Counted from the stretch's first letter, positions 1 to 64,000 are shown. The stretch is DNA of 64,000 bases from Thermoanaerobaculaceae bacterium (GCA_963717295.1 OY970330.1:2248538-2312537); one strand, 5' to 3'. The notes: generated by a model not told the origin, from the letters alone. Program-made: numbers and translations.

Positions 1-2
1 AC

Positions 3-407
3 CTGACGCGCTCCGAGGCACAGGTGCAGTCGATCCGGGTGACCGCCTGGAGACCGGAGTACGACGTGAAGAGCTTCGTCGAGTCATCGAGGCTCCGGCC
101 CAACCGGCTCCGTCTCGACGTCGGGGCCCAGCCGCGGACCTACGCCGGCCCCTGCCCGGTGGAGCTGCGGTTCACCGGCAAGCTGCGCAACGGGACCTAT
201 CCCAACCGGTGGCGGATGCGCTGGGAGCGCAGCGACGGCGTCTGGAGCGACATCCAGTGGCTTCAGGTGAAAGGGCCCGAGCAGAAGATCACGAGCACCT
301 GGAAGGTCGGCGCGCCGCACCAGAAGCTGGTCGTCTGGCAGAAGCTGCGCGCCGCGCCGATCAACCTGGAGTCCGAGCCGGCGACGGTGACGATCGCGTG
401 CGAGTAG
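3..407 (+). CDS. C-terminal part of a hypothetical protein (beta-rich; runs off the window start)
   Basis: Frame is open from position 3 to TAG at 407, with high-GC codon usage. Confidence 0.6.
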   Translation: MTRSEAQVQSIRVTAWRPEYDVKSFVESSRLRPNRLRLDVGAQPRTYAGPCPVELRFTGKLRNGTYPNRWRMRWERSDGVWSDIQWLQVKGPEQKITSTWKVGAPHQKLVVWQKLRAAPINLESEPATVTIACE

Positions 408-517
408 GTCGGTTCTCCTGACGCCTAAATTCTTCTTTCATGGGACCGACCCTGCGCTCGAAGGTGCGGTCGACTCCCCCGCCGCCACCCTCCGAGAGGG
501 ATCACCAGCCGCCTGCG

Positions 518-1333
518 CTACCGCTTGCCCACGGCGAGCCAGGAAATGTCGCGGTAGGAATCCGCCACCACCCAGCCGCCGGCCATCAGCGACCAGGAGA
601 CGACGAGCTCAGCCCACTGGGAGGCGTTGGCGCCCGACGCCACGACCGGTACCCACACCAGCAGCGTGAACAGACCGATCTGCAGCGCCGAGAGTGCGGC
701 CGCCAGCCTTGCATACACACCGATGAGCACCGCGATGCCCGCCGCGACGAATGTGCCGCCGGTGAAATACGCCCAGGCCACATGCGCTGGCAGCCAGGCA
801 GGCACCAAGGGTGCGGTCGCCTGGAGATAGAGGAAGTGAGCCAAGCCAAAGGGGATCAAGGCCAGGCCATAGAGCACCCTCGCGATACGCACGCCTTTGT
901 CGCCGGTGGCGAAGCCGAGCCGCTGCCTGTCACGGTCAGCAGCGAACCAGGCATAGAGCACCCAAGCGGCTGCCACCATCACCGCGGTCTGGCAGCTTGA
1001 ATACCAAGTGTTCACGGCGAACGAGATGACGACGAGCGGAAGTCTCAACAGCAGCATCCACAGCAGGAGAAAGGCGAGCAGTACGCGAGCAGCGGCGCCG
1101 GCGGCGCGTTGCCAGAACAGGCCTATGCCGGATGCCAGGGAAACGAGGGCGCAGAGATAGATCAGCATCGAGCGTGCGGGCACACCCTTGGGCACCGGCT
1201 CCCATATCGGGGCGAATTCGCGCTTGACCAAACCCAGGATCCCGAGGGCGATCATGGTTGCAGCAAAGGCCGCATGACCCATGCTTGCGATGCGTATAGC
1301 CTTTCGGCCGGTGCTGTTCTCGTTCATTGCCAC
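518..1333 (-). CDS. DoxX-like membrane protein
   Basis: Multi-TM 271-aa protein with [17 protein letters not shown] and LVPAWLP..WAYFTG motifs typical of this family. Confidence 0.8.
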
Positions 1334-1430
1334 GTTTGCAGTATATCCCGGCGAGCGACTGGCCTACGTCCCTCCCGACGCTGTCAACGCGGGGGCCCGG
1401 GCGGCCGGGCGGACCAGGAAGATTCGAAGG

Positions 1431-1718
1431 TCAGAACCCGCAGAGCTGAGCGCAGGACCCGCAAGACTTGACACCGTTGCAGGTGGTGCAAAATTGCAGG
1501 CCAACTCGGCCATTGAAAGTGCACGACTGGCACCCAAACGTGCAGGCCATCGGCACCGGCGCCTGCGCCCGATCGGCGCTGGGCAGAGCCGGAGCCTGCG
1601 GAGCCTGCAGACTGGCGAGGAAAGCCTCGTCGCCCGCTGGAGCCGGGCTGGCAAACACCGTCGAAAAGGTCAGGAGAGCTACAGCCAGAACGGCAAGCGA
1701 CACGAGGTTCTTCAACAT
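1431..1718 (-). CDS. Small secreted Cys-rich peptide (signal peptide, Ala/Pro pro-region, 8-Cys C-terminus)
   Basis: RBS GAGGAGG before ATG; MLKNLVSLAVLAVALLTFSTVFA signal; CTFGCQSC..CTTC..CGSCAQLC. Confidence 0.75.
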   Translation of the reverse strand: MLKNLVSLAVLAVALLTFSTVFASPAPAGDEAFLASLQAPQAPALPSADRAQAPVPMACTFGCQSCTFNGRVGLQFCTTCNGVKSCGSCAQLCGF

Positions 1719-1855
1719 TCGCAATCCTCCTCGAGATGTTATTGTGTTACTTCGAACATCCAACGCAAAGCTAGCAACCCCCAGGTGCAGGTGTCAAGAG
1801 TTCCCCCGGGAGTTCCTCGGAAGCCGTTCACAGGCCTCTTGGCCGCTTCAACTAT

Positions 1856-1878
1856 AGAAGAGCCTGGCACTTCTGCTG
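1856..1878 (+). repeat. Variant GGCAC hairpin repeat AGAAGAGCCTGGCACTTCTGCTG
   Basis: Near-identical copy at 8622-8644; imperfect palindrome that shares the GGCAC core with the main repeat. Confidence 0.55.
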
Positions 1879-1896
1879 GCGCCTCCGTGCTTGGAA

Positions 1897-2661
1897 TCAG
1901 GCTGCCGGGTCCTGCTGGTAGAAGGCCCGCAGCACCTCGTAAAGCTCAGGGTGCTTGCGTTTGAGCTGCCCGCCCGTCTCGAAGAATGCCTCGGTTACCA
2001 CCGCGAAGAACTCGGCCGGGCTGGTGGCTCCGTAGGTGTCGATGTCAGCGGGCTGGTGCGTGGCGACCCGCGCGAGCAGCTCTTCGTACTCGGTGCCGAG
2101 CGCGTGAGCCCATGCGGAATACGAGGCACGCCGGCCGAGGTCGGGCGCGCCGTTCATGGCGCCGTCTTCGGCGTCGAGCTGGTGCGCAAACTCGTGGAGC
2201 ACGACGTTGCGGCCGTCGTGCGGGTCCGCCGCGCCGCGCCGGACAGCGTCCCACGAGAGCACCACAGCCCCGCGGACCCAGGACTCGCCCAGGCGCACCT
2301 GGTCGCTCTCGACGATAAGGTCGCCGATCTTCTGGCGGGTGTTCTTGACGACGTACGTACTGGGATAGACGAGGATCGACCCGAGATCGGGATAATAGTC
2401 GGTCTCTCGGTGCAAGAGGAGAAGGCAGGCCTGTGCCGCGATGGTGAGCTTGATCTCGTCCGTCATCGCGAGGCCGCCGCACCCTTCGAAGGATTTTTCG
2501 GCGACGAAGACCTGAATGTGGCCCTCGAGCTCTCGCTGGTCGTCGTCGGACAAGGTGGCGACGTAGGGAACGTTGCGCCGGATGATCGCGCGCTGCTCGG
2601 CGGGAAGGGGTCTCCGGCGTAGCTCTTCGCGTCGCCTCTTCTTAAAAAGGAAGTGAAACAC
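1897..2661 (-). CDS. Zinc-dependent peptidase, M90/MtfA family
   Basis: DGRNVVLHEFAHQLD and YGATSPAEFFAVVTEAFFE motifs. Confidence 0.9.
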   Translation of the reverse strand: MFHFLFKKRRREELRRRPLPAEQRAIIRRNVPYVATLSDDDQRELEGHIQVFVAEKSFEGCGGLAMTDEIKLTIAAQACLLLLHRETDYYPDLGSILVYPSTYVVKNTRQKIGDLIVESDQVRLGESWVRGAVVLSWDAVRRGAADPHDGRNVVLHEFAHQLDAEDGAMNGAPDLGRRASYSAWAHALGTEYEELLARVATHQPADIDTYGATSPAEFFAVVTEAFFETGGQLKRKHPELYEVLRAFYQQDPAA

Positions 2662-2734
2662 CGAGAAAGGCTACCACGCATCGACCTCGCCGTCGGCGGC
2701 TCCGGCGACATCGCCAGGCGGGTTACTCGCTGTC

Positions 2735-2793
2735 AGGGTCCCCAACCGGGCAAATGGAGGCGGCTTCCAAAATGACAGAGGCACCTGTTTTGG
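2735..2793 (+). repeat. Long form of the GGCAC hairpin repeat (core 2767-2793)
   Basis: CAGGGTCCCCAACCGGGCAAATGGAGGCGGCTTCCAAAATGACAGAGGCACCTGTTTTGG matches 10040-10099 and 12991-13049. Confidence 0.85.
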
Positions 2794-2868
2794 CGCGCCT
2801 GGAGGGCCCGCGAGCACCTTAGCTTATGGAGCATGGAAAGGCCCTGCTCCCTGAAGAAGGAGTGCACT

Positions 2869-3063
2869 ATGAAGATCAGGCTCTGTAAGCTCGCGCTGTT
2901 GCTCGTTGTCCTGTTGTCCTTGGCCCCGGTTCTGGGTTTGGACCAAGCCCTCGCATCGAGCCCCTGCGATGGTCTCCCAGGGTTGTGCCATCCCAAGTAC
3001 GATCCGGTCACGCACTGCTGCATCTCGGACCCGCGGTTCGACTGCGTCGACATCTGTTTCTAG
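2869..3063 (+). CDS. Small secreted 6-Cys peptide (C-C-CC-C-C framework)
   Basis: RBS AAGGAG; signal peptide; mature SSPCDGLPGLCHPKYDPVTHCCISDPRFDCVDICF. Confidence 0.7.
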   Translation: MKIRLCKLALLLVVLLSLAPVLGLDQALASSPCDGLPGLCHPKYDPVTHCCISDPRFDCVDICF

Positions 3064-3312
3064 GGCCCGCTCACCACCGGCGGCGAACGGCTCGCTCTAT
3101 ACCTGCGTGTGACGGCACCTCACCCCGGCGAAGCGGCCCCGGCAAAGCTTCGGGGTCGCCATCCGCCCCCCAGGTGCCCCGTATAGAGGACCCGCCGCCT
3201 CAGCCCATTTGACGTACGCTGGAGTTCCCATTTCTTCCAGGTTCGGCCATTCGTCGACTTCTACTCGCTGAAAGAACGACAAGCAGTGTTTCCACCCAGA
3301 CTTCTCCGGTGC

Positions 3313-3966
3313 CTACTTCGAGGCCAGAAGAGCGTTGAGCTTCTGCTCCATCTCCTCGTACGGCCGCACGCCGTGGACGATCTCCAGGACCTGGACCTTG
3401 TCGGCGCCCGGAACCCGGCGCGCCAGCACGTAGGCCGGAGTGCCGGAGATGCCAAGCATGTTGGCAGCTCGGATGTTGCCGCGGATCTCTCCATCATGGC
3501 GCCTGCCGGAGAGGCACTTCTGGAAGGCCGCCATGTCCAGGCCGAGCGCTTCGGCATAGCCTGGCAACCGGTCTGGAGTCAGGGCCCGTTGATTCTCAAA
3601 CAGAACGTCATGCATTTCCCAAAACTTGCTCTGGTCGCGTGCGCAAGCCGCCGCCGTGGCGGCCTTGAAAGCCTGGGAGTGCATCTCGAGAGGCAGGTCG
3701 AGAAAGACGAGCTCGACTCGGCCGCCGTGAACGAAGTTTTTCCTGATGGAAGGAAGCACCTCACGGGCGCTTTGGCCGCAGTACCCGCACTGGAAGTCCG
3801 ACACCTCGATAAGGACGAGCCCCGGCGAGCCCTCCTTCATGGACGGATAGTCCCCCACGGGGATCTTGCGGCCGACCTGGGCATGCGCCCACGATTGCGG
3901 TCCCAGGACGATAGCAAGCCCAGCCACGGCCACCCATCGCACGATTCCACGAATGTTCGCCATCAT
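3313..3966 (-). CDS. DsbA-family thiol-disulfide oxidoreductase
   Basis: SDFQCGYC active site, GISGTP cis-Pro loop, signal peptide, RBS GAGGAGG. Confidence 0.9.
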   Translation of the reverse strand: MMANIRGIVRWVAVAGLAIVLGPQSWAHAQVGRKIPVGDYPSMKEGSPGLVLIEVSDFQCGYCGQSAREVLPSIRKNFVHGGRVELVFLDLPLEMHSQAFKAATAAACARDQSKFWEMHDVLFENQRALTPDRLPGYAEALGLDMAAFQKCLSGRRHDGEIRGNIRAANMLGISGTPAYVLARRVPGADKVQVLEIVHGVRPYEEMEQKLNALLASK

Positions 3967-4087
3967 GATGTCTACCTCCTCTCCTATCAAGGATACAGCC
4001 AATCGGTCATTCCGTCATGGCGGGGCGTGCCGAACGGCGAAGCCGGGAGGTGGATTCCCAAATCGGGCGACACAGCACCTATCTTGA

Positions 4088-5440
4088 TCAGGCCGGCGGC
4101 CGGGAGACCTTCTCTTTTTGCTCACTGATCAGCTTGCCTTGCGCGTCCTCCACACGGACGACGAATTCTCCTTCCGGGAGCATGAGCGCGGGAGCCGGCT
4201 TGCCCGCTTCGGCGACGATCTGATCGATGGGGACGGCATCCGTCCCCTCCTTGACGGGCCGGGCCTGAACCAGGCAGCGCGGAGCCAGGAAGCAGATTCC
4301 GGCGACAAGCGGCAGAGGGGAGCGCAAGCCGCCCATGCGCAGCCACGTGGGCCGGCCGTTCTCATAGCGGCTGCGCGGATGGAACACCACCACGTCGATC
4401 GCCGGCGAGGAGGACCAGAGAGCTCCCGCGGCGCTCCTGAGCACCACCGGCTCGGCGACCAGGCCGCGCTCCACCGCCCAGCGATAGAGCGGGTGCTCGA
4501 ATTCCGGAGCGCTGTGCTCGGTCATGATCTCCTGATTGACTGTGAGCGGATCGATGCCCGTCGACTCCTTGAAGTACGCCGCCATCCACTTCGAGCCCGG
4601 GCTGGAAGCCGTCTTCAGGATGTGAGAGTAGCCGGCATGGACGAGCACCTTGGCTTTCGGGTCCTTCTGGAAAATCCGCTCGACGAGATTCCGGGCCTGC
4701 TCGCGCTCGCGCGGCTCGATCCCCTTTCCGGGCTGGAAGCCCGAGTCCCCCTCGTACGGAACGACTTGATAACCCAGGCGCAAGGCCGTCCGGACGAGGT
4801 CGCCATAGAGAGGCTCCTGGATGTAGGCGCCCGACTCCGGGGTCGGATAACCCCGTTGGACCAGGCCCGGGTCGGGACTGAGGGTCTCCGCGGCGAAGTA
4901 GGTGAAGCCCTTCCGGCGGAGGGCGGCCAGGAGCTGCAGGGTGAACGCCCGATGCTGCGGGACGTGGTGAGCTTCGTTGATCATGACGACCTGGCGGGTC
5001 CCGGCCGCGGCCTCGAGGGCCTGCAGCGCGCCGATCGGGCTATAGCCGTCGGGCGCCGCGGAAAGGGACGGCGAGCTTTTCCACGCAGGGCCGCCGAGGT
5101 CGCCATAGTGGTGTGCGCCGGCATAATCCCCGAGCCGCGGCATCACCTGCTGGGCGAGGATCGTTCGGATCACGTCGAGCGCCATGTCGTTTCCGGCATA
5201 CTCGGCTTCCAGGGCCTGAAGGCCCTGCATCTCCGCGAGGACGTTGCCGCTCTTCTCGATCCGGCTGAGCTTCCCGGAGAGCTGCTGAGCGGCGAGGTTG
5301 AACCTCGCCACGTCGGATTGAGCGGCCGGCGGCGGGGCTGGAGCCGTCGCGGCCGGGGGCGGCGTCTGGGGCGTCTGGGCCCCGGCGACGAGACCTCCCA
5401 GGCAGGCGAGCGCGACAGGGCCCATCTTCGTAATCTTCAA
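4088..5440 (-). CDS. Secreted hypothetical protein (INEAHH..HR motif)
   Basis: Long ORF with signal peptide and Pro-rich linker; TTG start after GGAGGAG; exact start uncertain. Confidence 0.75.
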   Translation of the reverse strand: MKITKMGPVALACLGGLVAGAQTPQTPPPAATAPAPPPAAQSDVARFNLAAQQLSGKLSRIEKSGNVLAEMQGLQALEAEYAGNDMALDVIRTILAQQVMPRLGDYAGAHHYGDLGGPAWKSSPSLSAAPDGYSPIGALQALEAAAGTRQVVMINEAHHVPQHRAFTLQLLAALRRKGFTYFAAETLSPDPGLVQRGYPTPESGAYIQEPLYGDLVRTALRLGYQVVPYEGDSGFQPGKGIEPREREQARNLVERIFQKDPKAKVLVHAGYSHILKTASSPGSKWMAAYFKESTGIDPLTVNQEIMTEHSAPEFEHPLYRWAVERGLVAEPVVLRSAAGALWSSSPAIDVVVFHPRSRYENGRPTWLRMGGLRSPLPLVAGICFLAPRCLVQARPVKEGTDAVPIDQIVAEAGKPAPALMLPEGEFVVRVEDAQGKLISEQKEKVSRPPA

Positions 5441-5510
5441 GATCTCCTCCCGTTGGATTCTTGTCCCGTGCGTAACGATCGAGATCGGTGAAATCTCATG
5501 CATGAAGTTG

Positions 5511-7055
5511 TCATGACGGGCTCGTTCGCTGGCCGGTCGCCTTGGGCGCCAGGTAGAGGTCTTCGGGCCTGAGGATGAACGGTGGTGGCTTCATGCGGGA
5601 GGCGCACGAGGTGTCCAGGCGGTCGACGGTTCCCTGCTCGATGACCTGCGTCCACAGCGCGTCGATGCATTCCTGACCGATCATGCCGTCGCGGGTGTGA
5701 CCCGCATCGTCGACTAGCAAGTACCGGCCATTGGCGAGACCTCGCGCCACGGACGTGCCATCGGCAGCCGGCGTGGCGGGATCGCGTCCCCCCGCCATGA
5801 TCAGCACCGGCACGACGGATACCACCGGCGCGAGGAAGCTCTCCGCGACCTTGGTCACCGGCCAGACGGCACACGCCGCTCGCTGCTGGCGTATGCGGAA
5901 ATCCCCGAGGAAGGTGCCGGCAACGGCGGCGGGTACCTCCTCATCCCGAATGAACGGAACGTCTTCCGAGCATGTGATGCCGAGGAAGTAGCCATCGCTC
6001 GTCGACGAGGTCATGTAGCGAGCGAAGAGGCTCGCCGTCTCCGCCAAGGCTTGCCAGCTCCCCTGCGCCGCGAGATGGACCTGCAACGGCAGCTCGGCCG
6101 CGAACGACGGGTCGTACAGCATGTACCGGAGGGTCTGGGCCACGCCCGAGTACGACAGGTTCAGCTCGTACCGCTCGCCGGTCTTGCGGTCCACGAGGCG
6201 CACATGCGCGGGACGTCGTTTGGCGTGCTGCAACACGGTGGCGATCTCGCGCTTCAGGTGAGGAAAGGCGTGGCCGCAGGCGGCGTCCTGGGCGCACTCC
6301 CGCAATAGCCCGTCGAGCGCCTGCTGCGTCGAGCGCGCGAAAAAGAGCGGCGCACGATCGCTGGTCGGCACCACGCCATCGAGGATGCCGGTGCGCACCC
6401 GCTCGGGATGCCGCCGCAGGTAGACGAGGGCCGGTCGCGTCCCGTACGAGTCGCCAATCACGTCGAGCTGCTCGTAGCCTAGAGCAGCCCGGACTTCGTC
6501 GACGTCGTCGACGGTGTTGTCAGTCGTGTACTGGGAGAGGTCGGCTTGGCGGCGCAGACGGTCGGCGCATTGCTTGACTTTGGCGGGAGGGCGGTATTCA
6601 TCGAGGAACCCTTGGATCGCCTGCACGCCCTGCATCTCGCTGCAAGTCAGTGGCGCCGAGCCGCCGGCACCACGCGAGTCGACGAAGAGGAAGTCGCGGT
6701 GCGCACGCAACGGCGCCAGTCGCGTCACCAGGGGCAGGCCCTCGCTGATGGACGAGGTGCCGGGGCCGCCGCTGAAGTAGGCCACCGCATCGGCGGCTCG
6801 ATCCGGTCCGATGGCGGGCAGCACGACGACATGGAGAGGGATCTTGCGTCCGCTCCTCGCCAGGCGATTCTCGTACACCTCGTATGTGCCGCAGCGGGCG
6901 TCCGCGGGCAGCTCGGACACTCCGCACGCGCCAAGTGTCAAGCGCGGAGGAGAGGCCGCGCCGGCTGGTTGTGCTGCGGATCGCTGCAGCGCCAGGAGGG
7001 CCAGAATTGCGCAGGACGAGAGCCAGACCGCGCCGAGAGACATCGGGAGCTTCAT
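5511..7055 (-). CDS. Secreted alpha/beta hydrolase (TAP-like peptidase)
   Basis: GGPG, DSRGAG, GDSYGT nucleophile elbow, DPATP and AGH motifs; signal peptide. Confidence 0.9.
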   Translation of the reverse strand: MKLPMSLGAVWLSSCAILALLALQRSAAQPAGAASPPRLTLGACGVSELPADARCGTYEVYENRLARSGRKIPLHVVVLPAIGPDRAADAVAYFSGGPGTSSISEGLPLVTRLAPLRAHRDFLFVDSRGAGGSAPLTCSEMQGVQAIQGFLDEYRPPAKVKQCADRLRRQADLSQYTTDNTVDDVDEVRAALGYEQLDVIGDSYGTRPALVYLRRHPERVRTGILDGVVPTSDRAPLFFARSTQQALDGLLRECAQDAACGHAFPHLKREIATVLQHAKRRPAHVRLVDRKTGERYELNLSYSGVAQTLRYMLYDPSFAAELPLQVHLAAQGSWQALAETASLFARYMTSSTSDGYFLGITCSEDVPFIRDEEVPAAVAGTFLGDFRIRQQRAACAVWPVTKVAESFLAPVVSVVPVLIMAGGRDPATPAADGTSVARGLANGRYLLVDDAGHTRDGMIGQECIDALWTQVIEQGTVDRLDTSCASRMKPPPFILRPEDLYLAPKATGQRTSPS

Positions 7056-7081
7056 CGCGGCGCGTCCCACCGTGCCCGCGT

Positions 7082-7528
7082 TCACGACGCGTCCGACGCT
7101 GCCTCGGGCGGCCACGCGCCGATCCGCTGCCGTAAGGCCACGATCTTTCCGAAGTGATACGCGTTATGCACCGCCACACTGCTGAGCTCGTCGGCCATGG
7201 TCACGCCTGGCTCGACCTCGACGGCCAATCGCGCGGGCTCCTGCCCCAAGGCTGCCGCAGCGCGAGCGCCGACCAGGAACACCCGCACCAAGTCGTGCCA
7301 TTGGTGCTCGTGTTCCGGCGCCGCGATCGGGTACAGGTCGCCAGCCGGAGCCGGTGCGCCCGGCTCGATGATGCTCTGCTGGTATCCCACAAGGTGCCAT
7401 AGCTCGTCGTAGATGGAGTGCGACGCGCCGTCCGGCCGGAGCGTGACTTGCTCGAGCGTTAACCCTGACAGCAGGCGCGCTCGCTCCGGGAACTCACCGA
7501 CGAGAAAAAGATGTTCGAGAATATGCAT
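7082..7528 (-). CDS. DinB-family protein
   Basis: HSIYDELWHL and HNAYHFGKI His motifs. Confidence 0.85.
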   Translation of the reverse strand: MHILEHLFLVGEFPERARLLSGLTLEQVTLRPDGASHSIYDELWHLVGYQQSIIEPGAPAPAGDLYPIAAPEHEHQWHDLVRVFLVGARAAAALGQEPARLAVEVEPGVTMADELSSVAVHNAYHFGKIVALRQRIGAWPPEAASDAS

Positions 7529-7558
7529 GACCTCACTCCCCTCTTTCCTTGGTCGTCA

Positions 7559-7595
7559 CGCGGAGACCGCTACGCACCCTTCCCCACCGGCAGAC
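7559..7595 (+). mobile_element. Tiny remnant of the RAYT-like transposase 3' end
   Basis: CGCGGAGACCGCTACGCACCCTTCCCCACCGGCAG matches 9827-9862. Confidence 0.5.
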
Positions 7596-7599
7596 TGCT

Positions 7600-8055
7600 T
7601 CACGCGATGCGCCATCCCTCACCCAATAATGGCACTGATGCCCTGGATGGCCCGCCATCACGCGCAGTCCCCGCGAACTGAGCTTCCAGCCTTCCTGAGC
7701 GCTTCGCGTTTGCTGCAGCCAGGAGGGTTCGAGTGATGCCCTCAAGACTGATCTTGGCACGCCAGCCTGCTGGAGCTCCGACCTGGCCGGCATACGCGCC
7801 GATGCACAGGTACACGAAGCGCTCGCCGGACCGGCCCTGAACCGCGGGACCGCGAAGCCGAAACGCGCTTGGAGCGCCGCCATCTACAGCTTCAACCGAA
7901 AAGTCGAAGGAGATGCGAGCTTTCGTGCTGGCGGTGGGCTTGACGAGCTCGTCGCGGCCTAGCTGGAGCGCCCACGAGATATTCGGTGGCGGATCGACCA
8001 CCGTGATGCGTAGCGCAACCGCTTCGGCTGAGGTCTTCTTGCTGGTTGCCGGCAT
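7600..8055 (-). CDS. DUF5990-family protein
   Basis: GPAVQGRSGERFVYLCIG, WRAKISLEGI and RDGGP motifs. Confidence 0.75.
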   Translation of the reverse strand: MPATSKKTSAEAVALRITVVDPPPNISWALQLGRDELVKPTASTKARISFDFSVEAVDGGAPSAFRLRGPAVQGRSGERFVYLCIGAYAGQVGAPAGWRAKISLEGITRTLLAAANAKRSGRLEAQFAGTARDGGPSRASVPLLGEGWRIA

Positions 8056-8071
8056 TAAGACTCCCGGAGTC

Positions 8072-8097
8072 GTCTAACGTAAATGCGGCTGAGCGGC
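8072..8097 (-). other. 3' half of an attC-like integron site
   Basis: Minus strand GCCGCTCAGCCGCATTTACGTTAGAC (L' box plus GTTRRRY core), 17 bp before the DUF5990 start; 5' half absent. Confidence 0.5.
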
Positions 8098-8101
8098 TGC
8101 G

Positions 8102-8533
8102 TCAGCAGTCAGCCTCGCGCAAGATCGGCTCCCCGGTCCGCGGGTTTGTGAGGGTCACATTCTCGAGCGCTCGAATGCGCCAGATCTCGTTCTGTCTTGT
8201 CAGCACTGCGAGGATCAGCGTATCCACCACGTGGGGTCCGGCCGGGTGAGCGGCCCCGGCCGCCAGGCGACTCCAGAAATGTATGACCGCCGCTCCGTCA
8301 GCTATGTGATGGACATCGATTAGCTCATTCTCGAGCGTAGAGTCCCGATAGATTGTTTCGTGAATGGGAACATGGAGCGCCACGATCTCATCGATGCCTC
8401 GGACATAGTGCCCGAAGCGATTCACGAACGTCGCGTCTTCATCGAACAGGCCGCCGAGCGCAGCCATGTCATGAGCGTTCCAAGCGGCTTGGAATGCACC
8501 GGGTGCATCTTCTGGTCTCTTCATTTTAGTCAT
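8102..8533 (-). CDS. SgcJ/EcaC-family (SnoaL/NTF2-like) protein
   Basis: AWNAHDMAALGGLFDEDATFVN..G motif. Confidence 0.85.
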   Translation of the reverse strand: MTKMKRPEDAPGAFQAAWNAHDMAALGGLFDEDATFVNRFGHYVRGIDEIVALHVPIHETIYRDSTLENELIDVHHIADGAAVIHFWSRLAAGAAHPAGPHVVDTLILAVLTRQNEIWRIRALENVTLTNPRTGEPILREADC

Positions 8534-8621
8534 GCTCGCAGGCGTTTCGCGCGAGCAAAGGCTCGGGCAAGCAAACCCAGTTCTAGGGTACCGCCGGGCA
8601 GTAATCGCGTCAATCCCGGTA

Positions 8622-8940
8622 AGAAGAGCCCGGCACTTCTGCTGCGGAGATGGGTCGAGTCCCTCGAGGCCGAAGCCGCCCGGGAAAGAGAACGCACCGG
8701 CGCTTCCGTGCTCGGAGTCAAGGCGATTCTCGCAGACGATCCCGCTCCATCGCCCATCCGCCCTCACCCGCACCGCGGGTCCACGCCGCCACCAAAGCTG
8801 CGAGGAAGGCGTTTTACGAGATCTACGCCGCCTTCGTCGGTGCCTCCGGCTCCCGCGACGTCCTCACGAGGTTGGCGTCAGGCGGGCGACTCGCCGTCAG
8901 GGTTCCCAAACCGAGCACCGGTCCCTGGCACCTCTTCCTA
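8622..8940 (+). mobile_element. Degenerate RAYT-like transposase 3' fragment with flanking GGCAC repeats
   Basis: 8647-8845 is a frameshifted copy of 9596-9800. It starts right after the variant repeat (8622-8644) and ends in an element-end-like sequence (GTCAGGGTTCCCAAACC...TGGCACCT). Confidence 0.7.
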
Positions 8941-8985
8941 CCCGCGAGCATCCCAGATCCCCTCGCACCCACTGCCTGTCGTACC

Positions 8986-9336
8986 CTAGTCCACCGGCCC
9001 TCCTCCTCCGCAGTTGAGCCGGGAGTAATCCACGCAGCGGATCGAATAGCCCGAAGGGCTGATCTGGCAGACCACGTCCGGCTGGTTCTTGCAGAGGTCA
9101 CAAGAGCAGAGGATGAAGTCGGACGGCGGGACGTACACCTCGCGCACGGCAGGGGTGCCGACGGTCAGCGAGAGTGCCGGAGCCGGGCATCGGCCGGCGT
9201 CGAGCCCGGGGCTGGCGGCCGGCGCGGCGATCGACGCCGGGAGGCCTGGGTCGGCGGTGGCGGCGAAGACGGGCGGCCCCGAGAGAAGGAGCGTTACGAC
9301 GGCGAGGAGAAGCAGGGAGGAGCGAAGACGAATCAT
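8986..9336 (-). CDS. Small secreted Cys-rich protein
   Basis: RBS AAAGGA; signal peptide; C-terminal CSCDLC..C..C..C. Confidence 0.7.
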   Translation of the reverse strand: MIRLRSSLLLLAVVTLLLSGPPVFAATADPGLPASIAAPAASPGLDAGRCPAPALSLTVGTPAVREVYVPPSDFILCSCDLCKNQPDVVCQISPSGYSIRCVDYSRLNCGGGGPVD

Positions 9337-9480
9337 GTTGATTATCCTTTCTGGCGCGCTGCTCCGGACGCATCCTCGACGAACGGCTCCGCCGCAACGC
9401 TGCCTGTCTATTTGAGAAGGTGCATCAGCGCAAGGAAAGTGAGCCTCGGTCCCGGCCGCCGCACTCGCGACGCGCGCTGG

Positions 9481-9498
9481 AAAGACACAGGCACCTGT
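9481..9498 (+). repeat. GGCAC hairpin repeat (partial)
   Basis: AAAGACACAGGCACCTGT directly before the transposase remnant. Confidence 0.75.
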
Positions 9499-9505
9499 CG
9501 GACCG

Positions 9506-9895
9506 ATGCGCTTTGCCACGGTCGAGAGGGTAACTTTCTCTCCCATACCCTGTTGGGCTCACCTGTCGCCGGTGCTCTACCGAGCCCGCATCTCGGAGAT
9601 GGTCGAGTCCATCGAGGCTGAAGCAGCGCGGGAAAGAGAACGCTCCGGCGCTTCCGTGCTCGGCGTCAAGGCGATTCTCGCGTACGATCCGCTCCATTGC
9701 CCATCCGCCCTCGCCCGCTCGCCAGCACCGCGAGTCCACGCCGCCTCCAAAGCCGCAAGGAGGGCCTTTTACGAGATCTACGCCGCCTTCGTCGGTGCCT
9801 TCCGGGAGGCGTCCGAAAGGCTCCGCCGCGGAGACCGGAATGCGCCCTTCCCCGCCGGCAGCTTCCCGCCGGCCCTGCCCTTCGTGGCTGGATAG
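9506..9895 (+). pseudogene. C-terminal fragment of a RAYT/IS200-like (Y1 HUH) transposase
   Basis: SPAPRVHAASK..FVGAFREASERLRRGDRNAPFPAGSFPP resembles the C-terminus of REP-associated tyrosine transposases (from recall). The catalytic N-terminus is absent. Several partial copies occur in the window. Confidence 0.65.
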
Positions 9896-10039
9896 CGGCA
9901 GAGCCGGCGCTCTTTGACAGCCTCACCCCCTGCTGAGGGCCAGACTCGTGAGCCGGAGGCTCGCGCAAGGGGAAGGTGTGTCCAGATTGGCGCCCGAGAT
10001 GTCCCTCATGAGGTTGTCAGCGCGGGGCTGCCCCGCCGT

Positions 10040-10114
10040 CGGGGTCCCAAACCAGAAAAATGGAGGTGGCTTCCAAAAAGACACAGGCACCTGTTTTGGC
10101 GGCACCTGTTTTGG
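10040..10114 (+). repeat. Long form of the GGCAC hairpin repeat with duplicated 3' half (putative element end)
   Basis: CCAAAAAGACACAGGCACCTGTTTTGG at 10073-10099 plus GGCACCTGTTTTGG; ~180 bp downstream of the transposase stop. Confidence 0.9.
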
Positions 10115-10211
10115 CCGATTATGGCGCTTGACTTGCCGTGTGGGAAGCGCCTGAGCGAGCTAGAATGCACGGACCGGAGAGCGGATTCTCCGGTACTACT
10201 TGGGAGGCCCC

Positions 10212-10427
10212 ATGAAGAAGATGCTACGCTGCGCCGCACTCGTCGCAATCATGAGCCTATCGTTCTGGCTTTCGAACGCTCAAGCCTTTCCTCAAAACAC
10301 CTGCGATGTCAAGCAGGGCATGCCGTGTCGCTTTATAGGGCCCTCTCAGCCCTGCCAGTGGTATGACGGGCAAGCAGGCTATTGTGGATGTGTGAACAGG
10401 GACCACTATGAATGCGCCCGCATCTGA
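10212..10427 (+). CDS. Small secreted 6-Cys peptide (C-C-C-CxC-C)
   Basis: RBS GGAGG; signal peptide ending AQA; TCDVKQGMPCRFIGPSQPCQWYDGQAGYCGCVNRDHYEC. Confidence 0.75.
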   Translation: MKKMLRCAALVAIMSLSFWLSNAQAFPQNTCDVKQGMPCRFIGPSQPCQWYDGQAGYCGCVNRDHYECARI

Positions 10428-10586
10428 GACACTCGGAATTTAGGAGGGGGCAGGATTATCCTCGTCGTGAGCGCTGGGAAGAGAATGACGAGGTCGATCA
10501 GGGTGAGTGCGGGATGAGGTGACGCATGGGGCGTCGCGGCCGAACGCCGAGGCCGCGGCGCACTGGAGGACGGACAGCACTCGGAG

Positions 10587-10612
10587 CCAAAAGATCCAGG
10601 CACCTGTTTTGG
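10587..10612 (+). repeat. GGCAC hairpin repeat
   Basis: CCAAAAGATCCAGGCACCTGTTTTGG. Confidence 0.85.
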
Positions 10613-10702
10613 AGCTGCGAGGCGTATGTCTACGTGACGGCGGGCGCGGTCCTGACCAACTTGCAGGCGGTCACGATCAATCCGTGAAGGCGGCTGTAGC
10701 GA

Positions 10703-12739
10703 TCAGTGCTTGCGGAACCTCGCCGTCACGCTCGCGTTCCCCGCGCCGGTCATGGTGCATGTCGTGGAAGCAGCATTCGCGTTGCCCAGCGTGCAATTGG
10801 TGGAAGTCCAGTTCGTGAAGTTGTAGGTGCCGTTCGGCGTGGCGGTGATCGACACCGCGGTGCCGCTGGTGAACCCGCCCGGACAATTCTGTGATGTATT
10901 GATGGTCACGCTGCCGCCGGCCGAGGGGCTGGCGCTTTTCGCGAGCGTGTAGCACGGGATGGCGGCCAAGTTCGCCGTGACGGCGGCGTTTCCGGCGCCG
11001 GTGATCGTGCAGGTCGTCGAAGACGCGCTTGGATTGGCCAGCGTGCAGTTCGCCGCCGTCCAGCTCGAGAAGTTGTAGCCGCTGTTCGCCGACACAGAGA
11101 TGGACACCGCGTCACCGTTCGCGAAGCCGCCGAAGCAGTCCGGCGCGGTGCCGATCGAAGCCGTGCCGCCCGAGGTCGGACTGCTGGCGGCGCTCACGCC
11201 GTAGCAACTCGCCACGTCGCCCACTGTCAGATGGACCGAGGAGGACCAGCCGGTGGGACCGCCGGTGTCGCCGGCGAGCGCGAACTCGTACCAGAGATAG
11301 CCGTCAAAACCCGACTGCGTATTGCCGGTGGCGACGAACCGCTTGCCCTCGCCGATGTGGCCCAGGACCGTCGACGACTGCTGCGCTCCGTCTCGGACTT
11401 CCAGCGTGTTGGGGAACGCGCCGCTGACCTCGAGGCGCGTACTGCTGGCCAGCGTGGACAGGCATGACGACGGGACCCATCCGTCCCAGTGGTACCAGCC
11501 CACGGGCAGCGAGGACGCCTGCGCGAATTCGCGGCCGGCCAGATAGATCTCCTGATACGAGCCGACCGCGTCATAGGCGGTGAATTTCTCTCCCGGCCAG
11601 ACGTACGTGATTTGCGGCGCCGACGCTTGCGGCAGCGCCGTCACCTTGCACTGCGAGGCAACCGAGACCGCGGCGGGGACGGCGAGGTGACCGAGATCGG
11701 TCATGAGATGGTCCCAGTTCCAGGCGGGCCCCGGATCCCAGTGATGGTTCGCGCCGCCCCAGTACAGCGCCGGGTTGTTCGGGTCGGGCACCTGGTTATG
11801 GCCGATGAGGTGCGCGCGGTCCAGCGGAATTGCGTACGCGCCGTGCAGACAGGACACCAGCGCTTCCAGCGACTGCCACTGCTCCGGCGTCTGCCACGAG
11901 TAGTCTTCCAGCGGCGAGCCCTCGGCCCATCCTTCCACCTCGATGCCGATCGAGGCGCGGTTGTAGGAGCTGTTGCCGCAGTGGTACGCGGTGTTGGCGT
12001 CGGCGACGAACTGCCACACCGAGCCGTCGCGATTGACGAGATAGTTCGAGCTCACCTGCCTCGACGGATTCTGAAAAATCGACAGCGTGTCGGCGGCGGT
12101 CTCCTCGGTGGTGTGGATGACGTCCATGGTGATGGCCACGCCGTTTCGGCCGACGGCATAGTTGGTGGTGGGAATGGTGTCGCCGTACCAGACCACGTTC
12201 GAACAATCGGTATTGACCAGCGTTGCAATGCGCCGCGCGCCGCTTCTCGGCGCCGGCGCGTCGGGATGAATCCGCTCGAGGACCTGCTGCGCGAAGAGAT
12301 CGGCGATTTCCTTCTGAGGGATGCCGCTGAACTCCGCGACCACGCCGCGCCAACTGTCGACGTCGCGCGCCACGGCCTCGGGGTGCTTCGCCGCGATGCG
12401 GGCCAGCAGCGCCGTCCCGCCGCGAATGTTGGCCTCGGCATCCGTTCGCAGCAGATCGGGCGAGACGCCGAGCAGCGCGGCCGCGTCGCGCAGGCTGTGC
12501 CCGAACCAGCCGTCGTCGCGCAGCCCCATGACGCCGTACGCCGGCGGACGGTCACTGAACGTCGACGGCTGCCGCTGCACTCCGCCGGAGCGCACGTAGG
12601 CGACGGCGCGGACGATCTCCAGCGGCACGCCGAATTCCCTGCTGGCGCGCTCGTACGACGCGCTCAGGTCCGCGGCGCTTGCGATTGCACCAAACGACGC
12701 GAATAACGCGATGGCAACGGAGACCGGCTTTTTCAACAT
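10703..12739 (-). CDS. Secreted N-acetylmuramoyl-L-alanine amidase (Amidase_2) with N-terminal lysozyme-like domain and two C-terminal InlB-B-like repeats
   Basis: VIHTTE, AYHCGN..N..SIGIEVEG, IGHNQVP and HWDPGP motifs; two ~75-aa repeats (ASPSAGG..VSITATPN..YNF..W). Confidence 0.85.
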   Translation of the reverse strand: MLKKPVSVAIALFASFGAIASAADLSASYERASREFGVPLEIVRAVAYVRSGGVQRQPSTFSDRPPAYGVMGLRDDGWFGHSLRDAAALLGVSPDLLRTDAEANIRGGTALLARIAAKHPEAVARDVDSWRGVVAEFSGIPQKEIADLFAQQVLERIHPDAPAPRSGARRIATLVNTDCSNVVWYGDTIPTTNYAVGRNGVAITMDVIHTTEETAADTLSIFQNPSRQVSSNYLVNRDGSVWQFVADANTAYHCGNSSYNRASIGIEVEGWAEGSPLEDYSWQTPEQWQSLEALVSCLHGAYAIPLDRAHLIGHNQVPDPNNPALYWGGANHHWDPGPAWNWDHLMTDLGHLAVPAAVSVASQCKVTALPQASAPQITYVWPGEKFTAYDAVGSYQEIYLAGREFAQASSLPVGWYHWDGWVPSSCLSTLASSTRLEVSGAFPNTLEVRDGAQQSSTVLGHIGEGKRFVATGNTQSGFDGYLWYEFALAGDTGGPTGWSSSVHLTVGDVASCYGVSAASSPTSGGTASIGTAPDCFGGFANGDAVSISVSANSGYNFSSWTAANCTLANPSASSTTCTITGAGNAAVTANLAAIPCYTLAKSASPSAGGSVTINTSQNCPGGFTSGTAVSITATPNGTYNFTNWTSTNCTLGNANAASTTCTMTGAGNASVTARFRKH

Positions 12740-12950
12740 GCAAACCTTCCTTGGAAAAGGAGATGTTAGGACGGAATTGAAACACATCGGGAGCTGAGCG
12801 TCAAGCTTCGATGACCCGCGGCCGGCGGCTCTAAGCCGGTGCATTCCTGGTGGGCCTTGTAGAACAGATCGGCGGGGACGGTCGGGACCCCATGGAGGGT
12901 GATGAGGTCGTTGTCGGCACGCGGCCGCAGCTCCTCGTTGCCGAGCGCTA

Positions 12951-13062
12951 CCAAAAGACACAGGCACCTATTCGGGCCGGTGCCGACTGTCAGGGCCTAA
13001 ACCGGGCAAATGGAGCCGGCCTCCAAAAAGACACAGGCACCTGTTTTGGGCACCTGTTTTGG
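12951..13062 (+). repeat. Two GGCAC hairpin repeats (12951-12975; long form 12991-13049 with duplicated 3' half)
   Basis: Direct sequence match; followed by a transposase-end remnant at ~13071-13117. Confidence 0.9.
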
Positions 13063-13149
13063 GGGAACGCCGCGGAGACCGCAACGCGCCCTTCCCCATC
13101 GGCAGCTTCCCGCCGGCTGGCTGCCAAGCAGCCAACGATCGACTAAATC

Positions 13150-13356
13150 TCACGGGATCAAGACCGTAATTGGCTTTTCGATAGGGCAAGCAGAAGTCTT
13201 AACGCTACACTTTTGGTTGATGTCAATTCTGTCGCAGCAATAAGTACCGGAATCCAATGCCAAGGCCATTGGTTTATGAATGGGCGCAAAACTGCCGATC
13301 AAATATCCAAAGATGATCCCAACTATCCCGCCAAGAATCCATGCACGCTTGCTCAT
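13150..13356 (-). CDS. Small exported 4-Cys peptide (CC-C-C)
   Basis: RBS CAGGAG; hydrophobic N-terminus; YCCDRIDINQKCSVKTSAC; low GC. Confidence 0.6.
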   Translation of the reverse strand: MSKRAWILGGIVGIIFGYLIGSFAPIHKPMALALDSGTYCCDRIDINQKCSVKTSACPIEKPITVLIP

Positions 13357-13508
13357 ATTGATCTCCTGCTTGGGGCGTATGCCACTGCCGCCAGGATGGC
13401 GGAGGGTCATTGAGGAGTTCGCGTCGAGGCCTTCCGATCTGACAAGCCTGCAGGGCGGGCTTGCTGCCGTGCCGTTCCCGCTGATACCGCTGGTTCTCCT
13501 CGCCCGAT

Positions 13509-13583
13509 CAAAAAGACACAGGCGCACTTGTTTTGGATCGCGCTACGAGATGACCGTCAAAAAGACACAGGCACCTGTTTTGG
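13509..13583 (+). repeat. Two GGCAC hairpin repeats (13509-13536, 13558-13583)
   Basis: Direct sequence match. Confidence 0.85.
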
Positions 13584-13756
13584 ATAACGACTTCGGTCGC
13601 AGAGAGCAAAAGAGCTACCCTCTCTAGCCTAGTCTTCCACTTCTCCCGTTTATCTGGTGAGTCGACGGGGATGTGCTGCCAGCAGAAACCTAGGCCGCCC
13701 TCGGCTGCTGTTCGACGGCACCTCACTCCCGCCTTTGTCACCATCCGACATTGCAT
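13584..13756 (-). pseudogene. Truncated cassette gene with N-terminal C-x9-C..CWQH zinc-finger-like motif
   Basis: MQCRMVTKAGVRCRR..GFCWQH; starts just after the attC-like site and is cut at the repeat. Confidence 0.55.
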
Positions 13757-13778
13757 ACCGTGGAGCTCCTGAAGTAGC

Positions 13779-13849
13779 GCCTAGCGCCTGTTCTGCTCAG
13801 CGGCCAGGAAAGCGAAGCTTTCTGGTCCGCTGGAGCAGCCGGGTTATGC
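13779..13849 (-). other. attC-like integron recombination site
   Basis: Minus strand GCATAAC..CTGCTCCAGCGGACCAG-AAAGC/GCTTT-CCTGGCCGCTGAGCAG..GCTAGGC; long stem with extrahelical bases; core has one mismatch. Confidence 0.7.
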
Positions 13850-14080
13850 GACCCACCATTAGTTTGCTACATGCCAAATGGGCCTCCACGCCGCCTCCAG
13901 CCTGCGGATTACGACAACTGCTCGAACCACCCGTTATAAAGACTCCTTGTAGTTCTCCAGCATCGAATCGGCTGCACCAATGTTTACGAAAAGGCGGATG
14001 CCAGAGATTGTTGAACATCTCGTCAAGGCGGCGACCCGAAGCTCGCGAAACACATAATCTAACTATGAGACCAGAAAACG

Positions 14081-14284
14081 TCATACCCGTTGGAAGAACG
14101 CCCGTATCCTCTGCCAGAGGCCGCCTCCTCCACCGCCGCCTGCCGGCGTCGGGCTCGGGCTCGGCTCCGGCCGTAAGCCGCCCATGATTTTGTCGCCAAC
14201 CATAACGCCTTCCTCACCTCCTACACTAGGACCACCCTCTCCTGCACTAGGACCACCATCGGCTCCGCCAATCTTGGTTCCCAT
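14081..14284 (-). CDS. Small Gly/Pro-rich hypothetical protein
   Basis: RBS AAAGGGG; lies between two attC-like sites. Confidence 0.45.
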   Translation of the reverse strand: MGTKIGGADGGPSAGEGGPSVGGEEGVMVGDKIMGGLRPEPSPSPTPAGGGGGGGLWQRIRAFFQRV

Positions 14285-14394
14285 AACAACGTCCCCTTTC
14301 TGCAGTTTGTGTCATAATACCCCTTGAAGGCAATTCCCATTGGTCATCTCGCGGATTCCACTCCATCTGAACATCCTCTTACGTCAACGAGACC

Positions 14395-14491
14395 GCATAA
14401 CCTTTGAGCGTCTATCCGAGATCCTCCCCACGAAATCATCCCGGAGTCCCTCGCGGGTTCCGGGAGGATTTCGGATAGACGCAGGTTGAAC
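14395..14491 (-). other. attC-like site fused to the IS91-like element end
   Basis: Minus strand GTTCAAC-CTGCGTCTATCCGAAATCCTCCC...GGGAGGATCTCGGATAGACGC-TCAAAG-GTTATGC. Confidence 0.65.
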
Positions 14492-15108
14492 GAAGCCGCG
14501 GGGGAGTCCGAGGCGGTCCTATGGGGATTCAATCCTCGCAGGCGTTTCGCGCGACACCTTGCTGGCTTCCACACGCCCCCCAACAGCCGCCGTGTGGCTT
14601 TCAGAGGACCGCTCAGCGAAGGGTTCTGGCGCATGCCTAGGCTTCTCAACCGCGATTTCGTGTCGGTGAGTATACCGCAGCAGCCTGTCAAGAAACACTA
14701 CTCCTCGGCTCCGCGGTTGAGCAAAGAAATATTGGAATCGAGCTATGGAGGATCGGCTCATCGTGGCGGAGCCCTCGCGGCCCGCGTCGACGCCACTGGA
14801 CCCACCAAGCGTAGGCCCTTCTGGCCGCAAACCTTGCACTGTAGAGGATCGATGCCGGTGAGACTCTGGAGTCGGTCGCACCAATCGGTCTTCAGCGGCT
14901 TCGGTCGCGCCGGGGGCCCGGGAAGCACCTCACGACAGAGAGCCAGGGCCTGTTCGCGGTGCCGGTTGGCCAGCAGCCCGTAGTAGCGGATCCGCACGAA
15001 GCGGCCGGGAAGGACGTGCAGAAGAAAACGGCGGAGGAATTCCTCCCCTGCCAATGTCATCTCCCGGAGGCGGTCGTGGTCGGCATAGTCCTTCCGCCGG
15101 GTACCCAC
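14485..15108 (-). mobile_element. IS91-family remnant: transposase C-terminus (14758-15108) and oriIS-like end
   Basis: MTLAGEEFLRRFLLHVLPGRFVRIRYYGLLAN, CKVC and RAPP motifs; end ATTGAATCCCCATAG..GCGGCTTCGTTCAAC. Confidence 0.85.
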
Positions 15109-15111
15109 ACC

Positions 15112-15217
15112 TATCGCGACCCTTCAGGCCGCACCTCTTGGACCTGCCTGGGCACCCAGGGCGATGCCCCGGGCTGAGGAATCACGACCCCTTGGGCCGT
15201 CCTGACACCGACGCCTG
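15112..15217 (+). repeat. ~100-bp REP/MITE-like leader
   Basis: TATCGCGACCCTTCAGGCCGCA..CCCAGGGCGATGCCCCGGGCT..ATCACGACCCCTTGGGCCGTCCTG matches 55461-55562. Confidence 0.8.
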
Positions 15218-15344
15218 CCCAGCCAAGCGGGTGGCTCGGCGGGTTGGTCCCCTCTCGGCCATAGAGGCTGGGAGACGAGGGCAGGGCAACTGCTCCCTTC
15301 CCTCCTGGTATAAGATCTCCCCCTCAACTCAACGGAGGGCCCCA

Positions 15345-15731
15345 ATGCCCCGCAAGCGGCAGGCGGAATCGCATGGAAACTGGCTGTTGTTCGCCGACGC
15401 TTTTACGCCGGAGCTGAGGGAGAGTCATATCTTCTTGAAGTCCTCGCACGCCAAGCTGACGCACTTCGTCGAGGAGGTCGAGCGGCTCGGCCTCGAGCGC
15501 GACTTCCATGCGGCCAGCAAGTTGAAGGCGACTCGCGAGCGGAAAGAGATGATCGCGGCGGGAAACCGCCTCGTGACGGCGATGCAGCTTACGCTCCGGG
15601 ATCTCCTGGGTCCCGACAACGAGCAACTGACCGCGTTCGGCGTCAAGCCGTTCCGCGGCCGGAAACGCGCGAAGAAGAACGCGGAGGCGGAGACTCCGTC
15701 CCTGGAGCCGAGCGATCCTTCCGAGCCGTAG
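15345..15731 (+). CDS. Hypothetical helical protein ending in L..FG..PFRGRKR (paralog of 55736-56119)
   Basis: RBS GGAGG; 128 aa; shares N-terminal G.W, AT and C-terminal motifs with its paralogs. Confidence 0.8.
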   Translation: MPRKRQAESHGNWLLFADAFTPELRESHIFLKSSHAKLTHFVEEVERLGLERDFHAASKLKATRERKEMIAAGNRLVTAMQLTLRDLLGPDNEQLTAFGVKPFRGRKRAKKNAEAETPSLEPSDPSEP

Positions 15732-15820
15732 GTCTCTCCCTCCACGAAGGGAGCTTGGTGCTCTCCGGACAACGCTTCCTCTCCCCCGGTCCGCCCTTCA
15801 TTTTCCCGAGACAACGTCGC

Positions 15821-16324
15821 TCTGTAAGGAGGGCACGCCTCGTGCCCTCCTTACGACGTGATCTCGGACGCAGGGCACAGGACGTGCCCTCCTTACGTTG
15901 TGACGTCGTATGGAGGGCACGGGTCGTGCCCTCTTAAACACGAGACGATGTAAGCGGGGCACGTGTTGTGCCCTCCTTACATCGCGACGTGGTACGCAGG
16001 GCACAAGGCGTGCCCTCTTAAACACGAGACGTCGTACGCAGGGCACGTACCGTGCCCTCCTTATACTGTGACGCCGTACGTGGGGCACGGGCCGTGCCCT
16101 CCTTACGCTGCAACGTCGTAAGCAGGGCACGTGACGTGCCCTCTTAAACACAAGACGATGTAAGCGGGGCACGGGACGTGCCCTCGGTACGCTGTGACGC
16201 GGTACGCGGGGCACGTAGCGTGCCCTCTTAAACACGGGACAACGTAGGCGGGGCACGGACTGTGCCCTCCTTACGATGTGACGTCGTACGGAGGGCACGG
16301 CACGTGCCCTGCGTACGACGAGAC
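15821..16324. repeat. Tandem array of 12 x 42-bp palindromic units (core RGGGCACR-NNN-YGTGCCCT)
   Basis: Exact 42-bp spacing of the hairpin cores; variable 3-nt loop and semi-variable linkers. Confidence 0.95.
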
Positions 16325-16346
16325 TCCCGACAGGGAGCGAAAGACC

Positions 16347-16465
16347 CTCTACGGCTTCGTCGAAGCCGCGTTCCCTTGCGGCTGAAGCTCGTACACGTCG
16401 GGGGCGACAACGACTCGGCTCGAAGGCGCACCGGATGCGCACCTCCTTCGCCTCTCCCGGTCCCG
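16347..16465 (-). pseudogene. Decayed duplicate of the 3' end of the permease/M1 peptidase gene (19748-19872)
   Basis: GEAKEVRIRCAFEP peptide and nucleotide match that includes the stop codon. Confidence 0.75.
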
Positions 16466-16483
16466 GACGCCAGGATTGCCGGC

Positions 16484-17656
16484 TTATCTCGCTCGCAACG
16501 GGCGGAAGAAGGCGCGAAGGTCTTCGGCGAGCAACTCCGGCTCTTCCAGCGCAGCCCAGTGCCCGCCGCGGGGCATCTCCGTCCAGCGCTGAATGTTGAA
16601 GAACCGCTCCGCCCATTCGCGGGGCGGAGGCAGAAGATCGCGCGGAAAGCTCGCGAAGCCGGTGGGCACGGTCGACGAACCGGTCCACTTCTTGATCATC
16701 TCGACAATCCACGTCACCGCGCCGGCGTTCGCCGCATCGTAGTAAAACCCGAACGATGAATTGATCGTTTCGGTCGCCCAGTAGATCGTCAGGTTCGTCA
16801 GCAGCTCGTCCTTGGTGAACCGCGTCTCCACATCTCCATGGCAATCGCTCCAGGAGCGAAACTTCTCGACGATCCAGGCGGCCAAGCCCGCAGGCGAGTC
16901 GTTCAACCCGATCGCCAGGGATTGCGGCCTGGTGCCTTGGATCATCGCGTAAGCCCCTTCCTTCTGCTGCCACTTCTCACTGTCGTCGATGAACTTCTTC
17001 TCGCCGGCGGACAGGTCCTTGGGCTTTTCGAACAGATGAGCAAAGGGAACGTCGGTCAGGTGAATGCCGGCCAGTACATCGGAATAGCTGCGCGCCAGGT
17101 GCTCGGTTACGGTGCTGCCCCAGTCGCCCCCATGGGCGCCAAAGCGTTGGTAGCCCAATCGTTGCGTCATCAGAGCCGCCCAGAGATCGGCGACCCGGAA
17201 GAGCATCCCCTGTTTCCTTGGCTTGTCGGAGAATCCGTAGCCCGGCAGGCTGGGGACGACGACGTCAAAGGCATCCGCCGGGTCGCCGCCGTACGCTGCC
17301 GGGTCGGTCAGCAGCGGAATGATCTTGGAGAAACGCAGGAATGAATCGGGGAAACCGTGGGTCAGGATGAGCGGAAGAGGACTTTCGCCGCGCCCTCGCT
17401 CATGGATGAAATGAATCCCGAAGCCGTCAATCTCAGTGCGAAAATGTGCAAAGCGGTTGATGATCTCTTCCTGCGCCCGCCAATCGAATCTGTCCTGCCA
17501 GTACTGCACAAGCGTTTTCAGATAATCCAGGTTCGTGCCGTAATCCCAATCATCCGCACCCTGAATTTCATCGGTCCAGCGCGTGCTCGCGAGACGTCGC
17601 CGCAAATCTTCAAGCGTTTCCTGGGTTATCTGTACCTTGAAAGATCCCGCAGTCAT
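16484..17656 (-). CDS. Epoxide hydrolase (EHN family)
   Basis: THGFPDSF, SLPGYGFS, GGDWGS and GGHWAALE motifs. Confidence 0.93.
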   Translation of the reverse strand: MTAGSFKVQITQETLEDLRRRLASTRWTDEIQGADDWDYGTNLDYLKTLVQYWQDRFDWRAQEEIINRFAHFRTEIDGFGIHFIHERGRGESPLPLILTHGFPDSFLRFSKIIPLLTDPAAYGGDPADAFDVVVPSLPGYGFSDKPRKQGMLFRVADLWAALMTQRLGYQRFGAHGGDWGSTVTEHLARSYSDVLAGIHLTDVPFAHLFEKPKDLSAGEKKFIDDSEKWQQKEGAYAMIQGTRPQSLAIGLNDSPAGLAAWIVEKFRSWSDCHGDVETRFTKDELLTNLTIYWATETINSSFGFYYDAANAGAVTWIVEMIKKWTGSSTVPTGFASFPRDLLPPPREWAERFFNIQRWTEMPRGGHWAALEEPELLAEDLRAFFRPLRAR

Positions 17657-17815
17657 AGGCGTGTCTCCGGCAAAGGATCTCAGACAGGCGCCGCGGATTG
17701 AAAAAGCCGCGGACCACAGTCACAATAATGCAGCAAGGATCGGGCCAGGCACAGCGCGCGGGTAACGCATCCTCTGGAGCTCAGGGACGTGCGTTCGAGA
17801 CTTCAGTCGCGATGA

Positions 17816-18361
<546 letters not shown>

Positions 18362-18379
18362 TGCGTCAGTCGCTCCTCA

Positions 18380-18402
18380 CAAAAGACACAGGCATCTGTT
18401 GG
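18380..18402 (+). repeat. GGCAC hairpin repeat (degenerate)
   Basis: CAAAAGACACAGGCATCTGTTGG abuts the RBS of the DHFR-family gene. Confidence 0.7.
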
Positions 18403-18500
18403 GTCCAACCGGACGGTCATGGTGAGCGTACGTGCCATACGACGACTATACGCGCGACCGGTACAGGCCGCAACGATCGGCCGGGGTTTGGGCGCGGTCG

Positions 18501-19676
18501 CTAGCGCAGGATGTCCCCGTCCCAAAGGCGCGCCAGGAAGTCCCGCCAGGGAAGGATCTCGATACCCTCGACGACTCGGGGAGCGCGCTCGTTGCAAACG
18601 AGGATGGCGTGACGCGGATGGTTGTCTTCCATGAAAGCACGGAGGGACCGGAAGTCCGAGGAGTCGACGCGGGACGATCCCTTCACTTCCACTGCGACCT
18701 CGGCGTCCCCAAGCACGAAGTCGACCTCGAAGCCGCTCTTCGTTCGCCAGAAATGAACCCCGTAGCCGAGATCCCGGTAGGACCGGTGCGCCTGGATCTC
18801 CATGAGGATGAAATGCTCCAGCGCCCGGCCGAACAGCTCGCCTCTCTCCTCGACGATCCGCCGGCGGGTCAAGGCGCCCGCCACCCCAACGTCGAAGAGG
18901 TAGAACTTCGGAGCTTTGCCGATGACCTGCCGCTCCTGGCGCCTCTTCCAGGGCTCGACGAAGGTGCCGAGGAGCGTGTCGACGAGGATCTGGTAATACT
19001 CCTTCACCGTCTTCGAATCGACGCCGCAGTCCCTCGCGATGTTGGCGTAGTTCGTGAGGTCGCCGTGAGAGTAGCCCATGGCCTCGAAGAAGCGCGAGAA
19101 GGCGGCCACGTTGCGCGTGAGACCTTCGTCGAAAACTTCCTCCTTCAGATAGTCCACGACGTAGGCATCGAGCGAGCGCCGGTATTCCGGTTCCAGGTAG
19201 TGCCCCGGGACGAGGCCCCGGTTGAGCGCCTGCAGGAGGTCGAAATCATCACCGATCTCGATGGAGGTCAACGGATGCATCTCGTAACGCCAGGCGCGCC
19301 CGCCGAGCAGGTTGACGCCGCCCCTCTTGAGCTTGCGAGCGCTCGACCCGCACAGAATGAAGCTCAAGCCCTGGTTCTCGATGAGCCAGTGAACCTCGTC
19401 CAACAGTTGGGGAACCTTCTGGACCTCGTCCAGGATCACCGGAGACCCCAGCTTCTCGGGTGGGGAGGCCAGGAGGCGCTCGCGGAGCAGGGCTGGGCGC
19501 TTGGTGAGCTCCAGCAGGAGGTCCGTCTGGAGCAGATCGAACGTCAGGCTGCCGGGAAACGCCGACCGGAGGTAGGTGCTTTTCCCAACCTTGCGGGGCC
19601 CCCAGAGAAACGCCGACTGGTGCGCCGGCAAGCTCATCCGTAATGCTCGTTCGATTTGGACCATTCGGGAGCTCAC
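18501..19676 (-). CDS. AAA_14 ATPase with DUF4143 domain
   Basis: GPRKVGKST Walker A, ILDEVQK, KFYLFDVG and FWRTKSGFEVDF..VEVK motifs. Confidence 0.92.
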   Translation of the reverse strand: MSSRMVQIERALRMSLPAHQSAFLWGPRKVGKSTYLRSAFPGSLTFDLLQTDLLLELTKRPALLRERLLASPPEKLGSPVILDEVQKVPQLLDEVHWLIENQGLSFILCGSSARKLKRGGVNLLGGRAWRYEMHPLTSIEIGDDFDLLQALNRGLVPGHYLEPEYRRSLDAYVVDYLKEEVFDEGLTRNVAAFSRFFEAMGYSHGDLTNYANIARDCGVDSKTVKEYYQILVDTLLGTFVEPWKRRQERQVIGKAPKFYLFDVGVAGALTRRRIVEERGELFGRALEHFILMEIQAHRSYRDLGYGVHFWRTKSGFEVDFVLGDAEVAVEVKGSSRVDSSDFRSLRAFMEDNHPRHAILVCNERAPRVVEGIEILPWRDFLARLWDGDILR

Positions 19677-19749
19677 TCCGTTTTAGTTCAACCAAACGGG
19701 AGCTTACTCCGTAAATGGCTTCAGCCACAAGAAACGTACGGAAGCAGCT

Positions 19750-22700
19750 CTACAACTTCGCCGAAGCCGCTTTCCTCTGGAGCTGAAGGACGTACCCGTC
19801 CGGATCCACGACGACCCGCTCGGGCTCGAAGGCGCAGCGGATGCGGACTTCTTTCGACTCTCCCGCTCCCAGCACGATCGTGGCGCGGGCTTGACGGAAG
19901 GCGGGATCGGGCGCTCCCTTCTCGTCGAAGCGGTAGCCGCGCCGGGCCTCGACCTCGACGGGCATGCGGCCGGTGCCGGCGTTCTCGACTTTGACGACGG
20001 CTTCCCACTCCCCTGTCCCCACCGGCCGCTTGCGGAGATTGTCCAGGTGGTACTCGGGGATCACTTTCTCGTAGAACCACTGCTGGACGAAGGCGTCGAA
20101 GGCCGGTTTGTCGTCCGCATAGGGGCGCATGAAGGCCGCGAAGTCCTCAAGTACGGGATGGTCCGGGCTCTTGTGGTAGGTGATGATGAAGCTCCGGGCA
20201 CCGGCGAGGAAGCGGTCCCGGCCCATCTGGTGCATCATCATCCACAGCACCCAGCCGCCCTTGTCGTAGACCACGGTCTCGTCGCCGGGACGGCCGGTGG
20301 TGCTCAGGGTCTCGGCGAGGGCCAGCTCGGTCGACGGCTGGCGCCTTTCGCCGTAGTTGGCCTCCATCTGCGTGGCGAAGCGCATGCGCGGCTGGAAGCC
20401 CCGGATCTGCTCCAGGAGCATGAGGGTCGAGAAGTTGGCCGCGCCCTCGGCGAGCACGATGCCGCCCGGTCCCTCGCCCCCCGCCAGGATGTGCCCCCAC
20501 CACTGGTGGGCGGACTCGTGGGCGGCGATGGCGAAGGCGGGATCGGACTGCGGGGTGCGCAGGGAGAGGAAGCCCGCGCCCTCGGAGAAGAAGATGTTGG
20601 TGGCGTTGCCGCGGGCGTAGGAGGCGAGCGAGGAAAACTCGTTGAGCCGCAGCTCGCGCCAAGGGTACGGTCCGAACCACTCGGCGTAGTAGCGGCGGGC
20701 GCCGTTGAGGGCGTCGAGCAGGCTCTGCACGTTCCACGGATGGCCGGGATAGTAGAAGACGGCGGTGCCGGGGCCCCGCTTCACCGCCCAGCCACGGCCG
20801 GCGGCGACGTTGAACACCCGTAGCGGGTAGTCGCTCTCCCAGGTCACGGTGCGGCGGCCGCCGTTCACCGTCTCACTCGTGAGGACGCCGGTGGAGTTCA
20901 CCGTGTACTCAGGCGGCGCGGTGATGCGGATCTTCTGGGTGAAGGCGGAGCGGTCGAGGTCCGCGTCGGTGATCCCCTCGTAGAACTTCGGCGGGTAGAT
21001 GCGCGGCTCGTAGCGGTTCTTCTCGTCCACGCCGATGCGCTCGACGTAGCCCATCACGGGCACGAAGTCGGGGTTGCGGCCGGTGAGGATGATGCCGCTC
21101 GGGAGGATGAACTCGCCCAGGGGCACGTTGCCGCCGTTCTTCGAGACTCCGGCCAGCATCGTGCCCCGATACCGGAATCCCAGCCTCAACCCGGCGCCGG
21201 GCGTCATCGGCTGCGGCAGGCGAAACACATAGAGGCCGTCCCGGTTTTCGGGCTTCCAGGGGCGGCCGTTCAGGGTCCAGGCGAGCCCCTTCCAGGAGGT
21301 GCCGCCGGAGACGGCGAACCAGTTGAGATCCTTCTCCTTGCGGTTCTGAAGGTCGTAGGCGCCGTTGACCTTGAAGGCGCGGTCCGCCGGCTGGAAGTCC
21401 AGATCCATGTCGACGTGGGTGACGTAGGGCTGGGGCTGGTTGAGCCAGGTGACGTGGTTCTTCCGCCAATAATCCTTGTGCTTCTCTTCGACGGCGCCGC
21501 CCTGGAAGCCGCGGTTCACCTGGCCCCAGAGCGCGAGGCCCAGACTTAAGGGGACGATGGCGAGTCCCGCGGCGATCCACAGGGTACGGCGGCGCTCGGC
21601 GGGCGGCAGCACCGGGCTCAGGGGGTCGCGTTCCCGCCGGGGGAAGAAGCGCACTGCCGCCCAGGCGAAGGGCACGGCAAGCGCCAGGACCATCAGGCGG
21701 TTGAGGACGAGGGCCGTGCCGTCGAGCTCGAACGTCCCCAGATCGCTCCAGGTGATCGGCGATCCCCCTTCCCCGCCGCCGATCAAAGGCCAGTTCCCCA
21801 CCCAATTCATGTGATTGGTGGTGAAGGCGAAGACGGTGAGGACGAGAGCGCCCAGGCCGATGCCGTAGGTGGCGTAGCGGCTGCGGGTCGCCACCAGCAC
21901 CGCCCCGATGAAGGCGCACCAAACGACGAGGGTGGGCGGCAGCAGGAGGCCCCAGACGAGGAGGAAGGGCTTCAGGGCCATGCCGACCCCGCCCTCGCGG
22001 GCGATGGAGAGGGCCGCCGTCACCACGCCCGCCGCCACGGCCACCAGCCCGACGACGCCGAGAGCCAGCGCCTTGCCGGTCACCAGCGAGCCGGTGGGTA
22101 CCGGCGTGGCATAGAACACGGGGCCGATGCCGGTCGTGCGCTCCCGTTCCAGGGATTCGACGGTATAGAAGAGGAAGAGGAGGCTCAGCCAGGTGGTGAG
22201 GGCGACGAGGCCGTCCACGGCGGCCGTGCCCGGAGTCAGCAGCACGCCGTCGTACTGCTGGTCATAGCCTCCGGTGTACAGGATGTACATGAAGAACAGG
22301 ATTGCGGGCACGAAGATGTAGAGGCCGGGTTGGGAGCGTAGCTCAGCGAGCTCGAACCGGGCGACGGCCAGGGTTCCCTGGAGGAAGCCGGGGGGCCGGG
22401 AGGTCATTCTCAGGGAGGTGATGGGTGAGGCCGGCCGCAGGGTCGAGGCGGCGGTGGACATCGCGGACATTGCCGGCACGCGCTGCGCCTTGGCGCGGCG
22501 CAGGCCGCCCGTGAAGTGGCGGCGCGAGAGGTCGACGAACAGCAGTCCCATCAGCACGAATCCGGCCCGACTCAGCAGGAAGGGCACGTCGAAGGTCACC
22601 GGGCGCGTGTTGTAGAAGGCCAGCCCGCGGTCGACGAACAGCCAGCTCTCCTTGAGCCAGCGGAAACCCGAAGGGTCGAGCAGGCGCAACGCCGCCGAGA

Positions 22701-23400
22701 CCGAGGGGTCCAGGGTCGGCGGGTACCAGCGCCAGAAGAAGTTGTTGTAGAAGAGGAAGAGGATGATGGGCAGCAGGAAGATGACGATCGGCTTGCCCGT
22801 GAACCGCCCGAGCGCGAAGGCCGCTCCCGCCGTGAAGACGATCGCCGGCACCAGGAAGACGAGAACCGGCCGCAGGTAGCTGACGAGGTGGAACGGACCG
22901 TAGAAGTCCGGGTGGGCCGGGTCCGGCAGGAAGTGGCTGAAGATGCCGGTGGTGACCGGCAGCACGGCGACGGCGGAGAGAGACGCCAGCAGGGCCGCCA
23001 GGAACTTGCCCCATACGTACTCGCCCGGCCGCAGGGGAGTCGAGTGCAGCAGCGGCCCCACCTTCAGCTCCTCGTCGCGCACCAGCGGCGTGCCGGTGCC
23101 CACCGCCACGAAGAAGGCGATGAGGAAGAAGCCGATCAGGCCGTAGACGTAGGTGATCTGGAACTCGGAGTCGACCCAGGCCTTGGTGCCGCCGAGCGAG
23201 GTGTCGATCGAGCGGAAGAACCAGTTGCCGCGCGACATCAGCCAGCCGTTCCAGGCCATCAGCGCGGCCCAGATGAGAAATAGCGGGCGGCCGAAGCTCT
23301 CCTTGAGATCGAGGCCGGCCACCAGGGCCAGGCGGCGCAGGCTGAAGCCTTCCTCGTGGACGGAGTGGCGGGCGTGTACGGCGGACAGCGAGTGATCCAT
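19750..23400 (-). CDS. ABC-2 permease / M1 aminopeptidase fusion
   Basis: Two multi-TM permease halves followed by HESAHQWW..LAEG..YDKG gluzincin motifs. Confidence 0.9.
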   Translation of the reverse strand: MDHSLSAVHARHSVHEEGFSLRRLALVAGLDLKESFGRPLFLIWAALMAWNGWLMSRGNWFFRSIDTSLGGTKAWVDSEFQITYVYGLIGFFLIAFFVAVGTGTPLVRDEELKVGPLLHSTPLRPGEYVWGKFLAALLASLSAVAVLPVTTGIFSHFLPDPAHPDFYGPFHLVSYLRPVLVFLVPAIVFTAGAAFALGRFTGKPIVIFLLPIILFLFYNNFFWRWYPPTLDPSVSAALRLLDPSGFRWLKESWLFVDRGLAFYNTRPVTFDVPFLLSRAGFVLMGLLFVDLSRRHFTGGLRRAKAQRVPAMSAMSTAASTLRPASPITSLRMTSRPPGFLQGTLAVARFELAELRSQPGLYIFVPAILFFMYILYTGGYDQQYDGVLLTPGTAAVDGLVALTTWLSLLFLFYTVESLERERTTGIGPVFYATPVPTGSLVTGKALALGVVGLVAVAAGVVTAALSIAREGGVGMALKPFLLVWGLLLPPTLVVWCAFIGAVLVATRSRYATYGIGLGALVLTVFAFTTNHMNWVGNWPLIGGGEGGSPITWSDLGTFELDGTALVLNRLMVLALAVPFAWAAVRFFPRRERDPLSPVLPPAERRRTLWIAAGLAIVPLSLGLALWGQVNRGFQGGAVEEKHKDYWRKNHVTWLNQPQPYVTHVDMDLDFQPADRAFKVNGAYDLQNRKEKDLNWFAVSGGTSWKGLAWTLNGRPWKPENRDGLYVFRLPQPMTPGAGLRLGFRYRGTMLAGVSKNGGNVPLGEFILPSGIILTGRNPDFVPVMGYVERIGVDEKNRYEPRIYPPKFYEGITDADLDRSAFTQKIRITAPPEYTVNSTGVLTSETVNGGRRTVTWESDYPLRVFNVAAGRGWAVKRGPGTAVFYYPGHPWNVQSLLDALNGARRYYAEWFGPYPWRELRLNEFSSLASYARGNATNIFFSEGAGFLSLRTPQSDPAFAIAAHESAHQWWGHILAGGEGPGGIVLAEGAANFSTLMLLEQIRGFQPRMRFATQMEANYGERRQPSTELALAETLSTTGRPGDETVVYDKGGWVLWMMMHQMGRDRFLAGARSFIITYHKSPDHPVLEDFAAFMRPYADDKPAFDAFVQQWFYEKVIPEYHLDNLRKRPVGTGEWEAVVKVENAGTGRMPVEVEARRGYRFDEKGAPDPAFRQARATIVLGAGESKEVRIRCAFEPERVVVDPDGYVLQLQRKAASAKL

Positions 23401-23446
23401 GATGCTCCTCCCCGTCAAACTCCTACGGTAGTTCGGGGGTGGGGTT

Positions 23447-25567
23447 TCAGCGCAAACGGATCGCCACGAAGGTCATGTCGTCCTTCGGCGGCTGGTCCCC
23501 GCCCCAGGAGTCGGCCGCCCGGGTCAGGCCGGCGATCAGCTCGGCGGGCGAGTGATGGCCCAGCTCCGCGAGGAGCGCACGGACCCGCGGATAGCCCAGC
23601 GGCTCGCCCTCGGCGTCCGCGAGCTCGGGAAGGCCGTCGGTCATCAGCAGAATGGTGTCCCCGGGCTCGACCTCCAGCCGCCGCTCCTCGTAGTCGAAGG
23701 CGAAGCCGCCCAGGGGCATGCCGGCGAGGGCCACTTCCTCGACCTTCGCGTTCGCCCTTCGATAGACGAGCACAGGCGGCATGCCGGCCGAGGAGACGGT
23801 CAGCTCGCGGCCCTGGAGATGCATCACGCTCAAGCCCATGGCCATGCGATCTAGGGCCATGCGCTTGATGGCGCGGGCGGCTTCGGAGAGGAAGTCCCGG
23901 GGACCCGAGGCTCCCGCGTCGGCCGAGAACAGGCTCTTGACGGCGGTGACCATGGTGCCGGCCCGCGCGCCGTGGCCGGTGGCGTCGCCGATGGTGGCGG
24001 TCAGCGCGCCATCGTCAGCCAGCACGAAGTCATAGTAGTCCCCTCCCACCTCGGTCGCCGTGCGCATCGAGACGGCGATCTCGAAGCCGGGGTGCTCCGG
24101 CAGCGTCCGCGGCAGGAGCGAGAGCTGAAAACGCCGGGCCTCCTCCAGGTCGCGGCTCTTGCGGTCGTACTCGGTCTGCAACAGGGCCTGCTCGATCTCC
24201 TGCTCCTTGCGCAGCCGTTCCCCTTCCAGCAGTTGCTGCTGGTGCTGCTTCAGGTCGGCCGCCATGCGGTTGAAGGCCAGGGCGAGCTTGCCGAACTCGT
24301 TTTTCGAACGCACGGGCACCTGGGTTTCCAGATCGCCGTGGGCGATGCGGTCCGCGCCCTCGGTGACGAGGTGCAGGTTGCGGGTCATGCGGGTCGAGAG
24401 CGGCAGGATGCCGAAGAGAGCGAGGGCGGTGAGCCCCAGGCCATAGCCGAAGTTGCGGGCCGCCGTCTGCTTCACCTCTTCGAGCGGTACCGGCCGAGCG
24501 ATGCCGAAGACGAGGCCGGTATCCGGATCTTTCGAGGAGGCCACGACCCAGTCGTCGAGAATCCAGCGCACGGAGTTGGCGCTGGCGTGCACGGCATGCA
24601 TCAGGGCGGGCAGGCCTTCGAGGCGCTTGCGGTCGCCGTCGTTGGCGGTGTGGAGGCCGCCCTGGCGGTCCACGGCGAAGGCGATCTCTCCCGCGCCGCC
24701 GTTCGTCCGCGCCAGGACGCGCCGCAGCACCTCCTCGCTCTTCACCTGCGCCTTGAGCTTGCCCACGACCTCGCCGTGCTCCACCACCGGCACCTCGAAG
24801 TCGTGGCCGAAGGCCAGACGCCGGCTGGCGGCCCGGGCCTCGCGCTGCCGGGTCGCCTGCTGGCGCTGCTCGGCCTGCACCTTGAGCTGCTCCGTCACCT
24901 GTTTCCGGATTTCGGTTTCCAGGCGCCGGGCGTCCGGAACACCGGGAACGCCCGAAAGGCCTGGAACGCTCGGCACGTCGACCGGCGTTTCCGTCCCCTG
25001 CTTCGAGATCTCTTTCAAGGCCTTGCCGATGGCCGCCACCGCTCTCGGGTCATCCCTTGAGCTCGCCTCGAGCTCCCTCCCGATGCCGCGCAGGACCGCC
25101 GTGACGTCGATCACCATGGGATGAGCGGGCTCGACGTAGTGCGGTACCTCGCCGGGCGCCGGTCCGGGGACTGCCGGGGGAACCGGAGGAATGGGAGTCG
25201 CCGGAGGCGCGGGAGGCATGGCTCCCGCCGGACGGGCCCTGGGCACGAACTCCAGGGTGTCGAGGAGCGGAGCGGCCTCGCCGAAGCCCATGACCATGCG
25301 GTTGAGCGCCGCGTCGGGCTTCCCTTCCCTCGCCGCCTGAACAACGACCTGGAGGGGAACGTCCCCCATGCGCTCGACGCCCCGCCCGAGCTCGCTCTTG
25401 ATGGCGGCCAGCCGGCCGTCCATCTCGCGCTTGAGCGTCCCGGCCTCGGCCTCCGTCGCCCGTCGCACCGCGCGCAGGGACGAGTAGTAGGAGTAGAGAA
25501 CGATCCCCGCCAGCGGCACCACCGCGAGGAGCAGGAAGGCGAGGATGAGCTGTGTGCGGATTTTCAT
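23447..25567 (-). CDS. Membrane SpoIIE/PP2C phosphatase with HAMP domain
   Basis: VGGDYYD, IGDATGHG, MTDGL and DDMT motifs; HAMP DLETQVP..EFGKLA.AFNRM. Confidence 0.92.
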   Translation of the reverse strand: MKIRTQLILAFLLLAVVPLAGIVLYSYYSSLRAVRRATEAEAGTLKREMDGRLAAIKSELGRGVERMGDVPLQVVVQAAREGKPDAALNRMVMGFGEAAPLLDTLEFVPRARPAGAMPPAPPATPIPPVPPAVPGPAPGEVPHYVEPAHPMVIDVTAVLRGIGRELEASSRDDPRAVAAIGKALKEISKQGTETPVDVPSVPGLSGVPGVPDARRLETEIRKQVTEQLKVQAEQRQQATRQREARAASRRLAFGHDFEVPVVEHGEVVGKLKAQVKSEEVLRRVLARTNGGAGEIAFAVDRQGGLHTANDGDRKRLEGLPALMHAVHASANSVRWILDDWVVASSKDPDTGLVFGIARPVPLEEVKQTAARNFGYGLGLTALALFGILPLSTRMTRNLHLVTEGADRIAHGDLETQVPVRSKNEFGKLALAFNRMAADLKQHQQQLLEGERLRKEQEIEQALLQTEYDRKSRDLEEARRFQLSLLPRTLPEHPGFEIAVSMRTATEVGGDYYDFVLADDGALTATIGDATGHGARAGTMVTAVKSLFSADAGASGPRDFLSEAARAIKRMALDRMAMGLSVMHLQGRELTVSSAGMPPVLVYRRANAKVEEVALAGMPLGGFAFDYEERRLEVEPGDTILLMTDGLPELADAEGEPLGYPRVRALLAELGHHSPAELIAGLTRAADSWGGDQPPKDDMTFVAIRLR

Positions 25568-25799
25568 CACTACAGATACGTGGGACGGGGGTGGAGGTTC
25601 TGGGGGGTGATTGATCGGCCCGGCTGGAGCGGCCCAGAGTCGCCAACGCCCCTTCCGGGCGGACCTCTCACTCCCCCAACCTCTCTCCCATCGCCGGCTG
25701 ATTTCAATCCCGAGCGAAGCTCCTCGTCCACCGCGCTGTCACGGAAGGCCTGGAGGATCTCGGCCAAGCCCGCCAGCAAGGGGGGAGACCCTCACCCTC

Positions 25800-26183
25800 T
25801 CAAGGCTTTGTGGGTTTCGGCAGGTAAATTACACCTGGAAGATCTTTGAAGTCGTCGTCGCTGGAAACCACGATCACGTCGCGGAGCAAACCCGTGGCAT
25901 ACACCATGGCGTCAGCCATGGCCAACTTATATTCCAGGCTCAGATCGGCAGCTCGTAGTGCGATCGTATCCGTGAGGGCCACGATCTGTGTCTTTCTCAA
26001 CTGGGCGACCGCGATGAGGGCGTCCTCCTCTCCCCGCTCGCGTTTGACTCGCTTGTAGACCTCATACAGGACGATCATTGGAGTCAGGATCTGCCCAAGG
26101 TCTTTGAGGTGATCCGCATACTCCTCGGCCAGAGGACCATCCGTGAAGAACTCCAGCCAACCTGAGGAGTCAATGACCTTCAG
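25800..26183 (-). CDS. vapC: VapC-type PIN-domain toxin with CTG start
   Basis: In-frame LKVIDSSGWLEFF..YEV..LAMADAMVYATG..SSDDDF. The CTG overlaps the antitoxin TGA and there is an in-frame stop upstream. Confidence 0.85.
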   Translation of the reverse strand: MKVIDSSGWLEFFTDGPLAEEYADHLKDLGQILTPMIVLYEVYKRVKRERGEEDALIAVAQLRKTQIVALTDTIALRAADLSLEYKLAMADAMVYATGLLRDVIVVSSDDDFKDLPGVIYLPKPTKP

Positions 26184-26389
26184 ACACGATCCTTTTTTTC
26201 CCGAGCTCCCTCAATGTTCATTCCCTTGAGGAAACCACGAAGTGCTGCAAGAGGACGGTCTGGCACCAGTGTGATTACGCCGTTTCTGGCAAACACCTGC
26301 ACCTGCTGGCCGGTGACCAGCGGGACTTCGCGCCGGGCGTCCTCCGGAATCTCAACTTGGTAGTCCTTGGATACGGTCGCTTGGGCCAT
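26180..26389 (-). CDS. AbrB/MazE-family antitoxin (VapB-like)
   Basis: MAQATVSKDYQVEIPEDAR; overlaps the toxin start. Confidence 0.88.
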   Translation of the reverse strand: MAQATVSKDYQVEIPEDARREVPLVTGQQVQVFARNGVITLVPDRPLAALRGFLKGMNIEGAREKKDRV

Positions 26390-26456
26390 CAGACGTCTCC
26401 CTTAATCCTCCAAGATAGTACTACGCCCGCGTCTCGGGCCGGAGGTTTTGGGAGCC

Positions 26457-27101
26457 TCAGGCCTCATCCAGGATCGTCAGCTCGCCCGACATGGGCGTTC
26501 GCGCCACAGCGATGCGGCACTCCCGCCACAGCCGGTCGATGAGCTGGCCTGAAACGGGAAGCTCACGGCCTCGCCGATAGCCCTTCCGCTCTCCTTGCGG
26601 ACCGAAGAAGGCCCAGCCTTCGGCGCGGGACGGATCGTGCCGCAGCCAGTAGACGAGCCCACCGCAGCGAGACTGATGAAGCCTGGCGGCCCAGGCCTGG
26701 GGTAGCGCATAGGGAACGAGCGTGCCGATCTCGGCAGTGACGCCGAAGCCGCTGGCCTCGCGAGCGGTCAGGTCCGCGATCGAGAGCTCTCTGGGAACCG
26801 GCAATTCGCGGAGGCGCCGCTCCTGGAGGAACTCACGGGAGACGATCCACCGTTCCCGGTCGGCACCCAGAAGCTCCAGGAGGGCTGCCAGGGGATCGCT
26901 GGCCAGGTAGCAGGTGCCGTGTGGAGCCGGGAGGTCGAAGCGTCCTGCCATGGAGTTACCGAACCACCAAGGACCTTTCCCCTTGCGGACCACCCGGAAA
27001 AGAACCCTCTCGGGATCGAGCCAGCGAGAGGGAAACAGCCTCAGCTCGGCCGGATCGTCCGGCGGAGGGCCCAGGCTCGGGGTCTGCCGGTCCCGGCTCA
27101 C
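26457..27101 (-). CDS. RES-domain toxin (NAD+ phosphorylase family)
   Basis: GRFDLPAPHGTCYLA..AALLE..QAWA..GLVY..RHD motifs. Confidence 0.8.
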   Translation of the reverse strand: MSRDRQTPSLGPPPDDPAELRLFPSRWLDPERVLFRVVRKGKGPWWFGNSMAGRFDLPAPHGTCYLASDPLAALLELLGADRERWIVSREFLQERRLRELPVPRELSIADLTAREASGFGVTAEIGTLVPYALPQAWAARLHQSRCGGLVYWLRHDPSRAEGWAFFGPQGERKGYRRGRELPVSGQLIDRLWRECRIAVARTPMSGELTILDEA

Positions 27102-27632
27102 TTAGGCGAAACGCCGTGCGGCGTCGCGAGCGAGCCCCAGGAGGAGGTCCAAGTCGCCGCCGGAGCGCAGTGCCTGGACGACGGATTGCCCGCGCAGGTC
27201 CTTCGAGGGAGCCACCAGCCAGCCGGCGAGGGTCCAATCGTCCACCGCGCTGTCACGGAAGGCCTGGAGGATCTCGGCCAGGCCCGGCAGCACTTGGTTG
27301 CGGTCGTCGAACTGGAAGATCGGATACACCATCACGCCGTCGGCGGTCTTCAGCCCCAAAAGGGTACGCCGCTCCCTGCGGTCGGCGATGGCCTGCCGCG
27401 AGACGCCGCCAAGGATCTTCGCCACCTGTCCGGTGCCGTAGAACGGCCCCAGGAGATCGTCCCACCGCGATGGGCTGGGAACGATCTCCAACATGCGGCG
27501 GGCGAGGTCCCGGGGCGAACCGATCCCCTCCAGCGAGCGGCCGGGGGCGTCGAACGGCGAGAGCCGCTCCTCGAGCCCCTCCTTGACGTGCTGAGTGATC
27601 TCGTCGATGAGGGCATGGGCTTTCCGCGTCAT
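27102..27632 (-). CDS. Putative antitoxin (HTH plus Xre/MbcA-like C-terminus)
   Basis: GVSRQAIADR, YPIFQF and WLVAP..L.G.S motifs; directly upstream of the RES gene. Confidence 0.75.
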   Translation of the reverse strand: MTRKAHALIDEITQHVKEGLEERLSPFDAPGRSLEGIGSPRDLARRMLEIVPSPSRWDDLLGPFYGTGQVAKILGGVSRQAIADRRERRTLLGLKTADGVMVYPIFQFDDRNQVLPGLAEILQAFRDSAVDDWTLAGWLVAPSKDLRGQSVVQALRSGGDLDLLLGLARDAARRFA

Positions 27633-27689
27633 GATCAGACCCTACACCCGCTGGGCAGGCGCGTCAAGGGCGTCAAGGGGAAGTCCCCC

Positions 27690-28250
27690 TCACCCCAGAT
27701 GAAAGAACGCCCGCAGCTGCGCCAGCATCTCGTCGAGGTTGGCGCGGCGAAACTCGTTGCGATAGGCCTCTTCGAAGGCTTCGCCGACGGTCGTGCGTTC
27801 CTGCGGCGAGAGCTCGCCGAAGGGACGGCCGCCGTTGAGCTCCTGAAGGGCCTTCTCGGCCGGCGCGCTGCGGCCGGACCACCAGGTCTGGAGGCGCAGG
27901 GCCTCGTCGTAGAAGGCGTAGACGGGGATGCGCAGGTTGTCCTTGCGCCAGAGGAAGTGACGCATCAGCTCCTTGTGGGCGTCCCGCGGGAAGATCCGCA
28001 GCTCCCAGCCGGGCAGCTCCTTGACCATCCGCACCCAGGTGGGGAGCGTGTGGTAGACGTCGGGGCACCAGTCCTCGCCGATGGCGACCACCTTCAGGGG
28101 GGGCAGCGGCCGCAGCACCTCCACATCCTGCGGCGTGTGGATGGGATTGCGGAAGATCTCGTCGAGCACCTTGCCGTTGCGGCGGACGGTGCGCCGGTAG
28201 TTCTCGTAGAGCAGGCCCTGGTCCCAGACTTCGAGCGGTAGAGGATTCAT
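27690..28250 (-). CDS. Thioredoxin-family protein (WCPD)
   Basis: IGEDWCPD and RIP motifs. Confidence 0.8.
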   Translation of the reverse strand: MNPLPLEVWDQGLLYENYRRTVRRNGKVLDEIFRNPIHTPQDVEVLRPLPPLKVVAIGEDWCPDVYHTLPTWVRMVKELPGWELRIFPRDAHKELMRHFLWRKDNLRIPVYAFYDEALRLQTWWSGRSAPAEKALQELNGGRPFGELSPQERTTVGEAFEEAYRNEFRRANLDEMLAQLRAFFHLG

Positions 28251-28347
28251 CGTTGGAGGATAGCAGGTCCCCGGGCGTCACCGGCGGGTGTGGCGCGTGT
28301 GGTAGATTCTTCCGTAAGAGTCCTGTACACCTTTGAAGGAGGTCGCG

Positions 28348-31176
28348 ATGAGCCCGTTGCGTCGTTGGCTGCTCCCGTTCCTACTGCTGGTCGTATCCGC
28401 AGCAACTCTCGCCGGGCAGACCACCGGCGACATCGTCGGGCGGGTCACCGACGAGGCCGGTGGCGTGCTGCCCGGCGTGGCGGTCGAGGCCAAGAGCCCG
28501 GCCCTTCAGGGATCGCGCACCGCGGTCACCGACGGCACCGGCGCCTACCGCCTGAATCTGCTGCCGCCCGGCGACTACACCGTCACCTTCACCGGCCAGG
28601 GCTTCGCCACCGAGGCCAAGCAGGGGGTCCTGGTGGGCCTGGACAAGGACGCCACGCTCAACGTCAACCTTCGGGCGGCGCTGACCGAGTCGATCACCGT
28701 CACCAGCGCCGCGCCGGTGGTGGACACCACCTCCGCCTCCGTCGGCACCAACATGAACGCCGCCACCATCGAGACGCTGCCCACGGGCCGCAACTACTCC
28801 TCGGTGGTGCAGATCATGCCGGGAGTCTCCTCGGACGCCAACGCCGACAACTCCGGCCAGTCGTCGATCGCCGTCTACGGCTCGTCCGGGGCCGAGAACG
28901 TCTTCTACATCGACGGCGTCAACACCACCGGCGCCGAGTACGGCTTCCAGGGCAAGGAGCTGAACTTCGAGTTCATTCAGGCGGTGGACGTCAAGACCGG
29001 CGGCTACGAGGCCGAGTTCGGCCGCGCCACCGGCGGCGTCATCAGCGTCATCACCAAGTCGGGCGGCAATGAGTTCCACGGCGACATCTTCGGCTACCTC
29101 GATAACGACTCGCTGCAGAGCAACGCCGAACCCGTGGTATCGACCGGCGGCACCATCGCCGGCTTCCGGCAGGAAGACTACGGCATCGGCATTGGCGGCC
29201 GCATCGTCAAGGACAAGCTCTGGTTCTTCGCCGCCTACGACAAGGTCTCCGACAAGCTCGACAGCACCCTGCCCGCCGGGCCGCTCGCCGGTAACGTGGT
29301 GACGTCGAAGAGCGACCACGACCTGGGGTCGGCCAAGCTCACCTGGAATCTCACCGGCAATCAGTCGCTCATCGGCACCTTCTTCCAGGACCCGCGGGAC
29401 GACACGGGCGCCATCAACGACGCCCAGCACACCCTCAACGGCGATCCCCTCACCTATACCGGCCTGCGCAGCTTCGGCGGCAAGGACTATGCCCTGCGCT
29501 ATCAGGGCATCCTCTCCGCCGCCTGGCTGCTCTCAGGCCAGGTGGCCCGGCACCGCGAGGAGAACTCGGTGGGGCCGGCGAGCGCGGCCGGCGACGTCAT
29601 CCAGTTCCGCTCGGTCGACGACAACTTCTTCCAGACCGGCGGCTTCGCCCTGCTGCAGACCAAGACCTTCAAGCGGGACTCGGCGGGCGGCTCCCTGACC
29701 CACTACCTCCCGAAGCACGAGATCAAGCTCGGGCTCGAATATGAGAAAGAGTCGGCGGACGTGGTGCGCCGCTTCAGCGGCGGCCAGCAGATCGACGTCT
29801 TCGCGAACGCCGTCAACCCCAGCCGGCCGGTCTACAGCCATTCCTACTGGACGACGCCGGACGCATCGATTGCCAACGCCCCGGTCTCGCAGCTCACGGC
29901 CTCGCCCTCGCACAAGAACTCGGGGGTCTATCTTCAGGATCGCTGGAGCGCGCTGCCGAACCTGACGATCAATTATGGCGTGCGCTGGGACCGGCAGCAG
30001 ATCATCGACGCGGAGGGCACGCAGCAGATCGATCTCAAGAAGGATTTCGCGCCGCGCCTCGGCTTCGTCTGGGATCCGGAAAGCAACGGCCACTCGAAGC
30101 TCTACGGCTCCTTCGGGCGCTATTACGAGCAGATCCCCATGGATCTCGTGATCCGCTCCTTCTCCTTCGAGCGGCAGGCGCGCATATTCAACTACAGCCC
30201 CACCAGCACCACGCCGGACGCGGGCGCCGAGAGCGACATCGACCAGACATCCGCCATCTTCGGCGGCTTCACCGAGCCGGCCGATCCCAACCTGCGCAAC
30301 CAATATCTCAACGAGTACCTCCTGGGCTACGAGCGGGAGGTCCGTCCGGATCTTGCCCTGGGAATCAAGGGGATCTACCGCAACTACGGCGAGGTGATCG
30401 AGGACTTCCTCTGCCTCAACCCCGTGACGGGCGAGCTCGACGGCACCTACTGCATCGGCAATCCGGGCCGCGGCACCATGCGGCGGGTTTTCACTCTCGA
30501 CTTCTCGCAGTCCTTCCCGGCGCCGGCGCCGAAGCGCGTTTACAAGGGTGTTCAGATCGACGCCACCAAGCGCTTTTCGAACAACTGGCAGGCCCTGGCG
30601 TCCTACGTCTATTCCAAGCTGGACGGCAACTTCGACGGCCTCTACGCGCCGTTCACCAACGTCGGCGCCGACCCTAACATCTCGGCGGCGTACGATTACT
30701 ACGACTTCTTCACCAATGGCAGCGATCTGACGAAGATCACCAACAAGGGGCCGCTGTCGAACGACCACCGCCACCAGTTCAAGCTCTCGGGGATCTATCA
30801 GACTCCCTGGAAACTTTCGATCGGCCTCTCCTCCTATTACCGCTCGGGCACGCCGCTGACCCGCTACGGCTACTCGGACGTCTATGGACGCTATGAGTTC
30901 TTCCTCACCCAGCGCGGCGCCGAGGGGCGGACGCCGGACGTCTACGACGCGGACCTCCACTTCGGCTACCCGCTGACCCTGGGGCCGGCGACGGTGAACT
31001 TTCTCTTCGACGTCTTCAACGTGCTGAACGCCCAGCGGCCCATCCTGCTGGATGAACGCTGGGGCTTCCAGGAGGCGGACAACGCCTCGCCGACGCCGGT
31101 CAACCCGGATTACTTGAAGCCGGTGCTGCGAACGCCGCCGCGGTCGTTGCGATTGGGAGTGCGCTTGAGCTTCTGA
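28348..31176 (+). CDS. TonB-dependent receptor (carboxypeptidase-regulatory N-domain, Oar-like)
   Basis: RBS AAGGAGG; GGYEAEFGRATGGVI.VITKSG plug motif; C-terminal LGVRLSF. Confidence 0.93.
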   Translation: MSPLRRWLLPFLLLVVSAATLAGQTTGDIVGRVTDEAGGVLPGVAVEAKSPALQGSRTAVTDGTGAYRLNLLPPGDYTVTFTGQGFATEAKQGVLVGLDKDATLNVNLRAALTESITVTSAAPVVDTTSASVGTNMNAATIETLPTGRNYSSVVQIMPGVSSDANADNSGQSSIAVYGSSGAENVFYIDGVNTTGAEYGFQGKELNFEFIQAVDVKTGGYEAEFGRATGGVISVITKSGGNEFHGDIFGYLDNDSLQSNAEPVVSTGGTIAGFRQEDYGIGIGGRIVKDKLWFFAAYDKVSDKLDSTLPAGPLAGNVVTSKSDHDLGSAKLTWNLTGNQSLIGTFFQDPRDDTGAINDAQHTLNGDPLTYTGLRSFGGKDYALRYQGILSAAWLLSGQVARHREENSVGPASAAGDVIQFRSVDDNFFQTGGFALLQTKTFKRDSAGGSLTHYLPKHEIKLGLEYEKESADVVRRFSGGQQIDVFANAVNPSRPVYSHSYWTTPDASIANAPVSQLTASPSHKNSGVYLQDRWSALPNLTINYGVRWDRQQIIDAEGTQQIDLKKDFAPRLGFVWDPESNGHSKLYGSFGRYYEQIPMDLVIRSFSFERQARIFNYSPTSTTPDAGAESDIDQTSAIFGGFTEPADPNLRNQYLNEYLLGYEREVRPDLALGIKGIYRNYGEVIEDFLCLNPVTGELDGTYCIGNPGRGTMRRVFTLDFSQSFPAPAPKRVYKGVQIDATKRFSNNWQALASYVYSKLDGNFDGLYAPFTNVGADPNISAAYDYYDFFTNGSDLTKITNKGPLSNDHRHQFKLSGIYQTPWKLSIGLSSYYRSGTPLTRYGYSDVYGRYEFFLTQRGAEGRTPDVYDADLHFGYPLTLGPATVNFLFDVFNVLNAQRPILLDERWGFQEADNASPTPVNPDYLKPVLRTPPRSLRLGVRLSF

Positions 31177-31295
31177 GGGCTTCGTACCCCAAACGCTGGA
31201 AGTCCGCCAGGCAACTCAATGGGGGGCCAACGTGCCGGTTGGCACCCCCGAGGTTGGTTCGGCCACCAACGAATCACAACGCGCGGCGACTTTCC

Positions 31296-32063
31296 TTACG
31301 GGTGAAAGCACGCCTGATCGGGAATGGGGTCATTCGGTATCTCGCCCGATTGGTAACCATAGCTCCTGAGGACAGTGCCGCCGAAGTCACGAACCTCAAA
31401 TCTCAGGAAGCCGCGGCCAAGACCGTAGTAGTAGTACTCGCTCCCTGAAAGATCATCAAAGGGGGATGACATAATGAGCGTGGGTAGAGTACCAATTGTC
31501 CCACCGTAGTTGTAGCTACTGTAGGAGACGGTCGATTGGTACTTACTGCAGCGTCCAGGATCAGTAGAAACATATTGGCAGGGACAGGAGTTGCAATTGT
31601 TGTAATGCATCGTGCCCGCGGAGCATGAGAAGAACCGATTCAAGTTTCTGTAGGTCTGATTTCCACCAATACACACAATTCGGGGCATCCAGTTCGCTCC
31701 GAGGTAATATCCCAGGTATCCTGGCTGCCAAACTCTCGATTGCGGAGAGTTGTCCTGCATGTTTTCTGCCGTAATGTAGATCCAATTGCTATCATAAGTA
31801 TAAGTCTCGGATGAGTACGGGTTACTGAACTTGATCATCTCAAATTGGCTGGGGCCATACAGAAATTTGCGAAGATAAACCAGCGAACCATCAGAGCCCT
31901 GAAAAATGAGCTTCGCCGTTTGCCAGCCCGAGTAACTTGGTATGAAGTAGGCCGTCGAATCAGTCCACGTATTACAGACTGGCGGCGGCGGATCGGCTAG
32001 GCCTACGGTTGCGACAAACAGCAACAGGGCGTAGGCTGAGAAACCAAGGATATGACTTTTCAT
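31296..32063 (-). CDS. Secreted hypothetical protein (low GC, Cys/Tyr-rich)
   Basis: RBS GGAGGA; signal peptide; 255-aa ORF. Confidence 0.7.
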   Translation of the reverse strand: MKSHILGFSAYALLLFVATVGLADPPPPVCNTWTDSTAYFIPSYSGWQTAKLIFQGSDGSLVYLRKFLYGPSQFEMIKFSNPYSSETYTYDSNWIYITAENMQDNSPQSRVWQPGYLGYYLGANWMPRIVCIGGNQTYRNLNRFFSCSAGTMHYNNCNSCPCQYVSTDPGRCSKYQSTVSYSSYNYGGTIGTLPTLIMSSPFDDLSGSEYYYYGLGRGFLRFEVRDFGGTVLRSYGYQSGEIPNDPIPDQACFHP

Positions 32064-32372
32064 TGGCTGATCCTCCGGCAGTTCGTTTCAGTTAGGCAAG
32101 CGATTTAAAGTAACACTGTGGAGCCAGCTACTTGCCGCCGGAAAGTTTAAGCCCCTTCCCAACCGCTGTCAAACAGTGTCTTTGTGTGTTGCGCCTTAAA
32201 GATGCTCGCTTACCAGAAGGCATACCGACGAGAACGGAAGCACGTAACGAAAAGTTCCGGATTCGCGGACACCGCCTTGCCGACACGTCCCAAACCGGTG
32301 GCGCCGAACTCGATCGGCGTGGTGGATCACGTTGCTGGATTCAAGGTTCCCCTGTTCCTCATGGTGAGGCCT

Positions 32373-32399
32373 CCAAAAAGACACAGGCACTTGTTTTGG
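32373..32399 (+). repeat. GGCAC hairpin repeat
   Basis: CCAAAAAGACACAGGCACTTGTTTTGG preceded by ATGGTGAGGCCT. Confidence 0.85.
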
Positions 32400-32428
32400 A
32401 ACACTAGGAGTTTAGGGGAGGCGCAGGA

Positions 32429-32623
32429 TCATGCCTTCTGCCAAGGCGGCAAACCAATATGCTTCTCCCAGCCAGGCCAGTCACTGGTACCAATTTCCTC
32501 ACGGCCCAGATTCTCCTTCTCCCACTCAAGCAGCTTAGCTTTCTCCTCAGAAGTCAGCAGCTCATCGTAGGCGTTGATCATTTTTCGGTACCATTCTAAA
32601 CCTTGCTCGACTGGATTAGGCAT
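32429..32623 (-). CDS. Small hypothetical protein between two repeats
   Basis: 64-aa low-GC ORF with protein-like composition. Confidence 0.55.
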   Translation of the reverse strand: MPNPVEQGLEWYRKMINAYDELLTSEEKAKLLEWEKENLGREEIGTSDWPGWEKHIGLPPWQKA

Positions 32624-32662
32624 TCTTAGATTCTTCCGTTAGGAGAGCACGATCAAGCGACG

Positions 32663-32684
32663 AAGACACAGGCACTTGTTTTGG
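32663..32684 (+). repeat. GGCAC hairpin repeat
   Basis: AAGACACAGGCACTTGTTTTGG, 19 bp past the carbonic anhydrase stop. Confidence 0.8.
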
Positions 32685-32702
32685 CGCTCCCCTACCGTGT
32701 GT

Positions 32703-33158
32703 TCAGGGACTCTTAGGCACATCAAGCAGGTCCGTGATGACTCTGAGTGAACGATGAGTTTTCATGATCAGCGCACCAAGCCTGTCCATGTAATGCTGAT
32801 GGATAGTCCGCTCTAGATCGAGGTCTGGTGCCTCGGGAAGAGCTTCAAATTCGCGATAAGCCCCGCAGTCCCGATGATCCAGAATGAACACGGTATGGAT
32901 ACCATGCAGAGCGATGGCTACCTCCAAATGTTCCCAGAAGGTCGATGCCCATGCGGGATAAATGCCCGCGAAAACACCGAGAGAGGCCCCTGCCAAGATC
33001 GCGTGATCGTAACTCAGCGATGGGTAATGCTCGTGCATATATTCGGGGATAACGTGCCCGAAACGGTAGTCGATGCACGTTAGAACAAGAGCATCAGCCC
33101 TGCCCTTCGCAAGTCGATTGGCAGGATCAAGGAAGCCTTGTGCCGTTTGCACGCCCAT
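32703..33158 (-). CDS. Beta-class carbonic anhydrase (cassette-like gene)
   Basis: CIDYR and HRDCGA zinc ligands; RBS AAGGAGG; follows an attC core. Confidence 0.85.
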   Translation of the reverse strand: MGVQTAQGFLDPANRLAKGRADALVLTCIDYRFGHVIPEYMHEHYPSLSYDHAILAGASLGVFAGIYPAWASTFWEHLEVAIALHGIHTVFILDHRDCGAYREFEALPEAPDLDLERTIHQHYMDRLGALIMKTHRSLRVITDLLDVPKSP

Positions 33159-33198
33159 ACCGTCCCTCCTTAAGTAACTGAACCCACCTGCGCCCGAC

Positions 33199-33278
33199 GC
33201 CGAACGTTCGAGCTAACCGGCGCGCCCGACAGACGGGGAAGCCGGCTGTCGGGCGTCCGGTTGAGTGAGGGGTTAGAC
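33199..33278 (-). other. attC integron recombination site
   Basis: Minus strand GTCTAAC-CCCTC-ACTCAACCGGACGCCCGACAG...CTGTCGGGCGCGCCGGTTAGCT-CGAAC-GTTCGGC; canonical R/L box layout. Confidence 0.85.
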
Positions 33279-33487
33279 GTCGGTCCTCCTCGCGAGTCAC
33301 CGATTTTTATTGCCCTTCTGGCGGTTGCCAGAGCTCTGCTCCACCCCAGGGCTGAACGTCGATCCCGAGGTGCTTCTTGTACCAATCGCATAGCGCCTTC
33401 GGGTCCTTGGCGCTCATGAAGATGCCGCCAATACCTGTGACTCTTCGCATTCAGACCTCCGATGTTGGTTACGGCTCAAGGATAGCG

Positions 33488-35269
<1,782 letters not shown>

Positions 35270-35288
35270 CAGGGCCGGTGGGCGCCCC

Positions 35289-35981
35289 TCAGCTCCTCTG
35301 GCTCTTGAGAACGTAGCCAACCCCCTTGAGCGTGTGCAGCAACCGGCCCTCGCGGTCGCCGCGGTCGCCATCGATCTTCTTGCGCAGCCGGTGGACGGTG
35401 ACGTCGATGACGTTGGCCAGCGAGTCGAAGGAATCGTCCCACACGTGCTCCGACAGCTCGGTGCGGGAGATGGCCTGGTCCTTGTGGTTGAGGAAGTATT
35501 CGAGCAGCGCGAACTCCTTGGGCGACAGCTCGAGCTCGCCGCCGCCCACCGTGACCCGGCGGCCGGCCCGGTCCATCGTCAAGTCACCCGCCGTGAGCGC
35601 CGGCTGGAGAGGCTTGGCCCGGCGGCGCAGCAGGCTGCGCACACGGGCGAGGAACTCGGGGAGCGAGAAGGGCTTGGTGAGGAAGTCGTCGGCGCCGGTG
35701 TCCAGCCCGTCGACCTTGTCGTGGACGGCGTTGCGGCCGGTCAGCATCAGCACCGGCATGTCGCGCCCCTCATGGCGCCAGGCTCGCAGCAGCTCGATGC
35801 CGGTGGGAGGAGGGATGGTCCAGTCCAGCACCACCAGATCATACTCGTTGACCGCCGCCAGCTCCGCCGCCGTCTCGCCGTCGCCGGCATGATCGACGGC
35901 GTAGAACTCCCCCTCCAGGAGCTCGACCAGAGCCTGCGCGAGCACTTCCTCGTCTTCGACGACCAGGACTCTCAAATGCAC
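35289..35981 (-). CDS. OmpR/CusR-type response regulator
   Basis: LVVEDE, GADDFLTKPF and NVIDVTVHRLRKKID winged-helix motifs. Confidence 0.93.
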   Translation of the reverse strand: MHLRVLVVEDEEVLAQALVELLEGEFYAVDHAGDGETAAELAAVNEYDLVVLDWTIPPPTGIELLRAWRHEGRDMPVLMLTGRNAVHDKVDGLDTGADDFLTKPFSLPEFLARVRSLLRRRAKPLQPALTAGDLTMDRAGRRVTVGGGELELSPKEFALLEYFLNHKDQAISRTELSEHVWDDSFDSLANVIDVTVHRLRKKIDGDRGDREGRLLHTLKGVGYVLKSQRS

Positions 35982-36224
35982 ATCACCTTCTACGCATTGT
36001 GTCACGGCGGGCGGTTTCCAGGACAGCGGGGACCGGCGCGGGCAGGTAAAAACGAAATTCCGGATTGCTCCTCGCCCTTTTCGGGATTCCGCGACAGTCC
36101 GATTGAAGGTTCACCTTCGCACTACCCCGGGTTCAAGGAAAAATAAGTTTTTAGCTCTTCAGAGATTGGAATATTCTTTGCACTGGGGCGGGGCAGGGTT
36201 CCATCTCAGTAAAGGAGAGGAAAT

Positions 36225-39200
36225 ATGCCCAGCCTGTTCCTCTGTGTCCGCCGACATCCTCCCTGCGCGTCCCTCCTCATCGTCCTCACCTTCCTATCCC
36301 TCTTCACTCCGCCCGGCGCCGCCCGGGCCCAGACCCCCGGCTGCGCCCGCACGCTGCACGCGGACGTGGTGGCGTTCGATCAGCCGTTCTTCTGGAACCG
36401 CCTGGGAGCCATGCAGCCCCAGGGAATGATCTATGCGCTGCGGCGCGACGTCTGCGGCGAGGTCTGCCAGAGCGGCTCGTGCTGGGATGCATGCAATGTC
36501 AACACACTCACTCCCGGCAAGGTCTGGCTGCGTAGCGACAAGCGGCCGCGGCCGATCGTGCTGCGCATGAACGTCGGCGACTGCCTGCGCATCGACTTCC
36601 AGAACCTGCTCGCGCCCACCCGGCGGGACGACGAGCAGCCGGCCACCCGCTGGGCCTCGATCCACGCCATCGGCCTGGAGCTGCAGACGATCGCCGGCGA
36701 CGGCTCGTTCGTGGGCGAGAACGCCAGCAGCCTCGTGGACGTCGGACAGAGCACCACCTACTTCCTGGCGGCGCCGGACCGCGAGGGCGAGCACGTGCTG
36801 TTCAGCGCCGGCGCCACCAACGGCGGCGAGGGGGACGGCGGCTCGACCAACTCCGGCCTGTTCGGAGCGCTCAACGTCGAGCCGGCCGGGGCGCGCTGGT
36901 TCCGCAGCCAGGTGGCGCAGAGCGACTTCGCCCAGGCGAAGACGGGCGACGCGGAGTTCGGTCTGCCCATCCTCGACTACGAGGCCCGTTACCCCGTCGG
37001 GCACCCGCGGGCCGGCACCCCGGTCCTCGACATGCTGGACGGCACCGAGATCGTCCATACCGATCTCACCGCTCTCATCACCGGCTCCGAGCCCAATCCT
37101 GACATCACGAGCGGCCTCGACTCTCCTGCCGAGAGTGGAGGGACCCAGCCCGGCTGGTTCCCCCCGGGGACCTTCCCGCCCAACCTCTACACCTATCCCG
37201 AGCGGGAGCAGCCTTTCCGCGAGTTCACCATCCTGTATCACGGCGAGACCGGCGCCGTGCAGGCCTTCTCCGACTTCGAGCAGCCGGCCCTGAAGCACAC
37301 CCTGGACAGTGGCCGCGACAACTTCGCCATCAACTACGGCTCGGCAGGGATCGGCGCCGAGGTGCTGGCGAACCGCTTCGGGGTGGGGCCTCAAGGGCAG
37401 TGCACGGAGTGCAAGTTCGAGGAGTTCTTCCTCTCGTCCTGGTCGGTGGGCGACCCAGCGATGGTGGTCGACGTGCCGGCCAACGCTCCCTGCGGCGATC
37501 CTCGCAACGGCGTTGCCTGTGCTCCCTCGCCCGGCGCCAAGGCGACCAAGGCCTTCTACCCCGACGATCCGTCGAACGTCTACCATAGCTATCTGCGCGA
37601 CCACGTCCGGTTCCGGGTGCTCCACGCCGGCACCAAGGAGCACCACATCCACCACCTGCACGCTCACCAGTGGCTGTTCACCGCCGACAGCGACAAGTCG
37701 TCCTATCTCGACAGCCAGGCGATCGGACCCGGCAACTCCTTCAGCGCCGAGATCGCCCACGAGGGCGGCGGCAACCTCAACCTGACTCCCGGAGACTCCA
37801 TCTTCCACTGCCACTTCTATCCCCATTTCGCAGAGGGGATGTGGTCGCTGTGGCGGGTACACGACGTCTTCGAGTCGGGCACGCCGCTCGACGCCGACGG
37901 CCGTCCCGCCCAGGGCAGCCGCGCCCTGCCGGACGGCGAGATCGCCGCCGGCACGCCGATCCCCGCCGTCGTGCCGCTGCCCGAAAAGCCCATGGCTCCG
38001 GTGCCGGAGGCCGCGGTGCAGATCGTCAACGGCCAGGCGCAGGTCTCCGGTCAGGGCAACCCCGGCTACCCCTTCTTCGTGCCCGGTCTCGGCGGCCACC
38101 GGCCGCCCCACCCGCCCCTCGACACGATCGACGACGGCGGCCTGCCCCGCCACCGTATCGACGGCGGCACCTTCAACGAGGCCCATACCCGGCTCGACTT
38201 CCACAAGACGCTGGAGCGGGCGGTGGTCACCGGGGTCCCGGAGAACGGCACGCCGGTCGAGCAGGCGGCCATGACCTACCACGCGATGCGCGAGCACCAG
38301 AGCTGCCTTCCGAACGGCGTCTGCGACGAGTTGGCGGCGCTCTTCCCCTGCGACCCCTGCTGGCCGCCGGGGAGCTGTGACTGCCCTCCGCCGCCGCCGC
38401 AGACCGTGGTGAAATTCATCACCAACGGCCTGCCGCCCGTGGCCGGCGCTCCCTACGCCGATCCCTGCGAGGACGTCGACGGCAACCCCGTGGGCAACCC
38501 CCGCCTCTACAAGGCGGCCGACATCCAGGACGACGTCAAGCTCAACAAGAAGGGGTGGCACTTCCCCCAGCAACGCTTCCTGTCGCTGTGGCAGGACGTC
38601 AACGCCTATCTCAGCCCGGCGGCCGGCCAGCTCAAGAAGCCGCCCGAGCCCCTGTTCTTCCGCGCCAACACCCAGGACTGCATCCAGTATCAGCTCACCA
38701 ACCTGGTGCCCAACGAGACGCAGCTCGACGACTTCCAGGTGCGCACTCCCACGGACGTCATCGGCCAGCACATCCACCTGGTGAAGTTCGACGTCACCGC
38801 CTCCGACGGCGCCGCCAACGGCTTCAACTATGAGGACGGATCGTTCAGCCCCGACGAGGTGCGCGAGCGCGTCGCCGCCATCCGCCTGCAGTACGGCTGC
38901 ACGGCGAACGACCCGCGCAACGGCTCGCTGCCCTGCCCCGTGGCCCGGCCCCACCCCTTCTTCGGCTCCGGCCCCAATGGCCGCTGGGTCGGGGCGCAGA
39001 CCACGGTACAGCGCTGGCTGGCCGACCCCGTGCTCGACAACCAGGGACACGACCGGACGCTGCGCACCGTCTTCACCCACGATCACATGAGCCCCTCAAC
39101 CCACCAGCAGGCAGGCCTCTACGCCGGTCTGGTGATCGAGCCGCAGGGCTCCACCTGGGTCCACAACGAGACCGGCACCCCCTTCTACACCCGGCCGGAC

Positions 39201-41306
39201 GGCGGCCCCACGAGCTGGCAGGCCGTGATCACGACCCCCAGCGAGGACTACCGCGAGTTCCTGATCGAGTTCGGCGATTTCCAGCTCGGCTACGAGGAGA
39301 CCAGCAGCCAGATCCCCGATCCGCCCAGGGCCGTCAACCCGCCGGGGCGGCGGGAGGTCGGCCTGCCCGATCTGCTGGCCCGGCCGGTCCAGTGCCCGGG
39401 AGGCTTCGCCCCTCCCTGCCCGGAGCTGCTCTCGGCGGCCGACCCCGGCACGATGTCGGTCAACTACCGGCAGGAGCCGCTCGCTCTGCGCGTCCGCGAT
39501 CCGCAGACCAACGGCCAGGCCGCGGGCAATGCGGGCGACCTGTCGTACGCTTTCTCCTCCAACTACCTGCGGGCCGACAACGCCTTCAACAACCAGCCCA
39601 ACTTCTACACGCCGCTGACCGCGGACCTCAACGGTCGCGATCCCTGGACGCCGCTGCTGCGGGCTTATGAGAACGACCACGTGCAGATCCGTATCCTGGT
39701 CGGGGCGCACGAGGAGGGTCACAACTTCAGCGTGCACGGCATCAAGTGGCTGTTCGAGCCGTCGGAGCCCGACTCCGGCTATCGCAACAGCCAGATGATG
39801 GGCATCTCCGAGCACTTCGAGTTCATCATCCCCCAGCTCATCAAGAACCCTACCGGCGGCGCCGTGGACCGCCTCTACTCCGTGGGCTCCTCGACGGACG
39901 ACTACTGGAACGGTATCTGGGGTCTGCTGCGGGCCTACACCGGCCACCGGCAGGACCTCCAGGCGCTGGCGAGCAACCCCAACGGCCGCTCCGGCATCGA
40001 CCCGGGCCAGGTGGGGGCCTATGACTTCTCCTGCCCGAAGGACGCCCCCAGGCGGACCTTCAACGTCACCGCGGTGAACGCCTGGCAGCTCTTCGGCGGG
40101 CAACTCGTCTACAACTACCGGCAGGACGGCGCCTTCGGCAATCTCGTGGATCAGACGGGGATCGTCTACCTGCGGTCCGAGGACCTGCAGCCCGGGGGCT
40201 TCCTCCGGGGCTGGCCGACCAAGGAGCCCCTGATCCTGCGCGCCCGGGCCGGGGAGTGCATCGTCGTCAACCTGACGAACGGCATCCAGGATCCCGTGCT
40301 GGACGCCGACGGCTACAACGCGCTGCCCATGATCGTCGAGGGCTTCAACGCCAACGACGTTCACCCATCGCACAGCGTCGGCCTCCACCCCCAGCTTCTC
40401 TACTACGACGTCAGCCGCTACGACGGCGCCAACGTCGGCGGCAACTCGGTGCAGACCGCGCTGCCCGGCCATTCCACCACCTATGAGTGGTATGCCGGCG
40501 ACATCCGGATCAACCCGGACGGCACCGTCACCGCCACCCCCATCGAGCTCGGCGCCACCAACCTGATCTCTTCCGATCCCATCGAGCACGCGAGCAAGGG
40601 AGCGATCGGCGCCCTGATCGTCGAGCCGGCAGACGCCACCTGGACGGAGGACACCTACTCGCGGGCCGCGGCCACCGTCACCTCCCCGAGCCTGCCCGAG
40701 GGCTCCTTCCGGGAATTCGTCCTGCTGTTCCAGAACGACGTCAACATGACGATGGACGGCCAGCCGGTCAAGGATCTCGGCGGTCTCGAAGACCCGGAGG
40801 ACAGCGGCCAGAAGGCGATCAACTACCGCACCGAGCCGCTGTGGAAGCGCATGCAGAACGCACCCGAGACGCCGTTCACCCAGACGGACGACTTCCCCGA
40901 CTGGTTCAACGTGGTCTCCAACAGCAAGGTGGGCAACGCCTCCTATCAGTTCCCCACCGCCCATCCGGGAGACCCGTTCACCCCGGTCTTCACCGCCCAC
41001 GCCGGGCAGGCCGTCCGTTTCCGCCTGCTCCAGCCGGGCGGCCACAGCCGCAACATGGTCTTCGCCCTGCACGGCCACGTCTGGGACAAGGAGCCCTACG
41101 TCAACGCTTCCACCCGCCTCGGACGCAACGGCTTCTCCTTCTGGGAGGGCGCGCACATGGGGCTGGGGCCGAGCGGGCACTTCGACGTCCTGCTGCGCCA
41201 TGGCGCGGGCGGCAAGTCCTCCGTGACTGGGGATTTCCTGTTCCGCGACCAGGTATCCATGGGTTTCGACGACGGCCTGTGGGGAATCCTGCGGGTCGTG
41301 CCGTAA
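36225..41306 (+). CDS. Giant multicopper oxidase, MnxG-like (paralog 1)
   Basis: Signal peptide; HHIHHLHAHQW, FHCHFYPHFAEGM (type-1 Cu), QHIHLVKFD, FTHDH and FALHGH motifs; 1693 aa. Confidence 0.88.
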   Translation: MPSLFLCVRRHPPCASLLIVLTFLSLFTPPGAARAQTPGCARTLHADVVAFDQPFFWNRLGAMQPQGMIYALRRDVCGEVCQSGSCWDACNVNTLTPGKVWLRSDKRPRPIVLRMNVGDCLRIDFQNLLAPTRRDDEQPATRWASIHAIGLELQTIAGDGSFVGENASSLVDVGQSTTYFLAAPDREGEHVLFSAGATNGGEGDGGSTNSGLFGALNVEPAGARWFRSQVAQSDFAQAKTGDAEFGLPILDYEARYPVGHPRAGTPVLDMLDGTEIVHTDLTALITGSEPNPDITSGLDSPAESGGTQPGWFPPGTFPPNLYTYPEREQPFREFTILYHGETGAVQAFSDFEQPALKHTLDSGRDNFAINYGSAGIGAEVLANRFGVGPQGQCTECKFEEFFLSSWSVGDPAMVVDVPANAPCGDPRNGVACAPSPGAKATKAFYPDDPSNVYHSYLRDHVRFRVLHAGTKEHHIHHLHAHQWLFTADSDKSSYLDSQAIGPGNSFSAEIAHEGGGNLNLTPGDSIFHCHFYPHFAEGMWSLWRVHDVFESGTPLDADGRPAQGSRALPDGEIAAGTPIPAVVPLPEKPMAPVPEAAVQIVNGQAQVSGQGNPGYPFFVPGLGGHRPPHPPLDTIDDGGLPRHRIDGGTFNEAHTRLDFHKTLERAVVTGVPENGTPVEQAAMTYHAMREHQSCLPNGVCDELAALFPCDPCWPPGSCDCPPPPPQTVVKFITNGLPPVAGAPYADPCEDVDGNPVGNPRLYKAADIQDDVKLNKKGWHFPQQRFLSLWQDVNAYLSPAAGQLKKPPEPLFFRANTQDCIQYQLTNLVPNETQLDDFQVRTPTDVIGQHIHLVKFDVTASDGAANGFNYEDGSFSPDEVRERVAAIRLQYGCTANDPRNGSLPCPVARPHPFFGSGPNGRWVGAQTTVQRWLADPVLDNQGHDRTLRTVFTHDHMSPSTHQQAGLYAGLVIEPQGSTWVHNETGTPFYTRPDGGPTSWQAVITTPSEDYREFLIEFGDFQLGYEETSSQIPDPPRAVNPPGRREVGLPDLLARPVQCPGGFAPPCPELLSAADPGTMSVNYRQEPLALRVRDPQTNGQAAGNAGDLSYAFSSNYLRADNAFNNQPNFYTPLTADLNGRDPWTPLLRAYENDHVQIRILVGAHEEGHNFSVHGIKWLFEPSEPDSGYRNSQMMGISEHFEFIIPQLIKNPTGGAVDRLYSVGSSTDDYWNGIWGLLRAYTGHRQDLQALASNPNGRSGIDPGQVGAYDFSCPKDAPRRTFNVTAVNAWQLFGGQLVYNYRQDGAFGNLVDQTGIVYLRSEDLQPGGFLRGWPTKEPLILRARAGECIVVNLTNGIQDPVLDADGYNALPMIVEGFNANDVHPSHSVGLHPQLLYYDVSRYDGANVGGNSVQTALPGHSTTYEWYAGDIRINPDGTVTATPIELGATNLISSDPIEHASKGAIGALIVEPADATWTEDTYSRAAATVTSPSLPEGSFREFVLLFQNDVNMTMDGQPVKDLGGLEDPEDSGQKAINYRTEPLWKRMQNAPETPFTQTDDFPDWFNVVSNSKVGNASYQFPTAHPGDPFTPVFTAHAGQAVRFRLLQPGGHSRNMVFALHGHVWDKEPYVNASTRLGRNGFSFWEGAHMGLGPSGHFDVLLRHGAGGKSSVTGDFLFRDQVSMGFDDGLWGILRVVP

Positions 41307-41316
41307 GCCGGGCCTC

Positions 41317-41362
41317 GATTACAGCCCCTGGCTGCCCGTCACGGCGGCCAGGGGCTGTAATC
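41317..41362 (+). terminator. Strong hairpin after MCO paralog 1
   Basis: GATTACAGCCCCTGGCTGCC...GGCGGCCAGGGGCTGTAATC; no U-tract. Confidence 0.55.
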
Positions 41363-41440
41363 CTGCGGTAAGGAAGGCCCCGTTATCTTCTCGCTTGCAA
41401 CACCTACGATGCGATCTCGGTGCGGACAAGGAGCGGACTC

Positions 41441-43435
41441 ATGACGAAGCAAAACATGCAGCTCATACCCCGAAGCTTTACCGGCCGCCGGAGCGGACTC
41501 CTCCTCGCGGCCCTCTTGATCCTGGCAGCCGGAGGCTCCCTGAAGGCGGCCGAGCCAGCCGGCAAGCCCGGGGATCAGACCCGGCAGGGCGATCAGAAGA
41601 AGGTCCAGGACGGCCTCTCGGTCGAGGTCAACATCTTGCCGGCGGACGGCAAGCCCGGCCTGGTCCGCGAAGGGCAGGAGGCGCGGATCAGCCTCAAGAT
41701 CACCGACAAGCTCACCGGCACCCCGCTGACCGGGCTCTACCCCGGCGGCTGGATGGACCGCGCCGGAGCTCACAAGGCCGCGGGACAGGACATCCCCGCC
41801 GACTGCAAGAAGAAGATCGAGGCGTTCATCGGCGGCTCCATGCTCTCCCGCCCCGAGCTCGACCTGAACACCTACTACGTGCTGGCCCTCAACGAGGACG
41901 CCACGATCTCGGTCGTCGATCCCCTCTTCGGCTACGGCAACAGCAAGCTGCTGACCATGGTCTTCCTGAAGAGCCCCGGCGAGGACTGGGTGCTGTCGGC
42001 GGACGGCGAGCGGCTGTTCGTCTCCATGCCCGGAGCCGGCAGCGTCGCCGTGGTGGACGCCTCGAGCTGGAAGGTCCTGGCGGAGATCGCGACCGGCCCC
42101 CATCCGCGCCGCCTCGCCCTCCAGCCGGACGGCCAGTACCTCTGGACGGCGACCGACACCGGCGTCTCCGTGCTCGATGCCCGCAACCCGCGCAAAGTGG
42201 CGGACATCGCGACCGGCAAGGGCGCCCACGACCTGGCCTTCAGCGACGACAGCCGCTTCGCCTTCGTCACCAACGAGACGGACGGCACGGCCTCGGTCGT
42301 CGACACCGGCAGGCTCGCGAAGCTGCGCGACGTGAAGGTGGGCGTGCGGCCCGTGTCCCTCGCCTGGTCGAGCCAGGCCAAGGCGGTCTACGTCACCACG
42401 GCGGGCGATGCCGGCGGTGGCGCGATCGTCGTCGTCGACGGCAAGAGCCCGAAGCCGGTGGCCCGCATGGCCTCGACTCCCGGCCTCGGGCAGATCCGCT
42501 TCGCTCCCGGCGGCCGCCTAGCCTTCGTCGTCCATCCCAACGAGAACGCCATCCACATCGTCGACGCGGCGAGCAACCGCATCATCCAGACGGCCGACGT
42601 CGAGAAGGAACCGGACCAGGTGGCCTTCAGCGACGAGCTCGCCTACGTCCGCCACCGCGGCAGCGAGACGGTGCTCATGATTCCCCTGAAGACGGTGGGC
42701 GAGCCCGGCAAGCCGGTCGCCGTGGTCGACTTCCCCGGCGGCCAGCATCCGCCCGGCCGCATGCCGCGGCCGACTCCGGCGGCCGGCATCGTCCAGGCCC
42801 CCGGCTCCAGCGCCGTGCTGGTGTCCAACTCCGAGGACCAGGTGATCTACTTCTACAAGGAAGGCATGGCGGCCCCCATGGGGCACTTCAACAACTATGG
42901 CAAGCAGCCGCTGGCCACCCTGGTGGTGGACCGCAGCCTGCGCGAGGTCAAGCCGGGGGTCTACGAGACCACGGCGAGGATGGCCGCCGCCGGCGACTAC
43001 GACCTGGCGCTGTTCGTCGACGCTCCCAAGCTGGTGCAGTGCTTCCCGGTGAAGATCGCGGCGGACCCGGCGCTGGCCGCCGCCCGCAAGCCGGTTCTGG
43101 GCGTCGAGCCGGTCGGCGCCCCGGGCAAGGTGGCCGTCGGCGCCGAGGTGGCGGTCCGCTTCAAGCTCACCGACCCCGCCAGCGGCGCGGCCCGCGCCGG
43201 CCTTCGGGACGTGCGCATGCTGACCTTCCTCGCGCCGGGCCTCTGGCAGGAGCGCCAGTGGGCCACCGAGGTCGGCCAGGGCGTCTACGAGATCCGTTTC
43301 AAGCCGCCCCAGGAGGGCATCTACTACGTTTTCGTCGAGGTGGCCTCGGCGGGATTGTCGTTCCAGAAATCGCCGTATATGGTTCTCACCGCGGAGACCC
43401 GAGCCACCCCGGCTTCCCAGGAAGGAACACGCTGA
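41441..43435 (+). CDS. Secreted YncE/cytochrome d1-like beta-propeller protein with C-terminal Ig-like (YtkA-like) domain
   Basis: RBS AAGGAG; repeated blades (IATGPHP..LALQPDG; IATGKGAHDLAFSDD); EVGQGVYEIRF..EGIYYVF. Confidence 0.8.
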   Translation: MTKQNMQLIPRSFTGRRSGLLLAALLILAAGGSLKAAEPAGKPGDQTRQGDQKKVQDGLSVEVNILPADGKPGLVREGQEARISLKITDKLTGTPLTGLYPGGWMDRAGAHKAAGQDIPADCKKKIEAFIGGSMLSRPELDLNTYYVLALNEDATISVVDPLFGYGNSKLLTMVFLKSPGEDWVLSADGERLFVSMPGAGSVAVVDASSWKVLAEIATGPHPRRLALQPDGQYLWTATDTGVSVLDARNPRKVADIATGKGAHDLAFSDDSRFAFVTNETDGTASVVDTGRLAKLRDVKVGVRPVSLAWSSQAKAVYVTTAGDAGGGAIVVVDGKSPKPVARMASTPGLGQIRFAPGGRLAFVVHPNENAIHIVDAASNRIIQTADVEKEPDQVAFSDELAYVRHRGSETVLMIPLKTVGEPGKPVAVVDFPGGQHPPGRMPRPTPAAGIVQAPGSSAVLVSNSEDQVIYFYKEGMAAPMGHFNNYGKQPLATLVVDRSLREVKPGVYETTARMAAAGDYDLALFVDAPKLVQCFPVKIAADPALAAARKPVLGVEPVGAPGKVAVGAEVAVRFKLTDPASGAARAGLRDVRMLTFLAPGLWQERQWATEVGQGVYEIRFKPPQEGIYYVFVEVASAGLSFQKSPYMVLTAETRATPASQEGTR

Positions 43436-43436
43436 A

Positions 43437-44042
43437 ATGAAGACCCTGAATGTATCCCTGGTGTCCCTGGCGCTCTTTCTCGCCGTGGGTCTCCTGCCCG
43501 CCCCCGTCCAGGCGGCGCCGCCGGAGGTCCAGCCGCTCGAGGGCGCCAATGTCCCCAAGATCCCCGACGTGCCGCTGGTCGACCAGGACGGCAAACCGGT
43601 GCATTTCTACTCCGACCTGGTGAAGGGCAAGACGGTGGCGATGAACTTCGTCTTCACCTCCTGCACCACCATCTGCCCGCCGATGGGGGCCAACTTCGCC
43701 AAGCTCCAGAAGCTCACGGCCGGCAAGAACGTCCACCTGATCTCCATCTCCATCGATCCGGCGGTCGACAACCCCCAGAGCCTGAAGGCCTGGGCCGCCA
43801 AGTTCGGCGCCGGCCCCGGCTGGACGCTGGTCACCGGCGACCGCAACGAGGTCATCCGCCTGCTCAAGGCGCTCGGCGTCTATACCGCGGCCATCACCGA
43901 GCACACGCCTCTCGTGCTGCTCGGCAACGAACAGGGCCACCGCTGGACGCGGGCCTACGGCCTCGCGGCTCCCGCCAAGCTGGCCGAGCTGCTCGATCAG
44001 ATGTCCCCCGCGGCCGTCGCGAAACAGGAGACCCGCCCATGA
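43437..44042 (+). CDS. SCO1/SenC copper chaperone
   Basis: FTSCTTICP, ISISIDP and conserved His (EHT). Confidence 0.92.
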   Translation: MKTLNVSLVSLALFLAVGLLPAPVQAAPPEVQPLEGANVPKIPDVPLVDQDGKPVHFYSDLVKGKTVAMNFVFTSCTTICPPMGANFAKLQKLTAGKNVHLISISIDPAVDNPQSLKAWAAKFGAGPGWTLVTGDRNEVIRLLKALGVYTAAITEHTPLVLLGNEQGHRWTRAYGLAAPAKLAELLDQMSPAAVAKQETRP

Positions 44043-44623
44043 GAGGCCTCGCCATCGCCATCGCCATCGTCCTCGGCCTGACGGCCCTCGCCACCGCCAC
44101 CGCCGCCGGAGCTCAAGCGGCGGCCGCGTCTCCCGGCCAGAAATACTTCGGCGACATCAAGCTGCTGAACCAGGACGGCCAGGAGATGAATCTCTACTCC
44201 GACCTGATGCGGGGCCGGACGGTGGTCATCAACGTCATGTTCACCACCTGCACCGGCGCCTGCCCGGTGATGAGCGCCACCATCGAGAAGATCCAGACTC
44301 ATCTCGGCGACCGGGTGGGCAAGGACGTGCGCCTGGTCTCGATCTCCGTCGACCCGGTCCACGACACGCCCGCCAAGCTCAAGGAGTACGCGGCGCGCTT
44401 CCACGCCAAGCCGGGCTGGGTCTTCCTCACCGGCTCGAAGACCGATGTCGAGTCCGCCCTGCGCAAGCTCGGCCAGTGGGTGGACGATCCGTCGGACCAC
44501 CAGACCCTCTTCCTGATCGGCAACGACCGCACGGGACTGTGGAAAAAAGCCTTCGCCCTGGCGCCCACCGACCAGATCTTCCCCGTCGTCGACAGCGTCG
44601 TCGACGACAAGGGGCAGGGATGA
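44039..44623 (+). CDS. SCO1/SenC copper chaperone
   Basis: FTTCTGACP, SISVDPVHDTP, WVFLTG and DHQ; ATGA overlap with the previous gene. Confidence 0.92.
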   Translation: MRGLAIAIAIVLGLTALATATAAGAQAAAASPGQKYFGDIKLLNQDGQEMNLYSDLMRGRTVVINVMFTTCTGACPVMSATIEKIQTHLGDRVGKDVRLVSISVDPVHDTPAKLKEYAARFHAKPGWVFLTGSKTDVESALRKLGQWVDDPSDHQTLFLIGNDRTGLWKKAFALAPTDQIFPVVDSVVDDKGQG

Positions 44624-46104
44624 CCTCTCCCTGGGGCGGCCACCGCCGCCGCCCCGCCGTCGTCCTATCCGTCTTATCCGTCCTATCCGTCCTATCCGTC
44701 CGCCCCGCGTCCCCCGAAGACGCCAAGAGCCAAGTCCAGCGCGGCCGGCAGATCTATCTCGAGGGCACCAGCCCTTCGGGCGGCACGATCATCGCCGTGA
44801 TGAGCGATGCCGGCGTCGAAGTGCCCGCCTCGGCCGTGCCCTGCGGCGGCTGCCATGGCCGCGACGGCAAAGGCAACCCGGAAGGCGGCGTCTCGCCGTC
44901 GGACCTCACCTGGACGGCGCTCACCCGGCCCTACGGCGTCACGCACCCGGGAGGCCGCAAGCATCCGCCCTACGACAACAAGCTCCTCAAGCGGGCGATC
45001 GCCCTGGGGATCGATCCGGCGGGCACCGCGCTGCACGTGGCGATGCCCCGGTACCGCATGAGCCTGAAGGACATGGACGACCTGCTCGCCTACCTGCGTC
45101 AGCTCGGCACCGGCACCGACCCCGGGGTGAGCGACACCGCGGTGCGGATCGGCGTCGTGCTCCCCCCGGCCGGCCCCCTCTCCGGGCTGGGCAAGGCGGT
45201 GCGCGCCGCTCTCACGGCGAGATTCGAAACCGTCAACAAGGACGGCGGGATCTACGGCCGCCGCCTCGAACCGCGCTTCTTCGAGGGCCGCGTGCCCGCC
45301 GATCAGCGACGCGGCTGGACCTCCGACTTCCTCCAGCGCGAGGAGGTGTTCGCCGGTCTATCTCCCTTCTTCTCCGGCGCCGAGGCCGAGATGGCCTCCC
45401 TGTTCCAGGAGAAGCAGATCCCGGTGGTGGGGCCGTTCACCCTTCACCCCAGCGAGGCGTTCCCGCTCAACCGCTACGTCTTCTACCTCCTGCCGGGCAT
45501 TGAGGCGCAGGAGAAGGCGCTGACCCGCTTCGCCCACGGCGCCGGATGGCCGGCCCCGGCCCGGCTGGCGGCATTGGACCTTGGCGAGGTGAAGCGCCTG
45601 GCGGCCGAGAAGACGGAGTCCCTCCTCTTCCCCGGCTCGGGCGCCGAGGCCCTGGCGCTGCTGCGGGAGGCGGACCGCCTCGGCTGGCATCCCCGCCTGC
45701 TCGTCACCGGCGCCGCGGCGGACGAGGCCCTCTTCGGCGCGCCCTCAGACTTCGAGGGCAGGATCTTCGTCGCCCTCCCCTCGCCGCCGGGCGGTCCGGA
45801 GGGCGAGGCCGCGGCGGCCTACCGCTCCCTCGGCCCCCTGCCGGCGGACAGCCTCTCCGCCCAGTGGGCCGCCCTGGGAGCCGCCGAGGTGCTGATCGAG
45901 GGCATGAAGCGCGCCGGCCGCGATCTCAGCCGCGAGAGGCTGGTGGACCAGCTCGAAGGCCTCCGCGCTTTCGCCACCGGCTACTCGCCGCCGGTCACCT
46001 ACGGCCCCGCCCGCCGCCTGGGGGCGCGCGGCGCCTACGTGATGAGGCTCGACCTGAAGGCGAAGAGCTTCGTGCCCCAGAGCGGCTGGGTGGAAGCGGA
46101 ATAA
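44620..46104 (+). CDS. Cytochrome c / periplasmic binding protein (Peripla_BP_6-like) fusion
   Basis: CGGCHG heme motif with distal MPRY; VRIGVVLP..GP..G..NKDGGIYGRRL; ATGA overlap. Confidence 0.85.
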   Translation: MTSPWGGHRRRPAVVLSVLSVLSVLSVRPASPEDAKSQVQRGRQIYLEGTSPSGGTIIAVMSDAGVEVPASAVPCGGCHGRDGKGNPEGGVSPSDLTWTALTRPYGVTHPGGRKHPPYDNKLLKRAIALGIDPAGTALHVAMPRYRMSLKDMDDLLAYLRQLGTGTDPGVSDTAVRIGVVLPPAGPLSGLGKAVRAALTARFETVNKDGGIYGRRLEPRFFEGRVPADQRRGWTSDFLQREEVFAGLSPFFSGAEAEMASLFQEKQIPVVGPFTLHPSEAFPLNRYVFYLLPGIEAQEKALTRFAHGAGWPAPARLAALDLGEVKRLAAEKTESLLFPGSGAEALALLREADRLGWHPRLLVTGAAADEALFGAPSDFEGRIFVALPSPPGGPEGEAAAAYRSLGPLPADSLSAQWAALGAAEVLIEGMKRAGRDLSRERLVDQLEGLRAFATGYSPPVTYGPARRLGARGAYVMRLDLKAKSFVPQSGWVEAE

Positions 46105-46240
46105 AAAAGATTTTTGTCCGTCCGTTCCTGTAATCCCGCCGTAAGGTTCCCTTCTCTACTCTCTCCTCAGTTCTGCTGTACCCAGCACCGGCAAATCGAA
46201 GAGCCATGGGGCTCTTGGCCAATCAAGGAGGAGAATAGAG

Positions 46241-49200
46241 ATGGGAACGCAACGTCGTCTTTTGTCCGTAGGATTCGCGACCCTGGGCCTGGCCCTGCTG
46301 GGCGCGGTATCCGCTCATGGCCAGGCGGCCCCGGCCGGCTGTGCCGCGGTGACCTATGCCAACGTCGTCGCCCTCGACCAGCCCTGGTCGTGGAACCGTT
46401 TTGGAGCGATCGAGCCGCAGGGCATGATGTATGCCCTGCGCCGCGACGTGGTCCCCACCTCCGATGTGGACGGCCTGCCGGATGCCAACGTGGTCTACAC
46501 TCTCAACGCCGGACAGGTGGCGCTGCGCCGCGACAAGCGGCCCCGGCCGCTGGTGCTGCGCGTCAACGCCGGCGACTGCCTGCACATCCTGTTCACCAAC
46601 CTGCTGACGCCGGGTCCGGTGACGAGCGACCGCGACGAGCAGCCGGCCACCCGCAACGCCTCCATGCACTTCGTGGGGCTGGAAGCCGTGAAGTCGATCT
46701 CCGACATGGGGGCCAACGTCGGCAAGAATCCGCCGGCCGGCAACGGCATCGTCGCCCCCAACGGCAGCATCGAATACTGGTTGTATGCCCCCAAAGAGGG
46801 CACCTACACTTTCTACAGCACCGGCGCCATGACCGGCGGCGAAGGCGACAGCGGCAGCATATCCGCCGGCCTTTTCGGCGCCGTCAACGTCGAGCCCGCG
46901 GGATCGGTCTGGTATCGCAGCCAGGTAACCCGCGACGACCTCAACCTGGCTCGCACCGATAAATACGACAACGCCCAGGACAGCTTTCCCACCATCGACT
47001 ACAACGCGACCTACAAGGCTCCCAGCCGCTATGTCGGCCTGCCCATCCTGCTGATGACGAAGGGCAACGAGATCGTTCACTCCGACCTCACCGCCATCAT
47101 CGCCGGGCCGGCGTCGTCGGGCTATCTGTTGAGCGGCGTGACCAGCACCAATACCTATCCCAACCGCAACCAGCCCTTCCGCGAGTTCAGCATCATATTC
47201 CACGATGAGATCGGCGCCGTGCAGGCGTTCCCGCAGTTCGAGACCGACGATCTCAACTTTACATTGCGCAGCGTGCGCGACGCCTTCGCCATCAACTACG
47301 GCACCGGCGGCGCCGGCGCCGAGATCCTGGCCAACCGCGTCGGCGTCGGCCCGGCCCGCGACTGCCCGGAGTGCAAGTACGAAGAGTTCTTCCTCTCCTC
47401 CTGGGCGCTGGGCGACCCCGCCATGGTGGTCGACAAGCCGGCCAATGCTCCCTGCACCGCGGCGGACATCAAGAATGCCAAGCTCGGCTGCTATACGACC
47501 GGCACCAAGGCCTCCATCGCCTACTATCCGGACGATCCGTCGAACGTTTATCACAGCTATCTTTCCGATCACGTGAAGTTCCGCAACAACCACGCGGGCA
47601 GCGACGATCACCACATTTTCCACCTGCACGCCCACCAGTGGGTGCACACCCCGAACAGCGACCTGTCGTCCTACAAGGACAGCCAGTCGATCGGCCAGGG
47701 CGCGGGCTACACCTACGAGATCGCCTACGGCGGCACCGGCAACCGCAACAAGACGGTGGGCGATTCGATCTTCCACTGCCATTTCTATCCCCACTTCGCA
47801 CAGGGCATGTGGAGCCTCTGGCGCGCCCACGACGTGCTCGAGCTGGGCACCCGGCTGGATGACAAAGGCCACCCGGTCGCCGGCTCGCGAGCCCTGCCCG
47901 ACAACGAGATCGTGACCGGCACCCCCATTCCGGCGATCGTTCCCATTCCCGTGCTCGCCATGGCGCCGCTGCCGGGGCCGGTGTCGATCGTCGCCGGCCA
48001 GGCGGTGCTGCCCAACCCGGTGACCGCCAACCCCGGCTATCCGTTCTTCGTCCCGGGCGTCGCCGGCCGCCGCGCGCCTCACCCGCCGAAGGACTTCGCG
48101 ACCGTCGGCGGCGTGCCGATCGATGGTGGCCTGCCCCGCCACGTCGTGCTCAACGGCACGGCGCTCAGCGCCGAAACCCGCTACGACATGGAAAAGATCA
48201 TCACGACGGCGAACGTCCGCTGGCTCAACGAGCAGGGCGAACCGGTCGAGCAGGTGGCGATGGGCTTCCACTCCACCGCCAACCACAACACCTTCACACC
48301 GCTCGGCGCGGCCGCGATCTTCAAGACCAACGGCCATCCGGCCAAGCAAGGCGCTCCCTACGCCGATCCCTGTTGGGATGACAACGGCAACCCGATCACC
48401 GACATGCGCTACTACAAAGCTGCGGACATGCAGCTCGACATCAAGTTCAACAAAGCGGGCTGGCACTTCCCGCAGTCGCGGATCCTCGCGCTGTGGGGCG
48501 ACGTCAACAGCCTGCTGGCCGGCACCAAGGCGCCGGAGCCGTTCTTCTTCCGCGCCAACAGCGGCCAGTGCATCGAGTTCTGGCACACCAACCTGGTGCC
48601 CAACAAGTACGTGCTCGACGACTTCCAGGTGACGACGCCGACCGACGTCCTGGGCCAGCACATCCACCTGGTGAAATTCGACGTCACCTCGTCGGACGGC
48701 AGCGGCAACGGCTGGAACTACGAGGACGGCTCCTTCGGCGGCGAAGAGGTGCAGGAACGCATCTGCGCCATCCGGCAAGCGCAGCCCGGCCGCTGCGGCG
48801 AAGCGGTCGCCGGCAAATGCACCTTCGGTGGAGTCGCGACGCAGAGCTGCCCGGTGCCCAAGACCCACCCATTCTTCAATCAGGCGAGGAACGCGGACTG
48901 CGACGATCACGACGACTTCCTGGGCGCCCAGACGACGGTCCAGCGCTGGTGGGCCGACCCCATCACCAACCTCGACAACAGCAAGCGCACGCTGCGCACC
49001 GTCTTCACCCACGACCACTTCGGCCCCTCGACCCATCAGCAGGCAGGCCTCTACGCCGGCCTCATCATCGAGCCCCCTGGAACGACCTGGTACAACAACG
49101 AAACCGGCGTGCAGCTCGGCACCAACAGCGGCCCCGGCCTGTCCAACGACGGCGGCCCCACCACCTGGCAGGCGGTCGTCGAAGGCGCCGCCCGCAAGGA

Positions 49201-51511
49201 CAATTACCGCGAGTTCATGATCGAGTACGCCGACTTCCAGCCGATGTACGAGCCGGGAAGCCCGAGCTGCCCGAACAAGAATTTCGACTGGAGCGACACG
49301 ACCCGCGCCATCAACCCGCCCGGCCGCATGGAAGCGGGCCTGCCGGACCTCTACAGCAAACCCAAGGAGTGCCCGGTCCCCGAAGGCAGCACCGTCTCCC
49401 TGCCGCCGCCCTGCCCGGAGGCCGTCTCGGCCGACGACGCCGGCATGATGGCCGTCAACTACCGCAACGAGCCGGTGGGCCTGCGGGTCCGCGATCCCTT
49501 CACCAACAGCCAGGCCGCCGGCAAGAAGGGCGACCTCTCCTTCGCCTACCAGTCGCGCACCGACCGCGCCGACGGGGCCTTCAACGTGCAGCCCGGCTAC
49601 TATCCGCCGCTGACCAGCGGCCTCCTTCCCGGCGATCCCTACACGCCGCTGCTGCGCACCTTCGAGGGTGACCAGATCAAAGTCCGCACCCTGGTCGGAG
49701 CCTTCGAGGAGTCCCACAACTTCACCATCCACGGCATGAAGTGGCTGTTCGAGCCGGACGATCCCGATTCGGGCTACCGCAACTCCCAGATGGCCGGCAT
49801 CTCCGAGTGGTTCGACTTCGAGATTCCGCGCGTGCCCAGCCTCATCGACGGCAAGTTCGCCGACTACCTCTACAAGCCGAGCGCGGCCACGGAATCGCAG
49901 TGGACCGGCGCCTGGGGCATCCTGCGCATCTACCGCAACGACACCGCCAGCCAACCGGTGACCAGCAAGTACACGCTGAAGCCATTGACCACCTACAACA
50001 CGACCTCCAGGTCGGCCACGCCGGACTCGGTCTTCGATTCCATCCCCGTGTCCCAGGCCTACGCCGAAGGAGTCCCCGGCAGCGATGTGGACACGGCCTC
50101 GCCGGTCGCGACGAGCGAATCGACCGGCACCACCGGCGTCGTCACAGGCGCGGACACGAGCAAGGCTCTTGCCAGCAGCGGAACGATCAAGATCGCCTGC
50201 CCGCCCGGCGTCCGCTACCGTAACTTCTCGATCGTCGCCGTCTCCGCCGCCGAGGTTCTGAAAAACGACCCCGGCTACCTGGGAGGCCTGGTCTACAACT
50301 CACGTGGAGGCCCAGCCTCCGCCCCGCTGTTCGACCCCACGGCCATCATGTTCGTCAACTCGACGGACCTCACCTACGTGGGCACGCCGGCGCGCCCACG
50401 GCTCAATCAGAACGTCCGCCGCGAGCCGCTCATCCTGCGCGCCACCGCGGGCGAGTGCCTCAAGGTAACGCTGAGGAACGACATCGCACCCAAGTACACC
50501 GATACCGCGGGCTACACGGGCGTCAACATGATCGTCGAGGGTTACAACCAGAACGACGTCCAGCCCTCGATGGAAGTAAGCCTCCATCCGCAGCTCGTGT
50601 TCTATGACGTGCAGCGCAGCGACGGCTCGAACGTTGGCATGAACCCCTCGTTCGGCAAGCAGACCGCGGCGCAGGGCGAGCAGAGAACCTACTACTGGTA
50701 TGCCGGCGACGTCCGGGCCGCGACCGCCGTCCCCATCGAGTACGGGGTGACGGGGCTCACCTCGGCCGATCCCATCAAGCACAGCAACAAGGGAGCCATG
50801 GGCGCTCTGATCATCGAGCCGGCGTCGGCGACGTGGGCTCTCGATCAGGACTCCAAGCTCAAGACGACCCGGGCCTCGGCCGTGGTCAGCTCGACGAGCA
50901 GCGCCTTCAAGCCCTTCCATGAGTTCGCCCTCGTCATTCAGGACGACGTCAACCTCCAGTACGCGGGCGGCACGCCGGTGCCCAACCTCGATGTGGACGA
51001 CGACCCGGAGAACAGCGGCCAGAAGGCCGTCAACTACCGCGCCGAGCCGCTCTGGTATCGCGGCGGCTGGGCTCCGGAAACACCGCTCAGCGGCAACTCC
51101 ACCACCTGGAAGACCCGCGAATTCCCGAACTTCGACCAACTCCTCCACAACAATTGGATTGGCGGCGGGGACCCCGAGACGCCGGTCTTCCAGGCCACGG
51201 CCGGTGAAGACCTCCGTTTCCGCGTCGTCCATCCGGCCGGCCACACCCAGGCGCACGTCTTCGAGGCCCAGGGTCACCCCTGGCTCGAGCGGCCCTACGT
51301 GACCGGTTCGGGCTCGACGCAGATCGGCACCAACACCACGTCGGAATGGTTCGGCACCCGGGGCGGAGTCGGCCCCAGCGACCACTTCGACGCCCTCATG
51401 CCCGACGGCGCCGGCGGTAAGTTCCAGGTCACCGGCGACTACCTCTGGCGCGACTACTCGGGCCCGCGGATGGATGCAGGCATCTGGGGAATCCTGAGGA
51501 TCGTGCCGTAA
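46241..51511 (+). CDS. Giant multicopper oxidase, MnxG-like (paralog 2)
   Basis: HHIFHLHAHQW, FHCHFYPHFAQGM, QHIHLVKFD and FTHDHFGPSTHQ motifs; colinear with paralog 1; 1756 aa. Confidence 0.88.
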   Translation: MGTQRRLLSVGFATLGLALLGAVSAHGQAAPAGCAAVTYANVVALDQPWSWNRFGAIEPQGMMYALRRDVVPTSDVDGLPDANVVYTLNAGQVALRRDKRPRPLVLRVNAGDCLHILFTNLLTPGPVTSDRDEQPATRNASMHFVGLEAVKSISDMGANVGKNPPAGNGIVAPNGSIEYWLYAPKEGTYTFYSTGAMTGGEGDSGSISAGLFGAVNVEPAGSVWYRSQVTRDDLNLARTDKYDNAQDSFPTIDYNATYKAPSRYVGLPILLMTKGNEIVHSDLTAIIAGPASSGYLLSGVTSTNTYPNRNQPFREFSIIFHDEIGAVQAFPQFETDDLNFTLRSVRDAFAINYGTGGAGAEILANRVGVGPARDCPECKYEEFFLSSWALGDPAMVVDKPANAPCTAADIKNAKLGCYTTGTKASIAYYPDDPSNVYHSYLSDHVKFRNNHAGSDDHHIFHLHAHQWVHTPNSDLSSYKDSQSIGQGAGYTYEIAYGGTGNRNKTVGDSIFHCHFYPHFAQGMWSLWRAHDVLELGTRLDDKGHPVAGSRALPDNEIVTGTPIPAIVPIPVLAMAPLPGPVSIVAGQAVLPNPVTANPGYPFFVPGVAGRRAPHPPKDFATVGGVPIDGGLPRHVVLNGTALSAETRYDMEKIITTANVRWLNEQGEPVEQVAMGFHSTANHNTFTPLGAAAIFKTNGHPAKQGAPYADPCWDDNGNPITDMRYYKAADMQLDIKFNKAGWHFPQSRILALWGDVNSLLAGTKAPEPFFFRANSGQCIEFWHTNLVPNKYVLDDFQVTTPTDVLGQHIHLVKFDVTSSDGSGNGWNYEDGSFGGEEVQERICAIRQAQPGRCGEAVAGKCTFGGVATQSCPVPKTHPFFNQARNADCDDHDDFLGAQTTVQRWWADPITNLDNSKRTLRTVFTHDHFGPSTHQQAGLYAGLIIEPPGTTWYNNETGVQLGTNSGPGLSNDGGPTTWQAVVEGAARKDNYREFMIEYADFQPMYEPGSPSCPNKNFDWSDTTRAINPPGRMEAGLPDLYSKPKECPVPEGSTVSLPPPCPEAVSADDAGMMAVNYRNEPVGLRVRDPFTNSQAAGKKGDLSFAYQSRTDRADGAFNVQPGYYPPLTSGLLPGDPYTPLLRTFEGDQIKVRTLVGAFEESHNFTIHGMKWLFEPDDPDSGYRNSQMAGISEWFDFEIPRVPSLIDGKFADYLYKPSAATESQWTGAWGILRIYRNDTASQPVTSKYTLKPLTTYNTTSRSATPDSVFDSIPVSQAYAEGVPGSDVDTASPVATSESTGTTGVVTGADTSKALASSGTIKIACPPGVRYRNFSIVAVSAAEVLKNDPGYLGGLVYNSRGGPASAPLFDPTAIMFVNSTDLTYVGTPARPRLNQNVRREPLILRATAGECLKVTLRNDIAPKYTDTAGYTGVNMIVEGYNQNDVQPSMEVSLHPQLVFYDVQRSDGSNVGMNPSFGKQTAAQGEQRTYYWYAGDVRAATAVPIEYGVTGLTSADPIKHSNKGAMGALIIEPASATWALDQDSKLKTTRASAVVSSTSSAFKPFHEFALVIQDDVNLQYAGGTPVPNLDVDDDPENSGQKAVNYRAEPLWYRGGWAPETPLSGNSTTWKTREFPNFDQLLHNNWIGGGDPETPVFQATAGEDLRFRVVHPAGHTQAHVFEAQGHPWLERPYVTGSGSTQIGTNTTSEWFGTRGGVGPSDHFDALMPDGAGGKFQVTGDYLWRDYSGPRMDAGIWGILRIVP

Positions 51512-51549
51512 GAGACAACCGAAGCTCCATGCAGTAAGTCCGTCACTCC

Positions 51550-51582
51550 GGCGGCCGGTTCCTCCCGGCCGCCTATTTTTTT
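51550..51582 (+). terminator. Rho-independent terminator
   Basis: GGCGGCCGG-TTCCTC-CCGGCCGCC followed by a T-tract. Confidence 0.85.
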
Positions 51583-51610
51583 GGGCACCAGAAACCCATA
51601 CACAGGATGA

Positions 51611-51702
51611 AGAAGGACAACAAGGACTGCAAAGACATCAAGGACAGAAATGCCGGCATTCAGCCCAGTATCTCTTGTCCCTGCAGTCCTTGAGGTCCCT
51701 GG
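51611..51702. repeat. Inverted pair of 9-bp AAGGACNNN tandem repeats
   Basis: AAGGACAAC AAGGACTGC AAAGACATC AAGGACAG ... TTGTCCCTG CAGTCCTTG AGGTCCCTG. Confidence 0.6.
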
Positions 51703-51856
51703 TTCGTCTTTGCTGGCGCGCAGTCTCCTACTACGAGGGTGCGCGGCAGAAACGCCGTCCTCTCAGCGAAGGACGTAGAGACGTTCCCAGCCCGTCCACG
51801 ACGCCCTCCGCAGTCCAATATCGGCGGGACGTCTCCCGCCGCGGGAGCCAATCCCG

Positions 51857-52079
51857 CCAAGAATGTAGAGACGCCCCGTTTCGGGGGGAACCCCCGATGG
51901 GGGCGTCTCCCGGATCGGCGGCAACGGTCCAAAAAGAAGGGATCGTCCCGGCAGAACCACGTCGGCCCAGGGCGACCGAATGCCCGCGGAACCGTTTTCG
52001 AGAGATGAGAGGACGTCTCCGCCTCGGAGACGCCCCCATCCGGGGTTCCCCCCGAAACGGAGCGTCTCTACATTCTTGG
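51857..52079. repeat. REPIN: inverted pair of GTAG-type REP elements
   Basis: CCAAGAATGTAGAGACGCCCC..GGGGCGTCTCC (51857-51910) and near-perfect reverse complement (52026-52079); partial third copy at ~51775. Confidence 0.85.
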
Positions 52080-52113
52080 GGGTAAGGTCGGCGGTGGCGG
52101 TCGCCTCTCACCC

Positions 52114-52193
52114 CAAGGCTCCACCGGGGCGACCGCGACGCGCCCTTTACCCTCGGGAGCTTTCCGCCCGCGCTTCCCATCGTCGCTGGATAA
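52114..52193 (+). mobile_element. Remnant of the RAYT-like transposase 3' end
   Basis: Translates RLHRGDRDAPFTLGSFPPALPIVAG*, matching the end of 9506-9895. Confidence 0.7.
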
Positions 52194-52330
52194 CGAGGTA
52201 GGCCTAGATAGATAAGTCTTGATTCCGAGTTCTACCGCGTTGTCAATTGCGATCATTGCCAAGTGGCGATTCTTGTCGTCGCTGTCGGACCGTAAAAGGG
52301 TCAAGCCAGCTCAAGCAAACTCAGTGTGGT

Positions 52331-53151
52331 CTATCGTCTGCATGCCATACACATCCTCCACCTCTCATTTTCATAAGAAAACGCGGCGAAGGATTTGATT
52401 CTTTGGGTTTTTCCGAAGAGGCCCATGGTCAGTTCCGTGGGTACAAAATCGTACTCAATGGCCACGTGAGCGGGGTCTACGATCTTACTGGTTAATATCT
52501 TGGGGTTTTTAAAATTCACAAAGCGAAATCCAGCTAAGCCTCCGGAAACCTCATAGTACTTACTCTGTTTGGCCCTGGCGGTAAAAACTTGCTGTTCACT
52601 GTCGGTTCGAATATAACCATGCTCCGTCAGGAACTGCCTCAGAGGCACCGAGTACGTGCTAACAAGCTGAGCCTTGTCGTTGTCCCCCTTATCCATTGGA
52701 TCGTAGCAGGCATGGCAAGTTAGAAGGGTGTTATCGACCGTCGGCATGTTAATGTTCTGGATGAGAATTCTTTGCGCCAGTGCCAGTGTGAAATGAGGCG
52801 CAGGCGCAGGCTGTTGCAACCCCGGTAATATCTGGTTGGTTCACCCCCCATGCCATGATCACGGGTTAGTATGTTTGGTGCAATTAGAGTCAAAGCTCCG
52901 CCTAGACAAATAAACTCCTTGCCTTGTTCCCATGCCCCTAGCTTGCCCTCTTCAATATGCCATGTGCCGCCATAAAAGGTGCCTTCCGAACACACACCGC
53001 TCGGGAGGAATTCAATGTAGCTCTTCCGATCGCTTGACCACCACTTTCCGACGACCTTTTTATTGATGTCTGCGATTTTCTGGGGTGTTTGCGCCAGCAG
53101 TGGTACGGCTATAAGAGCAACCAATAATAGCATCCATTTTATCTTGCTCAT
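52331..53151 (-). pseudogene. Secreted hypothetical protein split by a frameshift near 52820
   Basis: Overlapping ORFs 52720-53151 (signal peptide, RBS AAGGAG) and 52331-52819 join at a G-run; low GC. Confidence 0.6.
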
Positions 53152-53189
53152 AGCCTCTCCTTAAAGTCCAGATGCAATCACCGGTGTCT

Positions 53190-53216
53190 GTCCAACGGCT
53201 GTGGCACTCACCTGCG
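53190..53216 (-). other. 3' half of an attC-like site
   Basis: Minus strand CGCAGGTGAGTGCCACAGCCGTTGGAC, 39 bp before the start at 53151. Confidence 0.55.
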
Positions 53217-53450
53217 ATCCGCTCGACGTGCGACAGTCGTCAGGCCGCCGTAACCTTGGATTCACCGTCTAATCGCCCGAGCCCCCAACCAGCCATCACG
53301 TTTCTGGGCAGCGATATGTGGCGAGCGGTGACTATAGTAGCTCTATCTCCTTCTTTTCTTGCAGCTTAGGTTTAGGCTACCGCTGAACTGTATTCGCGTC
53401 AATGCCATGCGGAATGTCGTATAAGCAAATGGGCGACTGACGTTCTGGAG

Positions 53451-53819
53451 AGAACCCCGCGCGAGCACACGCTTGGCACTTGGGGAAAGCTGACGACGAC
53501 GGTCACTCCCGAGGTGACGATGGACCTTCCTCGCCTGGAGGCTCTGCGCGTGAAGCTCGTCGAGACCGAGGCGGAAGCCGGCCGGCTCGTCAGGGAGCGG
53601 GACTACCACCGGGCTCAGAAGCAGGAGGCCACCCGGAAGCTTCAGGCGACGCTGGAGGATGGGCGCAGGACGGCGCACGCTCCGCAAACCGGGCTCCGGC
53701 TCCATTTCGGCCCGACGAGCGAAAAGCTCGCCGCCTTCGGCATGAAGCCCTTTCGTGGCCGCAAACATTCCAAGACGACGGCCTCTCCCGACGACGCCTC
53801 GAGAAATTCCGGCGGCTAA
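53451..53819 (+). pseudogene. 5'-truncated copy of the PFRGRK-family gene 55736-56119
   Basis: Near-identical nucleotide sequence; lacks the start codon, the leader and the downstream array. Confidence 0.75.
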
Positions 53820-53860
53820 AAAAGAAACTGGCTCCTGTCCTGGCTCGTCGCGATCAACTC

Positions 53861-54253
53861 CTATTCTGGCTTCTGTTTTGGCTTGAGCGTCTTGCGTATC
53901 TCTCGTCTTGAGGCTTCAGCAGAGGCGGCTGCGAGTCCAAATGCGGTGAACAACGGATCTAGCGAGCCATTAGCGGGGTTCTTATACCAGTGGAATAAGG
54001 TCATCAGGCCAAGCAATGAAAACGTTCCCGCAGATCCCCAAGCTATCCCAAGCAACACGGCTGACAAGATATTTCTAACATCCCTACCCAATAGCCCAGC
54101 TATCATCGCGATCCCGGTTACCGAAGCGGGCAACAGAAAAAGCGCAGTGAACATCGTGGGCGAAATGGGCACACCATCTGTGGCACTTCCATACTGAATA
54201 AAGAGACAGGCGAAGGTAGTGAACGCCGCGAGCGTCTCGATAGCATTTTCCAT
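53861..54253 (-). CDS. Hypothetical membrane protein (~4 TM)
   Basis: RBS GAGGAG; hydrophobic segments; low GC. Confidence 0.65.
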   Translation of the reverse strand: MENAIETLAAFTTFACLFIQYGSATDGVPISPTMFTALFLLPASVTGIAMIAGLLGRDVRNILSAVLLGIAWGSAGTFSLLGLMTLFHWYKNPANGSLDPLFTAFGLAAASAEASRREIRKTLKPKQKPE

Positions 54254-54359
54254 GTGGTATATCTCCTCAGGATTGAAGTCTCACGTTGCATCCGCCCCAC
54301 AGACTACGCCGCCGTATCAGCTTGGAACGGGATATCAAGCTGAGAGAGGTCGCTGTTGC

Positions 54360-55058
54360 TCAAAGATTATCAGCGCGTTCCCTCTGATCCATGGCGATGT
54401 AATAGTTAAGTTCATCTTGTGGCAGCCATTCTATGGCGACCTCTTCCCTGCCGCCGACATGATATACGACGACTTCAGTGTAGAATAAATAGACTTCTTG
54501 TGGAATCAGATAGAATCGGACTTGGCCTTCGTCGTAAGTATGGAGGTCGTGATATCGGCCGACGCACTTGAATGAGAGTGGAGACTTGGGAAGAAAGTAG
54601 ATGTAGCTGTGCTTCTCTTTGAGATTCGCCCTGACAGCCTGGAAGATCTCACCCTCGGTATTGAGGTCGTTGGTCAGGTCGATGCTGAAGACCCAAGTCC
54701 GATTCGATCCGAACTCCACCGAGCGGATATAGCGTTCGTTCACTATCCATCCTAAATGCTGGGCCTGAATGATCTGTGTCAGATCCCTGATTCTCTCATC
54801 GATCTCTTGATTCCTCGTTACGCTACCGAACACTGCACCTAATGCAAGATTGAGTACCAGCAAGAGGAGCATAACAGTCGCAGCAATTATGAGGACGTCT
54901 GTCTTGATGTGCCCTCTACCCCATTGCCACAATTCCGCGATCAATATCGTCCCCGACGTAGTAAAGAAAAATGACCAATGGATGCTGAAAAAAAGCTCTG
55001 ATTCGCTCAGCGAGCATCTTGTTCTTTGACTTCGTAGTGGCAAGTATCGGCACGGCAC
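54360..55058 (-). CDS. Hypothetical 2-TM protein with soluble C-terminal domain (probable frameshift near 54968)
   Basis: Low GC. An alternative N-terminus (VPILATTKSKNKMLAERIRAFFQHPLVI) after RBS GAGGAGG joins the ORF at a T-run. Confidence 0.55.
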   Translation of the reverse strand: MPCRYLPLRSQRTRCSLSESELFFSIHWSFFFTTSGTILIAELWQWGRGHIKTDVLIIAATVMLLLLVLNLALGAVFGSVTRNQEIDERIRDLTQIIQAQHLGWIVNERYIRSVEFGSNRTWVFSIDLTNDLNTEGEIFQAVRANLKEKHSYIYFLPKSPLSFKCVGRYHDLHTYDEGQVRFYLIPQEVYLFYTEVVVYHVGGREEVAIEWLPQDELNYYIAMDQRERADNL

Positions 55059-55460
55059 ACCCTCCTCGGAAATGTCAGTGATACGCGACGGTGAGTCAGG
55101 AAGTTGGAGTGAGAACGGTAGCCACGCGAACTAATCCCAGAACTTCACCGACTTCCGGAGAGCACCAATGACGATTGCGCTCCCTACCGTAGGCGACGCC
55201 CATCTCAGCACTGCTGGCCCCAAGAGACCAACTTTGAAGTCACCGGCTAACCACCCGGTCCCAGCCAACCATCACGACGACTTCTGAGCTTGGCAAACAT
55301 CACGGAGAGCGGTGACGAGTATCTCTACCTTTTTGGTGCAGCTTAGGTATAGGCTACCGCTGAACCGTATTCGCGTCAATGCCATGCGGAATGTTGTATA
55401 AGCAAGTGGGCGGATGAAACTTTGTGGTGGCGCGGCTCCTCTCTTCGCCCATGCTCTCGA

Positions 55461-55562
55461 TATCGCGGCCCTTCAGGCCGCATCTCTTGGACCGGCATAG
55501 TACCCAGGGCGATGCCCTGGGCTTAAGGATCACGACCCTTTGGGCCGTCCTGCCGACGCCTG
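55461..55562 (+). repeat. ~100-bp REP/MITE-like leader
   Basis: Matches 15112-15217. Confidence 0.8.
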
Positions 55563-55735
55563 GGCGATTCGCCAACTCCGCGACGACGGGGCTCTGGGGG
55601 CGCTGCCCCGCTCCCCCCGATCGAGTTGACCCTGCGAGGCCCGCGTAGGGCGAAGCCGAGGCAGAGCATGCCCCGGAGAACGCCCCCCGCCCGTGCTACC
55701 ATTCCCACCCTGAACCAACCCGAGGAGACACGATC

Positions 55736-56119
55736 ATGCCCAGGACCCCGCGCGAGCACACGCTCGGCACTTGGGGAACGCTGACGACGACGGTCACTCC
55801 CGAGGTGACGAAGGACCTTCCGCATCTGGAGGTCATGCGCGTGAAGCTCGTCGAGACCGAGGCGGAAGCCGACCGGCTCGTCAGGGAGCGGGACTACTAC
55901 CGGGCACAAAAGCAGGAGGCCACCCGGAAGCTTCAGGCGACGCTGGAGGATGGACGCAGGACGGCGCACGCTCTGCAAACCGGGCTCCGGCTCCATTTCG
56001 GCCCGACGAGCGAAAAGCTCGCCGCCTTCGGCATGAAGCCCTTTCGGGGCCGCAAACGTGCCAAGACGACGGCCTCTCCCGACGACGCCTCGGGGAATGC
56101 CGGCGGCGAGACTCCATAA
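55736..56119 (+). CDS. Hypothetical helical protein ending in EKLAAFGMKPFRGRKRAK
   Basis: RBS GAGGAG; 127 aa; paralog of 15345-15731. Confidence 0.85.
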   Translation: MPRTPREHTLGTWGTLTTTVTPEVTKDLPHLEVMRVKLVETEAEADRLVRERDYYRAQKQEATRKLQATLEDGRRTAHALQTGLRLHFGPTSEKLAAFGMKPFRGRKRAKTTASPDDASGNAGGETP

Positions 56120-56197
56120 CCTTCCGGCGGCTCGGCGACCTGATCGCACCGCTCGGCATCCCCATCCGGCGTCACAACGTCTCCTTCCCTCGTCGTC

Positions 56198-56545
56198 TTG
56201 GAAGGCGGGAAAGCCTCTTTCCCGCCTTCCAACGTGACATTGGATCGATCCGGAGGCGCATTGGATCGGGGGAAAGCTTCTTTCCCTCCTTCCGGCGTGA
56301 CTCCGAAACCTCCATCGAGCCGCTGGATCCAGGGAAAGAACCTTTCCCTTCTTCCGATGAAGCGTCGGATCGAGACGGCACGGCGTCGGAGAGGGGAAAG
56401 AAGCTTTCCCCCTCTCCGGTGTGACCCCGGAACCTTACGACGAGACGTTGGATCGAGGGAGAGACTCTTTCCCTGCTTCCAACGAAGCGCCGGATCGATA
56501 CGGCCAGACGTCAGATCAAGGAAAAGAAGCTTTCCCTCCTTCCGG
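56198..56545. repeat. Tandem array of 6 x ~63-bp units with palindromic core GGGAAAG-NNN-CTTTCCC
   Basis: Cores at 56207, 56270, 56332, 56394, 56457 and 56520. Confidence 0.85.
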
Positions 56546-56630
56546 AGAGGCGACGGCTCCCACCGGCCAATCCTCCGCAACTTCCTCCCTGGCCTTCCGT
56601 ACTCCGGGAAGGCCAACGGAGGATCTCGCC

Positions 56631-58548
56631 ATGCAGGGTCGTCTTGTCCCGACCGTCCTCGCGCTTGCGGCGCTCGCAGCAGTAAGCGCCCCGAGCCTTC
56701 ACGCCGCCGGTCCGGCAGCCATCCCCGAGCCGGAGCTTTTCGGCGAGGGAGTCCTCTCGACGCAGGCCGACGAGCTTGGGGCGGCTTTCACGCCGGATGG
56801 CAGGACTGTCTACTTCACGTTGCGTTCGCCCACGACGACGACTCCCGCCCTGACGGCGATCTGTGTCTCGCATCTCGCCGGCGGTCGTTGGAGCGAGCCG
56901 GAGGTGGCGCCTTTCTCCGGCCGCTTCAACGATTCGAGCCCCACGATCTCGCCGGACGGCAAGCGACTCTTCTTCGCCTCGGATCGCCCGGCCCCCGGCA
57001 AGACGGCGACGCCCAAGCCGGACGACCCGCCCGACATCGACCTGTGGGTGATGGAGCGCACGGCGGACGGCTGGAGCGAGCCGCGCAATCTGGGCGCGCC
57101 GGTGAATACGCCGGCCATCGAGACGAGCCCCGCGGTCGCCGCCGACGGCACTCTCTACTTCGCCTCCAGCCGGCCCGGCGGCAAGGGCAGCCTCGACCTC
57201 TACCGCTCGCGATTCGTCGATGGCCGGTACACCGAGCCCGAGCCCCTGGCGGAGATCAACACGGCAGCCTACGAGGGACAGCCGGCCATCGCGCCGGACC
57301 AGAGTCTCCTCGTCTTCGCCGCGGCCGGCCGTCCGGACGGACTGGCCGGCGGCGGCTTTCCCTACCCCAAGGGCGATCTCTACGTGAGCTTCCGGACCGG
57401 CACGGGCTGGAGCGCTCCCCAGTTGCTGCCGCCGCCCATCAACTCCAAGGCTTCGGATTCGAACCCCAGCTTCTCGCCGGACAGCCGCTGGCTCTTCTTC
57501 ACCAGCGAGCGCAGCCCGTTCACGGTGCCCATGCCGCACCCTCTCCGGGGCCATGAGATGGCGGATCGACTGCACGGCACCTTGAGCGGCTCGGGCAATC
57601 TTTACCGGATCGACCTTGCCGCAATCCGCGCTTTCGCTCCCTCCGCCGCGAAGCCCGAAGCCAGTCCGGACCCCATCCTTGCTCCACAGCTTTGGGGCGA
57701 GGGGGTGATCTCGACCCGCGACGACGAGTTCGGCGCCCAGCTCACGGAGGAATGGCGACACGGTGTTTTTCGATCGCACCGTACCGCGCAATCAGCTCTA
57801 TACGATTCACGTGTCCCACTTCGCCGGCGGCCGCTGGAGCCCGCCCGAGGTGGCGCCGTTCAGCGGCACGTGGCGCGATTCGGACCCCGTGCTCTCCGGC
57901 GACGGCTCTCGGATGTTCTTCGTCTCCGACCGCCCGCGCCAGGACAAGCCGGTGCAGGATTTCGACATCTGGTACGTCGAGCGCACCGCCGCCGGCTGGA
58001 GCTCCGAGGCCCGGCACCTGGAAGGGCCGCCGAACAGCGAGGGGAACGAGTACTTCGCCTCCAGCACCCGCGACGGCACGCTCTATTTCACTTCGAACCG
58101 TCCGGGGAGCAAGGGCGGAATCGTCGTCTGGCGCTCGCGCCTGGTGGACGGCCACTACATCGAGCCGGAGAACCTGGGGGACGCGATCAATGCTCCCGGC
58201 CGGGTCAACATCGAGGCCCTGGTGGCCCCGGACGAGAGCTTTCTGCTGGTCGGCGCCTTCGGCCATCCCGACGGTCTCGGCGACTGCGACCTCTTCGTGA
58301 GCTGGCGCAAGGACGGCGTCTGGCAGCCCCTCCAGAACCTCGGCCCCAGGGTCAACAGCGTGGCCCGTGACTACAGCCCGCGCCTCTCTCCCGATGGCCG
58401 CTACCTCTTCTTCGCCAGCGAACGGGGCCTGCCCAACCAGGAACGCCGGCCCGGGACCTATCGCGAGCTGATCGCCGCCATGCAAGGCACGCTGAACGGG
58501 CTCGGCAACATCTACCGGATCGACTTGAAGGCGGCCCTGGGAAAGTAG
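56631..58548 (+). CDS. Secreted tandem PD40/TolB-like beta-propeller protein (one-base frameshift near 57750)
   Basis: SPDGKRLFFASDR and SPDGRYLFFASER repeats in two homologous halves. Removing one A at ~57750 gives LTEDGDTVFFDR. Confidence 0.8.
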
Positions 58549-58560
58549 ATACTCCCCGGC

Positions 58561-59318
58561 ATGCGCTGTAGCTCCAAGGCCGTTCTGGCCGCGTTCGGTC
58601 TCGCTTTTATCGCGCTGTCTTCAACAGGCTTCGCGAAAGAGACCGCTTTGCCCGTCCGGCTCGTGACGCCGCAGGCGGGGGCGGCGCTCATCGCCGGCTC
58701 AACGGCCGAGGTCGAGTGGGCTCCGGTCGCGGGGTTCGCGGGGCTCCCGAAGAGCGAGGAGTGGGAGGCGTTCCTCAGCGTCGACGGCGGGGCGACGTAT
58801 CCGGTGCGGATCACGCCGCATCTGGATTCGGACCTCCGGCGCTTCCGCTTCCTGGTCCCCCCCATTCCCACGGCGGACGCGCGCATCCTGTTGCGCTTCG
58901 GCGACGAGCGCCGGGAGACCGCCTTCGAGCTGCCGGTGCGCTTCGCGATTACGGCGGCGCCGGTTGCCATCCCCCAAGAGATGTTCCCGCTCGCCCGGAC
59001 GGCCTTCGCCGCGGGCGAGCCGGCCCTTCCCGGCCACGCGGGCGTCGTCTCCTGGATCGAAGGCTCTCGCCGCGGTGTCGAGCTGCGCCAGGTCGTCGCG
59101 GCCGAGGCTCCCGGCTTTCATGCGCAGCCCTCCCTGACGGAGACGCACGCCGAGTCCGCGGTCCTCGACACCGCCCCGGCGCAGTCTCAGGATGCCTTTT
59201 AGGAACCGGCTCGGCTTCGGCTCCCTTCGCCCCCTGCCGGCCCCTTTTCGCCCGGGCCGGCACCGGCCCAGCCCTCTTCGCCGACATCCTCCTCCTGACC
59301 CAGCGGCAGAACGAATAG
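58561..59318 (+). CDS. Secreted hypothetical protein upstream of the TonB receptor (probable frameshift near 59200)
   Basis: Signal peptide; EEWEAFLSVDGGATYPVRITPHLD. The ORF stops at 59202 after a T-run; another frame continues to LLLTQRQNE* at 59318. Confidence 0.6.
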
Positions 59319-59410
59319 ACCCGGGGCTCTTTCCTCGCCCTGGTCAAGCCGGGCCGTCCCTCGTGGGGACCGCCTGATCGTTCATGGTTCTTCTCAGGAG
59401 GAGTTTTCGC

Positions 59411-62251
59411 ATGTCTGTTTTCAGGACGATCCGTTCCGGTTTTGTCTTCTGTGCTCTCTTCTCGATTCCGTTGGCAGCCGCTCAGGCGCAGACTCCCGGG
59501 ACCGGCGCCGTCCGGGGCCGGGTCCACGACCCGGCCGGCGCTCCCATCAACGGCGCCGAGGTCACGGTTACCAACGAGGCGACCGGCTTCTCGCGCACGG
59601 CGCACACCGACGCCCAGGGGCTCTACACCCTGCCCTCGCTACCGCTGACGGGGACCTACCGCATCCACGTCGCCCACGAGGGCTTGGCGGCCCAGGAGCA
59701 GGCGGGAATCCAGCTTCGCGGCGGCCAGACGGCGGCCATCGACGTGGTGCTGAACCCCGCGGCCGTGGAGGCGGCGATCACCGTCTACGGCACGGCGTCC
59801 GGCGTGGCGGCCGATTCGCCGCAGCTCGGCAACCGCTTCGACGCCACGAAGATCCAGGAGACCCCGATCCTCGGCCGCAAGGTCACCTCCTTGCCGCTGC
59901 TCAACTCGGCGGTGCGCTCGGCGCGCGGCACGGGCGACCTGTTCCTCGGCGAGACCCTGTTCGTGATTGATGGCGGCGGCCGGCGCCAGCAGACCTACAC
60001 GGTGGACGGCAGCACGGCGGACGACGCCTGGGGCCGGCAGACGATCTTCACCGCCATGCCTCTCGCCTCGATCCAGGAGCTCACCGTGCTCACCAACAGC
60101 TTCTCCGCCGAGTACGGACGCAGCGCCGGCGGCGCCATCAACCTCGTCACCCGCACCGGCACCAACGATCTTCACGGCGACATCGTGGCACTCTCGCGGC
60201 CCGGCGGCCTGCAGTCGAACGCGCCGGTGACGAATCAGAAATCGCACGACGAGCTGAAGCAGGGGAGCATCTACCTTTCCGGACCGATCGTGCGCGACAA
60301 GGCCTACTGGTCGGTGGCCGGCGAGTACAACGATCAGGACCGCGACTCGGTCATCACCTCGCCGCTGGCGCCCGGCGTCTTCACCGGCCACTACAAACAA
60401 AAGCTTTTCTATTTTCGCGCCGACGACGATCTGAGCTCGCGGAACCATCTGTTCGGCCGCTACAACCTCGACCGCTTCACCGACTCCAACCCCCAGGACG
60501 TCGTGGGTGGCAACACGCTGCCGAGCGCCGGACGGACGTTCCGCCGCAACACCCAGGCGTTGCAGATCGGCGACACCGCCGTGCTGAGCGCCGAGGCCTA
60601 CAACGACGCGCGGCTGGTGTGGCAGGACGGCGATCCGATCACGCAGTTCACGCCCCTGAACCTCTCCACCCAGTTCGTGCGCACGGGCGTCTCAACCGAG
60701 GGAGAGTCGCGCCTGGCGCGGCTCACCAACCGGCAGACGCAGCTCGCCGACACGGTCTCCCTGGCCTTTGGCAACCATTTCCTCAAACTGGGCGGCGACT
60801 ACGAGCACTCCCGCTCGGGGGGCAACGGCCAGGAGTTCGGCGCTCCCTTCATCCTCGGCCAGTTCACTTTCAAGCCGGGAATCTCGCCGGCCATCCCCAC
60901 CTCGCAGCTCACGATCGGCGACGTGCAACGGTTCACTCAGGGCTTCGGCAACGTCAACTACTCGGTGTCCGAGAATCTCTGGTCTCTCTTCGTTCAGGAC
61001 GACTACCGCCTGCGCAGCAACCTCGTCGTCAACCTCGGCCTGCGCTATGACCGGCAGGACCTGACCGACGACACCAACAACGTCGCGCCGCGGCTCGGCT
61101 TCGCCTGGAGCCCGGGCAACGACGGCAAGACCACGATCCGCGGCGGCTATGGCATCTACTACTCCGAGGTGCAGGCCAACATCGACGCCAGCTGGGAGCT
61201 CGCGGGCCCCACCGGCTTCTTCAACTTCAGCGCCGCTCCCGGGCAGCTCGGCTTCCCCACCTCGCTCGCTCCCCTGCCCGCCTTCCCGGCCGGCGCCATT
61301 CTGCCGGCGCGCGACGTCACCGTCCGCCCCGGCCGCGGCGGCTTCTACAGCCAGTTCTTCGACGTCTCGAAGCTCCCCGGCTATGCCGACAGCTTCAACA
61401 ATCCGCGCACCGTCCAGACGACGCTCGGCTTTGAGCGCCAACTCGGAGACCACTTGATCCTGAGCGTCGACGGCGTGCACGCGAACACCACGGACATCGT
61501 CCGCAATCTCGACCTCAACGCCCCGGCCGAATTCTTGCGCACGGCTCCAGGCCAGGTGCGCGCGGCCACGGTCGCCGATCCGACGCGGCCCATCGTTCCG
61601 GTTCCCAACGGCTACCGGCGGATCATCGGCACCGTCAACAACGGCGAGAGCAAGTACGATGGCCTGCAGCTCAATCTCCGCAAGGATTTCGCCGGCCGCG
61701 GCCAGATGCTGCTGAGCTACACCTGGTCGCACACCCGCAACAACGTCGAGGCGGACGCGCCGGGCGGCGATCCCAACGACGCGCACGAGCTGAGCAAGGA
61801 GTGGGCGGACAGCCTGCTCGACCAGCGCCACCGCGCCGTGCTCAGCGGCTGGGTGGGCCTGCCGTTCGCGCTACGCTTCGGCGGCGTCGGCGAATACGCC
61901 ACCGGCCGGCCCTACAACATCACCACCGGCGTCGACAACAACGGCGACGGCGCCAACACGGACCGGCCGGTGATCAATGGCCACGTGATCGGCCGCAACG
62001 CCGGCCGCGGCGGCGACCTCTACCAGATCACCCTCTTCCTGGAGCGGGATTTCTCCCTGGGCTTCGGCACGCTCGGCCTGCGCGGCGAGGTGTTCAACGT
62101 CACCAATCACCAGAACGTCGTGGGCTACAACGGCGTCTTCGGCAACGATCCCTCGGGCACGCCGCTCGCGACCTTCGGCCAGCCGCTCGGCGGCCTCGCC
62201 AACGTCGATCCCAGCCGCCAGTGGCAGTTCCAGGCGCGGTTCCGTTTCTGA
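59411..62251 (+). CDS. TonB-dependent receptor (Oar-like)
   Basis: RBS AGGAGG; SAEYGRSAGGAINLVTRTG, APRLGFAW and C-terminal QARFRF. Confidence 0.93.
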   Translation: MSVFRTIRSGFVFCALFSIPLAAAQAQTPGTGAVRGRVHDPAGAPINGAEVTVTNEATGFSRTAHTDAQGLYTLPSLPLTGTYRIHVAHEGLAAQEQAGIQLRGGQTAAIDVVLNPAAVEAAITVYGTASGVAADSPQLGNRFDATKIQETPILGRKVTSLPLLNSAVRSARGTGDLFLGETLFVIDGGGRRQQTYTVDGSTADDAWGRQTIFTAMPLASIQELTVLTNSFSAEYGRSAGGAINLVTRTGTNDLHGDIVALSRPGGLQSNAPVTNQKSHDELKQGSIYLSGPIVRDKAYWSVAGEYNDQDRDSVITSPLAPGVFTGHYKQKLFYFRADDDLSSRNHLFGRYNLDRFTDSNPQDVVGGNTLPSAGRTFRRNTQALQIGDTAVLSAEAYNDARLVWQDGDPITQFTPLNLSTQFVRTGVSTEGESRLARLTNRQTQLADTVSLAFGNHFLKLGGDYEHSRSGGNGQEFGAPFILGQFTFKPGISPAIPTSQLTIGDVQRFTQGFGNVNYSVSENLWSLFVQDDYRLRSNLVVNLGLRYDRQDLTDDTNNVAPRLGFAWSPGNDGKTTIRGGYGIYYSEVQANIDASWELAGPTGFFNFSAAPGQLGFPTSLAPLPAFPAGAILPARDVTVRPGRGGFYSQFFDVSKLPGYADSFNNPRTVQTTLGFERQLGDHLILSVDGVHANTTDIVRNLDLNAPAEFLRTAPGQVRAATVADPTRPIVPVPNGYRRIIGTVNNGESKYDGLQLNLRKDFAGRGQMLLSYTWSHTRNNVEADAPGGDPNDAHELSKEWADSLLDQRHRAVLSGWVGLPFALRFGGVGEYATGRPYNITTGVDNNGDGANTDRPVINGHVIGRNAGRGGDLYQITLFLERDFSLGFGTLGLRGEVFNVTNHQNVVGYNGVFGNDPSGTPLATFGQPLGGLANVDPSRQWQFQARFRF

Positions 62252-62253
62252 AG

Positions 62254-62979
62254 ATGAAGGACTCCATACCTCTCCTCGCCGTCCGGGAGATCGTCAAGAG
62301 CTACGGCCCGCGCCGGGTGCTCGACGCGGTCAGCTTCACCGTGCGGCCGGGGGAGGTGCTGGGGCTCATCGGCCCCAACGGCGCGGGCAAGACGACGCTC
62401 TTCGAAGGCCTCGCCGGCCTCCTTCCCATGGACTCCGGCGAGGTCCGCGGCGCCACGGGCAAGCCCCTCGCTCCGGCCGAGCGGAGCCGCGAGATATTCT
62501 ACGTGCCGGACGGTATTTCCCCGTGGCCGGATCAGCCGGTCTGCCGCGTGCTGCTTTTCTTTCGCGATCTTTGGGGAAACGACAGGCCGGTCGCCGCGGT
62601 CGTCGACGCGCTCCAGCTACGGCCTTTGCTCTCGGCGCCCGTGCGCTCGCTGTCCAAAGGGGAACGCAAAAGGTTTCTCATCGCGCTCGGGCTTCTCGCT
62701 CCGCAGCCTCTGCTGATGCTCGACGAGCCGTTCGACGGGCTCGACCTGCGGCAGACCCGCGAGGCGATGGCGATCCTGCGCAACGAGGCGGCGCGGGGAC
62801 GCACGCTCTTTCTTTCCATTCACCAGCTCACCGATGCCGGCCGCGCCTGCGACCGTTTCGTGCTGCTCGCCGATGGGCGCGTGGCCGGCGAAGGGACGCT
62901 CCCCGAGCTGCGTAAGAGAGCGGGCGTTCCCGACGTAGCCGGCGCAGGTGTCGAGGAGGTGTTCCTCGCGCTCACGTAG
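62254..62979 (+). CDS. ABC transporter ATP-binding protein
   Basis: GPNGAGKTT, LSKGE, LMLDEPFDGLD and SIH motifs. Confidence 0.92.
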   Translation: MKDSIPLLAVREIVKSYGPRRVLDAVSFTVRPGEVLGLIGPNGAGKTTLFEGLAGLLPMDSGEVRGATGKPLAPAERSREIFYVPDGISPWPDQPVCRVLLFFRDLWGNDRPVAAVVDALQLRPLLSAPVRSLSKGERKRFLIALGLLAPQPLLMLDEPFDGLDLRQTREAMAILRNEAARGRTLFLSIHQLTDAGRACDRFVLLADGRVAGEGTLPELRKRAGVPDVAGAGVEEVFLALT

Positions 62980-64000
62980 GACGTTTGCCCTGTTCGCCCT
63001 GGAGTGGCGGGAGCTGCTGGCGTCGCGCTCCTGGTGGCTGCTGCTCGCCCTCACCGGCCCGCTGGTGGGCCAGGCCTTCATCACCGCGGTCAATACGTAT
63101 GCCGAGGTGAGCGGCGCGGGAGGCGGGCCGGCCGCCTTGGCTCAAGGATTAAGCCCGCTCGATGGCCTTGTCGTGCCCACGCTGGGCGCCTACGCCCTGG
63201 TGGCCACGTTCTTGCTGCCTTTCGTCGCCATCCGTCTCGTCGCCACCGAGCGGGAGAGCGGCGCCGCCAAGCTGCTGGCGCAGTTCGTGCCGGCCGGGCT
63301 CGCCCCGCGGCTCGCCGTCAAGGCGGGCGTGCTCCTGCTGGGCTGGCTCGTGGCCATGATTCCGGCGATCTTCGCCCTCCTTCTCTGGCGCCTTTACGGC
63401 GGTCATCTCGATTTCGCCGAGACCGCCAACGTCCTGCTCGGCCACCTGCTGGTCGCCCTGCTCACGATCGCGGTCGCCGTGGCCGCCGCCGCGGTCTGCC
63501 GCAGCAGCGCCAGCGCCGCCATCGTCACTCTCGGCTTCACGGTGGGCACCTGGGCGCTGGCCTTCGTCGCCGAGGGCCGGGAGGGTCTCCTCGCCCGCCT
63601 CGCCCCGTTCACCCCCGAGGCCGCTTTGCGTACCTTCGAGCATGGCGAGCTGCGGCTGGCGGTGGTGGCCGTCGTCGCTCTCGCGAGCCTCGCCGGCTTC
63701 GCCTTCGCGGGGCTCTGGATGGATCCCTTCCGCACGGTGCCCTCGCGCGCCGTGCGCTCAGGCACCCTCATCCTGCTCGCCCTCGGCGGCGCCGCGCTCG
63801 CCTCGTCGTGGCGGCAGGGCTGGGACCTCTCGGAGGACCGGCGGGGCTCGTTGCCCCGGGCGGACGAGGCCGCCCTGCGGCACCTCCGGCGACCCGTCCG
63901 CGTCACCGTGCATCTCTCACCGGAGGACCCGAAGCGGACGGACCTCGAGATCAACGTCCTCGCCAAGCTGCGCCGGGTGCTGCCGGACTTCGCCGTCGAC
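62948..64000 (+). CDS. ABC transporter permease (partial; runs off the window end)
   Basis: Frame from GTG 62948 reads ..FALEWRELLASRSWW..ERESGA..WDLSEDRRGS; multi-TM. Confidence 0.8.
   Translation, partial: MSRRCSSRSRRTFALFALEWRELLASRSWWLLLALTGPLVGQAFITAVNTYAEVSGAGGGPAALAQGLSPLDGLVVPTLGAYALVATFLLPFVAIRLVATERESGAAKLLAQFVPAGLAPRLAVKAGVLLLGWLVAMIPAIFALLLWRLYGGHLDFAETANVLLGHLLVALLTIAVAVAAAAVCRSSASAAIVTLGFTVGTWALAFVAEGREGLLARLAPFTPEAALRTFEHGELRLAVVAVVALASLAGFAFAGLWMDPFRTVPSRAVRSGTLILLALGGAALASSWRQGWDLSEDRRGSLPRADEAALRHLRRPVRVTVHLSPEDPKRTDLEINVLAKLRRVLPDFAVD

Follow-up and report, generated by a model that had tools for sequence, protein, structure and literature searches.

The question raised by this locus, a window of 64,000 nt from a Thermoanaerobaculaceae bacterium, is whether a short repeat that recurs beside a series of accessory genes delimits cassettes that an HUH transposase gathers without an integron integrase, as an earlier note on the sequence had proposed. 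The note counted 11 copies and two variants of an imperfect hairpin, all on one strand, and we found the motif on the plus strand at all 13 sites, to within 1–3 nt, which confirms the strand bias (13/13, two-sided p = 2.4e-4). However, only five of the 11 copies (2767, 10073, 13023, 13557, and 32373) match the full 27-mer with up to three mismatches, a match that was absent from 100 dinucleotide-shuffled versions of the window at the same tolerance. The remaining six are indel, truncated, or arm-diverged forms: the copy at 10587 has a 1-nt deletion and that at 13509 an insertion, the 3′ arms at 12951 and 18380 have diverged, the copy at 9481 ends past CCTGT, and the 5′ arm is missing at 32663. 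The sites at 1856 and 8622 represent a related form that is also present upstream of two full transposase copies, A and B. What is conserved is TTCCAAAAAGACCCTGGCAC followed by a T-rich arm, and the hairpin is weak: DNA folding energies are 0 to −3.7 kcal/mol, and a stem around the core is possible in 35 of 73 family variants, with 31.7 expected from shuffled arms (p = 0.25). Of the 13 sites, 12 lie outside called ORFs, and 8622 falls within an unsupported N-terminal extension of a SnoaL ORF. Five of the 13 follow a minus-strand gene, 15–97 nt past its 3′ end. All coordinates are compiled in Table 1.

Table 1. Motif copies (H0–H12), transposase remnants, and neighboring features in the 64,000-nt window.
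Feature	Position	Strand	Evidence or context
H0, upstream-type motif variant AGAAGAGCCTGGCACTTCTGCTGG	1856..1882	+	PWM 19.5 bits; 15 nt from M90 peptidase gene 3′ end
H1, long form: ~50 nt of element 3′ region end plus motif (2767–2793)	2717..2793	+	
Scrap like transposase C-terminus	7560..7595	+	By eye only; directly after DinB cassette homology end (7559)
H2, upstream-type variant fused directly to internal transposase fragment	8622..8646	+	
Transposase fragment, aa ~210–288	8654..8889	+	tblastn
Another motif variant CCCTGGCACCTCTTCC past the 8654–8889 fragment	~8923	+	
H3, motif cut after CCTGT, fused to transposase codon ~175	9481..9503	+	
5′-truncated transposase gene, aa 175–306, 89% identical to copy A	9497..9895	+	tblastn (9497–9892)
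Conserved 3′ untranslated region of element: box GCTCTTTGACAGCC, small GAGC...GCTC stem	9896..10072	+	Alignment, 18 copies
H4, full motif plus one tandem copy of 3′ half (GGCACCTGTTTTGG)	10073..10114	+	
H5 (10587–10612) plus 26-nt degenerate remnant like another motif variant	10587..10638	+	
Amidase_2/SH3/InlB-repeat gene segment	10639..12811	−	Homology to G012 begins at 10639
H6, own-type 5′ half, diverged 3′ arm	12951..12976	+	Left side is a truncated gene fragment (12835–12954)
H7, motif plus ~35 nt upstream element sequence plus one tandem 3′ half	13023..13062	+	
Transposase C-terminal scrap, aa ~285–302, directly after H7	13068..13117	+	blastn
H8 and H9, two motif copies, 20 nt between	13508..13583	+	
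attC-like site	13778..13856	+	51.1 bits; in model's training set
Second-class attC-like imperfect palindrome, start of repeated 0.7-kb segment	14392..14488	+	Read in sequence
H10, solo motif	18379..18404	+	18 nt upstream of RibD_C start, beside its GAGGAG; 97 nt past AAA_14 gene end
H11, solo motif	32373..32399	+	30 nt past end of 64-aa minus-strand ORF
H12, solo motif without 5′ arm	32663..32684	+	19 nt past end of carbonic anhydrase-like gene
attC-like site upstream of carbonic anhydrase-like gene	33198..33285	+	41.2 bits; in model's training set
Transposase C-terminal scrap, aa 280–306	52110..52190	+	tblastn
Further motif variant	53814..53844	+	PWM 21.5 bits

The window holds no intact transposase gene, only solo motifs, tandem half-motifs, and 5′-truncated transposase scraps, four of which were recovered by tblastn or blastn, whereas a fifth proposed scrap was recognized by eye only. 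A search of the whole genome (8.78 Mb, Thermoanaerobaculia) revealed 10 full, diverged gene copies, which are 50–95% identical in protein, so that none of them looks recently active, together with about 25 fragments, most of which reach the C-terminal part, and few are N-terminal only. The encoded protein of 306 aa is a Y1 HUH protein of the RAYT/IS200 fold, in agreement with the proposed RAYT-like enzyme. Of 19 aligned proteins, 18 have the HUH motif (H62-F-H64), and L027 deviates with QFD; Y123, which lies in helix 114–130 of the AlphaFold model (mean pLDDT 86.8), is invariant in all 19. The tyrosine motif reads YVLSQ, YILAN, or YVLAH within the family. Foldseek places 4ER8, a RAYT structure from E. 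coli, first (E = 2.4e-6, TM (target) 0.63), and the other entries listed with E ≤ 1e-3 are all transposases, namely those of ISDra2, IS608, IS200, and others (24 such entries in all). REP_Tyr_transpos is the best NCBIfam model (E = 3.3e-12); the scores for NF047646 (RAYT; 46.5 bits, cut-off 80) and NF033573 (transpos_IS200; 14.1 bits, cut-off 55) stay below threshold. The same holds for Pfam PF01797 (21.3 bits, gathering cut-off 23), for which many close homologues have a precomputed match, and a Pfam scan at E ≤ 0.01 returned Y1_Tnp alone, without any IS91-type transposase match.

The repeat is linked to this enzyme, as was suspected when it was called the enzyme's recognition end. An end motif follows 9 of the 10 full copies at a distance of about 200 nt—its core starts 187–256 nt past the gene end, mostly 190–215 nt—and also 23 of the 26 ends of genes or fragments that we examined in related loci. 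In the window, the fragment that ends at 9895 is followed by the motif starting at 10073, which is the spacing of ~180 bp noted before. Each transposase lineage has its own motif variant, and the motif changes together with the protein lineage. A PWM scan of the whole genome gave 53 matches at ≥18 bits, compared with five in the reversed-genome control, and the 53 cluster at transposase loci. The motif is not a genome-wide REP, with about 50 copies in 8.78 Mb that are concentrated at transposase loci. The orientation of the motif is far from random: in 31 loci oriented by the transposase, 60 matches lie on the plus and five on the minus strand (reversed control 0), and a bias relative to the replichores was also found, as the leading-strand template, assigned by GC skew, holds the sense strand of 9 of the 10 full copies and 43 of the 53 motifs. 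IS608 shows the opposite bias, with its active strand on the lagging-strand template. The motif copies are far better conserved than the transposase copies. The near-identity of the window motifs, as compared with the diverged transposases, could instead reflect selection for a host function.

The two repeat clusters (~1.8–18.4 kb and 32.4–32.7 kb) lie in variable hot spots: contig G002:C38 is collinear with 14.4–34.9 kb of the window and carries six classical attC sites on the plus strand upstream of the collinear stretch, and the spot between the genes for 947 aa and 627 aa differs in G002, G031, and G034. All 10 attC matches in a set of 31 loci (6 of the 31) are co-oriented with the transposase, as are those at five loci of this genome, and at L015 the element lies between two attC sites. 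For seven of the 10 full copies, the 20-kb pieces that we searched contain no attC, which gives a lower bound for the attC association, because our covariance model R1 covers one attC class only. The two attC-like sites proposed in the window were confirmed by construction, because both belong to the training set of the model. The integron integrase model TIGR02249 has no match in the window, and its sole match over the curated cut-off in the genome, at 1.837 Mb, covers model positions 131–315 in an open frame of 203 aa and so looks truncated. The idea of an integrase-independent capture system is not supported by these findings: at the place of the arrays, a relative carries a classical attC array, and the transposase is co-oriented inside attC arrays. 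Capture of genes by the HUH enzyme is plausible, though unproven; many of the cassettes were probably supplied by integron recombination.

The junctions tell more about what occurs at the motif. Tandem 3′-half copies begin inside the conserved GGCAC in at least eight independent variants, and 5′-truncated transposase copies directly follow the motif of a full gene in L013, L014, and L022, and lie ~2.2 kb downstream of it in L021. Several copies of the motif lie directly against a truncated gene or a truncated transposase scrap; H3 is fused to transposase codon 175, and H6 to a truncated gene whose counterpart in genome G012 is intact. Such associations look like deletion scars rather than tidy cassettes. 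A role of the motif as a strand-specific breakage-and-joining site is well supported. The proposal that repeated events stack single genes stands insofar as some segment boundaries coincide with the motif, but the truncation scars, the occurrence of a single variant, and the co-location with attC argue against it.

We favor the following explanation, which we regard as about as likely as not. The repeat is the end motif of a mobile element of ~1.3 kb that encodes the 306-aa single-tyrosine HUH enzyme, and the element family lives in, and co-oriented with, integron-type cassette arrays of Thermoanaerobaculia, in this case of a soil acidobacterium. One DNA strand would be cut and rejoined at the motif in a strand-specific manner, and the products would be solo motifs, tandem 3′ halves, 5′-truncated transposase genes fused to the motif, and host genes truncated at the motif. 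The fold of the enzyme, its linkage to the motif, the bias in orientation, the setting in arrays, and the anatomy of the junctions are shown. We infer that the enzyme makes these junctions and cuts at the motif, and for the window motifs this would have to occur in trans, by the cognate full copies at 7.24 and 8.01 Mb. The intervening genes would be accessory cassettes that were gathered mainly via attC recombination and horizontal transfer into the hot spot. DNA just 3′ of the motif may now and then be carried along or re-joined, be it by one-ended mobilization as in IS91/ISCR or by a peel-and-paste of the motif-to-motif interval, and the enzyme may in this way move genes. The segments that travel with the motif (amidase, peptide gene, and RibD_C, described below) speak for this explanation. 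Against it stand the weak hairpin, the divergence of the transposase copies, the replichore bias opposite to that of IS608, the full copies without an attC nearby, and the near-identity of the window motifs.

A stronger role of the enzyme is possible, although we regard it as clearly less probable: the motif could be an attC analogue for the HUH enzyme, with any interval between two same-strand motifs being excised as a single-strand circle that carries one motif and being pasted at another motif, and therefore arrays would be built gene by gene without an integrase. The element of G006, whose upstream and downstream motifs form nearly identical direct repeats, has the geometry needed, and A and B, as well as no fewer than five related loci (L023 and L025 among them), have a copy of the motif before the transposase gene. 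The downstream motif is constant, but the upstream copy is located 22–50 nt outside the block common to A, B, and L086, and the hairpin of the motif is weak; L086 matches L012 where compared and was not counted as independent. The motifs past the 3′ ends of the five co-oriented genes sit where an attC would, same-strand pairs enclose unrelated genes in L021, L024, L028, L029, and L032, and the truncated appearance of the sole integrase match also fits. Two gene segments recur in other genomes beside a different motif variant. The amidase segment is 98% identical to a segment of G012 that directly abuts the motif variant of that genome, starting exactly at the motif end, and a peptide-gene segment of 300 bp begins 2 nt past H1. 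To this extent, gene boundaries in other genomes coincide with the repeat as had been expected, but at its right end (12811) the amidase segment is not bordered by a motif, neither in the window nor in G012, and no clear motif borders the AAA_14, DinB, and DoxX-like homologues of other genomes, with a loose core-like word ~45 bp away in one of three AAA_14 loci. RibD_C has the motif nearby in two genomes; of the two loci read apart from the window, one lacks the motif, and in the other it is 85 nt away. Nearly all window motifs are of one variant, in both halves, without hybrids or donor variants, and therefore formed on the spot instead of being brought in with foreign genes. At many junctions, moreover, a gene or the transposase itself is truncated, and the attC sites and arrays interleaved with the motifs explain the cassette structure without a new system.

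We consider it improbable that the solo motifs are domesticated REP-like elements with a host function—transcription termination or mRNA 3′-end protection of convergent genes—that are only maintained by the enzyme. Their A-tract, short stem, and T-tract just past gene ends, their conservation relative to the transposase, and the terminator-like call of H7 with its half-repeat on the minus strand would agree with such a function, but only one of 12 motif sites in window positions 1–20000 passes a simple terminator scan, and the 15 terminators of this region are no more than in shuffled sequences (12.8 ± 3.7). The low copy number and the concentration at transposase loci also argue against it, as do several copies that lie in scrap clusters and not past genes. 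Finally, it is very unlikely that an integron integrase uses the motif as an unusually short type of attC: the motif shares the strand of the attC sites and their position relative to cassette genes, but has 27 nt and not the ≥57 nt of an attC, lacks RYYYAAC/GTTRRRY boxes, lies in no R1 match at E ≤ 1 (the sole overlap is a minus-strand match at 18307–18395 with 10.2 bits and E = 1.7 that spans H10), and accompanies the HUH gene in all lineages.

As the end motif of an HUH element in cassette arrays, the repeat resembles several known systems in part. With RAYT/REP systems (REPtron, 4ER8), the family shares the Y1 HUH fold, the best structural and NCBIfam matches, and a short repeat on the flanks of the gene, of which solo copies exist as well. 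However, RAYTs are described with about one copy per genome (bioRxiv 10.1101/119735), whereas there are 10 full copies here, with ~50 repeats rather than hundreds, which are direct and not inverted; an extra C-terminal domain of ~170 aa and the location inside attC arrays are further differences, and the tyrosine motifs differ from the class-2 TnpA-Y1 (RAYT) signature Y---NP (PMC6006769). In part of the family, the tyrosine motif is instead of the Y-x-x-x-Q type given for class 1 (PMC6006769), and as in IS200/IS605 elements (IS608, ISDra2), a Y1 HUH enzyme is combined with related, same-strand motifs to either side of the gene, multiple and partial copies, and strand-specific behavior; an IS200/605 element next to a CALIN has been described (PMC7923331). 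Unlike those elements, the copies here are diverged and score far below the transpos_IS200 cut-off, the replichore bias is opposite, and there are tandem half-ends and a strong excess of 5′-truncated copies. Class 3 TnpA-Y1 proteins were found in Acidobacteria, the host phylum here, and Planctomycetes (Quentin et al., 2018, PMC6006769), but their published motifs are NHVH and YV[VI][AENY]EQ, compared with SHFH and YVLSQS here, and the CnGA foot described for their repeats was not seen in ours. Like attC cassettes and attC-targeting elements (IS1111-attC, group IIC-attC introns), the family shows same-strand imperfect palindromes past co-oriented single genes, in the neighborhood of a relative's attC array, and a specialization on cassette arrays; unlike them, its motif is not an attC, the element lies between and not inside attC sites, and its enzyme is an HUH protein and not a tyrosine recombinase, DEDD transposase, or retroelement. 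The rolling-circle elements ISCR/IS91 combine an HUH enzyme with a fixed end a few hundred bp past the transposase gene and an association with integrons. Their transposase belongs to a different family, as Pfam gives only Y1_Tnp here, but these features are shared, and so would be the one-ended mobilization of adjacent genes, the mechanism of which is described for ISCR/IS91 in PMC7923331.

The short plus-strand motif that recurs in the window is the end signal of a transposase element. Outside the window, its long form lies at the 3′ end of a repeated 1.28-kb unit that codes for a 306-aa protein, and a tblastn search of the genome (G000, a single contig of 8.78 Mb with 66.7% G+C, in which the window is G000:C1:2,248,538-2,312,537) identified 10 full-length copies of this transposase with 50-95% protein identity, plus about 25 fragments, most of which retain the C-terminal part. 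The window itself contains transposase fragments only (8654-8889, 9497-9892, and 52110-52190 by tblastn). A motif variant is found 187-256 nt past the end of the gene, mostly at 190-215 nt, in nine of the ten full copies of G000 (c3450416 is without a clear one). At related loci, 26 gene or fragment ends were inspected, and 23 of them are followed by a motif variant. The variant shifts along with the lineage of the transposase protein. A related motif is often present 140-190 nt upstream of the start codon, and in an element of the genome G006, the upstream motif is a near-identical direct repeat of the downstream one. The first ~85 nt past the stop codon, with the box GCTCTTTGACAGCC, are strongly conserved too. 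A PWM built from 32 element ends gave 53 genome hits at the threshold of 18 bits or above versus 5 in a reversed-genome control, and these hits concentrate at transposase loci, with the window as their largest cluster. When 31 related loci were oriented by their transposase, 60 PWM hits were on the plus strand and 5 on the minus strand, with 0 in the reversed control. At another locus of G000 (L078, genome 5,561,784-5,563,136), six motif copies follow one full transposase copy within 1.3 kb, together with repeated pieces of the transposase 3′ region, which represents a tandem amplification of the element tail.

The enzyme had been described as a RAYT-like HUH transposase in the earlier note, and its fold and catalytic motifs agree with that description, whereas, judged by their membership criteria, it falls outside the classical RAYTs and IS200. 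In an alignment of 19 proteins, H62-x-H64 is present in 18 and Y123 in all 19, and there is a conserved C-terminal extension of ~170 aa. The Pfam family Y1_Tnp scored just below its cut-off (21.3 versus 23 bits), and the scores were 46.5 bits for the NCBIfam model REP_Tyr_transpos (cut-off 80) and 14.1 bits for transpos_IS200 (cut-off 55). A direct sequence search against solved structures gave only a chance hit (E = 0.45). The best structural match of the AlphaFold model (mean pLDDT 86.8) is the E. coli RAYT-REP complex 4ER8 (E = 2.4e-6), followed by the ISDra2, IS608, and IS200 transposases. The family is large, with at least 1304 relatives at E <= 0.001, many of which are annotated as RayT or transposase, and those named by organism all belong to the Thermoanaerobaculia.

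All 13 listed sites of the window (H0-H12 in order) carry the motif on the plus strand. The 11 copies that had been counted among them need to be differentiated: five match the 27-mer with at most three mismatches, for which 100 shuffles gave 0 matches, and the other six are indel, truncated, or arm-diverged forms. The two sites that had been listed as variants, at 1856 and 8622, are of the upstream type, as found before A and B, two full copies in G000. The core GACACAGGCAC occurs genome-wide 10 times on the plus strand and twice on the minus strand. In a whole-genome search, exact cores (at most 10 occurrences) were nearly all inside the window, and the motif is therefore not a genome-wide REP. 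A sigma-54 promoter (TGGCAC) was rejected on the basis of its spacing. The postulated hairpin turned out to be weak, with DNA folding energies of 0 to -3.7 kcal/mol. A stem around the core was present in 35 of 73 variants, with 31.7 expected for shuffled arms (p = 0.25, not significant), an ungapped alignment of the 73 variants showed no run of paired columns in column-wise covariation, and RNAalifold found compensatory changes in only 2 of 15 predicted pairs in the element 3′ region of 18 copies. Rfam gave 0 matches at gathering scores within the window.

Motif orientation was also compared with replication. From the cumulative GC skew, an origin near 5.45 Mb and a terminus near 1.3 Mb were deduced, and with this assignment 43 of the 53 motif hits are on the leading-strand template (p = 5.6e-6), as is the transposase sense strand in nine of the ten full copies (p = 0.02). 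With respect to the cassette genes, the biased strand lies opposite their sense strand, by convention an integron array's bottom strand. IS608 has the reverse bias, in contrast to the motif and transposase of G000. Two explanations are possible: the active strand is the complementary one, or the bias is set by the orientation of the array itself.

G000 has textbook attC sites (GCCCAAC...GTTGGGC), many of which are at transposase loci. Within the window, a covariance model built from 12 G000 sites detected no sites other than the two used for its training, and one stretch of a second attC-like class was read by eye (see table). A strict attC pattern-and-fold scan, whose thresholds were too tight, found nothing, and a relaxed scan was unspecific. 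At the related loci, the attC hits are co-oriented with the transposase in 10 of 10 cases, spread over 6 of the 31 loci, and co-orientation is also seen at five loci of G000; 7 of the 10 full G000 copies are without an attC hit within 20 kb. At locus L015, the whole element lies between two attC sites. The window contains no integron integrase match, and the only match over the cut-off in G000 is at 1.837 Mb, covering model positions 131-315 in a 203-aa frame. Six same-strand attC sites are found downstream of the 3′ end of this truncated-looking match (L074, genome 1,828,000-1,837,300), which would make this locus an integron remnant whose integrase is unusually oriented. Three repeat families at window positions 15111-15220, 51731-52110, and 55230-56575 match 33, 54, and 32 genome places, respectively. 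Copies of the first, a 107-bp family, adjoin integron-integrase fragments at 0.629, 1.837, and 8.754 Mb, and this family may interrupt intI. A 0.7-kb segment at 14399-15095, which opens with an attC-like palindrome, has three further copies in G000 (89-93% identity) and is also present in many relatives. Its ORF matched no Pfam family.

attC-like sites of the window, and the variable interval between the 947-aa gene (ends at 31176) and the 627-aa gene (starts at 33488) in four genomes
Feature	Genome	Window coordinates	Length	Content or basis
attC-like site	G000	13778-13856		training site of covariance model
attC-like site	G000	33198-33285		training site of covariance model
second attC-like class	G000	14392-14488		read by eye
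variable interval	G000 (window)		2.3 kb	H11, H12, carbonic anhydrase-like gene, attC
variable interval	G002		5 kb	
variable interval	G034		18 kb	includes homologues of window 58.6-64.0 kb
variable interval	G031		~3.1 kb	transposase scrap joined to GTTAGGC; attC-like cassettes

Several types of junctions were observed at the motif. Tandem 3′-half copies trail the motif in at least eight independent variants, and each of them begins within the conserved GGCAC. At three loci (L013, L014, and L022), a full gene and its motif are directly followed by a 5′-truncated gene copy on the same strand, and at L021 such a copy lies ~2.2 kb beyond the motif of the full gene, again on the same strand. In the window, H2 is fused to an internal transposase fragment, H3 is fused to transposase codon 175, and a C-terminal transposase scrap comes after H7. 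On its left side, H6 is fused to a gene fragment (12835-12954) whose counterpart on G012:C54 continues within a 469-aa ORF, and the gene was therefore cut at H6. Taken together, the tandem halves, truncated copies, fusions, and cut gene indicate that DNA is broken and joined at the motif in a strand-specific manner. An excision-footprint model, according to which a solo motif would combine an upstream 5′ half with a downstream 3′ half, was rejected, as the window solos are of pure downstream or pure upstream type. No clean empty site was found for copy B, whose orthologous region on G031:C99 is rearranged.

The comparison with relatives bears on the question of whether genes move at these junctions. 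G002:C38 is collinear with the window at 14.4-34.9 kb (81-91% identity), and upstream of this stretch, G002 has six same-strand attC sites and entirely different genes, whereas the window has the motif array. Individual array genes are found again in other genomes with 86-98% identity, each on its own and in a different context. Two segments link genes to the motif. The amidase segment (10639-12811) begins 26 nt past H5 (10587) and is 98% identical in G012, where its start coincides exactly with the end of a motif variant of G012's own, in a three-motif array that opens with a transposase fragment. A 300-bp peptide-gene segment begins 2 nt past H1 (2767) and is found inverted on G002:C685, 80 bp past a full element's motif. 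In the window, RibD_C and the solo H10 (18379) are 14 nt apart, and in G006 the distance from RibD_C to a full element's upstream motif is 85 nt. Some observations count against the cassette reading. The amidase segment has no motif at its other end, and no clear motif was seen at the boundaries of the AAA_14, DinB, and DoxX-like homologues in L003-L005, L007, and L008, where L004 has only a loose core-like word ~45 bp from its boundary. RibD_C in L006 has no motif either. Same-strand motif pairs flank unrelated genes at five loci (L021, L024, L028, L029, and L032), and the genes between them include BNR/sortilin, GYF, neprosin, GmrSD, and aldo-keto reductase types.

Some further features of the window were recorded. 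Copies of positions 513-891, a part of the DoxX-like gene, are present at 6.41 Mb (95% identity) and on several G002 contigs (95-98%), and this gene is therefore also mobile or multi-copy. PIN-domain and RES-domain genes (toxin-antitoxin-like) are found at 25800-28274, where the block 26452-27681 and the block 27685-28274 have exchanged places compared with G002:C38. A 1693-aa gene (36036-41354) is absent from the collinear stretch of G031:C73 and has paralogous matches at 46.3-51.5 kb of the window and elsewhere in the genome. The stretch 15305-16327 gives BLAST hits to itself with many different offsets, suggestive of an internal tandem repeat, and a perfect-looking 95-nt palindrome is found at 15809-15903. 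About 20 soil-metagenome runs from 16 studies each contain ~0.2 of the sampled words of 8500-18499, and none contains half of them.

A conservative explanation fits every junction type: the end motif of an array-resident Y1-HUH element would be a hot spot of cutting and rejoining, which would generate solo ends, half-end repeats, truncated copies, and truncated genes, and motif-adjacent DNA may occasionally be carried along. The earlier note had gone further and proposed an integrase-independent gene capture. Its geometry is right, and two or three junctions support it, but no product of such a capture reaction was observed, and attC recombination can explain much of the array. In its boldest form, a single-tyrosine HUH enzyme would run cassette exchange in integron-type arrays, with the 27-nt motif as an analogue of attC and two direct copies bounding an excisable single-strand cassette, resulting in an integrase-free shuffling and capture of genes in which the motif would have taken the place of almost every attC site in one G000 array. 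We consider this rather unlikely.

The textbook example of a system that stockpiles single genes is the integron, and all known integrons rely on attC sites and a tyrosine recombinase. In the present case, a large and uncharacterized HUH family is co-oriented inside integron-type arrays of soil Acidobacteriota, and its end motif is left at positions normally held by attC. Even with the conservative explanation, the element would be of a new, array-resident kind, and by deleting, truncating, and re-joining cassettes it would shape the accessory gene pool. If the bold reading were true, there would be a second, integrase-independent cassette system, and a compact enzyme for cutting and pasting single-strand DNA at a short, defined site. 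In the literature on RAYT, IS200/HUH, and integrons, we found no description of a Y1-HUH end motif at inter-cassette positions. According to the available part of a classification of Y1 proteins, Acidobacteria and Planctomycetes harbor a rare class 3 in which traits of IS and REPtrons are mixed (PMC6006769). The nearest published arrangement, as far as the available part of that source describes it, is an IS200/605 element beside a CALIN, for which integrase-free mobilization or transfer was speculated (PMC7923331).
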